The notes beneath the pieces are model-generated. The model was given only the letters and a program-made list of their open reading frames with translations. It was not told the origin of the DNA and did not search any database. A program made the position numbers and the translations under genes. From Paragordius varius (lineage: Eukaryota > Animalia > Nematomorpha): a stretch of 64,000 bases of DNA. This document shows, one piece after another, positions 1-64,000 of the stretch (position 1 is the stretch's first letter; every line of letters begins with the position of its first letter). The stretch lies in the NCBI GenBank assembly GCA_964247055.1, contig OZ176055.1, positions 6,014,001 to 6,078,000 of the forward strand. Direction: 5' to 3'.

Positions 1-829
1 ATCAAACCTTAGCCACACGTGTTGTAAAAATACGTCTAATAGTATTCAACCCTTTTTGGTGTTACCACTTGATATTAGGGTATGATATGTATTTACATCA
101 AAATATCTCAAAATTTGGTAATATTTAAAAACTTTACAGTTTTTTGCATTATAGTTTTTAAGTATCTCACAGAATATAAATATTTTTTTGGATATTTACT
201 TATACACATAAAAATATAATTTATGTTATAATATTTTTTTATAATTAGTTTGATTCGAAACCCCAAACCCTAGCCAAAATCATCCAAGATACATTTGTCA
301 CAGAATACATAAATAGTTACATATGCCCTCAAACTAAACAAACGGTATCAACAATCTATATATATATACCAAATTTTTTACAAAAGGATAAAAATAGAGA
401 CATCTGGTTTATGAGTAAATCCTACCCCAATGTAAAACTAGGTTTGGTTTTATGATTTTAGGAGGAAAAGTTTACGATGGGTTAATTCAACGCGGTTCGG
501 TATAATATTAGTAAAAACTGCGATTTCGATTTAAATTTTTAAAAAATCCGTTCCTATTTAAATTTTTTATAAACTAAATTGGTTCTGGCTTTAACTACGC
601 AGGTTTTGATCACTTTTTCGGCTTCGATTTTTGAGCCCTGATTATATATATTTTTAACTTTTGTTTGTAATCATTTAAACATTAGAAGAGAACATTAGGA
701 CAGTTTGTTTTTACGTTCTAATGAAATTTTTTTCACAAATTTCAATAAAATCCACATTATACAAACGTCCTTTCTTTACAGAATTTGCCATAAATAAACC
801 AAAATATATATCCATTTACATTATAAAAG

Positions 830-2267
830 GTTCAAGCAAGAAAATCCTTATCGATTCATAAATTCCCCGAATATGCCTTAATTCTTCAACTCAAATGTTT
901 CAATAACATGACCCTAAATAATAATAACAACACCTTTCAAGGTCGAACCACAGACTCAAATGTAAGAAAGCATCACAAGCAGAAAACTAATTTTGATTCT
1001 AGTCCAATTAACAAGGCCTTACAAACCCATTCAAAATATACCATTACGACCACCAATGATAAGCCATATAATAAATCGAATCAATATATGCATCAAAACT
1101 CAATTACTCGCACGAATGAATCTCCCGCATCATCATACAAAAAAAGTTTTTTGTTTGGAATAGATATACCCTTGACATTCAATCCTAACCAATTATTTAA
1201 AGGTTATATAATTTTATATATATAAATATCTCAATCAAGCTAATTTGTATATCTTAAAAATTTAATTTTAACGTGGTTAAAGTCATTTTATAAATCCATA
1301 GATTGCCCAGCTTTCATATTTTAACGGCAAAATTTAACTAGTGTTTTAGAGGATCCGTTTTTATTTGGTGTCGGAAAACTTTATTTTAAACATTTCTAAG
1401 GGATATTTATATAAAAATGTTTAACAATAAGTTTTGATCCAGTTCTTTGTGAAATAGTTCTTTTCTTTCGATACAATCTGTTTTTAGCAGTTTAAGTTGT
1501 TAAAAATCCCTATCCTTATTATCCAAATTAAACGAGGACAGCCGGGTTTATTGGTTTCAATATCGAATAAGGTTCTAATGGGCTCATCCCGATTGTTTAA
1601 AATAGATTTTAGCTAGGGTTTTTTAGTTAGTTTGATAGATAAAAACTTAAACCTCAAAAATTTTACGTAATTGATTGTTTCATGTGTATCTACAGGTTTG
1701 ATTGACAAAACCTCGAGCAATATGGCAAGAAATTCTTCCGGTACAGAAACATACAAACTCCGAAGCCTAATTTGTCATCAAGGTTTAACCTTGTCCAAAG
1801 GGCATTATTTGACATACGTGAGATATAACTATTGTGTTTTTACCCCCAAAAAACTTGAAGAAATTAAGCAATTACTACACCCTTCCAATGATGCAAACGG
1901 TGATGTGAACAAACTTTGTTTTGACTTGGAAAGGTTTAAAAAGTTTAGGAATAAAGAAGTGGAAGTCTGGTATAAAATAAGTGATGATTGCATTGAAATT
2001 ATCCCAGATATCGAAATTGAGTTACATAATCAATTTTCTCCAGGTAGTAATAATAATAATAATCCAAAGGATTCAATTACGGACAAATCCCAAAATAGTA
2101 TGGAAAGGAGAAATAATAACTTAGTTCCATACCTTATAATTTACACGAAAGAAAAAATGCAAAATAGACTTTATCCAGCAAGGAAAGTTAGGCCATATCT
2201 GTATTTTAAATGGCTTGTTTTATTATACATGTCTGTAGCCATGTGTGAGATTTTTCGTTTTTATTAA
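830..2267 (+). CDS. USP1: USP1-like ubiquitin-specific protease, 3' part (exons 830-1202 and 1696-2267; 5' exons not identified)
   Basis: Exon 830-1202 reads VQARKSLSIHKFPEYALILQLKCF (LKCF as in USP1, not the usual LKRF). A phase-1 GT(1203)..AG(1695) intron joins LFK-G-LIDK. The last exon has the His box YKLRSLICHQGLTLSKGHY, then WYKISDD and PYLIIY (cf. USP1 TPYLLFY). AATAAA lies near 2510. Confidence 0.8.
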
Positions 2268-2668
2268 ACACTTTTTTGACATTGTGGAGAAAAATACAGT
2301 GTTGAATTAAATATATAACTAATGACAACATACATGTAAATTAAATACCCTTTTAGCGGTTTAAAATACAGATATGGCCTATAATAGCTATCTCGTTACT
2401 GTATACTATTTTATAATTCATATTTTTATATAGGTATGTAAGTACACATTAATTATTATTGTGATAGTGACATTTTATCTACCCATTTAATAATTGACCT
2501 CTTATTCAATAAATTTATTTATACCAATTTGTTACCATATATTTGGGTAATTAATTCGTAGTAGTAGAATGATTTATAGGATATAAATTTCCCAAAGTAT
2601 CTAATTAACTTTAACTTATATCTCTTTTATGTTTTGCCTTATTTTAAATTAAGGCGCATTGTGTAGGA

Positions 2669-3970
2669 CAGGGGTGTCCAAAAATGGCTTCTCGGGCCAC
2701 GTTTTACAAAAAAATTAGCAGGTTTTATCAAAATAATTAGCAAGTTTTAAATATTTTATGATATTTCAATTCAATCATGCGACTTACGGCATATATATAT
2801 ATATATGTGCTAATTTTATATTGTGTTGGCAATATTTGGAAAGACTTTATAATTGCGTACAGTTAACTCTTAAAATAAAATTTGAAAATAATTATCTTTA
2901 CGGTTTTCGTCTATAAAAATTTTAAAGTAAAATTATAATTCTTATTTTAAAGAACTCATATCACTTTACGAAATCTAATTAGGGGTAATATGCGGTATGT
3001 ATAACTAATTAACGATCTTATAACCCAGTTTTCAAAAGGGGGCGTAGAAAAATTTGGAGAATTGACCTTAATTATATGTTATTAAACATAATATTTATTA
3101 TTATTTGGTAATTGGTTTATTTTATTTAATATTATTTTTAACTTATAAAGTTACAGTATTGGTAAGTTATCATTATTAGATTATTAAATTCAGACATATT
3201 GTATTTAATTATATTTTCTTTTACTGGTTCTTAATATACCATTTTTCATGTAAAAACAACATTTTTTTAACCAAGACAACCTTTCATCAATCATACGGAA
3301 CATTTTTAAAATTAAAAACATTTTTTTATTTTATGCAAATTTAATTATATATTATATATTTATTTAATTTTAAGTTAATGTAATTATATTTTATATTTCA
3401 ATTATGATTTTTATTGTTTAATCATCAATATTTGATGGTAAATTAATTTTCAAACATTTTTGTTTTGCTCATAAATTGCATTATTTATTTTTATTATTTT
3501 TTTCTTTTACAACGTTAATTTCACCTATTCAATCAATTTATACAATTTACACTTCAAGAGTGTGTTTTTAAAGTTGTCCTTCATTTAAAGTTGGTCCTTA
3601 CATTTTTTGCAGTTTGCCTACAATCGTTTGTAGGTAATGATCTATTTTTTTAATTAACCTAATCAAATTAATATTTTTATAGTAAAAACAACTTTATTTG
3701 CTTCAAACTAATTTTCTTTAATTTAACAATATTATAAACTTATTAATGTTTTAATTAAATATTACAATCAATATCCCACAAAACTTATTTTTCATATAGG
3801 TAAAAAATTTTTTATAGAAAATAATAAGGATATACGGTTCTTTTGAAAAAAAGTTGGTATTCAGTAAAAAAGTTTAGGTTAAATAAAGAGAATAGGATTA
3901 AAATGAGAGGATAGATGAATATTTTATTGCTTCAAAAAACATTTGGACGGCCGCATGTTGGACATTTCTG
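2669..3970. mobile_element. Non-autonomous hAT (Buster/Charlie-like) element, ~1.3 kb
   Basis: Left end CAGGGGTGTCCAA at 2669; right end GGCCGCATGTTGGACATTTCTG ending at 3970. Flanks GTGTAGGA (2661-2668) and CTGTAGGA (3971-3978) are a 7/8 TSD match with central TA. Confidence 0.7.
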
Positions 3971-5284
3971 CTGTAGGATATTAGTTTACTTTTTATATAA
4001 TGGCTTATTTTTTGTTTGATAAAATTAAAAACAAAGAGATTGGGTTTAATTTAATACATATATTGAACAAATTTAGGAACAATTAAAATAATATATTTTT
4101 TCATTAAATATTTTTTATATATTTGATGCTGGCCATATTCATATCACACTATTTCAAATATATAACTGTATTTACTGTTAATTTTTTAGATGATTTCTAC
4201 GCGAGGACATAATTTTCATAGAACGAGATCATAATAGAAACACAGTTTAGAATATAAGTATCAAATTAAATACCATATTTAAAGAGTTTTTTTATACATA
4301 TAATTGACGGATTATTTTATGATAATTTATCTTTTTGCCAATTAATAATGTTAACTTTGGGGTTCATAACCTTTTTTTTAACACATTCCTACATAGATGT
4401 TTTGTGATTGATTACAATTTTTAGATTACAAAATAAGACTACTAAAATGGGAATATGATAATTAAGCATAATTGAATATTTTGGTAGATATCCATAGCCA
4501 TACATTAATAGGATTTTATTCCCTGTAGATAGGGAAGGGTTCGTTCTGTCCATAAAAAAATGAGTTTTTCACTCCTCCTTAAAAACTTATTATTAGTATA
4601 CCAATTTTTTTGTAATAATATTGTAAAATTATGTTAGATAACAATTACATGTTGATAATATTGCGGGGATTCGCTAAAAATTACAAACATTTGCATAAAG
4701 TTCAAAGAAGGGTTTTACATTCCCGAACCATAAATTTTTTAATTTAATCATATATGTTAATATGAAAAAAATAGTTTGTTTTTGTTATTACTATTATTAT
4801 AAATCTATTAATTAAATATACCACATATATTGAATAAAAGTATGATGATCATTGTTGGCTTAAATGTATCAAATAATACAGAAATGATGCTATATTTTAT
4901 GTCCTAATAAAATTCAGCTTCAAAATTCTAAACTAAATTGGTCTTTTTGAAAAAATCCTTCATTACATACTTATGGAATATATAGCACACTTTAGATAAA
5001 GATTGAATGTTAAATAAAATCCTTTAAGATTTATGTGTTATTTTTTAAATTAAATTTTTACCGTAACTCTGAGCGCTTTTAATATCAAGCAAGCAGTTAA
5101 TTTTATAAATTACGCATTAATCACATATCCATCTCTGTTTTCTAAATTAACATTAATAATAGGGAAAATTGCTTTTATAAAACGCGGACAGGTAAGCTTA
5201 ATATGATTGGCAAATACCAATTTTATAACATAAAGATTTAAATAAGATTCTAATTAAATTGTCCTTTAAATATATAATATAATC

Positions 5285-5350
5285 ACTAGCGTAAATCTCG
5301 TGCCCGAGGAAGTCCTTCAGACTTTTTTTGGGAGGGGGGGGATATTTGAA
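5285..5350 (+). repeat. Dispersed repeat end, also present inverted at ~33700-33757
   Basis: ACTAGCGTAAATCTCGT...GGGAGGGGGG here matches the reverse complement of CCCCCCTCC...ACGAGATTTACGCTAGT in a RhoGEF intron. Confidence 0.55.
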
Positions 5351-5459
5351 AAAAGGGATTAATAAAATGATCCATATATGTGGATTATTTCGAAACATTA
5401 TTTAATACTATGATCTCATAGGATTTTCTAAATGTTGCATTCATACTAATATATTGTTT

Positions 5460-6400
5460 ACTGGTGTAAAGGCCCCAAATTGATGGCAAACGGAAAACAC
5501 CGCTATACTATAATTTTTACCTTTTTATGCGTAATATTTAAAGCCTTTATTGAACTCGTGGCTTCTTAAGTTTTGAAAATTATATCCAATGCCACACCAT
5601 TTTTGTATGGCGTCTTTGTTTTAAACCGGTAGACCCCTACCCGTAGGCCTATATGGAAAAAGCGCTGAGACCATCGTCTCATGGGTTATTCGAAAAAATA
5701 CCTCAACACTAAATAATCATTATATGATGGCGTATTAGACATAAAGGCCCCAAATTAACGGTTAATAAATAAAGGCCTGACCTTAATTTTTACCTAGTTA
5801 CGGGTAATATTTCGGACTTTACATAAGCTCATGTGGCATAAGTTTTCTTTAAAATAGTTCCAAAACAACCTAATTTTTATACAGTGGCGAAGTTTTACTC
5901 CCTACCCAGAGGCTGATACAAAAAAAGCGTTGGAGTAAAATTTTTGCCTTTTAACAGGGAATACGTGGAATCCTTATTGAATTTTTACGGTCTCATACCT
6001 TGGGCGAAAAATAGAATCAAAAAATTTTTTGTGGACTTTGTTTTTGAAAAAAAATGGCATTTTACGGGGGGATCGGGTAAAAAGAGGCCTTAATTAAAAA
6101 AGCGAGCAGACTATGTTCGGCGCAATCGAAAATAAACAAAAATTATATTTGAAATTGAATGGTCCAACACGTTCTCCGGAAAATTGTCTCAAAGACACGA
6201 TTTTTGTGGACTTCGTTTTCAAAAAAAAACCGTTTTTTACACGGGGTGGGCCCCAACTGGGGGCCTAATTCAAAAAAGGGCGAAGCTATTGTCCAATCAT
6301 TCATTAATGATTATATTTTTTCGATATTTGGATTTGAATGGGTCTACCGGTTTTCCGGAAACAGATCACATGGCCAGTATTTTCCATTTTTAAAAATATA
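5460..6400. repeat. Degenerate tandem duplications (two ~270-bp units followed by two ~177-bp units)
   Basis: AAAGGCCCCAAATT at 5468 and 5743; AAAAAGCG at ~5657 and ~5922; TTTTGTGGACTT..TTT at ~6027 and ~6202; TTGAATGG..C...CCGGAAA at ~6155 and ~6334. Confidence 0.6.
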
Positions 6401-9400
6401 TAAATTATTGTAATAATTATCTTCTTAATTTTGATGATAAGGGTTACTAGTTTGCAATAAGTCGCATGATACAATTCTAAATTTGGTATTTTTTAACTAT
6501 TAAATAACTAAAAAATTATTTATAATATGTTTCAAAGGACCAAAACTTTTGCTTCTTTCAAAACAAAATTGGTAAAATAGGTTTAGGATAGTATCATTTA
6601 TAATAGAAAAATAATGCTTATTAAAACCATTTTAATTGAAATCAGGTTGCATTATAGCGTGGCTTCCATCCATCTTTTGCGATGGTTTTCTCCAGGGATT
6701 GCAACCTATACCATTAATCTTTGGAAGCATTTTGAATTTACAAAACAATTCAAAAAACTCAAATAAAAATAAATAATACATTTAATTTTTAATTTCCACA
6801 CAAGGAGTAAACCTTATTTTTTTATTTTATTCTATTTTATTTGAATCTTGTTTTCGGGGTTTCAGGTAAAAGGAGAATATAATAACTTTGTATAGCTTAT
6901 ATCTGAGATTCGAACCGGTTTAAAAAATTTTGAAGCGATGTGGTTCTTAAACGGTCGAAACCGGAGACAGAATGGTTTCAAAGAAATCGAAAATGGAGCA
7001 GGGTGATTCCTTAAAAATATAACGGTTCAAGAAGAGCTTCTTTACATTTGAAACCGGATTCATTTCGGTTCCAAACTTATCATTAAATGATATTCATACA
7101 ACAGTTTTATAATAATTTAATAAACTAAAATATCAATAATTGTAAATCAAGTATAAATTTTTAGAAAAATTAAATGGCCAAATGTATAAGTAACAAAGGT
7201 AGGTAGTAAGTGTAATTGTATTCACTATCGCATCTATGGAGTAAATCTTATTTAACATTAAAACATCATTGTGCCAAGCAAATCGGTCATCAGACTACTA
7301 CTCAGATCCGAAAATATAAAATTTAGCGTAAAAAAGTTCCTTTCTCCGTTATATGTAACCGCTATAACGTAACCTTACATGATAAATTAAGATTTTTAAA
7401 TCTGCAGCCAAAAATCTTAAAGGCCTAATGTAACCATGTACCGCGGTTTGAGTACACTGATACACATTGTGTGCTCATTTTTTATGTTTTCGGTAATTTA
7501 TGGACCCGGTAGTTTATAATTTTTTCCAGATTCATTAATTAAATGTTCTTAATCTATGTCTATATATCAAAAATCTAATAAATCACTAGGTCTATGGTTT
7601 TCCCACAACTGTTAAATGTAAGATAATCAAAAAATCAATATGGTATTTCAATTTTAATAGGTTACGAGGAAAAATGTTATCATATGATTAATTTTTTAAA
7701 AAAATAATATTTAAACAATAAATTTACAAATTATAGTGGTCATTACATTTTGATGGGAAACTAATTGTTATATACTATACAAATTAATAATAAATGATAA
7801 TTTTAGCGATGACTTATTTTTTGTTCAAAAAATAAAACCATATGGGAACCACTTATTTTGGTGGTAGAACCGGAGCCGAACTGGTTCCTGGAGGGTTAGA
7901 ACTAAGCTAATTCCTAGAATTTGAAAATGGAATGGAGGTCGTTCCCGACTCCTGCTGAAATCTGAGGAACTGGGTTACGGTTCGATGTGTGCCCCCTTCC
8001 GTTGGCTTATGTGCTTATATTTTATTGACTTAACTAAGTTTAAAAAGGTGTTATCGAAGTTAATACCATTTGACTGAAAAAGTGACAGAAAAAATAATTA
8101 AAAACCGGAGCCATTATCAATTTTTTCCTAGAAAAATTTATCAAACCATGAGGGAAACTGCACCGGTTTCATACAAATTGCTACATTTGTTTAAAATATT
8201 AAATGCTGTAGTCAATGATGTGTCTTTCTTTTGATTAATTTTTAATTCTCATCACATTGGCTTACGTTTTAAGGGTACTATTATAGGTCTCAATAATTAT
8301 CTCACGAATAATATGGATGTTTAATTAAGTTGCAATTTAACCGTAACATTCGCGGCCTCCCTTATTAAATTATCCTCTCTTATTTGCTTTAAAATAATAT
8401 TGTTTAAAAGAATTTGATCATCAAAATATACATAAATCAATTAATGTTAATTATTAAGTATTATTTTTTTCACAATAATAATTCCAAAAATTTAATTAAA
8501 TTTATATTTATAATTAAATTGTCATTTAAACCAACTCAAGTTAGTATACTAGTTTTTTTCTATTTTTAATTTGAATATACAAACAAATAATCTGATACAA
8601 TAGCTAAGTGAATGAATAAATACAACACAAGAAGAATTGCCAATGTGCGAAAATTGATTGAAAACAGATCTTATTAAATTACTAATTAATTTTGCGCGTA
8701 GCTGATATAAAAATGTTATTCGCAGATATTTTTATAGGCTACACTAGACTTATTAATGTATTACAATTTTGAAAATTTTATATAAAAAAACGTTTTTTTT
8801 GGCTGCCATTATAAACAAAAACTACTAGTTTGAAAAGGCAGAAAAAATTCTAATTAATCATGAGACAAATTCAACTTCTTTTTGGTATCTCTAAGTTAAG
8901 TAGAAAAAGACACATAACATATTAGCAAATTATAATTTTAGTTTCTCTAAATAATAATCAATAATCTCTGTGATGTGGTCGTTTTTTTTGTTAGTTACTT
9001 AATGCCATACCAATCGAGAAATTATCAAATCCAATCCATTTTTTCCTAACATTAAAATTTTTTTTTTTAAAAAAAGGCGGAGGAGTATGATAAAAATCTT
9101 AAATTTTAAATTGCCCAGAAGTAATTATTATAGAGATAGAAGATAACATGTTTTTTACTGTTTTTTTAAAAAGATGGATGGTTTCATCATAAAATATTGG
9201 AAAAATTGATTAGATATTGTGATGCTGAGACAAACTAATTCACTAATCAAATCGATACGTCAATAAATGTTAGGCAAAAAAATAAAAATATTTTTAATTT
9301 TTAACATAAAACTAAACTTTTTAAGCAAATAATATTTAGCATGCTCATCTCTTTCATTGCTACATTCTCATATTTTTAATTACTATTGTGCGGTGTGAGA

Positions 9401-12196
9401 CAGTGATGTCCAACAACAATTTCTAATGTCAATTCATTTTTTTGTTATCTCTTATTATAATGGATAAATTTGTAATTCAAACAACTTTTTATGTGAATTT
9501 AAATCAAATATATATTATTACATCATTATTTTATGGAATGAAATGTGGTCAAGAAGAAAGAATATTTTGTGATAATTTATGATTCTTATATCAAATTTTA
9601 GGTAAGACATATATCTTTCTTACCATCCTAACGGTCACTGCACATGTACAAATTATTTTATAGCAACAAATTATTCTTAAGATATTGATTGTACATGCAC
9701 TCAGATTAATGATAATCCTCGAAAATTGATCTACTTAGAAGAAATATTAAAAACTTATCACAATTTTAGTTAATATATCTATCGATTGGATTTCCGCCGG
9801 TATTTAGCATACGTTTTAACAATTTTTTTATCCATCGAAAATTTTTTTATACACAAAAATTTAATTTGTGTTTCCTTAATTATTTTTTTCACGAAAAAAA
9901 AGCAGTATCCTCACAATGGCATCCAAAATCTGTTGGATGAAATTCTTATAGGAGAAAAAACAATTACGGACCAATATTTAATTAACACATCGTTATTTGA
10001 ATTAGCGCCAAAGGATTAATTTAAAATAAGATATATTCATTCAACTCCTATACTAAATACTTTATTATATCTTTTGTTTGCAATTTCCAATTTCCGATAT
10101 ATCAGATAAAATACCATCATTCCATTTCATTCCATATTTCATTTGATTCGATATTTATTAATTTTTATTATATTTCAAAATTAACTAATCCAGCTGGTAT
10201 TGGAGCTACTTTTTTTACTTAGGTATAATAAAAAAATATAAGAAAAATAATAATAAAAAAATAATTAAGTTTGATGGGGAATTTTAGAGAAGCAACAAAA
10301 AAACCGTTAAAACAACAACGAAATAAAATTCTTGGATTAACAATACATAATATGAATGGAAAATGGAATAAAAAAATAATTAGCTAAATCACCCTCCATA
10401 TTACATCAAATTAATACGAGAAAAGCAAAAATTTAATTAAATTTTTTGTGCCCGGAATTTATGCCAAAAGAAAAAAACGACCATTATTCATTATCCATTA
10501 TTTAATTTTAATTTCACCAAAATTATCTTTAAACTGAATTTGAATAAAAAATGAATATATAATATAATCGCGAAATAAACAAAATTTTGAATAAATGTTT
10601 TAACCTACTCTCCCCAACCTAACCTGTAATGTAATACGGCCAAACAAAATAAATAATTTCAATAAACTTAATATGGAGTATGTTTAGAATGTTCACACCT
10701 AAAAACTCTGTGAAAAGCAAGCAAAATGATTAGTTATCAACAGAATATAACTGCACAGCAAACGAAATTGGGCATTATACTCATTCAATATATTCGATTA
10801 CTCAAAAGGTAAATTATATCTTTTTGTTTTTGTTTGGAAATTTAAATTCGAGCCCGTATGATACTAAAACCGTGGGCCTAAATGATCTTTTATAGCCCTG
10901 AAATATATATTTAATTTTTTAATGTCGTAGAGTATATAAATATATGTTTATGTGTCAAACGACAGCTAGCTATTATCGGTATTTTATACTGTACGGCCAC
11001 TTGAAACAAAAAATATGATTAATGTGGCCCTTTAAATTCTTTTGTTGAGTACAATTGATTTGGGTATAACTTTTTTTTATAATTTTCCACAAGGCTTTCC
11101 ATATTCACATATTTGTAAGTAGAATTGGGTGTGTTTTAGCGGTCAAAAATAATAACCTGGTCTGTTATGAATCAATTATTATTTATAATAGTGTGATAAA
11201 AAAAGCTATAATTAAAAATTCATAACGATAAAGTTTAACAATTTTTTAGATGAAAATTATTGGTTTTTATATAATTATTTTTATCATGTGATAAACGTAT
11301 TATTTAAAGATTGTTAACCAGTTATTTTTAATAGCGATCATATTTGTAACTTCTTGCTTCTAAATTTTTTTAAACATTTAATTAAAAATATACAAATTTT
11401 TTAATTTTTTATAGGAGAATCAATTAAAATAATATATTCCTTAAAATAAAACAAAAACTCTGATAAATGGTAATGGCTTATTTTTTGTTTATAGTTTCAA
11501 CTGGGGGTAGTTTTCATATCGTTAAAAAGAGGGATAACTGGGCTCAATTATTTATGCAATCTATGGACTTTTAGGTGCAAATAAAGAAAATGTAAAAACA
11601 CCATAAAACATCCATAAAATTTTTTAGAGTTTTAATTCGTTAATAATACTCAAAAATTTATGATTAAGCAAATTTTTAATAGATTCGCTTCTCATGATTA
11701 AAGTTTGGAGCTATAAACACTGTAGAAGTTACGAAAATAAAAAAGTTGAGCTTTCTTTAATAAAAAAGGGAATGCTGGATGACAATTTTTTTAATTGTTA
11801 TATTATAGTATTTTATTATAATTTTCACTCCCTTGGGACCAAACATACCACTCCAAAATATATCTTTATATTAGAAAATATTGATGTGTAATTAAGTCTT
11901 ACCCAAATCCAAACGAATAATTTAATAAAGATAAATACGTAACGAAAACGCAGATAAACTTATTCAAAAAATTTGCCTAAAAAATATTTAATTTTATTTA
12001 AGATTTTTTAAGTCTGTTTTTATAATTCATTTACAAATTTTTGTGGGCCCCACATAAAGTTTCGGAAAGTGTCGCCCCTGATCAAAACAGAAAAATTGTA
12101 TTATTTATCTAATGCACATATGATAATGTTGACTAATTTTTATTTCGAGGTTTTTATCCATAAAAAATGCAATATCAAGTTTTTAATGAATATATA

Positions 12197-12521
12197 CCAT
12201 TTACACTTCAAAATTAAACAATTAAAATTCACCCTGAAATATATTATTTTTTTTAAGATTTAAAATACTTGTATTTTTGATATTTCTAAAAATATGAAAT
12301 TATGTTTAAAATAAAAATATACTGAAAAAATAATAAACTTATGCCATAAAGATATATCTCATAAAAAATATGAAATTTTGTTTAAAATAAAAATATACTG
12401 AAAAATTAATAAACTTTTGCCATAAAGATATATCTCATATTAATGATAAGTTATATTAGATCGAAAACACAATTTAATTTTAGGGGATTTTTAATTGTTT
12501 AAGGGAGAATTTGAATCATGG
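12197..12521. mobile_element. CCATTTAC-family MITE (copy A, with internal ~80-bp duplication)
   Basis: TATA|CCATTTACACTTC ... GAATTTGAATCATGG|TATA. The internal core ATACTGAAAAA..TAAACTT.TGCCATAAAGAT occurs twice, followed by ATTAGA.CGAAAACAC shared with the other copies. Confidence 0.75.
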
Positions 12522-12522
12522 T

Positions 12523-15500
12523 ATAATTCGCTACATCAATGTTATATAAGTTCAAAATTTTTGCCATGGTTTCAACGCTTCATTCCAAAACATAGCATCA
12601 AAATATATCAAACTCTATTTTAAAAACAAAACAATATTTTTTACAAATTCTTATTTTTAAATGCTGACTCCGAAACTCTCAAATTTATAACATTCTCTAA
12701 AATGGGCCAGTTATAAAATAATCGCAAAAGCCCAAGGTTGCCCGAAAGCAATATTTGATATAACTGCTAGATTATGACATCAAAAATTTTTTGAAAAATG
12801 CATACCTTTCTTCAAAACTTTGGTGAATGTACCTCATTCTATTGAAGCAAGTAAACCGTAAATAACGCCTTAAGATATTAAAAAACTTTTATATAATTCG
12901 AGGATGCTGATCATTTCATCACCTCAAAATTTTGAATTAAAAGTTTATTTGCTTTCGTTTTGGTTATGAAATAAAATCACCATATTTTTGAAAACGAACA
13001 ATTTTTTTAATCACATTTCTGAGGTGATAAAAATGTTTAGCATTCTCGAAATATATAGAAAAGGTGATTTTATAGTATCTCAAAGTTTTTTTATACCGTT
13101 TCCATCATACCGCAAAATAGTTTGAAGGCTTCAACAAAATTTTGCTATAAATTAGATATTTAAGCAAATATCCTTTTTTCAATAAATATTTTTTTATATC
13201 GAAATTTAGTATTTTTCAAACTTTATATCGTCAATATCAATTTTACCTTTATAGAAAACTAGCCCGTGAAATGCAAAAATTTTTGGGATTTTTGGAGTCC
13301 ACATCCAAAAATTTTTTTATAAATATTGCATTGTTTTTTATATGTTTTATGATATATTTATAATAAAACATTTAGCCTTTCTCAAAAAAAATATTTAGCA
13401 AAATGTGGGCAAATTTTACCAATTTCTGATATGTAATAATCAAAAGATAACTCAATCACTCGTAAGGGCCAAAAACAAAAGAACCACGATACCAACACAT
13501 TTTACAATTAGATTATATATATTTATAGATATTTTATATACCCCACGATTTTTGACGCGTATTACCTAAATTTTTATATTAATGTAGGGTGTTGGTTTTA
13601 AAGCGTAATTTGTGGAAACGAAAGGTTTATTCGAATTCCTTAAAGATATTATTTATAATGAAGGCGTTAAACAAAGTCGAAATATTTTTTGGAATTCCCC
13701 CTGTGCTAAAGAAAACAAATCATATTTAAACTTTGAGGTCATACATATATTCATCAGCATTGAGTTATGAAAGGGGTTTTACGAAATCTTAAATTGTCTC
13801 ATACAGTTTCCATCATGCTTTAAAATACCATAAAACTCAACAAAATTTAAAAGTAGAAATTCATTTCTAAATTTGATTCCCTTTTGGGGTACTTTGTATC
13901 TCAGAGCAATTTTATTTATATACTGGGCTTAAATTTAAAATGTACATTCAGTTAAACTCATTCAATTTTCATAAAAATATTTAATATTGAAAAAATCATC
14001 ATAAATTTTTTTGCTTTCTTTAATCTTTGTTAAATCGCTGAAGGCAATGATTATGGTTAAAAAGTCTTAATATTTAACTTTAGAAATCTCTCTATATATT
14101 TTGATTTCGAATGAGCTTTGTGTCAATCGGAATTTAGAGCTATCCAAATTTTAGACTTAAAAATTAAAAAAGAAAATTCAATTTAAATCAACAAAACAAT
14201 TGTTTATTTATAAGATTAATGTCTGGGGTATAAAATTAACCTAAAAAGTAATCCTTAGGAAAGGGTAAAGAAGCGAAATAATAGAAATTTAGGTTTATTA
14301 TTTTCCATTTTTTGAACATTTTTGATAAAATACTTTAAACCCATAGAACATAATAACTGCTTGCAAAATTGGGGGGGAGGGTATAAAAATATCCTGATAA
14401 AGATTATCGTAAAGCTTTTGTTTTTGGCTACAAGTGATATAAAAAAGTTATTGTTACTTTTATACTACCTGGTCCATAAAAAATAGCACGATTTGCGCAC
14501 ACTTTGTTACCCAATATTTTTGGTGGCAAAGCTAAATGCTTCATTCCAAAAAATGTTGCTTATAAACTACATAAAAAACTAAAACATATTTTTATAATAT
14601 TTAATCTAGATGTGGGCTCCAAAAGACCCAAACTTCTAAGTTCTTCTAATATGTGCTATTCTCAAACATACGCAAATAAACCGCGATATAAAAATATTAT
14701 ATATATATGTATATATATATATTATATATATATCTCAAAGTTTTGATATCGCCTAAATAATTTTTAAAACAATCGTACTTTCTCAATAATTAAATTTATA
14801 ACAAACTTTCGCTAAAGCGTACATCATATTATTTTGAGGCTTGATAGAAACGGTATAAGTATACTTTAACACTTCGATTCAAAGGGCATTTAAATACCCG
14901 ACTAAATTTAAATTGATATATTTAAAAAACCACTCAATGAACTGTTTATGCTTCTATTCTAATAAAAATATATAATAAGCCAAAATATCCAAATAAAATT
15001 TTGTTTTGAAAAATAAGTTCCATCTCAAACTATTTCGACGCCATTTTTATTTTACAAAATTTTTGCAAAATACCGTGTTTATTTGATTCTAACGTTAAAA
15101 TTAAAGCTAATTGTTTCTTTAAATTACATTTACATTGATAAAAATAGAAAACGTGGTTTATTTTTTATTAATTTTGAAGTTAGTCAATGCCCATATGTTA
15201 CGCTGACTAAATTTTTATCTTCCGGTTTTACATTAAAATAAGTAATATAAAATTTTTGAATAAACTTTTTAATATATTTCTGTTTATTAATGTTATATAG
15301 GCGCAAAATTTTGTTTTGGTTTAGATTCCATCCATATTTTTTAATGTATTTAATTTTAAACAGGCTTGGGATATCCAACTACCCCAATTTAAATCGAATG
15401 ACTAAAATGAATGTGTTGTATCCAAGTGTTAGGATATTATAATTATACGTGTTCATAATTCGATTATGCTGACCATTTCTATCGCTTCACAACATTTTAA

Positions 15501-15850
15501 ATTGGCTTTCAAATTTTTGGAATTTGTAAAAAAGGCTTATCTTAATTAATCATATGAAAATATTCAACATAATCGAATTATATAGAAACTACATCTTACA
15601 AAGCGTTTTAATACCATTTCCATCATATCTCAAATATTGTGAAGTTGGCTTCAAAAATATTTTTTGTAAAATTATATTTCTTAAAATGTATGATTTTTTA
15701 ATATGATATCAACATTTAGCATTTATATAAAATTTAATTTTGCGTTTATAAAGAACGTTTATGGGGATTTTTTTTGACATGTGCGCAAATTGCGCCATAT
15801 TCTGTCAGGCAGTATAACTAAGTTTTTAAATTAATCGTAAGGGCCACATT
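12523..15850. repeat. Cluster of nested foldback/MITE relics
   Basis: Inverted arms at ~12889-12932 and ~13010-13057. ATAC(C/A)(G/A)TTTCCATCAT at ~13095, 13801 and 15611, with an inverted copy at ~14840-14855. 13360-13480 resembles 15710-15850 (ACATTTAGC, ATGTG.GCAAATT, CGTAAGGGCC). Confidence 0.55.
14870..15428. mobile_element. TTAA-flanked MITE (piggyBac-like by target site only)
   Basis: TTAA|CACTTCGATTC ... GTATCCAAGTG|TTAG. The 3' ~90 bp is nearly identical to 59185-59256. Confidence 0.6.
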
Positions 15851-16297
15851 AAAAATACTATGATTATGATCATTTTTCTATTGAATCTATATATTATCAC
15901 GATATATTTTGTGTACACTATGATATTGAAATAATTTAATAATTGTCCCATAAAGTTAATCAAAATATATAATATTTATTAAAAGTTTAATTTTAAAACG
16001 ATTTAACATGATTTATTTTTAAAGCCAATATTCTTAAATTAATCAATTAATAAATCCATAAAAAATTACATTTTTAAAAAATAACCGGCATTTTTCTCTA
16101 ACCCTCCATTTTTATTAATAATTTAACTTTTTCTACAAAAAATATAATATTTAACTATACTTTTCTTTTTTAATTAGCTCGTTCTCAAAATATTTTAACT
16201 CTTTTTTGTTGTTTTAATATGTAATTTAAATATTCATATTTTTAACCTTTGCATTTACGTCTATACCTTTGTTAACATATGCTCAGAACGTTAATTT

Positions 16298-19200
16298 ATG
16301 ACCAAATATTCAAAAAAGACTAATAAGTAATTATATTTAATATTTAGATTAAACTATCATGGACAGCAAAATCAACTTAAGGATTTAGCAACAACTTTGA
16401 AAAAATCAGAGGGTAAAATAGCATTAATTATCTCATCATAAATTATTAAAACCAATCATTCTTTAATAAAATGAGATATCTTTTATTTTTATATAGATAT
16501 ATTACTACCAAGATGTTTAATTATACGGAAGGATCACAAAGGGTATGGCTTAACTGTTAGTGGAGATAATCCAGTTTATGTTCAATCTGTTAGAAAAGGT
16601 TTATATTTTTTATAATTAATAGATGGAGCTGCCGATAAAGCTGGTGTCAGGGAAGGTGACAAAATTATTAAGGTATTTATTACTAAATGCTAATTATAAA
16701 ATCTTTGAATTGTTGCAATAAAATATCTTTTTCCAAATTATTAGGTAAATGGGAAATTGGTCACTCACGCAAATCATGTTGAAGTCGTTCGACTCATTAA
16801 AGGTAAACTTTTGCAAAATTTTTTTATATTATATTGATTATAACATATTTGGATTTAATGTTTGTCGCATCTATTTCAAAAATTTTTAGTGATAATTTAT
16901 ATATTCATTATTAAATATTTATTTTGGGATAACCGCCCAATCAAAAACTTATAAATTATTTTCTAAACTTATCATTTTTTGGAATCAAGAATGATCAACG
17001 GGTTTCACAACCTATTTAAGTATATTTATTTTCAGATTTATCTGAAAATTGCACTTGAACAAATTTTAACTTTTAGGTTAAGATGCCTTATTACACAGAA
17101 ATACATATATGTATATCATTTATCTATATTGTTATTGTTTTTACGTCAAAAGATGTTTGTGTGTTAAATTATAACATATATTTATATGCGACAACAAAGT
17201 GTTAAAAAATTTGACATGAAAACCTTTAAACTATTTCTTGTATACGTTTAACTTTGTTTCGTTTTGAATATAAGAAACATCTCAGAATCCACATACTTAT
17301 AAGCAATTTCTTTATCATAATCTATTATTTCTTTTGGGACTTTTTTAAAAATATTTTAAATTTGTAGTCATAATTTGCAGTGATTTTTTACGATACCCGC
17401 TTATGAATTGAAAAGATAGGGCCTGTTTTCTGAGGAAATAAGAAAATGTTTAAAATATCGTATAAAATGGCACATTTACATGTACCATAGTTTTGTCTAA
17501 TTCTTAATTTTTTTGCATAAATTTAAACCTATAAAAAATGAATGCTCTTTTATTTATACCATTAATTATCTATCTTCTATACAATATTTTTCATAATATT
17601 ATAATTATTCCAATAGAATGAATGATATTGTAATTATTGATCTGTCGTACTTATTTTTGCATTTTAGCCATTGTCTTTAATTTGAGTCTTTAAAACAATA
17701 CATAGCATTTTTGTTGTGTCATCGTTGTGATAATTTTACTGGTTATATTTTATATCATACCGGGTCAAATACATATTGATTATTATATTGTAATGAATTG
17801 ACTGACCCTTAAATTAAAATCTTAATCTTGATTATCTTACAAAATTAATTAAATAATATCTTAATTTCCTCTCACTTCCAAGAAACATTGCATGTGGTTA
17901 GTGTACCTGCTTGTACTTTTTAATATTGAAAAAAGAACCATCCACATGCCTAGTTTGATCATCTTTAAAATAGATACATACAAACAGATATAAAGGTTTT
18001 GTTCTGTCCAATTTACCAAAGACATATTGATTAATTCGTAATACATAATGATATATATACATAAAAAGCGACATTTATGGTGTATAAATACTTTCTTTAT
18101 ATTATATCTAATTAACCATGTACAATTATAGCAATAATAAGGCTTGAGTATATACCATTTTTACCTTATTTTTTATGTTTCCATAATTTCCGATCATATT
18201 TTGTGTTTTGTTGACATTACACAATACATCTTTGTCTGTTTATTTATTTATTTAAGTTTTGAAACATTGATTAAAATGAACAATTTCTTTTCGAACTTTG
18301 CGTTTGCACATTTAAATGATATATTCATTCCTTCTATTGAATTGACAATATTGCAGGCATACAATTAGTAAAATTCAACACCTTATCTATGCTTAAAATA
18401 TATATCTATATATGTATATCATATGAAAAAAATTGAATACGACGTATATGTGTAAAAAGTGAGTTTTGATATCATAATTTTAAATTTGACTCTTGCTATG
18501 TTTAGAATTTGCGTATCTATTTCTCTAATCATTGCCTTTGCTATTGCTTCTGTATTGTATTGTCTGTGTGCGTAGTGTACGTAATACTAATGTTTGGTGT
18601 GGTGAATGACTTTTAATGACATTTTTTCCTTTCTGGTATCTCTATCTATCCTGCCTTCTTGCATCACATATTTATACCATCATCATCAAATATGCAATAA
18701 TGTTTTTTATCTGTACATATCAAATGCGCCTTTTTTGCAAAAGCTTTTCTTTGAATCATATATTTGTAAAGAATAATTACACTAACGTATGGTATAAAAC
18801 AACGTCTGTGTCCATAATTGAATAATAATATAGGGAAAAATGTTTAATTGTAACACCATTTGTTGTTTTTTACATACACTACTGGAACATTTTCATTTAA
18901 TACTTTTTATATAGGTATGAACCATATTGTCATCGGTATACTTTCTATCTTTTACAAGTTCTGAAATCATTGCCAATATTTTTTGCTTTTTACTTTATAA
19001 GTGAAAGTTGACTTTTTTGTTTGAATTGTTTCGAACAAACGACCTAGCTTAGATAGAGGTCTGCTACCACAAAACATTTATTGGCATAGTTTTGTCGTTT
19101 TATTTTTGCTATTTTATACTTTATGATCCATATTTTTGGCAGCAAGCTAATAGAAATAGTTACCTGTAGTTGTCAAATATGATAAAACGAAATAATTTGA

Positions 19201-22200
19201 GTTTTTTCCCTACATTATATAAAATTTTGTGAGTGGATAATTAACATATATTGTATTGCTTGCTATATACATCTTGAAAAACGTATTTTGTAAATTTCAA
19301 GGACGGACCTTTTTTACAATTCTTTCTTAATTATTTAATAGTTATAATAAATAACTTTTTAAAACAAAACAACATATTTTTATCTATGGTCCGTCCATCC
19401 AGGCTAAAATTATTTTTTCTCTGCTGTTGAAAATGATTTTTTTAAACACTTTTTATTATAGAGATTAATTAATTTCTCATATATTTTAATTTAGATCAGG
19501 GGTGTCCAACACTAATCGCTTAGCGGACCGCATTTGAAATATACATGGGCATTCATTATAAACGTAAGACTGTAATATGCCTATACAATTAAACAGTTTA
19601 TACTAGTTTTTGTTAATTGGGCAGAATTATTTATAATAAATTGTTTGAGAAACATCAATTTAACTAAGATTTTGTTAGCATAATTTTTTAAATTTTGAAT
19701 TTTCAAACTTTCGCGGGCCGCACGAAATCTCCCTTGATTTAGATGTATGATAAAGTTTGGTGTTTTATCCAAAAGTAGGAGATCTAAGATACAGTAGCGT
19801 ATGGCATAAAACAATGTTAGAAAGAAAAATATTTTTTTTAACTAAAAACTAGTTGTATATAGGCATATATATCCCCCTTTTTAAAAATATATTTATTTAT
19901 TCTTTTATGGACTAATATTGTTTTATTCTATACGTAACTGTATATTTTTTCTGACCAAATTCAATGATTTAATTTAAATTCTGGCAGATAAATAAAATAA
20001 TACATAAAAAGTTGTATGTTTTTAATTGTTTATTTTTGTTAAAATTAAATATAAAACATACATAATAAATAAAGTCAACAATTTGTCAAGAGGCTCTATT
20101 TATTATTATTATAGCTTGCTGCGTCAATTATATATAGGAGAGAGTGAGTTATGTCCTCTTTTTTATATAATATAAAATTATTTTTTTGCAGCGCATATAT
20201 TATTCGCATCTCAACCATTCTATGTAATAATTAATTAATTATTAAGGTCATTTTATATGACAATGGACGTATAATTATGTAATGTTACAGTAGGGTATGG
20301 TAAAAAACAACAAATGTTGTTTGAAATTAAACAAATTATTTCCCGTATTTTAGCATTTGTTTTTATGGATTAACTTGTATGTTCATACTAAATTGTAGGC
20401 TTAGTCTGAAATAGAGAGGGGTAGCTCAATTTTTTTTTAAATTATTGAAGTTTAATTTTGAAATCAATAAAAAATAGTGGAACGCTTGCGGATATCTGCG
20501 AACTGGTTTGAAAAATTCTTTGTTTGTCATTTTGTAATTTTTTATGGTCGGAGGTCTGAAAATATGGGCTATTTTAAACGGACTAAAATTTACTTCGTGG
20601 ATGCATTCATTAAACATTTAAGTATATTAAACCGAAGCATTGCTCTTTAATATAATTTGGCCGTCATAAATACAACCTTATTTCCAAAAAAATATTGTTT
20701 TTTTATTTAAGCTAAGCTATAACATTTGCATAATTAATCAAGTATGGTAATATATATGTGCTGCTTATTAGAGGTATGGTATGCGTAGATTTCACAATAT
20801 CTGCAATGGAATTTGTAATATAGTTAACTCACACTTTTATTATTTTTTCTATAAAATCTATCACCTTTTGCAAGAAAAAAAGTTCATACCTAGCTATATC
20901 ACCTAAAAAATATTTGCTTACAAGATGACACTCTTTATCTTTACGATTGTTTTATCATATTTTTACCTTTCGGCTTTAATGTGCTAGTTTTTTTTCACAC
21001 ATCATTAATAGTTTTGTTTGAATAGATTGTCTGTCGTTCGAATTTCAAATTGTTTTTTGAACTAATTTTTATTTTTATCTACCTCTATTTGAAAAAATGG
21101 TGCTAATTCCTTTATTCAAGTAAAATTTATATATAAAGATATCTTTCATATGATGCGATTTTCTGAAGTTTTAATATTATTTGAGCAACAGGCATTGTAT
21201 ACAAAACTAATTTGTAGTCTAGTAAACATCTAAGAGTTTTGCCTTGTAACTTATTTCATTGGAGTTTTTAACTACAAATTTTAAAATTATTTAAAAATTT
21301 TCTCCATTTTTAATTAGATGAGTATGCCTTAAAATATTTAAAATTTTATAAAAGTTGTGCTACATTAATTATCGGTTAACACACACAACACACAGCACAG
21401 TTGGATAGATGGAATGATGAAATGATTTGGTTATTTTAAAGTGTTTGGTTTGGTTCTGCTTGCAAATAGAAGCACAAAACGTATCCGTTTTTAGTTTATA
21501 ATTTTAATTTTTTCAATTTTTCCAGTTTTTTTCTCTGCATAAAACATCTTTCTAAAATTTGATTTAAATTATTTTTTTTCATTCCGGTATCATCATAAAA
21601 TGTATGTTATGTTCTCTCTCTCCGAATATTGTAAATGCTATCTATCTATATTGATTTATATCTTTTTTCCAGTGCAATGCAACTCATATCTATAAGCCAC
21701 CACAAGTTTTCTTTCTTCCTGTGATGAGGATTGGAAAAATTTAAAAATAAAAACTGAATATTTCAATTTTTAAATTTTTTGGTTAAATTATTATCGTAAA
21801 TATATGTTTTGTAATCCATGATTTTATCAAATCTATTATTCTATCATCATATGAAAATTGAGAAGGTATTCTATTATATATTTGTTCGATCATTTGTTAA
21901 TTATTATTATCATTTCTTTTTACATCATTTACTGACTAGATGTAGTATGTATGTAATAAATATGTATGGTAAGATATTTGGAATTTGAACTTTAACATAG
22001 AATAAAATAAAAAAATCAGTAACTAACCAGCAGTGGTAGAATTTATTTTATTTAATATATTAGGTTTTTTCAGTTTTATGGTAAGATTTTGTTTCACTAA
22101 CTGGTTGTTAGTCAAACCTTAATTTGACTCAAAATATTTTTTTAAAATCTAAATTTGGTGTCCACAGTTTTATAAATGAATGATTCTTTATACAATTAAT

Positions 22201-25200
22201 TATTATCGACATGGCTTTTAGATAAGATGTATTTTAATGATTTGTGATGAATAAATGATTAAATCATATAACATGGTAGTATCCATAAGTTTTAAGAATT
22301 TAAGTAATATACACTTTTATAGATTGGTCGGTAGTTTTACCGTAAAGGCTAAGCACCCATTTAAACCACAAAGAAATTTATTGATTTCTTTTATTTTCAA
22401 TTTAGCTTCATCGTATGTCGCATTGACCGTTTTGGGAGGATCATCCAACACTCACCTACAACAGTTTCCAACATCCTACAATGACAATGTTAATGTAAAT
22501 TCATCAACTTCAAATACTTGCATTAACACTAACAGAAATAATTTCAATTTAAGCGAAAAAGATTCCTCAGATTTCCAAATCATAAACAATTACCTTTTAC
22601 GACAAAAAGATCAACAAGGCGTTAGATCACACCTAATTCAAAATAGGAGCGGTTCACAATTTTTAACTACAGCAGTCTCGGGTAATGTCAACGGAGATTA
22701 CACATCCGCATTCGATGGGAATTGTGTTCGAAGAGCTGGTGGTGATACCGCGTCACCCTTTTTAACACCCCAAATTGGGCCCAAGCATGGGGGAAATGCG
22801 CGATTGCTGTTATCATTAAACTCAAATGGAAACCTTACGGACAATAATAGAATTATTAATAATAATAATTTTAACAAAAATATTGACTCCAATTATAATA
22901 ATAATAATAATAATGGGAAAGCGTTTCAAACAACAAACTCGTTTACTTCCATAGATGATCATATTACCCCTAAAATTTCATCCGTTATAAATCCTACTTG
23001 TCAAACGTTCACATCAAATAGAAACGGTAAAGATACAACTGTTAATGGTATACTACCGACGACTCGACTTTCAAATACAACGACACTTTTACCCAAAGAG
23101 TCCAAAAACTCTCTTAATAAGGATACTGAGGTAGTTATTAATTATTGCTTCAAAATTAATTGTAAAATGAGTTTTTTAACTAGTAATATTATACCATTTA
23201 CAGTTCGAATTTACCCTAAAACAATTTAAATTCACCCTTGAACAATTCAAATTTACCCTCGAAAAATTTAAATTCACCCTCGAACAATTCAAAATCACGC
23301 TAAAAGAAATTACGTGTTTTTTAACAAAATTACCAATATTTTTTATAGAAAAAAATAAAATTACCTGGAAATATATATAATACTGAAAAAATAATAAACC
23401 ATGCCATAAGATTAATGATGAGTTAGATTAGCCCGAAAACACATAATTTATTTTAGGGTGAATTTGAATTGTTCAAGGGGGAATTTGAATTGTTCGAGTG
23501 AGTTCGAATTGTTCAAGGGTGAATTTGAATTGTAAATGGTATATAATAACTGATTGACAGTTTACACATATAGTCAACACGATAAAAAGTAATCTTATTC
23601 AATACTTAGTATGCAAATACGTCTAACTAAACATTTAAATTTTCACAAAGAAAAATGTAAAAAATGAAAGTGGTTCAAAGTTAAAAACTTTATTATTTAA
23701 TAATTTAATTTATCCACTCGTCGTTATATACCATTTACAGTTCAAATTCACCCTTGAACAATTCAAATTTTTAAATTCAAATTCACCCTTAAACAAGTCC
23801 ACCCTCAAACAATTCAAATTCACCCTAAAATAAATTATGTCTTTAAAATTAAAAATTATCTATATATATTTCTACTTTTATGAAATGAAATTTTGTCTAA
23901 AACTAATATAATACTGAAAAAATAATAAACTTAGTCATAAGAATATATGCTATATTAATGATGAGATATATTAGCCCGAAAACACATAATTTATTTTTAG
24001 GGTGAATTCGAATTGTTCAAGGGTGAATTAGAATCGTTTAAGGGTGAATTTGATTTGGGGTGAATTTGAATTGTTTGAGGGTGAATTTGAATTGTTCAAG
24101 GGTGAATTTGAATTGAAAATGGCATATTACATTTTTATTGTATCACACTTGATAAAAGCAAGCTTAGTTTAAATTTTTCTGGACTGGCCGGACTCCAAAC
24201 CCATTCAAAATACTTGGGTCTTAGAAATTTTTTAATATCAACTTTTTTTATTCAAATTTTTTATTAAATTTAAAATATTTTTACCATATTCAAAATTTTG
24301 CATACGCATGATCTAAAATATTAATAAAGTAATGGAAAGGGACTTTTTTGATAAAATCATTTATTTAAATAATTCTCGTTTGAAAAAAATATTGATTGTG
24401 TGTTTGTGACAAATTATGATAAATTTATTTTTTTTTCGCTTTAATTTTTTACTGATAATATTAGCCAACTGGGGATTTTATTCAGCTTATATGTGTGTGT
24501 TTTTTTATTAGTAAAAATAATGAAAAAAATGGTTAAGGAAGTATACCGCTATAACTGATATATGCATTAAACTATCTAAGCCAATTTATTTATATACGTT
24601 TTTTTTCAACATACTTATAGTTTATTAATTGTTTTTATGATCGTTTCGTATTTTGATTTAATTTTGCTAGAATGTTCTTAACCAAAACCACAGTTCAGTA
24701 AAAGACCAAATTTCAACGTTAAAAAAGTTGTATAATCAAGAAGCTATTATATTTCAGGTATATCTATATATATATATATATACTTTTTTATTTAATCATT
24801 TAATTTTTTTATTGGTTTTTATTGACATATGATGATGCATGTTAGAATTTGCAAAAACAGTATCTATATAATCCATCCTACAAACTTAAACAAGAGCTAA
24901 ATGCGGTCAATCAAAGGTTAAATTCTATCAACGAAAATATAAATTCACTCCTAAATAATTATTCGATGTCAACCACCGCGGCCATATATAATCCGACACA
25001 TTCGTTGGTAAGTTTATTAGTTTTTCTCCCTTAAATTTTTTCATTGCGCAAATTTTTTTATAATCAAATCGATTTAATTTATTTATTAATGTAAAAATGG
25101 TGTTTTAGGATCTAAATTGTTCAGATTTACGGCGAGGACCAACCTATATGGACAACAATAAATTAATGGGTATGCGTCTTTTGATTTAGCGACAATAAAA

Positions 25201-28134
25201 ACTTTTGTTAAATTATATTTTTTGCAAAAAAAATCTTTTTTTATCTTTGATTTATTCATAGTGAAACATGTATTGCAAATTGTAATTGTATTTACAAAAT
25301 TAATTATAATTAATTAATGGAAAACAAATTTATTTTTATGTAATTTTTAAAACTTTTTATTTTTTTGATCGCACAATCATTATTTGTTGATAAATCAATT
25401 AATTTTAATTTGAACAGAGAATGACCATGACATGGAAATGACAAATGGATTGTCACAATATCAATTAAGAGGCAACAAAGAACAACAAAACAATATGCTT
25501 GATTATGACGAGGAAAATAATTTAATTAAACAATTGCATAGACGTTCTACGGGATCAGTTTCATCATTGGTATGCGATTAATATTTTTTTTCGTAAATTT
25601 GCAAGTCATTTTTTGGTAGAGGTTTGGCAGACTCATAAGAATGGTTTGTTTTTGAGTAATTTTGTTAAAATGTATTCAAGTATATTGTAAATTTTAAAAA
25701 ATAGTTAATTAATTTATAATTGCCAAATGCACAATTTTATCATTATCGGTGTTAGTTTTTGACTGTTTCAATACAATTTAAGTCATGACCCATTAATTGC
25801 AAAAAAAGGAAAAAGGTGATTCTAAGGGGTGTCCAATACCAATGGCTTCGCGTCTCGCATTTTTGACTTAAAAAACCGGCAGGCCGTAATATATGATAAT
25901 TTTATGGGCCTTAATAAATATCTTTCGAGATTTCGAACATAATACTGGGAAATTAACAAAACAATTAACTCTTAGCCAATTCATTGCCAAAATTTTTAAA
26001 GGCTTATTCCGAAAATTGGTTTAAATACGGAATATCTAACTGTATATTCTTTATTTTATTTTATGATATGATCTAATATTAGTTGGATAAGTCAGTCCAT
26101 GATAAAAGTGCTCGAAATTCTCTCCACCTTTCCGACCAAAAATGCAACAAATCCAATAATTCTATGACAACATTCAATGGGCTTGGGAGTTTAACGGTAA
26201 CTCTAATTTCATTTTTGAAAAAATAAGTTTTTTTATTTAAAAGTTTAAAAATAATACAGAGAAAAACATAAATTCTAAAAGAATTGAAATTTGTTAAATT
26301 ATAAAAGTATAATTACGATTCTGTAATAGCTTGAGTGCGTTATTCTCCATTTTTTATTTTGCACCACAAATAACGATAAGAATAATTTTTAAAATCTAGT
26401 TTTAAAAGTGTATAGTTGTCTTTTATAGAATATTATTTGTCTTTGGGTTTTTTTCGTGTTGTCCGTATAACTTCAATTTTTAGTGTATTATTTAATTCTT
26501 AAAAAATTTTATTACATAGGTATTAAATAATATCTATTCCACACGAGAAGAGGAAGAAAATGCATTTATACCAAATTCCAAATCCTTTACGGAACATACA
26601 GCTAATATTGAACAACAAATAAGCAAACCTTCTAAGGAATTTCATTCAACAGAACAAAACCAACACCGATCTCAAGCACCGTCCCCCTCAAATTTTGATC
26701 ATTTTTATGAACCTATTATTGAACATTATAGAGGTCCTATTTTAATTTAGATTTAATCTTTATGTTGGTATTAATTGGTAGTCATAATAATAATAGGTTG
26801 GCCTTTATCAAATTTACAGTAAAGTTTTTTTTTCGGAAAAAATATGCCATTTCTAAGTTTTTGAATCCAGTTTCGAAACATATTACTAATCCATGACAAA
26901 TATGTAAGGGGATAGTTGAATAAATATTTTTGTCACGTTAATTTAAAATATTTATTTGACTTTGGGGTCAATACATTTATTTATTCCTTACTACAACAGA
27001 CATTCGAAATAAAAATTACAACAAAATTTTATCGTTGGAAGAAGAGGACGAAGATGAAATGGATCATGAATCCATTATTAATAAGGTTTTAATTTTTTTT
27101 TTTATTTTTCAATATTGTTCATTTTTTAACTGCTTACTCATTTATAGAAAATAATTAATTATAAATCTGATAAAATGTATAAAATAAAGTTTTTTATAAC
27201 ATAATAATTGATTAATTCTCCACAAAAACAGGGAAATTCCGGACCATTTGCTACGTTTGAACGATTAAAAGCGAGTCCAGCACATTTAGCCATATTCCTT
27301 AATTACCTTTGTTGCAATAGTGATCCCAATAGTTTGGTAATAATATTAATTATGTCATTTAATTTTTACCTAAATTTACAAATATAAAAATATTAATTTG
27401 AAATATTATATTATATTTTTCAGTTATTTTCCCTAATTTGTGATATCTATGATCGTGGGGGTTTGAAAGAACACCAATTATGGGCTTATGAAATACATTC
27501 ATCATTCATTGTACCAAATGCCATGTTAAAAATATCTATTCCTGACTCTCATATAATTCAAATTGGTACATACTTTATGCAATATTATTAATATATGTTT
27601 GATTTGATTGACCTTGGAATATATATATATATATATATATATATCTTTTATGTTAGATGATGTCCTTATGAAATCATGGACGGATGAAATTGCCATGAAA
27701 AATATATTTAGGTCCAGTAACCAGCATATTCAACAAGATATTGAGGAGAAACTTAGCGATTTCCGACTCAAAAGACAATTAGGTATATTGAAAAATCTTA
27801 TATAGCTTCAAATTACCGTTTTAAAACATAATAATTTGTAGATATATAAATAATTTTAATTTTACTTACGTTTCCCCTTATATTATACAAATTTGTAGGA
27901 TTAAGCAGTATATATGGTGATAATCCTTCCCTTGATAAGTTATTGGCTCCCTCAAACCCTTTGTCTGATAATAATAATAATCTAACATCCAACCTAACAA
28001 ATAATGATGAGTTATCTCGACGCGTCCTCTCTATACGGATTGCTGAACAAATTTACTTACAAATTGTGGATAAACTTATTGGGTTTTGGCGTGAAGATGT
28101 GGAGTTTGATGGAGTCACTAATACAGAGTATATC

Positions 28135-28167
<33 letters not shown>

Positions 28168-31100
28168 GAATTATGATTCGAAGTCGTTTTTTATATATTT
28201 AAAATACTTTTTGTTCTGGTATAGATGCCTACTCCTTTCAGCCGTTCTAACTTTGGCACGGTGTGTGTTGGAACCACAATCATCGATTAATAATATGATT
28301 AGTAAAGTAGAAGTCCCATCCATTGATGATAAATGCAAGCATAAAAATACGACATCCCATCATTCGAACATTAACACGGCTACAAAACCATTTCAATCGT
28401 CCAGTAACCTGCTATCATTCGTTAATAATATGCCCTCCCTTCTTCCATCTTTTTCGTCGTCGACACCTTACTTGTTGAATGGTTTGTCACCACCTTGCTC
28501 TAGTGTACAAAACAACAGCCATCCTAACCATAATAATAGTTTTAACAATAACACTGATATTATATTGTTACTGGTGAATAAAATCCCAACCCTTTGTGAT
28601 GCGCGAGAGTTTGAACATTTACCCATAGTATATCGTCGACTAGACTCTACATCGGTTCCCAGCAATAATAATTCACGGGGACAAAAAAATAGTAGTGGAA
28701 TATCTCACAATCTCCCAGCTAAATTTATACGATTCCCTTCAAGTTCAAACTTTAAACGCACTTCTGCATCCAACAATAATCAATTAGCAACGAGCCAAGG
28801 ACCAAAAATGGAGGATGAAAATAGCACATCTGTTGACGAGCTTGTTGTAAGAAATGGTGGGGTATTTTTATCGCGCATTGAAGCAACTATCCATCCTAGT
28901 CAGCAGGAATGTAAAGTTAAAAAGCAACATAAATCCATTTCTCGAATGGGTCATACCCTTACACCTTGTCAGTATATTCGGTTAACGTTTTGTGATAGGT
29001 GTCATACCATTCTACAGGGTCTTCGTCATCAGGGATACCAATGCTTAGGTTTGTCCCTTTCATTTTTTTAGAAAATTTTACCTTTTGGAAAAATATTTTG
29101 TTATAAAGCTAGTTAAAATAATATTTTTTTCCATAAGAATCCGTTTGTTTTCTCCTAATATTGATGAATATTAAAATTTTTATATAAAGCGGTTATTTAA
29201 ACTCAATACATTTCTTATCTTTTGTAAAAGTACCCTCTGTTAAAAACTATTTATACAGTTAATTTTTGAACATAATCTAAGGTTTTTTGAAATTTATTAA
29301 GTTTAAGTAAAAAAAAATGTTTGAAACGACAATGTTTTATTGCATCCTTTATGTTTCTTAACCAAGCAATTTTTTGTGAATTTTTCGGGTTTTTAAAATA
29401 ATTTAGCCTTTCCTATTTTTAATACCAAACCATTTCGTTCCCATGATATAGATTGTCAATATAATGTTCATCACACATGCATTGATGATATCGATGAATA
29501 TTGCCCTGGTAACTTAACGCTACCCGTTACTTCGTCACATCAAAATTTTATTAGCAATGAAAACAATAACAACGAAATTTTGCCCAAAATGCGCAATAAT
29601 CAGCAAATGCATAATATTATTCAAACCGGAAATAAACGACGTGAAACTAAAAGCATGCTTTTTGATAACACTCAAATATTTCAAACTACACAACCGTCCT
29701 CTGAAGGTTAGCACAATATACTTTTGTAGGAATGATCATTAAAGTTATGGTTAGATTAGAATTGTATTTTACAAACATCAATCGATGTAGATTTATAATT
29801 TAGTTGTAGGTGAGATAGATTAGGTTTTAAAGACACTTTTTGCTGCATTGTACAGTTATATCTTTTTCAATGCATTATCCCACCATTTTTATCATTTACA
29901 AGTTTATTACCCCTCACTATATATCAATTAGCTCCTTCTGATCATCTTGCATTTTTTTTCAAATAAAATTTTAATTTTTAGGTTATAATCGTTAAAGTTA
30001 AGTATACCTTTCTACAAACTTCTGTTATATTTGTGGGTATTATACCCTTTTAATTAGCCGATATTTATCCTTTATTCTTTATAAATGGAGGTGCGGATCC
30101 TCTATATATTCGTTAATGATATAATATCATAAATTAAAATAAAATTTTGGAGGAATATTATTTTCAAAGATGCTTAAATTTAAGTATTTTCTAAACTAGA
30201 TACTCCCGCTAACACCTCTTCCATCACAACTCCAATGACATCAAATACATCTGCTATCGGTTCATCTACATCATCCGTTTTTACTAACCTTGCGCGGTAT
30301 CGAAAATCAACGGCCGATCGACTTTTACCCAATTTTAGACGGGAAAATACGACGACGATCGAAGAAACAATCACCATTGAACCGCAAACCCAAACTACCA
30401 CAGTGACTTCATCAATGACACAAAAGACCGGACTGTTGACTAAACAAAATTCTTTTGTGAGCAGCACTTCCACGGCGGCGGCAATTAATATGATAACTAA
30501 TTCATCTTCTCATGTAAACAGTAGTAACACTAGTAGCAATATAATTCCACAAACCTTCAACAAATGGTTCCATTACAATAGTAGCAGTAATAATCATAAT
30601 TCTGGCCTGGTTAAAAACAAAAATATCAAGCAAATGACAACACAACCACAGCAGGGATCAAATGTCGCATCTTCGATTCCAGTTACGACGCAACAAATGC
30701 AACCTGTGTTACGGTCAGAAAGTATGAAAGCTAAGGTATGCTAAGAGTATATAGGGATAGTTTTTTGAAAGAATAATTGCGAAACCGTGTTGTTCTATAA
30801 AGAAAATGGTCCATTAAGAAATGAAATTACAGTAAAAATTAAAAAACGATTAAAATTGTTTTGTGAGGACAATTTTTATGAGTTGACGCTTTTCATCGCT
30901 TTATATGAAAATTCGATCGCTTCATTATTTTTTAAGAGTTTTTGTGCGGTTTCTCTGTTCCAATCAGGTTTATATGGAAAAATTTAACGTTATCTCACAT
31001 CTTTTTTAGGATTTATATTTATCAATCAGGTATTTTGCCTGAATTGCTTTTTGATCAAATATGAAATATTTTTGCATTGGAATATTTTACATTTGATTAT

Positions 31101-34100
31101 TAATCTATTATTTTAGGGTGAAACCAAATATTCCAAAAAAGAAAACGGTGGTGTTCCTCGATCTAAAAGGTATAATAATTATACCTTTAAGTTTTAAACG
31201 TTAAACGGTATAAACTCTAATATATATTTAAACAATTTTTTTCATATTTATTTTATATAGTGATATAGCCCCCAAAGCTGCCTCAACTGAACAAGTTGCT
31301 GAAATTACCGATTTACCTAAACCGGTTCTTATTAGGCCTTCAAAAAAGTAAATATGATTGATAAATGATTTTAATTTTATTCACAATTTTTGACGACCGC
31401 GACATAATCATAATATTTTTGAATACTTTTATGTTAGATCTTTTGATTTTACTGTGTTTGGTGCGTCCTCATCCTCCAAATCAACTAGTATTGAAGAGGA
31501 ACCCCCAAACATTGGTATGTATGACAAACAAAAACCTTTTTTAAAACTTAATATTATTTTAACCATTTTTTGAAACGTTTTCCTTGATATTTTTGGGTGT
31601 AGTTTACAAAACGACCTAAACTTTTTTTGGTAATGTAAATATAGTTATCTTGGTAAAAAATTAGAGTGTATTATGAGAAAGCTAAGTTTATCATATAATT
31701 CAGTTTATTACACTAGACAACAAATTTTTCTGCCACTCGAGTTTTTTGCATTTTTTGATATTTAATATCATTTTAACAGTAAATCTGAAATAAAAATTAT
31801 AACTCGTTGGAAGAATTTTGTGTAATTTGATTTTTTTGATTATGCGCCCTCTTTATCAAAATTTTACTAAAAAATGTTTTTATTTGAAAATATATAAGTA
31901 ATGCCCATTTGTAATATATCATTCGAAAGAGTATTAAAAAATCTATAAAATGTATACTAATATGTATTACATCGACAGTTAATATTGGACACAAAGAGCG
32001 ACAAACGCGCGAAGCGAGAGCATTTTTTTTAATTATTATATTTTTAAAACTAATGGATGAAAATAGCTCAAACTTTGTTTAGATGGAGATGAATGTCCAA
32101 AAAAGTTAACACAAGAAAGTTTTTTTTGATTAAAACATTTTTTATTGCTTTTATATCACTCAAAACAGCCATTTTTAAGTTTTTTGTTTTTTAAAAATTA
32201 CCATCTCATCAATATTAATTTATTTTCTTGACAAGGCTGATAATTTCGAAAATTTAAAGATAAAAACAAAGTTTAAGGTATTTTTGATCTTTTATAGCCA
32301 TTATGTAATAAATTTACAGTTATAACTATGCATTTTTGTATCCACTAGATAAAATATTTATGATAATAATAATTTTTATTAAAAAAGCAAACCAAAAGCT
32401 TTTCCAAACAATTTTTTAAATTAAATACTAATATAACCCTAATAATTATATTAAAATAATTTATATGATTTTCAGATTAGTTTGTCTGTTAAAATTCTTG
32501 ACTTATTTAAGGTTTGAAAATTTGGACCATTTAAATCCAAATAACTTTTACATCCGATTGATTTAAATGACTTACTACCATTTAAAAGATGCAGTTTTTT
32601 GCGCTCTTTCGAATGATATAAAATACATGGCTTCATATCTAAAACTTTAAATTTTCGAAATTTCAATTTAATGTTAAATCGGGGCCAAAAATTATCGATA
32701 AACTCTAATATAAAAAAATTCTTCCATGTAAGACCAATTTTCTTTTCAGATATACTAATTATGTATTTTAATCAAATAAATTTTAAATTTACAAGAATGG
32801 CAGTTAAAAAAAGTTAAAATTTGTTGTCTAGTGTTAGTTAAAACAAAGCTAATTGCTTCCCACTATGTGTTATAATATTATATACGGTTTTACAAAGTTT
32901 TCTTTATAATTTAATTACATTTAAATATTTTCTTTAATGTTAAAAAGTGTTGAAGTTTTAAAGTACACCTAACAACACCCAACATACTATTACTCCCTTT
33001 TCACATTTATTATCAAATTTTTGTTTTCGAAATCGACCACCTTAATAAATTATACATTTTTGTTCTTTTATTTTTAGAATCAACCATTTCTGAAACTAAA
33101 AATGTGGGTCTCCTCTCTGCACAACCAAATACCGCGGCTCTCATTAGTACTACAGTTCAAAGTACGGCTACCTCATCATCAATAACGCGGTATATGGAAA
33201 TGCTTTCATCAAACACTAATCGAAACAATCAAACCGCAAATGCCAGCAACAATTTATTTATCATAAGTAATTTGCTTATGCTACAAAAAGAGGATCCTGA
33301 CCTTGAAATTGTACCTGAAATACCGAATTGGCAATCTGTCGTTGATTGGGATTGTTTGAAGCGCATGAAACCCAAGGAAGTTATGAGACAAGATGTTATA
33401 AATGGTTTGAAATTCATAATTACATGTTTTATTTTACCTTACATTTATAGAAAGATTGAAATTATACTGACAAAAATTAAAAAAAAATTAAGGACGAATA
33501 TTTTTTAAAAGCTTGATATAACTTATCGTTTTGGGTTGCAAAATAAGGAATTTAAATTTAATAATACAAATAAGGACCACCTGAATGAGTCTATTGAGCT
33601 GGCTCATTCACAAGGATTATTAATCCAGGTGAAGGAGCTTACCACATCATCTTGAGATAGAGAATTTTTGAGCCTGTTTTTTTTTCAGGATTAAGGATAT
33701 TATACCCCCCTCCTTGGGCTACGTAGCAGGACGAGATTTACGCTAGTATTCATATGAAACTCTTGAAAAATAAATAACATTTATTTTTTTATAATTCCTA
33801 TATTATAACACATTTATCAGCGTATATTGTTCTTGTTTTGGAGTTTTCTTCTGATGCTTAACAAATGTTACCCATTTTTTTGTCTGTACTTTAGGTGGTT
33901 TTTTTTTCTTGAAATTCGTTATTTATTTGGCTCGTGATTTTCAAAATTTTTACCATTTTTATTCATTATATTTAATAAAGATTCTTACTATAAATAATTT
34001 AATAAAATTCGACTTACAAATAGATGCAGAGAAATGTTATCCATATTGATTAAAATTTGCTTTCTAAAAAGTTTCAAAATCGCCGCCTCATAATCTCATT

Positions 34101-37100
34101 TAATTCCCTTAAACATATTTTTCCTCGCAAGCCATAATCCATTTGAATGAGTCAATTTTTTGGCTCATTCACATAACTCTCTAAATACAGTAATTAAAAT
34201 TATTAAAAATTTAAATTTCAACCATATTTTCGAGATATATTTGTAAAAAAACTTGATTTTTTATATTTATCGTTTTGATTGCAAAACAAAGAATAGAGAT
34301 GTAAATTGGCAATATAATATATTATATGTTTCACAATCGTAATTATAAAGGTTATATAAACACAAATTAAACTTTTAAAAAGTATGGTTGTCTTTATATA
34401 AAAAACTTTTTTTTATTTTTGCTCCGTATATACATTTGGTATATTTGACCGCTTGTAAATAGCAGTAGGCCCTATAACTTAATAAAATATATGTTGTAAT
34501 TAAATCAAACAAAATGAAGTTAGCCTTTCAAATTGGTTTTCACTATTCTTTTTCTTTTATTGAATTTGATAAATTTATATTTCGCGATAAATGTATCTTT
34601 ATATATAATCATTAAAAATATGTGTTTATGTTTGATATCACATTTAGAATTGTTTCACACTGAAAGAAATCATGTCAGGAATCTCAAAATCCTTGATTAT
34701 ATCTTTTATCGTCCCCTTAAAAATGAAAATTTGATTTCGACTGAACTGTTGGATGCCCTATTTCCTAACCTGGAGCAATTAATAAAAATACATAGTAATG
34801 CTTTTATAATTTATTTTTTTTCTGGTTAAATATTTAAAAACTTATACATATCACATTTAATTTTTGAAATGTTTAGGTGAATTAAACCAAAAAATGAAAA
34901 AATTGAAGGAACAAGACATTATAATTGAATCAGTTGGTGATTTGCTCAAAGAATTTGTAAGTATCCTAGTTAATTAGTTTTTATTTAATCAAATAAAAAA
35001 TGAAATTATACTGACGTAATGTAAAAGTAACAGGCATTTTTTGAAGAAAATCAACATTTTTTTTAAATCTTGATTTAATACATTTCACCTTTTGGTTGCA
35101 AAATAAGCAATAGAGATGTAAATTTATATTACGCTCAATTATATAATTCATATTGTAATTTAATAGTTTATATGTGAACTATCAAGGTTATAAAGTTGTG
35201 GTGTTTTGAAATGAACACTTATTTTTCTTTTAGTTAGTTATTACTTTATTATTTCGATTTTAACTGTAGTTTGAAGATGGAAACGGTGAAACTTTCCAAG
35301 AAGCCGTCATAACTTTTTACAAAAATCAAGTTTTTGCCCTTGAAGCCTTAAAGGCTCGCCAACGGAAAGATGCAAAACTCAATGCATTCCTAAACGATGC
35401 TGAAAGCAATCCCCTTTGTCGTCGATTACATTTGAAAGATTTGGTCCCTTGTGAAATACAACGCCTTACGAAATATCCTCTACTAACCGATAATATTATG
35501 AAATATACCGTACCTGATACGGATGAATACAAGAATCTCACAACGGCATACGAATGGTGAGTTGACGTTTAAAAGTTATGTTAGGGGTGGTTACAATCGC
35601 AATATTCTTGAGTCATAAAGATTTATATAAATAATAAATATTCTTTATAAAAATCTCGTATGACATATTTAACCTCTCAAAGTAATTTCGAAAATACTGA
35701 TTTTGTGAACAAGAACGTTAATTCTCCTTAAAAAGTTTATTCGAAAATTTATTAAATACACTATTCAATTTCGATACATAATAGTATTTTTTAACAATTA
35801 GGTAATAAATACTCTTTCTGTATATATAATAGTTTTGGAAAGTTCGCCAATTATATTTTACGATTAATCATTATTATTAATGTAAAATATTTATTTTTTA
35901 TCACCATTTTCCCTTTCCTTTTTATAGTTCACGGTCTATCTTAGCCAATGTGAATGAGGCCGTACGAGATAATGAGAATCATCAGCGATTACTTGAGATT
36001 GAAGCCAAACTCGATACTTTACCGCTTGAAAAAGCGTATGAAAAAGCCCACAATACAACTAAACTCCATGAAATTCGGGCACTTAAACTCTCTCATAAAC
36101 GATTAGTTATGGAGGGAGCACTAACTTGGCGTTACGCTAAAAATAAGACCTTAGATGTCCATGCCTTACTTCTCGATGACTGTATCTTACTTTTGCAACG
36201 ACAAGATGATAGATACGTCCTAAAATTCCAGGTATAAAAACGTATAAAATGGTTTTTATATACGGTGTAATTTTTTTTTTATAAATGGAAATGAAACTTA
36301 AGTTGTATTATAGCCTAACTACGTAGGTTAAACAATCGCTTGCCAATGGCTGAATGTATAAAAAATGCAGTTCAACTAACTCTGACATACTCACACAGAT
36401 AATGTTAACATCATACTTTATTAACGTGATTAATTTTTAAGCACTAATTTTTTTGTTTATGGTGGCAGTGCCCATACTCTAAAACATAAATTTCCCGTAA
36501 TCTTTCAGGTACACAGGGGTGTAAGTTACAAAGTTTGCTTTTTACATGCCGCCCGCCCTCTTTCATAAAAATCATTGAGAATTTTTTTGATTCACTAAAG
36601 GTGGTGACATTATCAGTAGGATTATATATTTTGCAGACAAAATTTATATCCAATTTTACGCATTTTAAAACAGGTTATGGCACCCACATCAAGCTACATT
36701 GTACCTCCATCCTCTAATCTTAATGCCCTATCAGCCTCAGCGTCTAAGGATGAAACGTCATCAGCACCAAACCTTCTCTCATCATCAAAACTACTGTCCC
36801 ACAGTCCAGTCATTAAACTTAATAATGTACTGACGAAAAATGTTGCCACAGGTAAATATATACTTATAAATTGAAATATTCTTAATTATTTATATATGGT
36901 ACTACTTTTTAATATATTTCCCGAAGTTTGCATATAAATATATATTATATTTACTGTTTCAATTATCTAATTTTTGTTTTTTTAGATAAACGAGCATTTT
37001 TTGTGGTGAGCACGGTAGCCGAAGGACCTCAGTTATACGAGTTGGTTGCATCCACATCCAATGAACGAAAAATGTACACATAATTTTAAATATTTTTTGC

Positions 37101-40100
37101 AAACGCAGATAATTTTTTAAAATTGTATTATGGCATCACTTGATAAATAATGGCTGAATCTGTTTGGTGTTTAGATTGTTTTTAAATTTCAAAATATATG
37201 TCATTTCAAAAGTTGTTAATAAAAATATGGTATGAATTTTAATCTGTGGAAATTGTTGTATTTATGTCTTAATTAAAAACCTAAGGCGCTAAAATATATA
37301 TATATATTTAAATAAAAAACTCAAATCTCCTCAATATTTAACAAATAAATCTTGTTGTATTGTCTTATTCTTTAATTTAAGCTCCTATTTTTTAATTATT
37401 TCCCATATTTAGTTGGTTAACGCGGATCGAAAAAGCCATTGAACGTCTCAAAGTGGCCCATTTGCGAAACTCTTCGTCTTTTATGCCTAGCATGCCAAAA
37501 CCTAGTGGATCAAATGTTGGGAATAATGTCACTTCAGCGGGTGCAAACAAAAAATTATCGACATCAACTGCGCTTGAAAATACTAAAACTAATTCCGTTG
37601 ATCAATTTATAACAACGCAAACCACAGGTATACAATTTGAAAATGTGCATTGCCATATATGCTTGGTTTTTTAATTGTAAATATGAATCGATTCCTAACA
37701 AATGATTTTAATCACAAAGTTAAAATTATTAACATAAATTTAAAGACTGATATATAAAAAGAAAACCATATTTTCTCAGAACATTAAGAAATTATAAGTC
37801 TACTTTTTTTGGTTTATCTTTATTTAAACTAATATCTGTGTGTATTAGAAAACGGTGATAAAACTATAATCTTAAATCCATCCGTTCAATCTGTGTACAA
37901 TAGAGCAGGGACCCCTAGTCGACATTCTTCTGACCCTATATGTTCTGCTATAGCGGTAGCCACAAATGAAAATCATAATGAACAAACGAATCCTCCTTTG
38001 TTAACGACACCTGCCACAAATAATCACGAAATGAATGGAACAGAAGACACGTATTCACCCAAAACACCTACTATCCATAAATCGTATGAAATATAGCTAT
38101 TATTAAATATTCAAAGTTTTAGAATCGTTTTTCAAATGTGTATGTTTTGTTAATTTTTAACTGGCTCATTCAGTCAGATTTTTTATTTTTTTCTGATGAT
38201 TTTAGACTTTAACTCTATGACTTGAAATGCTTGTTTGCATAAGTACAAAATAAAAAATTTTAAAAAGTCAAATCACACGAGTGTATACTTGTTTTTGGTG
38301 TAAACTTTATATTTAGCGTATCATTTTGTTTATATACAGTAAAAATTGAAGTTATACTATATACTATACAAAGCTTAAAAACCGGACAAATATAATTTTT
38401 GAATTATATAATTACAATTTTGAAATATATAATTAGATGTAAATTTAAATACCAATTCCTAAGTCAAAACAATACAATTTAATTTAAAAAATTAATTTAA
38501 TTTTATAAAAATAGTTGTCGCTGTCTTTTATAGTTTATACGTTTTGTCTTTATAATTTAATTCACATTTCATGTTTGCAGAAACTCATTTGCCGTAGCCA
38601 TGGTTAAACGAAATGATGATGAAGGTGAACCACAAATAAACCCAGAGCTAGAATCCACAAACAATAATGTACAAGAACAATCGTTTGAATTGATTGAATA
38701 CATAAAAACGCCACAAATTGTTCAACCTTATGAGGTTAGTATACGGGAACCGGTACGGTCAGATAAAGCCAGACCCATCCTTAGCCTGTATGAACAACTC
38801 CGTCGGGCGGATAGCATGCTAGATTCTGCCCTGGTGCGAAAACGATCCGTTATAACTGCAATATTGGGAATGTCACTGTCTTCAGATCAATCATTGACCG
38901 CCAAAAATGGTGGCAATGATTTCATGGAAATCGAAGATTTGATTGATGGTACTGAGAATAATAATAAGCAAGGCGATGTGCAAAATAAGAGTGATAAAAT
39001 GATGACGAAAGATGAAAAGAATGTACATATGAAAACGGTAAACAGAGAAACTAACTCGGGCCTAGGTACATCAATTATTTAACATTATTGTAATATGTTA
39101 TGTAATAGCCAGATTTTTTTAAGTTATAGACTTTTTATAAATTCGACATCAGGTTTTCGAAATAATTTTTATGAAAATCCGAATTTTTCGGTTGTGAAAT
39201 CGAATCCATTTATATGTATGAGAAAAAAAAAGATAATTTATCACACACTTTTTTCTTTCATTATATAGAAACGGAAATGGATAGCCTAACCCTTAATGCA
39301 AACAACACTTACGGTTCACCATCACCGGCTCACATGAATGATACTTGCAAATACATTTTAGCCAGAGCGCTGGCTCAAGCTCGAAAACTGGAGAAATGTG
39401 TCTTGCACCTCGAAACGGTTCATGGATTACCCAATCCCCTTATGAACAAATTGGAGGAAAGTTATCATGATGAATCCTTGCCACAAGCTACAAAAGGAAA
39501 TGGTCCATCTTCTGTAACCTCGGTGCCAATTGAAACCTCCTCTATGGATGTGGCAAACTCAGCCACTACCATTATCGATAATGAAATGAATAACCAACTT
39601 TTAAGGTATTGTAAAATGCAATTACTAATTATTATGATTTAATTTAAAAAAACTTGGGAGGCGTGATGGTATTGTAAGCAGGTAGGGAGCCGGATTTTTA
39701 CACTGTGTGTGTGTGTGTGGTGTCAAAGTTTAAACCCCGATTTCACCCAATTTCGTCCGTTTTTACCATAAATAAAAATGAGAAAAAGAGAATTTAACCT
39801 TATATATTTTGTTAAAATCCTATACTAAATTATTTGGGGCTTTTATAGATTATTTCTAATGTTACTCTAATGCCCTTTTTAGTCCAAATACATTGACCAA
39901 TGGCAACAACTATGATACATTAAAATCCAGTTTGGAATTGAATGAAATGAAGGACCAACTTCTTATCATATCCACCAACATTAATTTCGAATTAGCCCGA
40001 TTAATGAAAGCATTTTGCAATCGTATGACAACATATTAAATCTATAAATAATGTCTTCATTGTTTTATTTAATGCTTTTAAAACACTAGAACCCTATATT

Positions 40101-41079
40101 CAATTTTTTAACGTATTAGAGAATAATGATACATCTCAAACTTTGACAAATGGGGATCTTGGTGACGATCACACGCTTAGCCAAAACACTATTTCAATGC
40201 CACATGAATCTCCACAATTAACGCATACATCTAGTCAAATAACATGCCCATCGCTAAAACCCACCGAAACAAATTCAATTATTAATTCTGCGGCGGCCAC
40301 TACTCAACTTTGCTATGATGTAAATCATAAACCTCTAATTACTAACAATACCTCAGTAGCTCTACAAACAAAAAATAAAAGCAACGCTACTACAAACAAT
40401 GGAATAGAACAGAATCAAAATGAAGTTGTACTCATAGAGCGTTCCGAGGTTGTCCCAAACACAAAATTGGATAACACCGAGTTAATGATCAATTCTACCA
40501 ATATATCCGCATCCAATGATTCAAAACAACCCTTATCAACACCAAATAACACAAATTTACCTCCTGACAATGCGTCACGCGCCTTTGGACCCTCTGAAGG
40601 TATATTATCGTTAAACGGTCAAATTTACGTAAAAAATGAAAATATACCGACAAAATATAAAAACAAAAAGACAAAATATTTTTTCAAACCTTATTTTTTT
40701 CTTTAAATGTACTTTTTAATGATAATTTTGAAATACATAATTGAGAAACTTATCAATTTACATCTATCTTACAATTTTGTAACACCAAACGATGACTTAC
40801 TTATATTTATAAAAATTGAAAAATTATTTGTCTTATGTTTTTACATTTTGTCTGTATAATGCCAATTTTCATTGTAAGGTTTTATTTCCATTAATTATCC
40901 TTTTGTGGGATAATTAACGGTTCGAAAATTACAAATTAATTTCTTTCATTGTAGAATCAGTTGATCCAATCCCAGTCAAAATAGCGACACCTCTGCCCTT
41001 TGTTATTGAAACTATTGAGGAGGAGGAAACACTTTGTAAGGAAGAATATGTGGAATACAAAATTGTTAATTCATGTTAA
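16298..41079 (+). CDS. RhoGEF2: PDZ-RGS-C1-DH-PH Rho guanine nucleotide exchange factor (RhoGEF2/ARHGEF11/12 type), 37 exons, ~2588 aa
   Basis: Exons: 16298-16326 (first exon uncertain), 16348-16412, 16497-16598, 16623-16672, 16745-16802, 22406-23130, 24671-24757, 24846-25007, 25109-25169, 25418-25569, 26083-26196, 26520-26733, 27000-27085, 27232-27336, 27424-27565, 27657-27782, 27899-28127, 28225-29048, 29452-29706, 30200-30735, 31117-31169, 31261-31347, 31438-31514, 33078-33404, 34648-34794, 34877-34956, 35270-35556, 35928-36231, 36674-36851, 36986-37073, 37413-37627, 37849-38083, 38581-39065, 39269-39605, 39883-40022, 40120-40599, 40955-41079. All introns are GT-AG, phases match at every junction, and the total is 7767 nt, in frame. 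Confidence 0.92.
16497..22440 (+). other. PDZ domain of the RhoGEF, split over four exons
   Basis: Spliced: LPRCLIIRKDHKGYGLTVSGDNPVYVQSVRK|DGAADKAGVREGDKIIK|VNGKLVTHANHVEVVRLIK|ASSYVALTVLG, closely matching the ARHGEF11/12 PDZ. Confidence 0.95.
19497..19736. mobile_element. hAT (Buster/Charlie-like) MITE in a RhoGEF intron
   Basis: CAGGGGTGTCCAACAC left end; degenerate right end GGGCCGCACGAAATCTCCCTTG. Perfect 8-bp TSD ATTTAGAT at 19489-19496 and 19737-19744. Confidence 0.8.
23194..23539. mobile_element. CCATTTAC-family MITE (copy B)
   Basis: TATA|CCATTTACAGTTCG ... GAATTGTAAATGG|TATA, with inverted subterminal arrays of ~21-bp GAACAATTCAAATTCACCCT(C/T). Confidence 0.85.
23731..24122. mobile_element. 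CCATTTAC-family MITE (copy C)
   Basis: TATA|CCATTTACAGTTC ... GAATTGAAAATGG|CATA. Same subterminal 21-bp arrays and internal core as copy B. Confidence 0.85.
25824..25880 (+). mobile_element. hAT MITE left-end fragment
   Basis: AGGGGTGTCCAATACCAATGGCTTCGCG..GCATTT matches the ends at 19497, 44236 and 48324. Confidence 0.6.
27232..28270 (+). other. RGS-homology (rgRGS) domain exons of the RhoGEF
   Basis: GPFATFERLKASPAHLAIFLNYL...WAYEIHSSFIVPNAMLKI...LSDFRLKRQLGLSSIYG, preceded by the acidic LEEEDEDE exon. Confidence 0.9.
28135..28167. repeat. (TA)n microsatellite; similar tracts at ~14697, 24765, 27620, 50563, 52927
   Basis: Directly visible TA dinucleotide runs. Confidence 0.9.
28949..29510 (+). 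other. C1 (phorbol-ester/DAG-type zinc finger) domain of the RhoGEF
   Basis: GHTLTPCQYIRLTFCDRCHTILQGLRHQGYQCL|DCQYNVHHTCIDDIDEYC has the full HX12CX2C...CX2CX4HX2CX7C ligand set. Confidence 0.92.
33380..37460 (+). other. DH and PH domain exons of the RhoGEF
   Basis: RQDVIN|ELFHTERNHVRNLKIL; CRRLHLKDLVPCEIQRLTKYPLL; VNEAVRDNENHQRL; LVMEGALTWR; SPVIKLNNVL..VAT|DKRAFFVV; LYELVASTSNERK|WLTRI. Confidence 0.95.
39656..39740 (+). repeat. Possible degenerate tRNA-derived SINE head interrupted by (TG)n
   Basis: GGGAGGCGTGATGGTATTGT (A-box-like) ... GTTTAAACCCCG (B-box-like), with a (TG)n run between. No cloverleaf can be built. Confidence 0.25.
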
Positions 41080-44000
41080 TAATGCATGCATGGACCTTTA
41101 AGATAAAATTATACAAACGATTTATTTCAATAATGTTTGTCAGAGTACCTTATGGGCCTCGTATTGGATTTTTTTCGGCCTATCCTTCCTACCATATATG
41201 CATTTGTAAATCATTCATTCTAATTATATGCGCGACTATATATACATACACACACACACACATAATATATAAATTGTTGATTATGTGTATGTTTAATTTA
41301 ACCATTATTATGAGAAGCATTTGCAATTATATCCATCTATCTATCTCTCTATATTTCATTAACACTTCTTTATAAATTGTTCATTATTGGATTTGTGTCC
41401 CATTCAATAATAATAATATAACTTAATTAATTAATTTATTGATGTATGATAAAAGTTATAAAAAAAATAATTTAACTCTCACTCTACCCATCCAACAAAC
41501 CACTTATACATATTATTATTATATTATTAATTAATTAATATAATATTTATGCTACAAGCAATAAATATTTTCTTGATAAACTTTATTTTTATCATATCTA
41601 ATGTTGAAGGTTGAATCTTCTTGCCAGGATTTAGTTATGACATGACAAGGTTTTAAGAATTTGGATTCGTAAAAATTTTGTAATTTTTACAATAATTGCG
41701 TTATCCGATAAATTTTTCCTATGTCTTTCCAATATCTTTAAAGGATTAATTTAGATAATCCTCTTAGAGTTTTCTTTAGACAAGTTCATAAAACAAAAAA
41801 TATTGGATTGTTGTTGTATTTGAAGCTGATGTGATTAGATCTCTCTCTATGGTAAGAGATTGGATTATTCTGGATTTTTTTTAAAAAAAATAATAAGATT
41901 AAAACTATTTGACCGTGTAATTGCGTATTAAGAGAAAGTCCTTTTTTTCAAAACTTAAAATTATGATGTCCATATCTTAGAAACAGCAATCATTAAATTA
42001 TATTTTGCATTTGAATATAGATGGATACGAATTTTTGTATGGATCAAATCTGCAAAGTCAAAAATTATCATAATATTTATACGAGATATCATATTTTAGA
42101 TATTTTTCCCATCCAATCAAATTGGTATTAACTCAAAATATGGATTAGATAAAATTAAAATGTTTTATAGTATAAAAAATTTAAACTCTTTCACATGAAA
42201 TTAGGGCAATGTAAAAAATTTTCTAAATAGAGTCAATCGGGTCGCTTTAACATATTCATATAAAACCCCAAACAAAACGCCTAATGTCACCCAAAATACA
42301 GTATCGAGAGCCATTATATAAGTCATTTCGGTTTATTATTACATGTTTTCTAACATGTATGAAATAATTGATTGTTTAAATTTACCGAATTTTTAAAATG
42401 CACATTACAATTTTTTTACATCAATGAATTACTATCGAATCAACAAATCCTTATTACTACTGAGAAATCATGTGCCTCAATATGAAAATCTAAGTTGTAT
42501 ATAATTTATTTTTTAGGTAGAGCATGAAATTTAAAAATACTTGGCTGCCTTTAAAACAAATGATAAACAGCATTTAACATTACTTGCTTTACTCATATTC
42601 CATACATAATTTTGTCCAACTTTTTCACACATTTACAAATTTATATTGTTTAAAGTTAAGGTATAAATAATGTTTTAATAGAGGTGTGAGAAAATTAAAT
42701 AATTTGCACATTTATCATGCTATCATAATTTGTCAGGCATGAAATAATTGATTTGTAAATTTAAATATTTAATTTTCTCATATAGAAGGACAAAATTATA
42801 TATATAACTATTATCGTGTAAAATGAAGTAATAAATATTAGATATAATAAAAGGAGTCGTAAATCTATTTTATACATGTAAAATTAAGTCCAAAACAAAA
42901 AATTGCTATATAATCTTTAATATTAAATAATATTTTACTATAAATGCTAAAGTTAATTTAAATTGACACCAAACAATCCAATTAATCATAATAATAAAAA
43001 CAAATTACTTTAGAAAAAAATTATTAAGGTTTTATTTTAATTTGTTTTACACACATTTACATAAATGAAATATAAAAATTATTAAAAATTTATTACATAT
43101 ACTATGCATAAATAGAGTTAATGAAGATTTATATTATCTTTATTTGAATCTTAAAGATAACCTCTACACCTCAACTAATATTTTCAGCATTGTAATTTCA
43201 GTAAACAATGTACTCTTTTATTTGGCGGTTATAGTGGTAAAATCTTTTTAATTTTCCAAAAAAATGTAATTACTTTACAAAATAAAAACTGTCCTTTAGT
43301 ACTTTTTGACCTCTCTCATGAAGACAATTATTGAATGTCCTTTAACGCAGCACACACCTGGTTTCCAAATTTTGAGATAATTATATACTATGACAAATTG
43401 GATTAGATATAAAAGTGTATGTGTGTCTGTGTGTTAAAAAATACGCGCTTTCCTTAATTTAATGGATTTGGATTTTTTGGATTTTTATACCAATTATTTA
43501 TTTGATGAATTCTACCTTTTTCCCGCATAGCAGTTTAATGAAAATAGTCTTTATGTGTAGGTCTGTAAACACTTTGCTAAAAGAGCGGTATATACAGAAA
43601 AAAATAAACGCCAAAAAGCAATCTATAATAATTACAGGTCACCGCCTGTGTAGGTGCAAATTAATTTCTAGATTGGAAAAAATATTTTTTGCCATAATCA
43701 CAAATGAAATTGTAAAAAAAACTATAGTTTATTAATAAAAAATACATTTTCCCATAAAAAAATTTATCTTTAAGATTATCTCGCTTAGTTTTGCAATATT
43801 CTCCAAAATTATATTGATTATTTGTTTAGATTCGATAATACCAATAATATTAAAAAGTCATATTTTAACATAAAACTGGGACCCAGAGAATTTACAGGGG
43901 GTTTCTAACAATTAGCCTTTTTTAAATTTTTGCCTTCAGTAGTTTTGTTGTAAGAACCCCATCTAATATATTTTTTACACTTAGATAAAACATTTTTGAA

Positions 44001-44235
44001 TTATGGTTGAAGTCAATCTAGAGAGCGCTTGACATTCCAACGAATTTTATAAATGCACCACACGGTCTTGAAAAATTTAATAGCGACTTTTACATACACA
44101 ACTATATATACCTTTTTTTTCAGCCAAGCTTAACATTTTTAATCAATCAACATCTTTTTAATTAAAACTTCATTCAAACTCAACAATTATTTTTAACTAA
44201 TTAAAGCTTTAAAAAATATTTTTAAGCATTTAAAT

Positions 44236-44310
44236 CAGGGGCGTCCAACACAAATGGCTTCGCATGCCGCATTGGAAAAAAATATAACAGATGGGCATTA
44301 TATGGCGTTA
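44236..44310 (+). mobile_element. hAT MITE left-end fragment
   Basis: ATTTAAAT|CAGGGGCGTCCAACACAAATGGCTTCGCATGCCGCATT; the preceding 8-mer fits nnnTAnnn. Confidence 0.65.
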
Positions 44311-44799
44311 AAAAAACTTACGAGCCCGATATATATCTGCCAATATTTTATTTTTGTTTATTTCTTTGGCAAATTTGGAAAAATATATACAGATTTGCCG
44401 ACATTTTTAAAATCAAAATTTTATAAAGATTATGGAATGATAACATAGATAAATCTTAAAGATCTCATAGACTTTGCGATTCCAATTCAAGGGTATTATA
44501 TGGTTTATATATTTAGAGTAAAAATAGAAATTATACGTCAAAACGTAAAATTTAAAGACAAATATTTTTTTAAAAAAACAACCATACTTAAATCTTATTT
44601 TTTTTAAGTATGACGCATTTATTATAATACCAGGTATGAAATAGATATGTATATTGGTAATCAATTTTATATTAAGTAGCAAGTAAATTTATATAAAAAT
44701 TAAGGTTTAAAAAGTATGGTTGTATTTGAAAGAAAAAATAATTATCTTTATATATTTTTACGTTTTGTCCGTATAATTTCAATAATTACTGTAACTATA

Positions 44800-45095
44800 C
44801 CATTTACAGTTCGAATTCACCATTGAGCAATTCAAATTCACCCTCGAACTATTTAAATTCACCCTAAAATAAATAATGTTTTTTAAGATTAAAAATTACC
44901 TTTTTTTTAGATTTATAATATATAAAATTCTGTTTAAAATTAATATAACGCTGAAAAAATAAACTATGTAGTAAAAATCTATTTCGTATTAATGATGAGT
45001 TATATTAGCCCTAAAACACATAATTTATTTTTAGGGTGAATTTGAATTGTTCGAGGGCGAATTTAAATTGTTCAAGGATGTTGAATTATAAATGG
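44800..45095. mobile_element. CCATTTAC-family MITE (copy D)
   Basis: TATA|CCATTTACAGTTCGAATTCACC ... TTGAATTATAAATGG|TATA, with the same core (ATTAATGATGAG..ATTAGCCC.AAAACACATAATTT). Confidence 0.85.
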
Positions 45096-46574
45096 TATAA
45101 AATAATTTAAGAATTTAATAAATAAACAATAAATTACACCGGATTATACAAGTTAATCAAACCGTTGAGATGCTCAAAAATATTTTTTTAATCAAGCGTT
45201 TATTTAAGGTGTATAATGTGAATGAAATGTTGAGAGTTGATTTGGATGGGGAAAATATTGAGTTTAATTGGAAAAATGTTGAGTTTTAAAAAAGGTATAT
45301 CATATGGCAAAAGTGAAAAAATGGCATCCCCATTACAGCAATCACATTAATTGCTAGGTTTGCATAAAAGTCATAAACGCTGACTAACTTTAATAATATA
45401 TAGAATTAGAAGAACTTTGAATTTTACCAATTTAATTAACATAATTGAGATGATATTATTGATTATAATTAAAATATCAGAACAAAACAAGACTTGAAAT
45501 GCTATAATTTTTGGGATTGCGTTATTGGGATAAGTTATGTAGGCCCCATGACTGACTCTCATAGAGAGTGAGTAAGCAATTTACATTTAAGTTTCCAGGT
45601 TACGCATCACTTAGAAAGCAATAAAAAAAAACTAGTTATAACCAATTTTCTGAAAACCACAAAATTTGAATTCAACAAACATTAAAAGTAATTATGTTTG
45701 CGTTAAATAGTCTAGCATTTTTTTGAATTCATTGGTTATTCCCCATATCATGGAATCAAATATTTTCAATCTAAAAACGCCCAAATGCCCAATCTCTATA
45801 AAGTTAGATGTAAACTGCTGCTCATTCAAACACATAAAGAATATGAAATTTCAATCAAACTATACTTATATAGGCGAAAACAGGTTAAATAATTTTATGC
45901 GAATTAGAGTGTTGACTAACACTAGTTTATCTGCGCTACGGCTCGATTGGCAAGCTGTGTGAGCACCGTATAACACACGGTCATAGCCCAGATTTATATC
46001 TAAGATCAACTTAGTTTACAAAGTACTTGTATTACCATTTTCGTATATTTTTTGATTATCTATATTAATCAAATTATATAAGTGAAAGTTATTATTTTTT
46101 TCAATTCAATTTCTCAATATCGCCTAAATGATAACAAAATAGATTAACATTTACCCTTTTAAGTTCGAATAAATTCTATTTCCAAAAACATATTCCCAAG
46201 ACATGAGCCTTCTCTTTTTGTTGGGCTTTCTCTATGGTACAATTTTATGATGCAAATTAGTTGATAACATCTATAGATCTGTTAATCATGAACTTTGAAT
46301 TCGTTTGACAAAAATATTCTTTTGAATAATGTGATGAGTTTAGATGGCTTTTATTTATAATGCAGTGTCGCTATATAGGCTCAAATTAAAATCGATATCC
46401 AAAAACGGTTGGTTGTTGAATAAATCCCAAGTTGCAAAAATATAATCATTAATACTCCATTACTTTTTAGGGTAGTTTTATATCCTGTGATTTGAAATTA
46501 GAATATCTTAAAAAATATTAAGATATAACGCCGAATATAAAAATATATCTCGCAAAATATAAATATCATCAGTA

Positions 46575-46900
46575 CATACTTTTTTGCCGCTTTTTTTCCA
46601 TATATTTTTTAAATCGCTAATGCAACAGGCAAAAAATGTATTTTATGGTTATAATTAACTTAAGAAGCTTTCAGACTACATTTTACCAACAAAACTTAAT
46701 ATATTTTGATTTTAATATCAGCTGTTCGTTCCAATGGTGTTTTGGAGCTGTTCAATTTTAGACTCTAGAAGTCACAAAAATGTAATAAACACATCTAATC
46801 GATGAGTTTGATAATTAAATTTTAGGTAAAATAACTTTCAAACCTGTAGTTTATTTACAAATTGAGCTCTGGGATATAAAATTAACCCCAAATTTAAACT
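46575..46900 (+). repeat. Dispersed repeat; other copies at ~54095-54400 and partially ~14100-14250
   Basis: Shared blocks TTTGCCGC.TTTTT, AAATCGCTAATGCAACAGGCAAA, GATTTTAATATCAGCTGTT, TTTGGAGCTGT, ATTGAGCTCT.GGATATAAAA. Confidence 0.75.
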
Positions 46901-47066
46901 AGGACAAAAAAGTGACAAGGTAATGAAGTTATCAATAATTGTCATTGAAGTAACCACAAAATTTATGATAATAATTTAAAATTTATTTACACATATTGGC
47001 TAATACATATAAGTATAAGATATTAGTGTTTATTGCAATATACACACACATGTGGATATAGGGTGC

Positions 47067-49752
47067 TTATTGAAATATAATATTTCCATCCGTAGGTATG
47101 ATGTCTAAGCATGAAGGACCATGTTGTTTAAATATGCTTTCAGGGGCGTTATCATCACATGCAGTAAAATTAAATTGGGTGTACGAGTCCCAACCTGACT
47201 TCATTTCGGAATTCATCCAATGCGGGGAATGTCGATACATGGTACTACCATATCTATTGAGCATAAATCGTCCGGGGTTTGGGCTTGATTTGGCCCAAGT
47301 CATAATATCACCCGTTTTTAAGGGTACTAAGGAATAAGATTTCTTTGTCTTTTTTGTTTTAAATTTTTGATGATAAGACATTTTATGTTGCCCAAAAATT
47401 TCAATATGCTGTCCGAAACCCTGGAGAATGTATTTACCTCCTGCTAAAACACCATCCCTACAACACCAAGGTTTAGCGGCCTGATAAAATTCATAGCCCA
47501 TGGCGTGAAGTTTGACGGAGAGCGCAGCAATTTTCCTAGTTTGTGAGGATAAATAAGCTATATCCGCATCCCTGTCCCAAGGTAGAATTTGACTCATTTT
47601 GACGCTTCCTAGAAGGGTGCCCTCTTGCAATTCATAAGCCACGCCAGCTTTGTTTAACATGTTAAGTAAAGTGGTGAGCATAGTGTTAAACCTAAGTCTA
47701 CAACATGGACCTACAATACGGTTTAAGTCTCGTTTGTTGCAATCAATAGCTAAATCTTTCGACCGGCGTGTCATCAAATTATTAGGGTAAACGGGACAAG
47801 GGACGGTATAACTGAGAGTTTGATCCATTACATTTAAGGTATATTTTTCCAAACCGAATGCGTGCAAAAACTTTTTATATATTTGCAGATTTGTTTCAGT
47901 TTTTATGTTCGGAAAATTGGTAACCATAAACATTTGGTCAGGACATACTCCAATTTTAAATGGTTTCAAACTTTTGTAAAATTTGAGATGAAGATAATCA
48001 AATAAAAGGGTTGGATCTTTGATATGATCTAAAAGCGATAATATAAATATCAAAAATTTATTCTATAAAGACAAAACATAAAAACTGAAAGACAAATATT
48101 TTTTACAAAGACAGCCAAATTTTTTAAAACCTTGAATACTATATAATAGTTATATTTTGAAATGTGTGACCAATTGGTACTAATTTCTCTATTTCTTATT
48201 TTGAAAATAACCAAAACGATAAGTAATTAAAAAATTAAAGTTGATAATATATGGTTATCTATATGATGAAAATATTTGTCTATTAATGTTTTAAAAAATT
48301 ATATTTTTACTGTATATAATATTGAAAAGTGTCCAACACAAATGGCTTTGCGTGCCGCATTTGTAACTCGAAAAAGCCGGACAGATGGGGATCATAATTA
48401 TTTATTTCATACATACGACTGTAAATGCAAACAATATAACAATTTTTATAGTTTGTTGCTAATCTAATATCCTTAAACAGAAAATTTTTTACAGTTTTCT
48501 TGAAATTTTATTGGCATATTTTTGCAATTATAGAGTCCAAATTTTTCCTGAGCTGCAGGTTAGACCCCTCACCCTGATCTAGAATTAAGTAATAATATTT
48601 ACCCAACTCCGCAAAAATAGAAGTCCTCATCAAAATTGGACCGAAGGCATAATCACATATCAAACATTCATTCTTTGAATGAGCATATCCTTGTTGTAGC
48701 GTCCAAACTGAGTCCCAAATTTTTGATTGAAAACAATTCATATACCATTTATGAGTGTTAGCATCCTTTAAGGATCCAAAAACAGCATCAAATTTGTTAA
48801 GCAACGCATAATGCAATAAATGTGTTAAATTAAAATGTGTTTGGTCGAATACTAAATCCTGTTCATGTATGTAAAAGGCGTAAGGTAATTCCATTAGTTT
48901 TTGTGGTAAAAATTTTGATTTTATCCAAGTGGGATCTGTATTCCCAGTCGAATTTTGAGTTAATGAGTATATATGAGTGGACGTTAATATAGATATATGT
49001 TTAAACGGTAAATTAACTAAAAATGCACTGAGAAAATTTAAAGTTTTGGAGTTCGAATCATTCACATTAGTTTGATTTTCCGCCACAATAAATAACGATA
49101 CGAGAGAATATAGGTGACTTTGAAACGGACAGTTATGTAGATGTGGTCCATCGTTAAAAAATGGATAATTTTGAGAGGCAATTTTATAAGCTATTTGATT
49201 GCACGGTTGTAAAAATTTAGTCGATAACTGATTAGCTCTTGGGATATATGTGGGGTTGATGTTTTCTTTGATTTGAAATGAGATCCATTCATATTCTTTT
49301 GTTTTAGCCATTTTAATTGAAACTTTGTGCCCATACCGATACACGTAATGGGAAAAGGTCTCTTTTAGCAATACTAGTTGCAAGTGGTAAACGGTTTTTA
49401 TCAAATAATATAAAACATTGCGACATATAGGATCCCTCAACCCGGACCCATTTGCCGAATTGTTCAAACTATTATTCGGATGACAATAAATTAGTCTTTG
49501 TAGCAAATCGAATGCTAAAATATGGATTTTTTCAACGGGTTTCATGTAATAATGATTTGGTGTGTTTGAATTAATATTTTCAGGAAGCAGGATTAGTAAA
49601 TGTTTAGCAGAGGGTTTATGTGCTATCCATTTAGAGGAATATTCCACATCAAGTAGTGAATAGGATGAAATATATAGGAGAAATGAAACGGTGGAAAAGC
49701 AAATTCCAAAACCTAGGCAACAAACACGCAAACTTGACATGTTATTCTTCAT
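47067..49752 (-). CDS. FKRP: Fukutin-related protein (FKRP)-like LicD-family nucleotidyl/phosphotransferase, type II membrane, 2 exons, 703 aa
   Basis: Exon 49752-48603 has an N-terminal TM anchor (VCCLGFGICFSTVSFLLYI) and a stem with CFQSKIWDSVWTL...CLICDYAFGPILMRT. A phase-1 GT-AG intron (48602-48029) joins exon 48028-47067, which has the LicD motif YELQEGTLLGSVKMSQILPWDRDADI. Total 2112 nt. Orthology to vertebrate FKRP, versus an invertebrate paralogue, is not established. Confidence 0.85.
48324..48430 (+). mobile_element. hAT MITE left-end fragment in the FKRP intron
   Basis: GTGTCCAACACAAATGGCTTTGCGTGCCGCATTTGTAA; an inverted sister copy lies at 50915-50957. Confidence 0.65.
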
Positions 49753-50555
49753 ATAAAAGTTTAATTAGTTAATTTGTCGCGATCTTCTTTCTACCTAACC
49801 AAAAGATTAAAAAAATGTATTAGAGAGATAAAATATTTAAAAATGTCATACAATAGATATATATAAATTAAAGGATCAGACATATCTCGGTAAAATAAAA
49901 TAATTAAACTCTTTTAGTTAGTAAGCTAAAGTGAATTAGGCGCATGAAACATTTTTTTATTTCTAAAATAAAGAATAATCTTTTTATATTTTCTTTTTCT
50001 CAGAAAAAGTATATTTTTGATCTAATATTTCCGATACGTGTGATAATAAAAAATAAAACTATAAGAGACAATGTGCCTTAGCTCTTAATTTTCTACATAC
50101 TATTATTTATATTTGTCCGAGTTTGTCCAATATCAGGATATTGAGGTTGGTTTTTTTAATAAATTTGGCGTTTTGTAAGTTTATATCTTACAAATACAAA
50201 TAATTTTAAGCAATTTTTAATGGTAAAAAATTTTTACCCACCTAACCACCGCCAATCCACAAACCTATTAATTTATTGAGCTTTTCTCTGTAATTGTAAC
50301 TTTTATATAGGATAGCTTTTAGATAACTAACTAACTAACCAGGTTATGGACGTTCAAAAGTTATCCTGTTTTGAAAATATAAATACAAATAGTTATAGAG
50401 AAAATAAATTACATATTGTTCATTTAATGAATTGTTGCTATCTGTTTTTCTGTATAAATCTATATAATATTGTAAAATGAAATTAATATGTATTGCATGT
50501 AAGCCTTATACTTTTACTTAATCAAATTCCAATAAATCAAATTAAATCACACTTG

Positions 50556-50586
<31 letters not shown>

Positions 50587-53500
50587 GATTATTATTTGTT
50601 CACAATAGACTTTCATACTGCAATTTTGTAATTACTTTTTTAACATTTGCATGCAAATAGTTGATATATTAAATTTGTCGCAATTTATGTTTTGGTCAAT
50701 ATAACGAGGAGTAAAAACTGGATAAATAATGTGCGGCCGGCCAAAAACCAAATAAATAAAAAATCCATAATAGCTCAAAAATTTTTGTGAATTGATTTCT
50801 TTAACATTTTTGTCAAAAAGCTTGAACTGGAAAAAAGTGGTGAGATGGATGTTTGCATATTTTTACAGTCTTATTTTTCATATCTAATAAAATATTTAAT
50901 AATACCCATATAGTTTACAAATGTGGACCGCAAAGCCATTTGTGTTAGACATCCCAGGTCTAATAAAAAATTTCATAATTTTTATATAATATAAAATTTA
51001 TTGACATTAAGTGCAAAGATCACTTTTTAATATGTATGTATGTATTGAATAAAATTATAGAGAATATATTGGTAAAACAATTTTTGTAAGGCACAAAATT
51101 ATTTGTTTTATGTTAAGATTTATATGGTTATTAACAACTTACAGCACAATCGTTAAATAAATTCTTTTTGAATACCAATTGGAAATCTGCCAAATATTTT
51201 TGCCTAATTTAGATACTAGATTTCTGATTACTTGATCACTTTGTTCTTATCTAAATTGGTAATCTTGTTAAACATTTTTTATTGCTATGATACGGATACG
51301 TTACTTATACACAATTCACAAAATTTATTGGTGTTTATATCATCAATAAAATTGCAGTGGATATACAACTTATTGAAACTCCATAAATTATCAATAGAAA
51401 GATTTGTATTATTAATCAAAATTAAATGAATGTTATATAAATACATGGTAAACAGCCATATTTTTGGTTATATGGGTTTTTTAAATTGATATAAGGATCG
51501 AAATTCAAATGTGTATGTTAGCAAGTATGACTGTTCAGTGCTTATTTCATACTTAATTTGATTCTGTTAATAAAAAAGTGTCCATCTTAGATTTTTTAAC
51601 AAAATTATAATTTTTAAAATAATTTTTCAAATTTTGGATAAAGTGAATGATAATGGGCTTTAAGCATTAAAAATTGAGTTTGACGATAATAAATACATTT
51701 TTTATGCCAAACAGCTGATTACTAATAGGTTGGCTATAAGTCTTTTAATTTGGAGTATTTTTTAAACTTTATTAGATACATATCAAACATTTCAATAATT
51801 TTTTAATTCTTTAAAAAAAGCGCTTCGCGGTTATAAATTTTAAAATTGAATTATTTATCGTAAAAGCTTTGCTCATTTTATAAATTTAAAATCACGTTAA
51901 CTTTATGGGGGTTATCACTACGTGGTATTTTTTAGCTAGGCTCAAGTTTGTAAGCTTTATTACTGCTTGTTTTTAGAAAAAGTCAAAGTAGCGTTTATTA
52001 TATTTATTTAAATGGTTTTCATAATTTTGGTGGTTTAAAATGTTAACTAAAATTTTTTAACGAGCTTTTTAAAATAAGACAACTCATCATGAAATTTAAT
52101 TTTAATCAATTAATTTAGAATATTCAAACATAAAATAAATAAATTTTAACGCAACTTTTTAGGATAGCATTAACATGTCAAAATATAGTGATTCCAAAAA
52201 TTTCTTAATTATTGAATGGTAAATCTTTTTTACGTATTTACAGCTTATGCCCTCTATCAGTAAAAATGAGTTTCTGGAATTTATTTTGGTAGCATCCGCG
52301 TATTCATAAATTCCATTAAAAATTTATAAATAGTTTAAAAGGACGATTTTTGCAAATTGTTGGATATTTTTTATAGTATATACAGCTTTCTTTGAAAGAA
52401 ATTTTTTTATTGAAGAATAAGATAACACCTTTGAATTGGAGGCGTCAACAAATACTATATTTGTATGATATTGAAAAACATAAAACGAAATATTTTTAAA
52501 ATTAATTTGATTTTATTTTTGAAAAATGAATAATGATTAATATAAAACTATGAATTACTTTAAACCTGAGAATTTGCTTTGAATATGAAATCAATAATAT
52601 TTAATTAATGTAAAACTTATTACCGATTGGATGTGAAGGGAATGAATAATTGGATTTAAAAGACATTTTATTCGATTGCAAAAAAAAGATTCACAAACCA
52701 TTTGAATTTAAAAATATTTGTTCCTCGTAAAATATGAATATGGATAAAATATCGTTATATTAAATTTGATATAGTAGTAATATATTTGAAATTTAATTGA
52801 TAATTTCCGACCGATCTATGTAATTAATACTTATATAATGAAAATGATAATATCTATATTACATATCATAGAAATATTCAGAAGAAGGGACAATATTTTT
52901 TTAAAGAAAAAAATAAAAAAAGGAGAATATATATATATATATATATATAAGAAAAGGATATCAATAAATTATATAAATTAAATTAATGCGGTAATGCGAT
53001 TAAGTTATATCATTACTAAAAAATAGAGTTTACTTTTCACCTGTGCAAATCAATCTATAATTTTTTTTGAAATAATAAAATTACTACAGTATACTTATAG
53101 AAAATTAAAAATCTTTCTGCCACATAAGAAATAATTTATTGTGATTAAAAAATAATTGATTATTATGGTTCTAAAGAAAATATAATATTTGTTCAACTCC
53201 TCTTTATCCAGGATACAGTTATCTTTATAATTGAAAAAACTAACAATTTGCTTTAATAAATATAATTCAATAAATTATAATTTCCAGCTCACTGTAAAGG
53301 GATAAAATATATTGAAATATCAGCCGTGAAAGATATCTGTCGATAAAATTATAGCTTTTAAAAAATTAGGACAAATTTTATCTGAATAAAAAAAAGAAAA
53401 AATTAGGGTTTAGAAAAGTATGGTTGCTATTTTGAAAAAAATATTTGTCTAGTTTTTACTTTTTATCTTGATAAGTTCAATCTTTTGGTTATTAATAGTT

Positions 53501-54530
53501 ATATTTATCATAAAATATTTAATAAAAATGCAAAAAAGTTGGCTTTTAAGCAATTTTCCAGAAAAATTGCGAACCCATTCAAATTCATAATAGTTTGCTT
53601 TATAATTTTAAATCACATTCTATCCCTTTTTTGAGTTAACCCCATCATCCACTCCCGGCATAATTAAAAAAAATAAAAATACAATTCCTCTGAAATCGTG
53701 TCTTTAAAGCAATTTTCTGGAAAATTTATAGATCTATTGCTCAATAGGGGTATTACCATTGTCTTTATAGGTGGCGCTAATTATGAATGAACATGGCATT
53801 ATTTCTTGTGTGCTGCTGTCCTCACCTAAAAATATCCCTTATTTTAAAATATTAAAATTGTTTTAGTGTTAATGAATTTAAATGAATTAAACTGTGCTAT
53901 TTATGTTGATGGGTAAAATATTGAAGAACTATTCTTAAAAATGGTTAAGATATTCAATTAATTTCTCAATTACCTTTTGGGGTGGTTTTATATCCAAGAG
54001 TGATTTCAAATTGAATATCTAAAGAATTTAAATTATTAAGCGAAATTTAAATATATGCTATCTTTAGCCTTTTCGCATATTTTTAATCAAACTTATTTGC
54101 CGCCTTTTTTTAATATAATTTTTTCAAATCGCTAATGCAACAGGCAAATATAATTATGGTTAGCAAATAATAATTTACATTAAAATAGGCTATATTTTAC
54201 CGGAAAAATTTGATGGATTTTGATTTTAATATCAGCTGTTTGTTCAAACTAGGTTTGGAGCTGTCCGAATTTTAAACTCCAGATGTGGCCAAAATACATG
54301 CTTTTTTATATAAGAACAATGTTAGAAAATTATATTTTAACTAAAATAACTTAAAAAACTGTACTTTGTTTACAAAATTGAGCTCTAGGATATAAAACTA
54401 CTCCATGAAAAGGTAATGAATTGTTAAATTGCACTAAACTTCGGTCTTAAAAAATATTTCATATCGTTTCGACTAGTCAGAACCGCGCAGGACTACAAAT
54501 ATATAGGTTCAAGCATTTTATCATCTAAAT

Positions 54531-56285
54531 AAGTGGTACTCACCAAAAAAATTCGGGCCAAATAAAATATATTTTTTTTCGAGGCTCAAAATGACAAATA
54601 TTTCATAGCTATTTGACACATATGCACATAAATATACTCTAAATCAGCACAATAAATTTTCAGATCGCATGTAAATCCAGCTAAAAACTCGTTTTGCACC
54701 ATTTAGTTTAGAAAATTAAAATATTAACAACATCTATTTTGATATTAACCAATAGTTTTTGACAAATTTGGTTATGCCTCATGACAGGCCAATCTTAATA
54801 CATAGTCCATATGATCATCGGTTAAGCGATTTCTGTTCTATTCTTGACACTTCATTTTTGAATATGCCGTCTCACACGTCTAAGTTAAAAACAGTTAGGA
54901 TAACTTGAGCATATATTTTTTATTTCCTTATTTATTTGGTACACATCTTGCCAAAACTTTACATGTCCCTCTTCTCTACGATTCTCCTTGAATATAAATT
55001 AAAATCATTTTTAAAATCTACCAATTTTTTGATGATAGGCGCCTGATCAAAACCGAAATACTTAAGTTGCATAATATTGGATATATCCATATGCCATGGA
55101 TTTTCAACGAGTTTTAAGAAATTTTTAATATTTCCTAATTCTTGAAAACTGAATTTCATATTAGATAAAAATGTTAAATGATTGTTTATTATTAAATTAA
55201 TCTCCGCGGTAAATTCCATATTTTCTTTATAAGTGTTGGAAAATATAGGAGTGTTTTATTTATAAAATCTTGTTTATATATTATTATTCAAAAGCAAATA
55301 TTTTAACAAATTGGGTTATTATTTTGCTCCCTTGAAGACTTGTATCAAAAATACTAAGTTATTTAGTAATGTCGCAAAAATAGGCTACCCCCATTTGTCA
55401 CTATTAATTTCCTTGTCAAACTTTCTAAATAATAAAATTTCATGTCTTTAAACAAAAAATTATATACCTTGATAAGGCCTGGCCATCTCACACCAGTGTA
55501 CAAAAGAATACTATCAAACTCACTGTGAATATCTTTCAGAAGGTTTTTAAATTTACGGCGGTTAAATTCTTTGCCACGGAAGTGAAAAGCTATGGACATA
55601 ATAGATTTTTGTTTCTGGTATAATTCTTTAATCTTTTTATATTTTTCGGTTCTTACCTCATGATTTTCTGGTAATTTATAAGAATTGGATTGTAAAATGT
55701 CTTTCAATATTGTATTTTTTTATTATGTTGTCCTTACATATAAGGCAGGTAACAACATTATTATTCAAAACGACGAAGATTTTTTCTTCCAATTCTTTTT
55801 CAAAGAAGCGATTTTCATCAAATATTTTACGTTTTTTAGCATTTTACATCATTTTGTTTTAAATATTATGTAGATTTTTTCAGAAGAAAGGAATATAATT
55901 TGAATTATGCTATTAATAAACAGGTTGAAATTTAATGTTGATTTGAAAAATATTTTATGGGAATGGGTTATGAAAAATGATGTAGTATAGCAATTTCTTA
56001 AATACAAAAAAGAAATGCAATAAAAACTTCAAAATCGAAAAGAAAATAGAATACAGAAACAAATGCCAAAATTTTGAATTTTAATGTAGTGAAATTTTTC
56101 TACATTTCAAATTAAATAAATAAAAAATTACCAAAATTAAATCTAAAGAAAATAAATAATTATTAAAATAAGAGAAAATTCGTTTATGTGTATTTTAATA
56201 ATTCATCAATAAAAATAATTTAAGTATCAATATGGTCATAGAGCAATTTTAAAGCACTTTTAGGGCCGCGGTTTGAGTACCACTG
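54531..56285 (-). mobile_element. Internally deleted Buster/Charlie-type hAT transposon, 1755 bp
   Basis: TIRs AAGTGGTACTCA (54531-54542) and TGAGTACCACTG (56274-56285), 11/12 match. Perfect TSD ATCTAAAT at 54523-54530 and 56286-56293. Carries transposase remnants. Confidence 0.85.
54730..55707 (-). pseudogene. Degraded hAT transposase (Charlie/GTF2IRD2-like), C-terminal half
   Basis: FNRRKFKNLLKDIHSEFDSILLYTGVRW (cf. HRqF..lL.e..seygdLl.hteVRWLS); NPW (cf. NPF); KFWQDVY...YP; T*TCETAYSKMK...NRNRLTDDHMDYVLRLA (dimerisation domain). Several frameshifts and stops. Confidence 0.85.
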
Positions 56286-56293
56286 ATCTAAAT

Positions 56294-56541
56294 CAAACAA
56301 ATGGCGACACGGACCGCATTCGAAATATGCATGGGATGTTATTAGATTTCGTAAATAAGGCTGTAAAATGCAAGCACAATAAAACAATTTTATCAAGTTC
56401 GTCACCAATTGGGTGGACGTATTCAAAATATTTGCATAATGAATATAAATTTTGTTAAGATTCTGTTTGCATTTTTGCAAATTATGCAATTTTACACGGG
56501 CCAACCTAATGTGGCGTAGGGTCGCGTGTTGTGCACCCCTG
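56294..56541. mobile_element. hAT MITE (same family as 19497-19736), left TIR eroded
   Basis: CAAACAAATGG..ACGGACCGCATTCGAAATATGCATGGG matches the 19505-19550 internal sequence. Right end GCGTGTTGTGCACCCCTG|ATCTAGAA. Confidence 0.7.
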
Positions 56542-58945
56542 ATCTAGAATTATTAATGAAAATGTAAAATATTGGCTTTAAAAGATTTTTCCAGAAAAGT
56601 TGTAGTTCAATCGAAATCTCTGGTTAATAATTTAAAGATGCCCTGAGGGTCAACACACAAACCATGCTTAAAATGTTTACATATGATATCCTATGTTTAT
56701 TTTTTCTTGTAAACAACCTCCTGTTAAATTTCATTACCAAAAATTAATTACATCATTTTAAGTTCATTGATGTATATATAATATTAGGAAAATAATTGAA
56801 ATCCCAATCTTGCTAAAAACAAAAAATCTTTTTTCAAAATTTTTAAAAACATGCCATGAAAAAAATATATTCTCCACATGTATGTAAGAAAAAGTTGCAA
56901 ATAATCTATATGACTTGAAAACATAATTAAAATGCCTATAACCGAACTTTTATAATAATAAATAGATCTAGTAAAGTTTCAATAAAAAAAAATCGTGGTC
57001 AAATTTTTGTTCTATATTTGGTAATAAGATAGTATTATTTTAAAACATATTAACAAATAGATCAATAGCTAAATTTCTTAAACATTTAGGTTCAATATAT
57101 ACCAATTTGGTTGAGTCTTTTTTATATAATAAATCATTGTAATAAATATATATATACTTTAAACACTAAATAATAAGTGCAGCTATATTTATTCTACAAA
57201 ATTTAAAGTATCATTTAAAATATAAATATTTGTCACGCAAGATCCAAGAGTAACTGTTTCTAGTGTCCAGTTCGTTATTTAACGATTAATCCTTAAAAAC
57301 AAAGATATCTTTAAATTTACAAACAGAGCAAATAAATGGTCAAATGAACTAATATCTTTTTCTGATGAACATCAGTAAATCAATTATTTTCTATAAGGTC
57401 ATCAGAAAATGTCCTATCGCTTTAAAAATAACAACGTTTAAATTTATTAATTTGTATTACATATAATTATACAATAAGTCTTCCCTATAGTTTACCTATA
57501 ATCGTGAAACATAAAAGATTTATCAGCGTTCCATCTTTTAAAAGCACAATAATTAAAGAAATATTTTGGAGCCGCCAATATATTTCGTTCGGTTATATAA
57601 ATTATAAATAATATAACCTGTTAACTATATATTTTTTCCCACATACATTATAAAAAGTTATGTATCTTTCAATAATTTATAAAGTAGTTCCACATGGAAA
57701 TCTCCAACGTTTTCCATTTTTTAATTGCGATATTTATAAAGGTAAAATATGAGGGGCTTATTTAAATTTGCTTCAAAACTACATTTTTTCGCTAAAATTC
57801 AACTTCAAAATATCATTATATTATATGCCAACATTAACAACTAATTTAAAAAAATTATTGTCTAACTATAAATTCTACATTTTTAAATAATTTTTATTTA
57901 ATTAATTAACTTATGAGATAGCTGAGGTATATTTACCCCAAATTGGAATTTTTCAATTTATTACTTTGATATCACATTTTTTAATTATATATGGATAATT
58001 CCAAAACGAGCAGAATTTAACATTCAAAATCTAATTTCGAAAATTGAGTAGATTCCAATTAAAAGGCAAAAGTTGATAGGCAACTCTTAAAAGGGAATAA
58101 ATATTGTCTCTATTAAAACGCATTAAACAAAATTAAAACTTTGTCTAAGAGAAGACATTTCAATTTTGGTAATAACTTATTGGTCCATCACAAAAAATTT
58201 ATAAATTTACTGGAATACAAAGAGAAATGAAACAAGTACAATTGATAAGATATCCAAGCAATATAAAATGTTGTTTTATTACCATTTCTACTTTTTCTTA
58301 AATGGTTTTCGGTTCGCTAAAGAAATTAGTTTAAAACACAACTTTAAATTGAGTTTTATGGTTTTAACTTAGGTATATGTTTAGAATATCTATTACCAAT
58401 ATTAAGTTACACAATGGTATAATAATAATAATAAATGTCTTTTTACAAATAAAATGCACAAAAAGTGAGCTAAATTAGTTTAACCTTGCTGGAATAGTTA
58501 AAACTAAAATAAAATATTTAGTATCGAACCTACAAATTAGAGTTAATTTGATAAATTAAGCGCATAACTTTTTATAACATTTTTTAATAGTCACGCCTTA
58601 CCATTTTAGGAAAAATACTATAATTCAAACTTAGTTTTGCAATAGCATTAAAATATAATATATTTAAGTATAGGTTATTAAATTAGTTTAAATTATTAAT
58701 TAATATAAAAAACAGTTTCATGAGCAAATCAGAACAAAAAGATTTCAAAAAATGTCTATTTTTTGAAATATATTTTACTATTTTGTACGGATGCGCATAT
58801 GTTAAAAAACGGTAGAAAATCACGATTGAAAATTCCCAAAATAATTTATAAATAGCGGAAAATGTATTTAACAATAATAACTTCATATCTCACATGAGTT
58901 TTCATTGAATACGCTATTGTATGATGATTTTAGACACTAACTGAA

Positions 58946-59252
58946 CACTTCGATTCGAATTGTAACATTGATAGAAATAGAAAATATTTTGTATTATTAT
59001 TTAATTTTACCATTTTACATGTGTCACTTGACGAAATTTTTACCTTTCGGTTTTAGCTTAAAATAAGTAATCAAGTATTTTTAAATAAAATTTTTTACAT
59101 ATTTCGGTTTATCCATGTTATTTAAGTGCAAAATTTTTCCATGCTTTCAATTCCTTCAATATTTATTAAAGAATTTAATTCTAACAGGCCTGGTGTATCC
59201 AAGTACCCCAATTTGAATCGAAAGACAAAAATGAATGTCTTGTATCCAAGTG
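58946..59252. mobile_element. TTAA-flanked MITE, second copy
   Basis: TGAA|CACTTCGATTC ... GTATCCAAGTG|TTAA; 3' part matches 15370-15431. Confidence 0.6.
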
Positions 59253-59831
59253 TTAATAATCCTTACTACCAATATTAATTAAACTTCACTCGAGGCCATA
59301 TGAGGTAACCTGCCTTTTACACCTTAAACTCAATTTATTATAATATATTCTGTATGAGTTGTTAAATTTGCCATGTCATTCCCATGTCCATCCTTTTTAG
59401 GGTATTACATTTTTTGGGTTTAGCTTGATGACCAAACCAAATAATATTTTGTGGTCATTATATTTTACTCTATATCGTTTTTAATTATTTGAAATCATTA
59501 CATTGTGCTTGTTCAATTGTTTATAACGTATTTATCACCACAATACATATTTTGATCGATCGTTTCACATCCTAAGTATGATAAAAAAATATTTACCCTA
59601 AACTTAAAAAAACGATCTCATTCCTATCCCTAACCTTTGATTCGAACCAAATATAATTGTAAAATAGTCAATTTATATCAAATATCATCAAAGAAATTAA
59701 TTACAAATGAGATTTATTAAATTATATATTCATATTGCCATGATTATATAAATAATCATCTATGCTATAATTTTGCTCTGAGAGTAAAAGATAATTTATA
59801 TCCAGGGCGTGAGATAAAGTCAAACGCGATC

Positions 59832-62554
59832 TTAATCTTGAGGAAACTTTACCCCTATAATTTTGCGACATTCTTCAATCAATTTAGCGAATGTTAGGGT
59901 ATCTTTATGCGTTACGAGTGGACTTTCTTTCAATCCTATAAAAAATAGGAATAATTAATAATTTAATATGATAATTTATGGAAATAATAATGCTGTTTAA
60001 AATTTTTTTAAAAAATTCTTGAGATATCATAGTAAAGTTATAAAATACCAGAAAATATTATATCAACTGAAATTTAACAAAAAGCATAAAGTAATAATAC
60101 TTTGTCAATAGTTATCGTAACTAGTTTCATGTTGGTTAAAACTTACAGTACGACACAACTATGACTAGGATAAATGGTTTTACATATCACTTTATATTTT
60201 CTGAGATATTAGTTTAATTTGCTATTGGTTATTTTCATTATCTTATTTTAACTTTTTAGTGTTTCCAACATTCAAACATATATTTTTAAAAATAAAATAA
60301 TTTTTTCAACAATCTATGTTGCCCAATAGCTTTTTATTGTTTCCAACAATCAAACATATATTTTCAACAATCAAATAATTTTTCCAACAATCAAAATATG
60401 TTTTCTTTTAACTTTCTAGTATTTCCAACAATCAAATATATATTTTCAACAATATATCACGAAATTTTCAAAAGTTTAAAATAATTTAATACAAAAGACT
60501 CAAAACTTATTTCACTTACTAATCTTTAAAAAATCATAAAAATTTTACCAGCTTGAATGCAACGTTTGACTTCATTCGCCTCATATAAAAATCCGACACC
60601 ACTATCATACACCGGTTTCCCCTTTTCAGGCGGGAAAGGTTTCTCCATTAAAACGCCATTGATTTGTATTTTATCGCTACACCAAAACGGTGGATGGATC
60701 TATGAGATTTAAAGAATAAATAAAGCTTTCGTAATAATAAATAATTTGAAAATATTTATATTCTAGATAAATTATATGCAACCTTAATAATTCCCTTTGT
60801 GCCGCATACTATCCCTTCACGCGGAACTTCAGTTGTAAACGCAACTTGAAAAACGGCCATTCTTTGACCACTATATTCAAACGTTACGCTGTCCAATTCA
60901 TCTACGCCTAAAAGAAATGTAAAATTCTGGAAATATTGTAATATTAAATTATAATTGGGAATTTTTTGTGAAATCAAAACTATTTCGAAAAAGGGTTTCA
61001 AACGGTTGTTCGAAAATTTTCATTATTTAGTTAAAGGATAGCAAAGATATTTATTGCTTTTGTGACTATATATTGGAAGAATTCATATTCATCAAAAAGA
61101 ATAGACTAAGGTTTAACCAAGAATTTATAAATTTATATCACATAACCTTAACAGAGGCAAAAAATGATAAATAAATTATGTGTATTCTAAATCACTGGTA
61201 TTAAAAAGTAAATACAAGCGATTAAAACGTTTTTTAAAACCAAAACGCGGGCAAAAAATACATTTAGCAAATTATTACGATTACTGTAAAATTAATAGGA
61301 AGTTAACATTCTCTATATATATTAGTATTATTTGTTATTTTATAAATCAAATATTTATTTCAATCTCTTTGAAAAATATCATATTAAATTTTTGTAGCTA
61401 TTAAGTTTTAATTATTTCAATTATATCAGATTAGGATATATTAAAATGGATTAAAATCAAAATTCTCCAAAAACAATTGAATAGAAACCATATTTTTGCA
61501 AAGAAAACCCTGGAAACAGAATTGAAACTGTTCTGTCAAAAATTTATTTTAAACCCGAACCTAAGCCCAGGTAAATTCTACCTCGAAAATTAAATTACTA
61601 TGCAAATTTGGTAAAAGAATTGTTGCGTATATATAATACCATTTTCGTTAAGAAAGCCAATCGGAGTAATTTTTTTAGGCATTTCCCCAAACACCATTTG
61701 AGAAAACGCGATGCAATATACTCCCTTATCCATCATACAACCACCACCAATTTCAGGCTTAAAAAGACAAAATAATAATAAAAAATGAATATTGATTGAA
61801 GACAAAATATAATTTATTCTCTTAATTTTATCATTGAAAATCAAAAAAAGTAAAAATTTTTATTTTTGGTTAAAAACCAATTTTTCAATATATAAAATTA
61901 AATAAGTTAGGTACATGATAAAGTCTTTGCATTTCTGGTCCGGATGCCGATCCAAATGAAGATAAAACAAGTTTAACATCACCAATCGTACCCTTTTTAA
62001 GTTCTTCTCTCAATATAGCTTGTGTAGGAAAACAACGGGCCCACATACCCTGATAAAAATATAAAAATAGACAATTAAATAAGAGCAAAAAATATAATTG
62101 TTGAGGATATGTACCTCCATAAAGAAGACACCCTTTTGGTTAGCCAATTTTATCATTTCCTCTGTCTCACGATAATTCATACCCAGGGGTTTTTCGCACA
62201 AAATATTTTTATTGTATTTAAGCAACATTTTAACAACTTTAAGGTGCTCACTATTAATGACCGAAACATATATTACGTCTAAATATGACAAATAAAAACA
62301 AACCTAATTCAGAATCTTTGCCTAATTCTTCATAACTTCCATATGCTTTTGGAATTTGACGTTCAGAGGCAAAAGTTTTCGCTTTTTTCAAATCTCTAGC
62401 GGCAACGGCCATAATCTATTATAATAAACATATTTTGCACCTTATGTCCATTATCAGGGTCACTTAAGAGACCGATACAGAAATCATTAGAAATTCTACC
62501 AGCGGAACATATTCCCCATCTCAATGGTTTATCAGCGGAGGATGAATCAGCCAT
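59832..62554 (-). CDS. DHDH: Trans-1,2-dihydrobenzene-1,2-diol dehydrogenase-like (Gfo/Idh/MocA oxidoreductase), 8 exons, 340 aa
   Basis: Exons 62554-62441, 62415-62304, 62278-62115, 62049-61915, 61757-61640, 60907-60783, 60699-60549, 59935-59832 (1023 nt). Motifs [31 protein letters not shown]|[44 protein letters not shown]. Confidence 0.93.
60243..60455. repeat. Degenerate tandem repeat (TTTCCAACAATCAAACATATATTTT units) in the last DHDH intron
   Basis: Three longer units at ~60260, ~60340 and ~60420, plus shorter TTTCAACAATC subunits. Confidence 0.7.
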
Positions 62555-62632
62555 TTACAAAGCGTGATAATGAAAAACTAAGGTTATTTTTACAACCCAT
62601 TCAAAATACCTTACTTAAAAACAATTTTACAT

Positions 62633-63100
62633 ATGAATATTACCACTGCTGAATTAAAGAAAAAAGCCTTTTTGCGAAGGAATGCGATAGAGATTTTATA
62701 TAAAATGCTACAAATCACAAGGTTTGAAGAGAGAGAATTAGAATCATTTGTAAATTAAGCTTATAAATTAAGCTACCATACATTGAGCGGCAGGATTTTT
62801 TGGATTTTATCCTAGAAAGATCTTTGGATCCTATTTGTGGTAATCCGTTTTGCACAAATACCGAGGTTTACAAATTTAAATAGTAGCGAGTTAATGAAAG
62901 AAAAAGCAAAGTATAAAATAGATAATTCAAAGCAAAAATTGTATTTATCCTCTGAACTTGAAAAATTTTGTAGTGTTAACTGTTACGAAAAAACTTATTC
63001 ACGATTAAATGCCATACCAGAAGTTGCACTTTGGCTTCGCCCCGAATGCCAAGCTTTATTGCAAAATTATGATTTTGAACACGATATTCAGCGCATTTAA
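62633..63100 (+). CDS. RPAP2: RPAP2/Rtr1-like putative RNA polymerase II CTD phosphatase, minimal form, 3 exons, 139 aa
   Basis: Exons 62633-62749, 62773-62865 and 62891-63100 give DFLDFILERSLDPICGNPFC..KAKYKID...EKFCSVNCY...PEVALWLR, with all four Zn-binding Cys. AATAAA at 63118-63123. Confidence 0.8.
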
Positions 63101-63624
63101 AATATAAATATTATTTCAATAAATTTATCGTTTGCACATATTTCTAATTATATTTTTTGTTTTTCATCCATATCTAGAAAGTAATTAGATTTTGGTTTCT
63201 GTTAGGCCAATTTTTGTCTGTAAAAAATATAACCGGTTCCTCACAAATAATCACGTCCCTAAATTTAATCTAAAATAGTTTTTATTTAGTCAATTTAAAT
63301 ATTCTGAACATAAAATTCAACTATTTTTCTTCCCAAAAGTAAAGTATGCTTTTTGGGTAAATAAACTAATTGGGATCAATGCAGAATTTTTTCCTTATTA
63401 CATTGTATTCTTTTCATTTTTAGTAAATTGGTTAATATATATATATATATATTTAATTGGTTTTAATTAGCGAAAACGTTTAGGCCCTTCATGGGTATTG
63501 GTAGGTTTTTTTTATAAATAAGGCGTAATTTTGTTATAAATGTAATAATCAATGTTTTTGGCTATAATGAAATTATCAATCAATATATTATGATTAAAAA
63601 AAACTTTAATTTTTAATATTTAAA

Positions 63625-63900
63625 TAGGCACAACAGAATCGGCTTCGCCGGCCGCATTTAAAAATATATGTCATTAATAACTATATTATATGGTTTAAGA
63701 GATAAAACTGTAATTATATAAATAACCTATTATTTCACCAATTGCTAATGCCGAAATTATGGAAGCGTTTATTCAAAGTTTAAGAAATTTTTGGATTTCA
63801 TTTATCATATAAATAGCCATATTTACAAATTAAAAAATTTTTTATTTCAAAGTTTTTTGGGCCATATAAAATACCTTGGAGGCCCGCATGTTAAGCACAT
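63625..63900. mobile_element. Degenerate hAT MITE copy
   Basis: CAACAGAATCGGCTTCGCCGGCCGCATTT ... GGCCCGCATGTTAAGCAC resembles the family ends. Confidence 0.5.
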
Positions 63901-64000
63901 CTTCTTTATATTTTGTTTAGCTATTGTATCCAACCGAAACAATCAGCTGATTTTAAGAATGTATAATTTTTTTGCAAGCCCTAATTAAAACATTAAAGTT

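Follow-up and report, generated by a model that had tools for sequence, protein, structure and literature searches.

Probable shrunken spliceosomal introns of about 23–25 nt beside multi-kilobase introns in a Paragordius varius locus

Can introns of little more than 20 nt lie in the same animal genes as introns of several kilobases? This question is raised by a 64,000 nt stretch of Paragordius varius DNA (hereafter the window, to which all positions refer), in which a sequence-only reading had proposed six tiny segments as introns. All six were found where they had been placed, each beginning with GT and ending in AG (6/6), and one of them has a GAG acceptor. The claim that conserved proteins can be read only after such removals held for five segments (23, 24, 25, 25, and 25 nt, all below 30 nt) in three ordinary genes, whereas the sixth, of 21 nt at 16327–16347, proved only compatible with removal. 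The micro-intron observation in this window was thus confirmed. Judged from homology and intron positions, the segments are very probably genuine U2-type GT-AG spliceosomal introns that shrank to ~23–25 nt from ancestral long introns. They are a minority, accounting for 5–6 of the ~47 introns of the window, and in the genes re-derived here 5–6 micro-introns stand against 8 introns of 65–5603 nt. GC content was 15–23% in introns and 39% in exons; the genome is AT-rich, and a high-copy satellite also occurs inside the window.

The support for the micro-introns is homology and intron-position conservation rather than open frames, because an ORF-only scan gives as many decoys: GT..AG candidates were no commoner than TG..GA decoys. 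An attractive candidate of that scan, 48063–48085, was rejected, falling within an ordinary ~570 nt intron of a LicD-type gene. An Rfam search of the window returned no snRNA and no other RNA family.

Two 25 nt segments at conserved intron positions of the DHDH gene

The DHDH-like gene (dimeric dihydrodiol dehydrogenase, Gfo/Idh/MocA; Pfam GFO_IDH_MocA) occupies 59832..62554 on the minus strand and has 8 exons encoding 340 aa, with introns of 25, 25, 65, 157, 732, 83, and 613 nt in order. Both 25 nt segments run from GT to AG: intron 1 (62416..62440, minus strand) in phase 0, and intron 2 (62279..62303, minus strand) in phase 1, splitting an Asp codon. When both were taken out, the protein aligned without gaps to monkey DHDH (PDB 2o48), residues 11–37 of exon 1 pairing with 3–29, residues 1–35 of exon 2 with 31–65, and residues 1–53 of exon 3 with 69–121. 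The exons around intron 1 cover 2o48 residues 3–30 and 31–67 with no gap, and at intron 2 residues 67, 68, and 69 follow one another uninterrupted, the split codon being residue 68.

The DHDH of Gordionus (P0016), a related hairworm, is ~60% identical to this protein, and 7/7 of its intron positions and phases match, although the introns there measure 186, 3446, 1612, 482, 3712, 865, and 1022 nt. Zebrafish shares six of the positions, both micro-introns included, and starfish shares five. Intron 1 lies at the same codon and in the same phase as intron 1 of Gordionus (186 nt) and of zebrafish (1316 nt), and intron 2 likewise coincides with introns of Gordionus (3446 nt), zebrafish (2719 nt), and starfish (1115 nt). 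The position of intron 3 (62050..62114, minus strand, GT..AG, 65 nt) is common to Gordionus (1612 nt), zebrafish (219 nt), and starfish (671 nt). Since the DHDH micro-introns occupy sites where zebrafish and Gordionus carry introns of 186–3446 nt, they appear to be real, drastically shrunken introns, and this conservation argues that the two 25 nt introns are ancient ones. The top short protein matches, P0003 and P0004, were set aside as uninformative; they are metagenome-assembly ORFs (P0004 from marine samples) and not hairworm genes.

The same data bear on whether these are decaying pseudogenes, dead genes that insertions would have broken up at random. In favor of decay, the database matches did not include the DHDH protein of the window itself, so that no gene model for it was seen, but the spliced frame is intact over all 8 exons at the identity given above, the allelic exon differences are confined to third codon positions, and the interruptions sit at ancestral intron positions and phases. 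We consider decay extremely improbable and retain shrunken introns as the preferred reading.

Micro-introns of the PDZ-RhoGEF and RPAP2/Rtr1 genes

The PDZ-RhoGEF gene (ARHGEF11/12, DRhoGEF2-type; 16298..40706, plus strand) was identified by its PDZ matches and by C1, RhoGEF, and PH_16 in downstream ORFs. Its 5′ introns measure, in order, 21 (candidate), 84, 24, 72, and 5603 nt. With the 24 nt intron (16599..16622, plus strand, GT..AG, phase 1) removed, the protein aligned to the PDZ domain of ARHGEF12 (2omj) with no gap over residues 6–36, the split codon 38, and residues 39–56; a 30 nt alternative was rejected, as it would remove two aligned residues. The 24 nt intron contains in-frame TAA and TAG. 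The 5603 nt intron lies only 180 nt downstream of it, in keeping with the original claim that spliceosomal-type micro-introns occur beside kilobase introns.

The 21 nt candidate (16327..16347, plus strand) would connect a 29 nt first coding exon, whose ATG is at 16298, with the exon that follows; it and the 24 nt intron would both lie no more than 330 nt from the start of a 24 kb gene. It has a good GTAATT donor and a TTTAG acceptor, and the exon downstream is without an in-frame ATG and is closed by a TAA at 16328–16330. The protein part around it offers no homology to align, and the sequence is only compatible with a real intron; its acceptor might just as well belong to an exon far upstream.

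A small RPAP2/Rtr1-type gene of 139 aa (62633..63100, plus strand) stands head to head with DHDH, the two start codons being 78 nt apart; in Gordionus, no RPAP2 was found within 4 kb of DHDH. Both of its introns are in phase 0 on the plus strand: intron 1 of 23 nt (62750..62772, GT..AG) and intron 2 of 25 nt (62866..62890, GT..(G)AG). Their removal links Pfam RPAP2_Rtr1 positions 2–29 to 36–67, with human RPAP2 aligned from residue 114. The exon after intron 1 begins 2 residues ahead of the matches to the Pfam profile (2–29) and to K. lactis Rtr1, and alternatives of 38 and 44 nt for this intron were rejected, as they would remove aligned residues. For intron 2, the 25 nt segment is the sole AG-ending removal that retains both zinc-finger cysteines and the K-x-K-Y-K-I aligned to human RPAP2 residues 114–119; AGs at +18 and +21 are skipped in favor of the GAG acceptor. 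A 46 nt intron is a candidate instead and also keeps the reading frame, but it leaves the Pfam spacing 9 residues short, as against 2 for 25 nt. Other frame-keeping GT/GC..AG removals in this gene lose aligned residues or a zinc-binding cysteine. A protein search with the 87 aa RPAP2 ORF found no candidate. The Pfam and PDB evidence for the RPAP2 junctions is weaker than that for the DHDH or PDZ junctions, and they are proposed accordingly.

As to the other introns, the lengths earlier assigned to the five longer DHDH introns and to the 84, 72, and 5603 nt introns of the RhoGEF gene were reproduced. Their positions also agreed where re-derived, except that the 65 nt intron is placed here at 62050–62114.

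The micro-introns cluster at 5′ gene ends, being introns 1–2 of 7 in DHDH and 1–2 of 2 in RPAP2. Real introns of this kind might be spliced inefficiently or in a regulated manner, so that retention and early stops tune expression (5′ gatekeeper introns) and the mature pool is mixed. In every case a retained micro-intron leads to a stop no more than 15 codons past the intron start, and the 5′ splice sites are weak (GTTT) in 3/6 micro-introns, whereas 7/8 longer introns begin with GTA. Very short microsporidian introns are reportedly spliced with an efficiency of ~25% (cited in PMC13644364). Against this stand the housekeeping type of the genes and the ancient positions, and we regard such regulation as unlikely compared with ordinary splicing of shrunken introns.

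DNA reads and haplotypes at the micro-introns

Five sequencing runs carry the locus, and the four that cover it best were compared with it (contigs from two studies: X1/X2 and X3). These four behaved as DNA, with even depth across introns and intergenic DNA, two haplotypes, and the satellite at enormous depth. In the RNA-labelled runs listed for the species, the fraction of locus words present was 0.00. The X1 and X3 contigs span 62416–62440 and 62866–62890 with 0 differences, which answers the check on genomic data that had been proposed for indel errors. The micro-introns spanned by these contigs are not assembly indels, because the DNA contigs of two studies give the same sequence. Indels placed in continuous coding sequence could be suspected, given that the assembly dates from the long-read era and the genome is very rich in AT, and homopolymer-length differences do exist at 62280 and 62432. 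But the segments consist of 23–25 nt of complex sequence running from GT to AG, two of them lie at conserved intron positions, and no whole-segment deletion occurs among the differences listed, so that the chance of such an error is close to nil.

The depth of the DNA runs also bears on excision of the segments from somatic DNA, as with the internal eliminated sequences of ciliates or programmed DNA elimination. Nematode relatives practice such elimination, and the shortest eliminated sequences of Paramecium overlap the size range of the micro-introns. Here, the segments are bounded by GT..AG in place of TA..TA, they occupy sites orthologous to those of ordinary introns, and the unexcised form is present at full haplotype depth; the segments are thus neither bounded by TA nor found in an excised DNA form, with no joint at any micro-intron among the joints listed. 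Excision at the DNA level has very little probability, and removal from RNA as introns is the reading we keep.

The second haplotype revealed length differences within one individual. In DHDH intron 2, one additional A and two substitutions give 26 nt, with GT and AG retained. In intron 3, a contig present in X1 and X2 at haplotype depth has 13 letters in place of the 47 nt at 62060–62106, so that this intron is 31 nt, 34 nt less than the 65 nt of the reference. The four differences in DHDH exon 3 affect only third codon positions, and three of them are synonymous. One individual therefore holds 25/26 nt alleles of one intron and 65/31 nt alleles of the next, and on this basis intron shrinkage appears to be still ongoing. 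The statement that no intron lies between 26 and 64 nt is true of the reference sequence of the window, but the 31 nt allele breaks it on the second haplotype, and the discreteness of the class is softer than claimed.

Known short introns and a possible mechanism

The flatworms Opisthorchis, Clonorchis, Schistosoma, Echinococcus, and Macrostomum have microintrons, a discrete class with a 37 nt peak beside 3 kb introns in large genomes (PMC6530080). The resemblance extends to a very short class accompanied by another short peak and by a broad one at kilobase length, adjoining introns, a preference for 5′ gene ends, loss of the polypyrimidine tract, genomes that are large and not compact, and introns missed by annotation software with too high a minimum intron length. 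The peaks there are at 37 and 90 nt, whereas here the introns are 23–25 nt with the next class at ~65–85 nt; no 37 nt peak appears, and only the 31 nt allele lies between. The flatworm introns belong to Spiralia and have RNA support, whereas these were read from the DNA of a hairworm-like ecdysozoan.

Animal introns below 30 nt have been published only for dicyemids and myxobolids, according to a September 2026 comparison of 51 species (PMC13644364), which reports them in myxobolid myxozoans (Hadjez et al. 2026) and cites Lu et al. 2019 for the ultra-short introns of Dicyema japonicum. Within that scope, the micro-introns here are shorter than those published for all but these two animal groups. 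The earlier background on tiny introns, which named ciliates, nucleomorphs, and dicyemids with uniformly compact genomes, is outdated by the myxobolids and by the flatworm introns beside 3 kb ones. In the same source, dicyemid and myxobolid introns are likewise animal GT-AG introns below 30 nt (medians 22–27 nt) at conserved positions in parasites, with A-rich stretches a few bases before the AG. There, introns of this size form the genome-wide median, whereas here they are a minority in genes with introns up to 5.6 kb. Both groups are described as highly simplified parasites, and myxozoan genomes as compact with short noncoding regions, unlike the satellite-bearing window here (PMC13644364). 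Human ultra-short introns of 43–65 nt need SPF45/RBM17 in place of U2AF (PMC8363638, PMC4463651). They are twice as long as those here, but they too are a very short subset handled differently within a single spliceosome, and may serve as a model for a "second regime". The two splicing regimes with a specialized or reduced spliceosome geometry that the sequence-only reading had drawn from this locus are purely inferential.

Ciliate introns are also tiny (~25 nt in Paramecium, 15–16 nt in Stentor), as are those of nucleomorphs. The length range is similar, but these are unicellular systems in which nearly all introns are tiny, in contrast to the mixed regime in an animal. In Paramecium, NMD selection is thought to favor in-frame stops in introns of 3n length, and the 24 nt PDZ intron, a multiple of three with in-frame stops, resembles them.

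Ancestral introns of hundreds to thousands of bases have very probably shrunk to ~23–25 nt in the hairworm-like lineage, leaving 5′-proximal, adjoining micro-introns in genes that keep introns of 65–160 nt and of kilobases. As a possible mechanism, each would be recognized as a unit (intron definition), with no separate polypyrimidine tract. In the six sequences, candidate adenosines at −8 to −13 suggest a branch adenosine ~8–13 nt before the 3′ AG and only ~12–15 nt after the 5′ splice site, and AGs too near the branch point would be passed over, RPAP2 intron 2 being an example. Copies left unspliced would do no harm, because a retained micro-intron stops the frame within 15 codons.

Slightly better than even, in our estimate, is the proposal that hairworms acquired spliced introns below 30 nt independently, as the third animal lineage to do so, and the first in which these are a 5′-proximal minority in a repeat-rich genome with kilobase introns, arising by ongoing deletion of long ancestral introns. 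If so, extreme shortening would not need genome-wide compaction, given the 5.6 kb introns in the same genes. Such a genome would offer a natural system with 25 nt and multi-kilobase introns in a single transcript, suited to studying how a single spliceosome handles a branch point ~12–15 nt from the 5′ splice site. Introns so short are rejected by standard aligners and gene finders, and for this reason some of the universal genes reported as lost from Nematomorpha could then be missing through an annotation artefact. The Gordionus annotation pipeline used STAR plus BRAKER. Default minimum intron lengths of such pipelines are, as far as is known, at or above 23–25 nt; therefore, annotations probably truncate or miss genes like these three, a point that matters for claims of gene loss in the phylum.

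Homology at the junctions of the short segments

The claimed segments, all six of which had GT at the 5′ end and AG at the 3′ end, were spread over three genes of the window, whose GC content was 22-32%. The gene for dimeric dihydrodiol dehydrogenase (DHDH, Gfo/Idh/MocA family; 340 aa, 8 exons) occupied 59832-62554 on the minus strand, and that for an RPAP2/Rtr1-type zinc-finger protein (139 aa, 3 exons) occupied 62633-63100 on the plus strand. These two genes diverged in a head-to-head arrangement from start codons separated by only 78 nt (62555-62632), so they probably have a common bidirectional promoter. The third, a PDZ-RhoGEF gene of the ARHGEF11/12 type with PDZ, C1, DH, and PH domains, ran on the plus strand from 16298 to about 40.7 kb.

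When both strands were scanned for GT..AG segments of 21-26 nt with at least 30 open codons on either side, 50 were obtained, and the same scan with three decoy dinucleotide pairs gave 51, 50, and 38 segments, indicating that by open reading frames alone micro-introns were not above chance. One segment from the scan, the 23-nt stretch at 48063-48085, was a false positive located inside the ordinary intron (about 570 nt) of a LicD (fukutin/FKRP-type) gene (47067-49752, minus strand; two exons of 414 and 328 codons). The case for micro-introns rests on homology and intron positions.

Herein, we searched the exon pieces one by one against solved structures and read the junctions from the residue numbers. 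For DHDH, with introns 1 and 2 at 62416-62440 and 62279-62303 (25 nt each, minus strand), residues 11-37 of exon 1, 1-35 of exon 2, and 1-53 of exon 3 corresponded to residues 3-29, 31-65, and 69-121 of the monkey DHDH structure (2o48), respectively. With the unaligned end residues and a split Asp codon counted, the chain read 30|31 and 67|68|69, with no residue lost or gained. The pieces upstream and downstream of the 24-nt PDZ intron (16599-16622) matched residues 6-36 and 39-56 of the ARHGEF12 structure (2omj), and the gap between them was filled by residue 37 and a split codon at 38. For RPAP2, with introns at 62750-62772 and 62866-62890, exon 2 covered positions 2-29 of the Pfam RPAP2_Rtr1 profile and could be aligned to K. 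lactis Rtr1, while exon 3 covered positions 36-67, with its residue 5 aligned with residue 114 of human RPAP2. Against the profile, the loop at the junction of the spliced protein was 2 residues short.

All frame-keeping GT/GC..AG removals of 13-150 nt around each junction were listed as alternatives, and each of them lost aligned residues or a zinc-binding cysteine, or added unrelated residues. Only one of these alternatives, a 46-nt form of RPAP2 intron 2 (62866-62911) in place of the 25-nt form, has to be kept in consideration; with it, the loop would lack 9 residues. For the 21-nt candidate (16327-16347), the splice-site motifs were good, and with it removed an exon that TAA at 16328-16330 would otherwise close gains an ATG; its acceptor could instead be used by a distant upstream exon. 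The sequence-only reading had taken five segments as introns of 23-25 nt and the 21-nt one as a candidate. Judged by homology at the junctions, the five can be regarded as confirmed, genuine observations, and the 21-nt segment stays a candidate.

DNA reads and allelic variants

Four sequencing runs were compared with the DHDH-RPAP2 part of the window. Their depth was uniform across exons, introns, and intergenic DNA, two haplotypes were present at about equal depth, and one satellite was enormously deep, indicating that the four runs were DNA. Sampled words of the locus were absent from all RNA-labelled runs. Contigs of X1 and X3, two runs from different studies, crossed 62416-62440 and 62866-62890 with no differences. 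Indel assembly errors at these sites had been named by the sequence-only reading as a possible refutation. The exact matches, together with the absence of any whole-segment deletion among the differences listed, exclude assembly error for the four segments near 62 kb. Nor was any DNA joint listed there, which argues against excision of the segments at the DNA level.

Haplotype 2 carried one additional A and two substitutions in micro-intron 2 (62279-62303), which was thus 26 nt long and still bounded by GT and AG. In DHDH intron 3 (62050-62114), it had 13 nt in place of 47, resulting in 31 nt versus 65. Its four substitutions in DHDH exon 3 were all at third codon positions, and 3 were synonymous. 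In the gene of a conserved enzyme, it is just these segments that tolerate a gain or loss of length not divisible by three, which matches the prediction for introns, and in their polymorphism the segments behave as non-coding. The 65/31-nt allele pair also shows that intron length is still changing. The absence of introns of 26-64 nt, claimed earlier, held for the reference sequence of the window but not for the second haplotype with its 31-nt intron 3, and the empty range is therefore not a hard rule.

Over 61949-62297, the individual sequenced in X1 and X2 was strongly heterozygous, with several percent of sites, and the intron-length alleles among them, differing over a few hundred bases. 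X4, a run from another sample with the same species label, matched only 90-97% at 60569-61902, had 16 differences in 178 nt of DHDH intron 4, and gave no contigs over 61938-63191 at a likeness of at least 90%. This sample may come from a population that has diverged or from a cryptic species.

Positions of the DHDH introns in other animals

Exon 3 of DHDH was queried against 1.84 billion representative proteins, and a 338-aa protein annotated as DHDH of Gordionus sp. m RMFG-2023 was retrieved, with an identity of about 60% to the spliced DHDH of the window. Its locus (GCA_954871325.2) had seven introns and 27% GC. The intron positions of the window, Gordionus, zebrafish, and starfish were then placed on one protein alignment.

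The lengths in the window, Gordionus, and zebrafish were 25, 186, and 1316 nt for intron 1, which starfish did not have; for the same three and starfish, they were 25, 3446, 2719, and 1115 nt for intron 2, 65, 1612, 219, and 671 nt for intron 3, 732, 3712, 1247, and 5533 nt for intron 5, 83, 865, 5757, and 1168 nt for intron 6, and 613, 1022, 844, and 446 nt for intron 7. Intron 4 was 157 nt in the window and 482 nt in Gordionus and was missing in zebrafish; starfish had a 1213-nt intron nearby, one column on and in the other phase. Position and phase were equal in the window and Gordionus for all seven introns, and 6 and 5 of the seven were shared with zebrafish and starfish, respectively. 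Exons of 112, 164, 118, 125, and 151 nt had the same lengths in the window and Gordionus, and every orthologous intron was longer in Gordionus (1.7- to 138-fold). These shared positions indicate that both 25-nt DHDH segments are introns of ancient bilaterian origin, reduced in length in the lineage of the window. They also speak for a hairworm relative as the source of the window, though not for Gordionus montsenyensis, whose reported GC content of 26.93% is similar.

The DHDH gene spanned 12.3 kb in Gordionus (4001-16342 of the extracted locus L001) for 338 codons versus 2.7 kb in the window, and no RPAP2 was found inside 4 kb of the Gordionus gene.

Splicing features, published systems, and other elements of the window

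Micro-introns do lie beside multi-kb introns, as had been claimed: in the RhoGEF gene, a 5603-nt intron was located 180 nt downstream of the 24-nt PDZ intron. From the six sequences, candidate branch adenosines would lie 8-13 nt before the AG and ~12-15 nt from the 5′ splice site, and a distinct polypyrimidine tract appears to be missing. The 5′ splice sites of micro-introns look weaker than those of longer introns, with A as the third intron base in 2 of 6 versus 7 of 8. In RPAP2 intron 2, AGs at +18 and +21 were not used as the acceptor, for which exclusion near the branch point would account as well as a length ruler for the whole intron. Every micro-intron, if retained, would lead to a stop within 15 codons of the intron start, and RNA left unspliced should therefore do no harm or be degraded. 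The interpretation of the sequence-only reading is partly supported, in that the coexistence of micro-introns with kilobase introns holds; two splicing regimes with a specialised or reduced spliceosome geometry would be a hypothesis.

According to Hadjez et al. 2026 (PMC13644364), Myxobolidae and Dicyema are the only animals with known introns shorter than 30 nt, and the discovery of more such lineages is predicted. Flatworm introns have length peaks at 37 nt, 90 nt, and 3 kb, and their microintrons adjoin each other, are enriched at the 5′ end, are poor in polypyrimidine tracts, and are missed by annotators with a high minimum intron length (Ershov et al. 2019, PMC6530080). The window has this same architecture, with its first length peak at about 24 nt instead of 37 nt. 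Introns go unmentioned in the Gordionus genome preprint, and a literature search yielded no work on intron sizes in hairworms. The micro-introns here extend a known phenomenon to one more lineage and do not make up a system of a new kind. What the window adds is that two 25-nt introns share their exact positions with vertebrate introns, that DNA reads independently confirm the sequence, and that alleles differ in intron length (25/26 and 65/31 nt).

Inside DHDH intron 7, a tandem repeat at 60246-60454 had 2.6 copies of a 78-nt unit with a 21-nt sub-period. Its summed word depth in the DNA runs was in the millions versus about 200-400 for single-copy sequence, which places the repeat in a satellite family of very high copy number; numerous variant joints were observed in these runs. 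The plus strand at 1671-2267 encodes the C-terminal portion of a UCH-domain protein, a ubiquitin carboxyl-terminal hydrolase, whose gene extends beyond the window start.

What the first reader, a model, noticed from the sequence alone, without database searches (positions are those of the whole stretch)
16298..62890. Micro-introns occur only near the 5' ends of genes: possible cap-proximal splicing mode
Seen: of the 7 introns within the first ~230 coding nt of a gene (RhoGEF introns 1-3, DHDH 1-2, RPAP2 1-2), 6 are 21-25 nt. Of the 40 introns further downstream, none is. Established: the nuclear cap-binding complex promotes U1 recruitment and splicing of cap-proximal introns. Inference: ultra-short introns may be spliceable only with cap assistance, or 5' introns may be selectively shrunk. 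Caveats: only three genes contribute, the RhoGEF start is uncertain, and stop-free 3n micro-introns deep in low-complexity exons would be invisible to me.
Basis: partly seen in the sequence, partly recalled or inferred. Interest (0 to 1): 0.8.

Follow-up and report, generated by a model that had tools for sequence, protein, structure and literature searches.

The report
Tiny introns only at gene starts
In this AT-rich worm genome the introns nearest the start of three ordinary genes are only 21-25 bases long and every later intron is at least 65 bases; blood flukes show a milder form of this layout, and its cause (perhaps help from the RNA cap) is still untested.

Summary
I modelled 45 introns in PDZ-RhoGEF, DHDH and RPAP2. 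Six are 21-25 nt, all at coding positions 29-226. The other 39 are 65-5603 nt, and none is 26-64 nt (Fisher 8.6e-7; about 2e-4 within genes).

- **Confirmed introns:** four micro-introns are confirmed by exon-by-exon alignment to solved structures or Pfam, with no gap at the junctions. These are both DHDH introns, the RhoGEF PDZ intron and RPAP2 intron 2.
- **Less certain:** RPAP2 intron 1 rests on reading frame only. RhoGEF intron 1 is uncertain.
- **Old introns, shrunk:** both DHDH micro-introns sit at intron positions shared with many other animals.
- **Few hidden cases:** at most 3-5 weak candidates downstream.
- **No RNA:** every run I could lay was DNA, so neither excision nor transcription starts are shown. 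The DHDH and RPAP2 start codons are 78 nt apart head-to-head, which suggests short 5' UTRs.

The scan found the same 5' confinement earlier in at least eight other windows of this genome, reaching about 500 coding nt. Small 5' introns are published for Schistosoma mansoni. Introns under 30 nt are published only for myxobolids and Dicyema, where they are genome-wide. The cap-assistance idea is plausible, since a roughly 250-nt cap-binding-complex range was inferred in Drosophila, but it is untested. Verdict: a new, more extreme variant of a known layout.

The parts
16298..41079 (+). PDZ-RhoGEF gene (PDZ, RGS-like, C1, DH and PH domains). Curated model of 37 exons with an open 2588-codon frame.
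   Evidence: Pfam RhoGEF and PH_16 on exons; PDZ exons match the LARG and PDZ-RhoGEF PDZ structures; model and frame check. The start codon is uncertain.
16327..16347 (+). RhoGEF intron 1, 21 nt, coding position 29. Uncertain.
   Evidence: Exon 2 has no in-frame ATG, so an upstream exon is required. ATG 16298 with this GT..AG fits the frame. ATG 16279 with a 58-nt intron also fits.
16413..16496 (+). RhoGEF intron 2, 84 nt, coding position 94. The one early intron that is not a micro-intron.
   Evidence: Frame logic; dynamic-programming model.
16599..16622 (+). RhoGEF intron 3, 24 nt, inside the PDZ domain, coding position 196.
   Evidence: Read-through hits a stop codon. Exon 3 aligns to 2omj_A residues 6-36, the exon 4 piece to 38-56 and exon 5 to 55-74, so the three are collinear with no insertion or deletion.
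16673..16744 (+). RhoGEF intron 4, 72 nt, coding position 246. The first intron beyond the micro-intron zone.
   Evidence: Same PDZ collinearity.
59832..62554 (-). DHDH (dimeric dihydrodiol dehydrogenase) gene, 8 exons, 340 codons.
   Evidence: Full-length homologues P0026 and P0056 align collinearly with all 8 exons; Pfam GFO_IDH_MocA.
62416..62440 (-). DHDH intron 1, 25 nt, phase 0, coding position 114.
   Evidence: Exon 1 aligns to 2o48_X residues 3-29 and exon 2 to 31-65. Other animals' exon fragments break homology at the same place. DNA runs carry a +T insertion at 62432 inside it.
62279..62303 (-). DHDH intron 2, 25 nt, phase 1, coding position 226.
   Evidence: Exon 2 aligns to 2o48_X residues 31-65 and exon 3 to 69-122. 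The position is shared with many animals.
62050..62114 (-). DHDH intron 3, 65 nt, coding position 390. The shortest intron of the ordinary class.
62555..62632 (.). 78-nt spacer between the head-to-head DHDH and RPAP2 start codons; presumed bidirectional promoter.
   Evidence: Sequence. The transcription starts themselves were not observed.
62633..63100 (+). RPAP2/Rtr1-like gene, 3 exons in the model, 139 codons.
   Evidence: Pfam RPAP2_Rtr1 on exons 2 and 3; frames.
62750..62772 (+). RPAP2 intron 1, 23 nt, coding position 117.
   Evidence: Frame logic only: the shift from exon 1 to the zinc-finger exon needs a length of 2 mod 3. The intron overlaps a 13-nt tandem duplication.
62866..62890 (+). 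RPAP2 intron 2, 25 nt, coding position 210. Passes over AGs that would give 18- and 21-nt introns.
   Evidence: Only the 25-nt choice restores the frame. Exon 2 matches Pfam profile positions 2-29 and exon 3 matches 36-67.
47070..49764 (-). FKRP-like (LicD family) gene: two large exons and one intron of about 500 nt, roughly 1.1-1.2 kb from the start. No micro-intron.
   Evidence: Pfam LicD and the PDB FKRP entry 6kaj. The 23-nt candidate at 48063-48085 was rejected because its upstream 'exon' appears to be a repeat copy.

Best explanation
These are genuine, old GT-AG spliceosomal introns that have shrunk to 21-25 nt. In this window they occur only within the first ~230 coding nt. Every intron further along keeps the ordinary minimum of about 65-100 nt or is much longer. 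So the shortest tolerated intron length depends on position along the transcript. This is a 5'-to-3' intron-size polarity like the one in schistosomes, but sharper and shorter.

The mechanism I think most likely is inferred, not shown. While the nascent RNA is still within a few hundred nt of its cap, splice-site pairing gets extra help. That help could come from the nuclear cap-binding complex, which contacts U1 and the tri-snRNP, and/or from the initiation-phase Pol II tail. With such help, introns too short for ordinary cross-intron U1-U2 assembly can still be removed. A general pressure to delete then shrinks each intron to the local limit. Being near the 5' end permits a micro-intron but does not force one: RhoGEF intron 2 is 84 nt and sits between two micro-introns.

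Shown: the introns, their lengths and positions, the gap in lengths, and the ancient positions of two of them. Inferred: excision in RNA, closeness to the cap, and the role of the cap.
For: - Collinearity without insertions or deletions across four micro-introns.
- Two length classes with an empty 26-64 nt gap, and strict 5' placement.
- DHDH introns 1 and 2 lie at intron positions shared with many animals.
- A 1-nt insertion inside DHDH intron 1 occurs in DNA runs, which fits non-coding sequence.
- The donor +3 base is A in 2 of 6 micro-introns against 32 of 39 others (p = 0.025). That suggests weaker U1 pairing near the 5' end, as reported for Drosophila first introns together with a ~250-nt range for a putative cap-binding-complex effect (PMC4889658).
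- The cap-binding complex binds the tri-snRNP (PMC3708526; abstract only, listed).
- The DHDH and RPAP2 start codons are 78 nt apart.
- Small 5' introns are typical of S. mansoni (PMC3254664).
- At least eight other windows of this genome carry the same note (unchecked leads).
Against: - No RNA evidence for excision or for transcription starts: all four runs laid were DNA contigs.
- Only three genes contribute, and RhoGEF intron 1 is uncertain.
- The cap-binding complex classically helps only the first intron, yet RhoGEF intron 3 is a micro-intron.
- Earlier scan notes put micro-introns as far as ~500-520 coding nt, beyond the ~250-nt range inferred in Drosophila.
- Overall match to the 9-base donor consensus does not differ significantly between the classes (p = 0.17).
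- Upstream non-coding exons or trans-splicing cannot be excluded.
Confidence: 0.4

Rival explanations
1. Selective shrinkage without a special splicing mode. Micro-introns could be spliced anywhere, but strong selection for compactness acts only next to promoters. Possible reasons in this 75% AT, repeat-rich genome are keeping cryptic poly(A) signals and transposon insertions out of the promoter-proximal zone, or keeping 5' splice sites closely spaced for U1 'telescripting'. Elsewhere the ~65-100 nt class is the better optimum.
For: All early introns are short, including those that are not micro-introns: RhoGEF has 21, 84, 24 and 72 nt, then 5603 nt; DHDH has 25, 25 and 65 nt, then 157-732 nt. 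Long downstream introns carry repeats. The telescripting model for gene 5' ends is published (PMC4889658).
Against: It does not by itself explain the empty 26-64 nt gap, or why none of 14 minimal downstream introns has drifted below 65 nt. The poly(A)-hexamer count in the first 300 nt of four genes is not clearly depleted: 4 seen against about 6.5 expected.
Confidence: 0.3
2. Ascertainment artefact. Micro-introns exist all along genes, but downstream ones whose length is a multiple of three and which carry no stop codon are invisible inside long, low-complexity exons.
For: Large RhoGEF exons are low-complexity and cannot be checked by homology. A few candidate segments exist.
Against: About two thirds of micro-introns would shift the frame, and most of the rest would carry a stop in AT-rich sequence, so most would be visible. 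Across roughly 11 kb of modelled exon sequence (about 9.2 kb of coding sequence in the three genes plus 2.2 kb of FKRP-like exons), only 3-5 AT-rich GT..AG segments of 18-30 nt with a length divisible by three exist downstream, apart from one at the FKRP-like long-intron donor. Every DHDH exon is collinear end to end with full-length homologues, and conserved RhoGEF exons match Pfam DH and PH models.
Confidence: 0.05
3. Recently gained introns. Micro-introns are new insertions or intronised exon pieces that arise preferentially near 5' ends, for example by small tandem duplications.
For: RPAP2 intron 1 overlaps a 13-nt tandem duplication that includes the donor. Another scan note (s1-252849) describes introns of this genome built from duplicated exon edges.
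Against: DHDH introns 1 and 2 lie exactly where many other animals have introns, in the same phase. Earlier scan notes report orthologous longer introns in a related hairworm and other animals (unchecked).
Confidence: 0.05
4. Not introns at all: assembly insertions, or segments bypassed in some other way.
For: No RNA proof of excision.
Against: Independent DNA runs reproduce parts of the region, including part or all of several micro-introns (table 8). All six segments start with GT and end with AG, are 72-92% AT, and their removal restores exact collinearity.
Confidence: 0.02

Closest known systems
Small 5' introns of Schistosoma mansoni genes (Protasio et al. 2012, PMC3254664, citing the 2009 genome paper)
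   Same: [quoted passage not shown]
   Different: From my own knowledge, not checked here, schistosome small introns are mostly about 26-40 nt and the pattern is a gradient. Here the class is 21-25 nt, is sharply separated from a class of 65 nt or more, and occurs in a different phylum (a hairworm relative according to scan notes, which I did not verify). I know of no mechanism established in flukes either.
Ultra-short introns of myxobolid myxozoans and Dicyema japonicum (Hadjez et al. 2026, PMC13644364)
   Same: Animal GT-AG introns under 30 nt (medians 22-27 nt) at conserved positions, with reduced splice-site motifs.
   Different: In those animals the ultra-short length is the genome-wide median in compact genomes, and my term search of the paper found no positional restriction. 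Here micro-introns are a minority class confined to gene starts, in a repeat-rich genome with kilobase introns. Nematomorpha are not mentioned in that paper.
Cap-binding-complex enhancement of cap-proximal splicing (Izaurralde 1994 and Lewis 1996, cited in PMC4889658; Pabis 2013, PMC3708526; Lepennetier and Catania 2016, PMC4889658)
   Same: A 5'-end-specific boost to splice-site recognition. In Drosophila, first-intron donors are weaker near the cap, and the inferred range of ~250 nt is close to the ~230-nt zone seen here.
   Different: The known effect concerns the efficiency of the first intron. It has not been shown to set a minimum intron length or to act on the second or third intron. 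No dependence on the complex was tested here.
General rule that first introns are the longest (Bradnam and Korf 2008, as cited in PMC4889658)
   Same: Intron length depends on ordinal position.
   Different: The direction is opposite: here the first introns are the shortest.

Membership tests
Spliceosomal GT-AG intron | GT at the 5' end and AG at the 3' end | tested here: met
   All six micro-introns.
Spliceosomal GT-AG intron | Removal restores the reading frame and collinearity with homologues | tested here: met
   DHDH introns 1 and 2 against 2o48_X and P0026/P0056; RhoGEF intron 3 against 2omj_A; RPAP2 intron 2 against Pfam RPAP2_Rtr1. RPAP2 intron 1 and RhoGEF intron 1 rest on frame only.
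Spliceosomal GT-AG intron | Excision seen in RNA | not testable with these tools
   No listed run is on record as RNA. All four runs laid were DNA contigs that span introns, with no splice joints.
Animal ultra-short intron class (<30 nt; myxobolids, Dicyema) | Length under 30 nt at conserved intron positions | tested here: met
   Lengths are 21-25 nt. DHDH intron 1 and 2 positions are shared with many animals.
Animal ultra-short intron class (<30 nt; myxobolids, Dicyema) | Ultra-short length is the genome-wide norm (median) | tested here: not met
   Only 6 of 45 introns in the window are micro-introns; the median is about 157 nt.
Schistosome-type 5'-small / 3'-large intron polarity | Small introns at the 5' end and larger ones later, within the same gene | tested here: met
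   RhoGEF and DHDH. RPAP2 has only its two 5' introns.
Schistosome-type 5'-small / 3'-large intron polarity | The pattern holds across many genes of the genome | tested here: inconclusive
   Three informative genes here, plus the FKRP-like gene, which has no early intron. At least eight other windows carry the same note, but those are unchecked AI notes.
Cap-binding-complex-assisted cap-proximal splicing | Intron lies within a few hundred nt of the cap | tested here: inconclusive
   Micro-introns lie within 226 coding nt of the ATG, and the DHDH and RPAP2 ATGs are 78 nt apart head-to-head. Transcription starts were not observed.
Cap-binding-complex-assisted cap-proximal splicing | Weaker 5' splice sites near the cap | tested here: inconclusive
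   The +3 base is not A in 4 of 6 micro-introns against 7 of 39 others (p = 0.025), but the 9-base consensus match does not differ (p = 0.17).
Cap-binding-complex-assisted cap-proximal splicing | Splicing depends on CBP20/CBP80 | not testable with these tools
   Needs an experiment.

The most novel reading that the evidence does not exclude
This worm has a distinct splicing route that works only on the first few hundred nt of a nascent transcript. It might be driven by the cap-binding complex with the tri-snRNP, or by the initiating Pol II tail, and it might bypass ordinary U1-U2 cross-intron pairing. Such a route would allow introns of 21-25 nt that the standard pathway, with its minimum of about 65 nt, cannot remove. 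That would make minimum intron length a readout of cap-proximal spliceosome assembly.
Probability: 0.2. Interest if true: 0.85.

Novelty: new variant of a known kind. Interest (0 to 1): 0.6.

Why it matters
Two things follow if the pattern holds genome-wide.

First, standard gene finders, which use minimum intron sizes of about 30-40 nt or more, will mis-predict the 5' ends of many genes in this genome. The S. mansoni authors reported the same kind of problem when building models from RNA-seq.

Second, two sharply separated minimum intron lengths in one organism, sorted by distance from the gene start, would be a natural experiment. It bears on what sets the lower size limit of spliceosomal introns. 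It also bears on how far along a transcript the cap or the initiating polymerase helps splicing. Both questions have so far been approached mainly through weak statistical trends, such as those in Drosophila.

Tried and rejected
1. RNA evidence. The look-up of sequencing runs listed no run on record as RNA. Read laying on 58001-64000 with four runs gave only DNA contigs and no splice joints.

2. Relatives' loci. All three homologous-protein searches came back blank: the DHDH 97-aa ORF, the FKRP-like 331-aa exon and the PDZ exon ORF. I therefore could not fetch a related hairworm's DHDH/RPAP2 locus or test whether RhoGEF intron 3 is at a conserved position.

3. A 23-nt candidate at 48063-48085 in the FKRP-like gene. 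Rejected: by eye, the 47-codon 'exon' upstream resembles a repeat also seen at about 34270-34360 and 35090-35200. I did not align them.

4. A 23-nt candidate at 29707-29729 from my dynamic-programming gene model. Rejected: splicing 29706 directly to 30200 is already in frame, and the two tiny intervening exons are model artefacts.

5. A generic scan for frame-restoring GT..AG segments of 18-32 nt was too noisy to use alone.

6. Poly(A)-hexamer depletion in the first 300 nt was inconclusive.

7. Rfam found nothing in the window.

8. The Berriman 2009 paper is not held. I relied on Protasio 2012, which cites it.

9. Searching a joined (spliced) protein model was left out. All database searches were exon by exon, by reference. 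Exons were joined only inside scripts to check for stop codons.


Full report
**What the window is.** The window is 23-32% GC throughout. I found five protein-coding genes among repeats:
- the 3' part of a UCH-type ubiquitin hydrolase (+, about 866-2165);
- a PDZ-RhoGEF (+, 16298-41079);
- an FKRP-like LicD-family gene (-, 47070-49764);
- DHDH (-, 59832-62554);
- RPAP2 (+, 62633-63100).

Earlier scan notes call the genome a horsehair-worm (Nematomorpha) relative. I did not verify that.

**Checking the observation.** I rebuilt the gene models by reading the sequence, with a small dynamic-programming exon chainer, and by curation.

The curated RhoGEF model has 37 exons and an uninterrupted 2588-codon frame. 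DHDH has 8 exons and 340 codons. tabulates all 45 introns.

Sorted, the intron lengths are 21, 23, 24, 25, 25, 25, then nothing until 65. Fourteen introns are 65-116 nt and 25 are 134-5603 nt.

The six micro-introns lie at coding positions 29 and 196 (RhoGEF), 114 and 226 (DHDH), and 117 and 210 (RPAP2). The only other intron before position 230 is RhoGEF intron 2 (84 nt, position 94). The next introns are at 246 (72 nt) and 390 (65 nt).

Fisher's test gives 8.6e-7 and Mann-Whitney on position gives 2.3e-6. The 230-nt cut was chosen after the fact and only three genes contribute, so the fairer figure is a within-gene permutation. By hand calculation it gives DHDH 1/21 times RhoGEF 3/630, about 2e-4, or about 4e-3 without the uncertain RhoGEF intron 1.

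**Are the micro-introns real introns?** No RNA could be used. The run search listed no run on record as RNA, and the four runs I laid on 58001-64000 were all DNA contigs that cross introns and show no splice joints. I therefore tested collinearity exon by exon, by reference.

- **DHDH.** Exons 1, 2 and 3 align to monkey DHDH (2o48_X) at residues 3-29, 31-65 and 69-122. Counting the unaligned end residues and the split codon, the two 25-nt segments fall between adjacent residues with no insertion or deletion. Full-length homologues P0026 and P0056 align with all eight exons in order.
- **RhoGEF PDZ.** Exon 3, the exon 4 piece and exon 5 align to the LARG PDZ domain (2omj_A) at 6-36, 38-56 and 55-74. 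The 24-nt segment contains an in-frame stop.
- **RPAP2.** Exons 2 and 3 match Pfam RPAP2_Rtr1 at profile positions 2-29 and 36-67. Only the 25-nt acceptor restores the frame; the AGs at 18 and 21 nt do not.
- **Frame only.** RPAP2 intron 1 (23 nt) rests on frame alone. RhoGEF intron 1 (21 nt) is uncertain. Exon 2 has no ATG, but ATG 16279 with a 58-nt intron would also fit.
- **Polymorphism.** DNA runs carry a +T insertion at 62432 inside DHDH intron 1. This is what one expects of non-coding sequence.

**Could later micro-introns be hidden?** A micro-intron is invisible only if its length is a multiple of three and it has no stop codon. In roughly 11 kb of modelled exon sequence, only 3-5 AT-rich GT..AG segments of 18-30 nt meet that condition downstream. 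One further match coincides with the FKRP-like long-intron donor. Conserved exons are collinear with homologues. Two candidate downstream micro-introns, 29707-29729 and 48063-48085, were examined and rejected. Ascertainment cannot explain the pattern.

**Shrunk or gained?** A search of the DHDH exon 2 peptide against 1.84 billion representatives returned many exon-sized ORF fragments from other animals' genomes. Their homology starts right after an acceptor-derived residue, just before the conserved VVAVAARD motif. It stops right after the conserved DPDV motif, at a G read from the donor. These are exactly the positions and phases of the two DHDH micro-introns. The introns are therefore ancient and have shrunk here. 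A few species lack intron 2 (P0021, P0043).

I could not repeat this test for the RhoGEF PDZ intron.

RPAP2 intron 1 overlaps a 13-nt tandem duplication (62748-62773). That hints at local sequence turnover, not at a clean gain.

**Closeness to the cap.** Transcription starts were not observed. The DHDH and RPAP2 start codons are head-to-head and 78 nt apart. If both transcription starts lie in that spacer, the four micro-introns lie within about 330 nt of the cap. Upstream non-coding exons, overlapping transcripts and trans-splicing are not excluded.

**Splice-site features.** The donor +3 base is A in 2 of 6 micro-introns and in 32 of 39 others (p = 0.025). The overall 9-base consensus match does not differ (p = 0.17). 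The sample is small.

**What is already known.**
- Protasio et al. [quoted passage not shown] The layout therefore has a published precedent in flukes.
- Hadjez et al. 2026 (PMC13644364) report animal introns under 30 nt only in myxobolid myxozoans and Dicyema. There they are the genome-wide median. My term search found no positional rule, and Nematomorpha are not mentioned.
- Lepennetier and Catania 2016 (PMC4889658) summarise the evidence that the cap-binding complex helps U1 at the cap-proximal donor. In Drosophila they report weaker first-intron donors near the cap and a putative range of ~250 nt.
- Pabis et al. 2013 (PMC3708526) show the complex binding the tri-snRNP (abstract only, listed).
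- I found no paper on hairworm intron sizes.

**Earlier scan notes.** The same 5' confinement has been noted in at least eight other windows of this genome. The stated reach is about 250 to 520 coding nt, and two notes say a related hairworm shares the layout. One note reports RNA support for micro-intron excision in another gene. These are unchecked leads. They agree with this window, and they also show that 230 nt is not a fixed boundary.

**Interpretation.** Four things are shown: real-looking micro-introns, strict 5' placement within genes, two separate minimum-length classes, and ancient positions for two of them.

The two classes are the key point. If position did not matter for splicing, minimal downstream introns should also drift towards 25 nt, yet none of 14 is under 65 nt. 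I therefore favour a position-dependent lower limit on intron length. Help from the cap-binding complex or the initiating polymerase is the most likely cause. I put 0.4 on the whole statement: about 0.85 for the position rule and about 0.3 for the cap specifically.

The main rival (0.3) is selection for compact promoter-proximal regions without any special splicing mode. The poly(A)-hexamer test I could run was inconclusive. Artefact, recent gain and 'not introns' together get about 0.1.

Noticed in passing
window 62748-62773: RPAP2 intron 1 overlaps a 13-nt tandem duplication (12 of 13 bases identical). The first copy carries the donor GT and the second carries the acceptor used. An AG in the first copy, only 10 nt from the donor, is not used.
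   Followed up: partly
window 62432: DNA runs X5 and X1 carry an extra T inside DHDH intron 1, so this micro-intron is 25 or 26 nt long in different haplotypes or individuals.
   Followed up: no
window 62555-62632: The DHDH and RPAP2 start codons are head-to-head with only 78 nt between them. Scan notes list similar pairs 40-43 nt apart nearby, which suggests very short 5' UTRs, overlapping transcripts or trans-splicing.
   Followed up: no
window 62866-62890: RPAP2 intron 2 passes over AGs that would give 18- and 21-nt introns and uses the one giving 25 nt. Only that choice keeps the frame. A separate scan note (s1-248913) covers this.
   Followed up: partly
window 60246-60454 and about 59000-59400 (DHDH intron 7): A tandem repeat (units of 78 and 21 nt) and a neighbouring stretch reach summed depths of 1e5 to 6e6 in the DNA runs, against a few hundred elsewhere. 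These are very high-copy satellite or repeat families.
   Followed up: partly
window 19490-19540 and 48560-48600; also 34270-34360, 35090-35200, 48130-48230: By eye, two short repeat families that look like miniature transposons recur inside introns. One copy produces a false 47-codon 'exon' in front of the FKRP-like exon 2. I did not align the copies.
   Followed up: partly
window 23180-23830 and 24000-24170 (RhoGEF intron 6): Minisatellite-like tandem repeats give long spurious ORFs on both strands.
   Followed up: no
all 45 modelled introns: Micro-intron donors often have T or G at +3 (GTT or GTG), whereas longer introns are mostly GTA: 2 of 6 against 32 of 39 have A at +3.
   Followed up: partly
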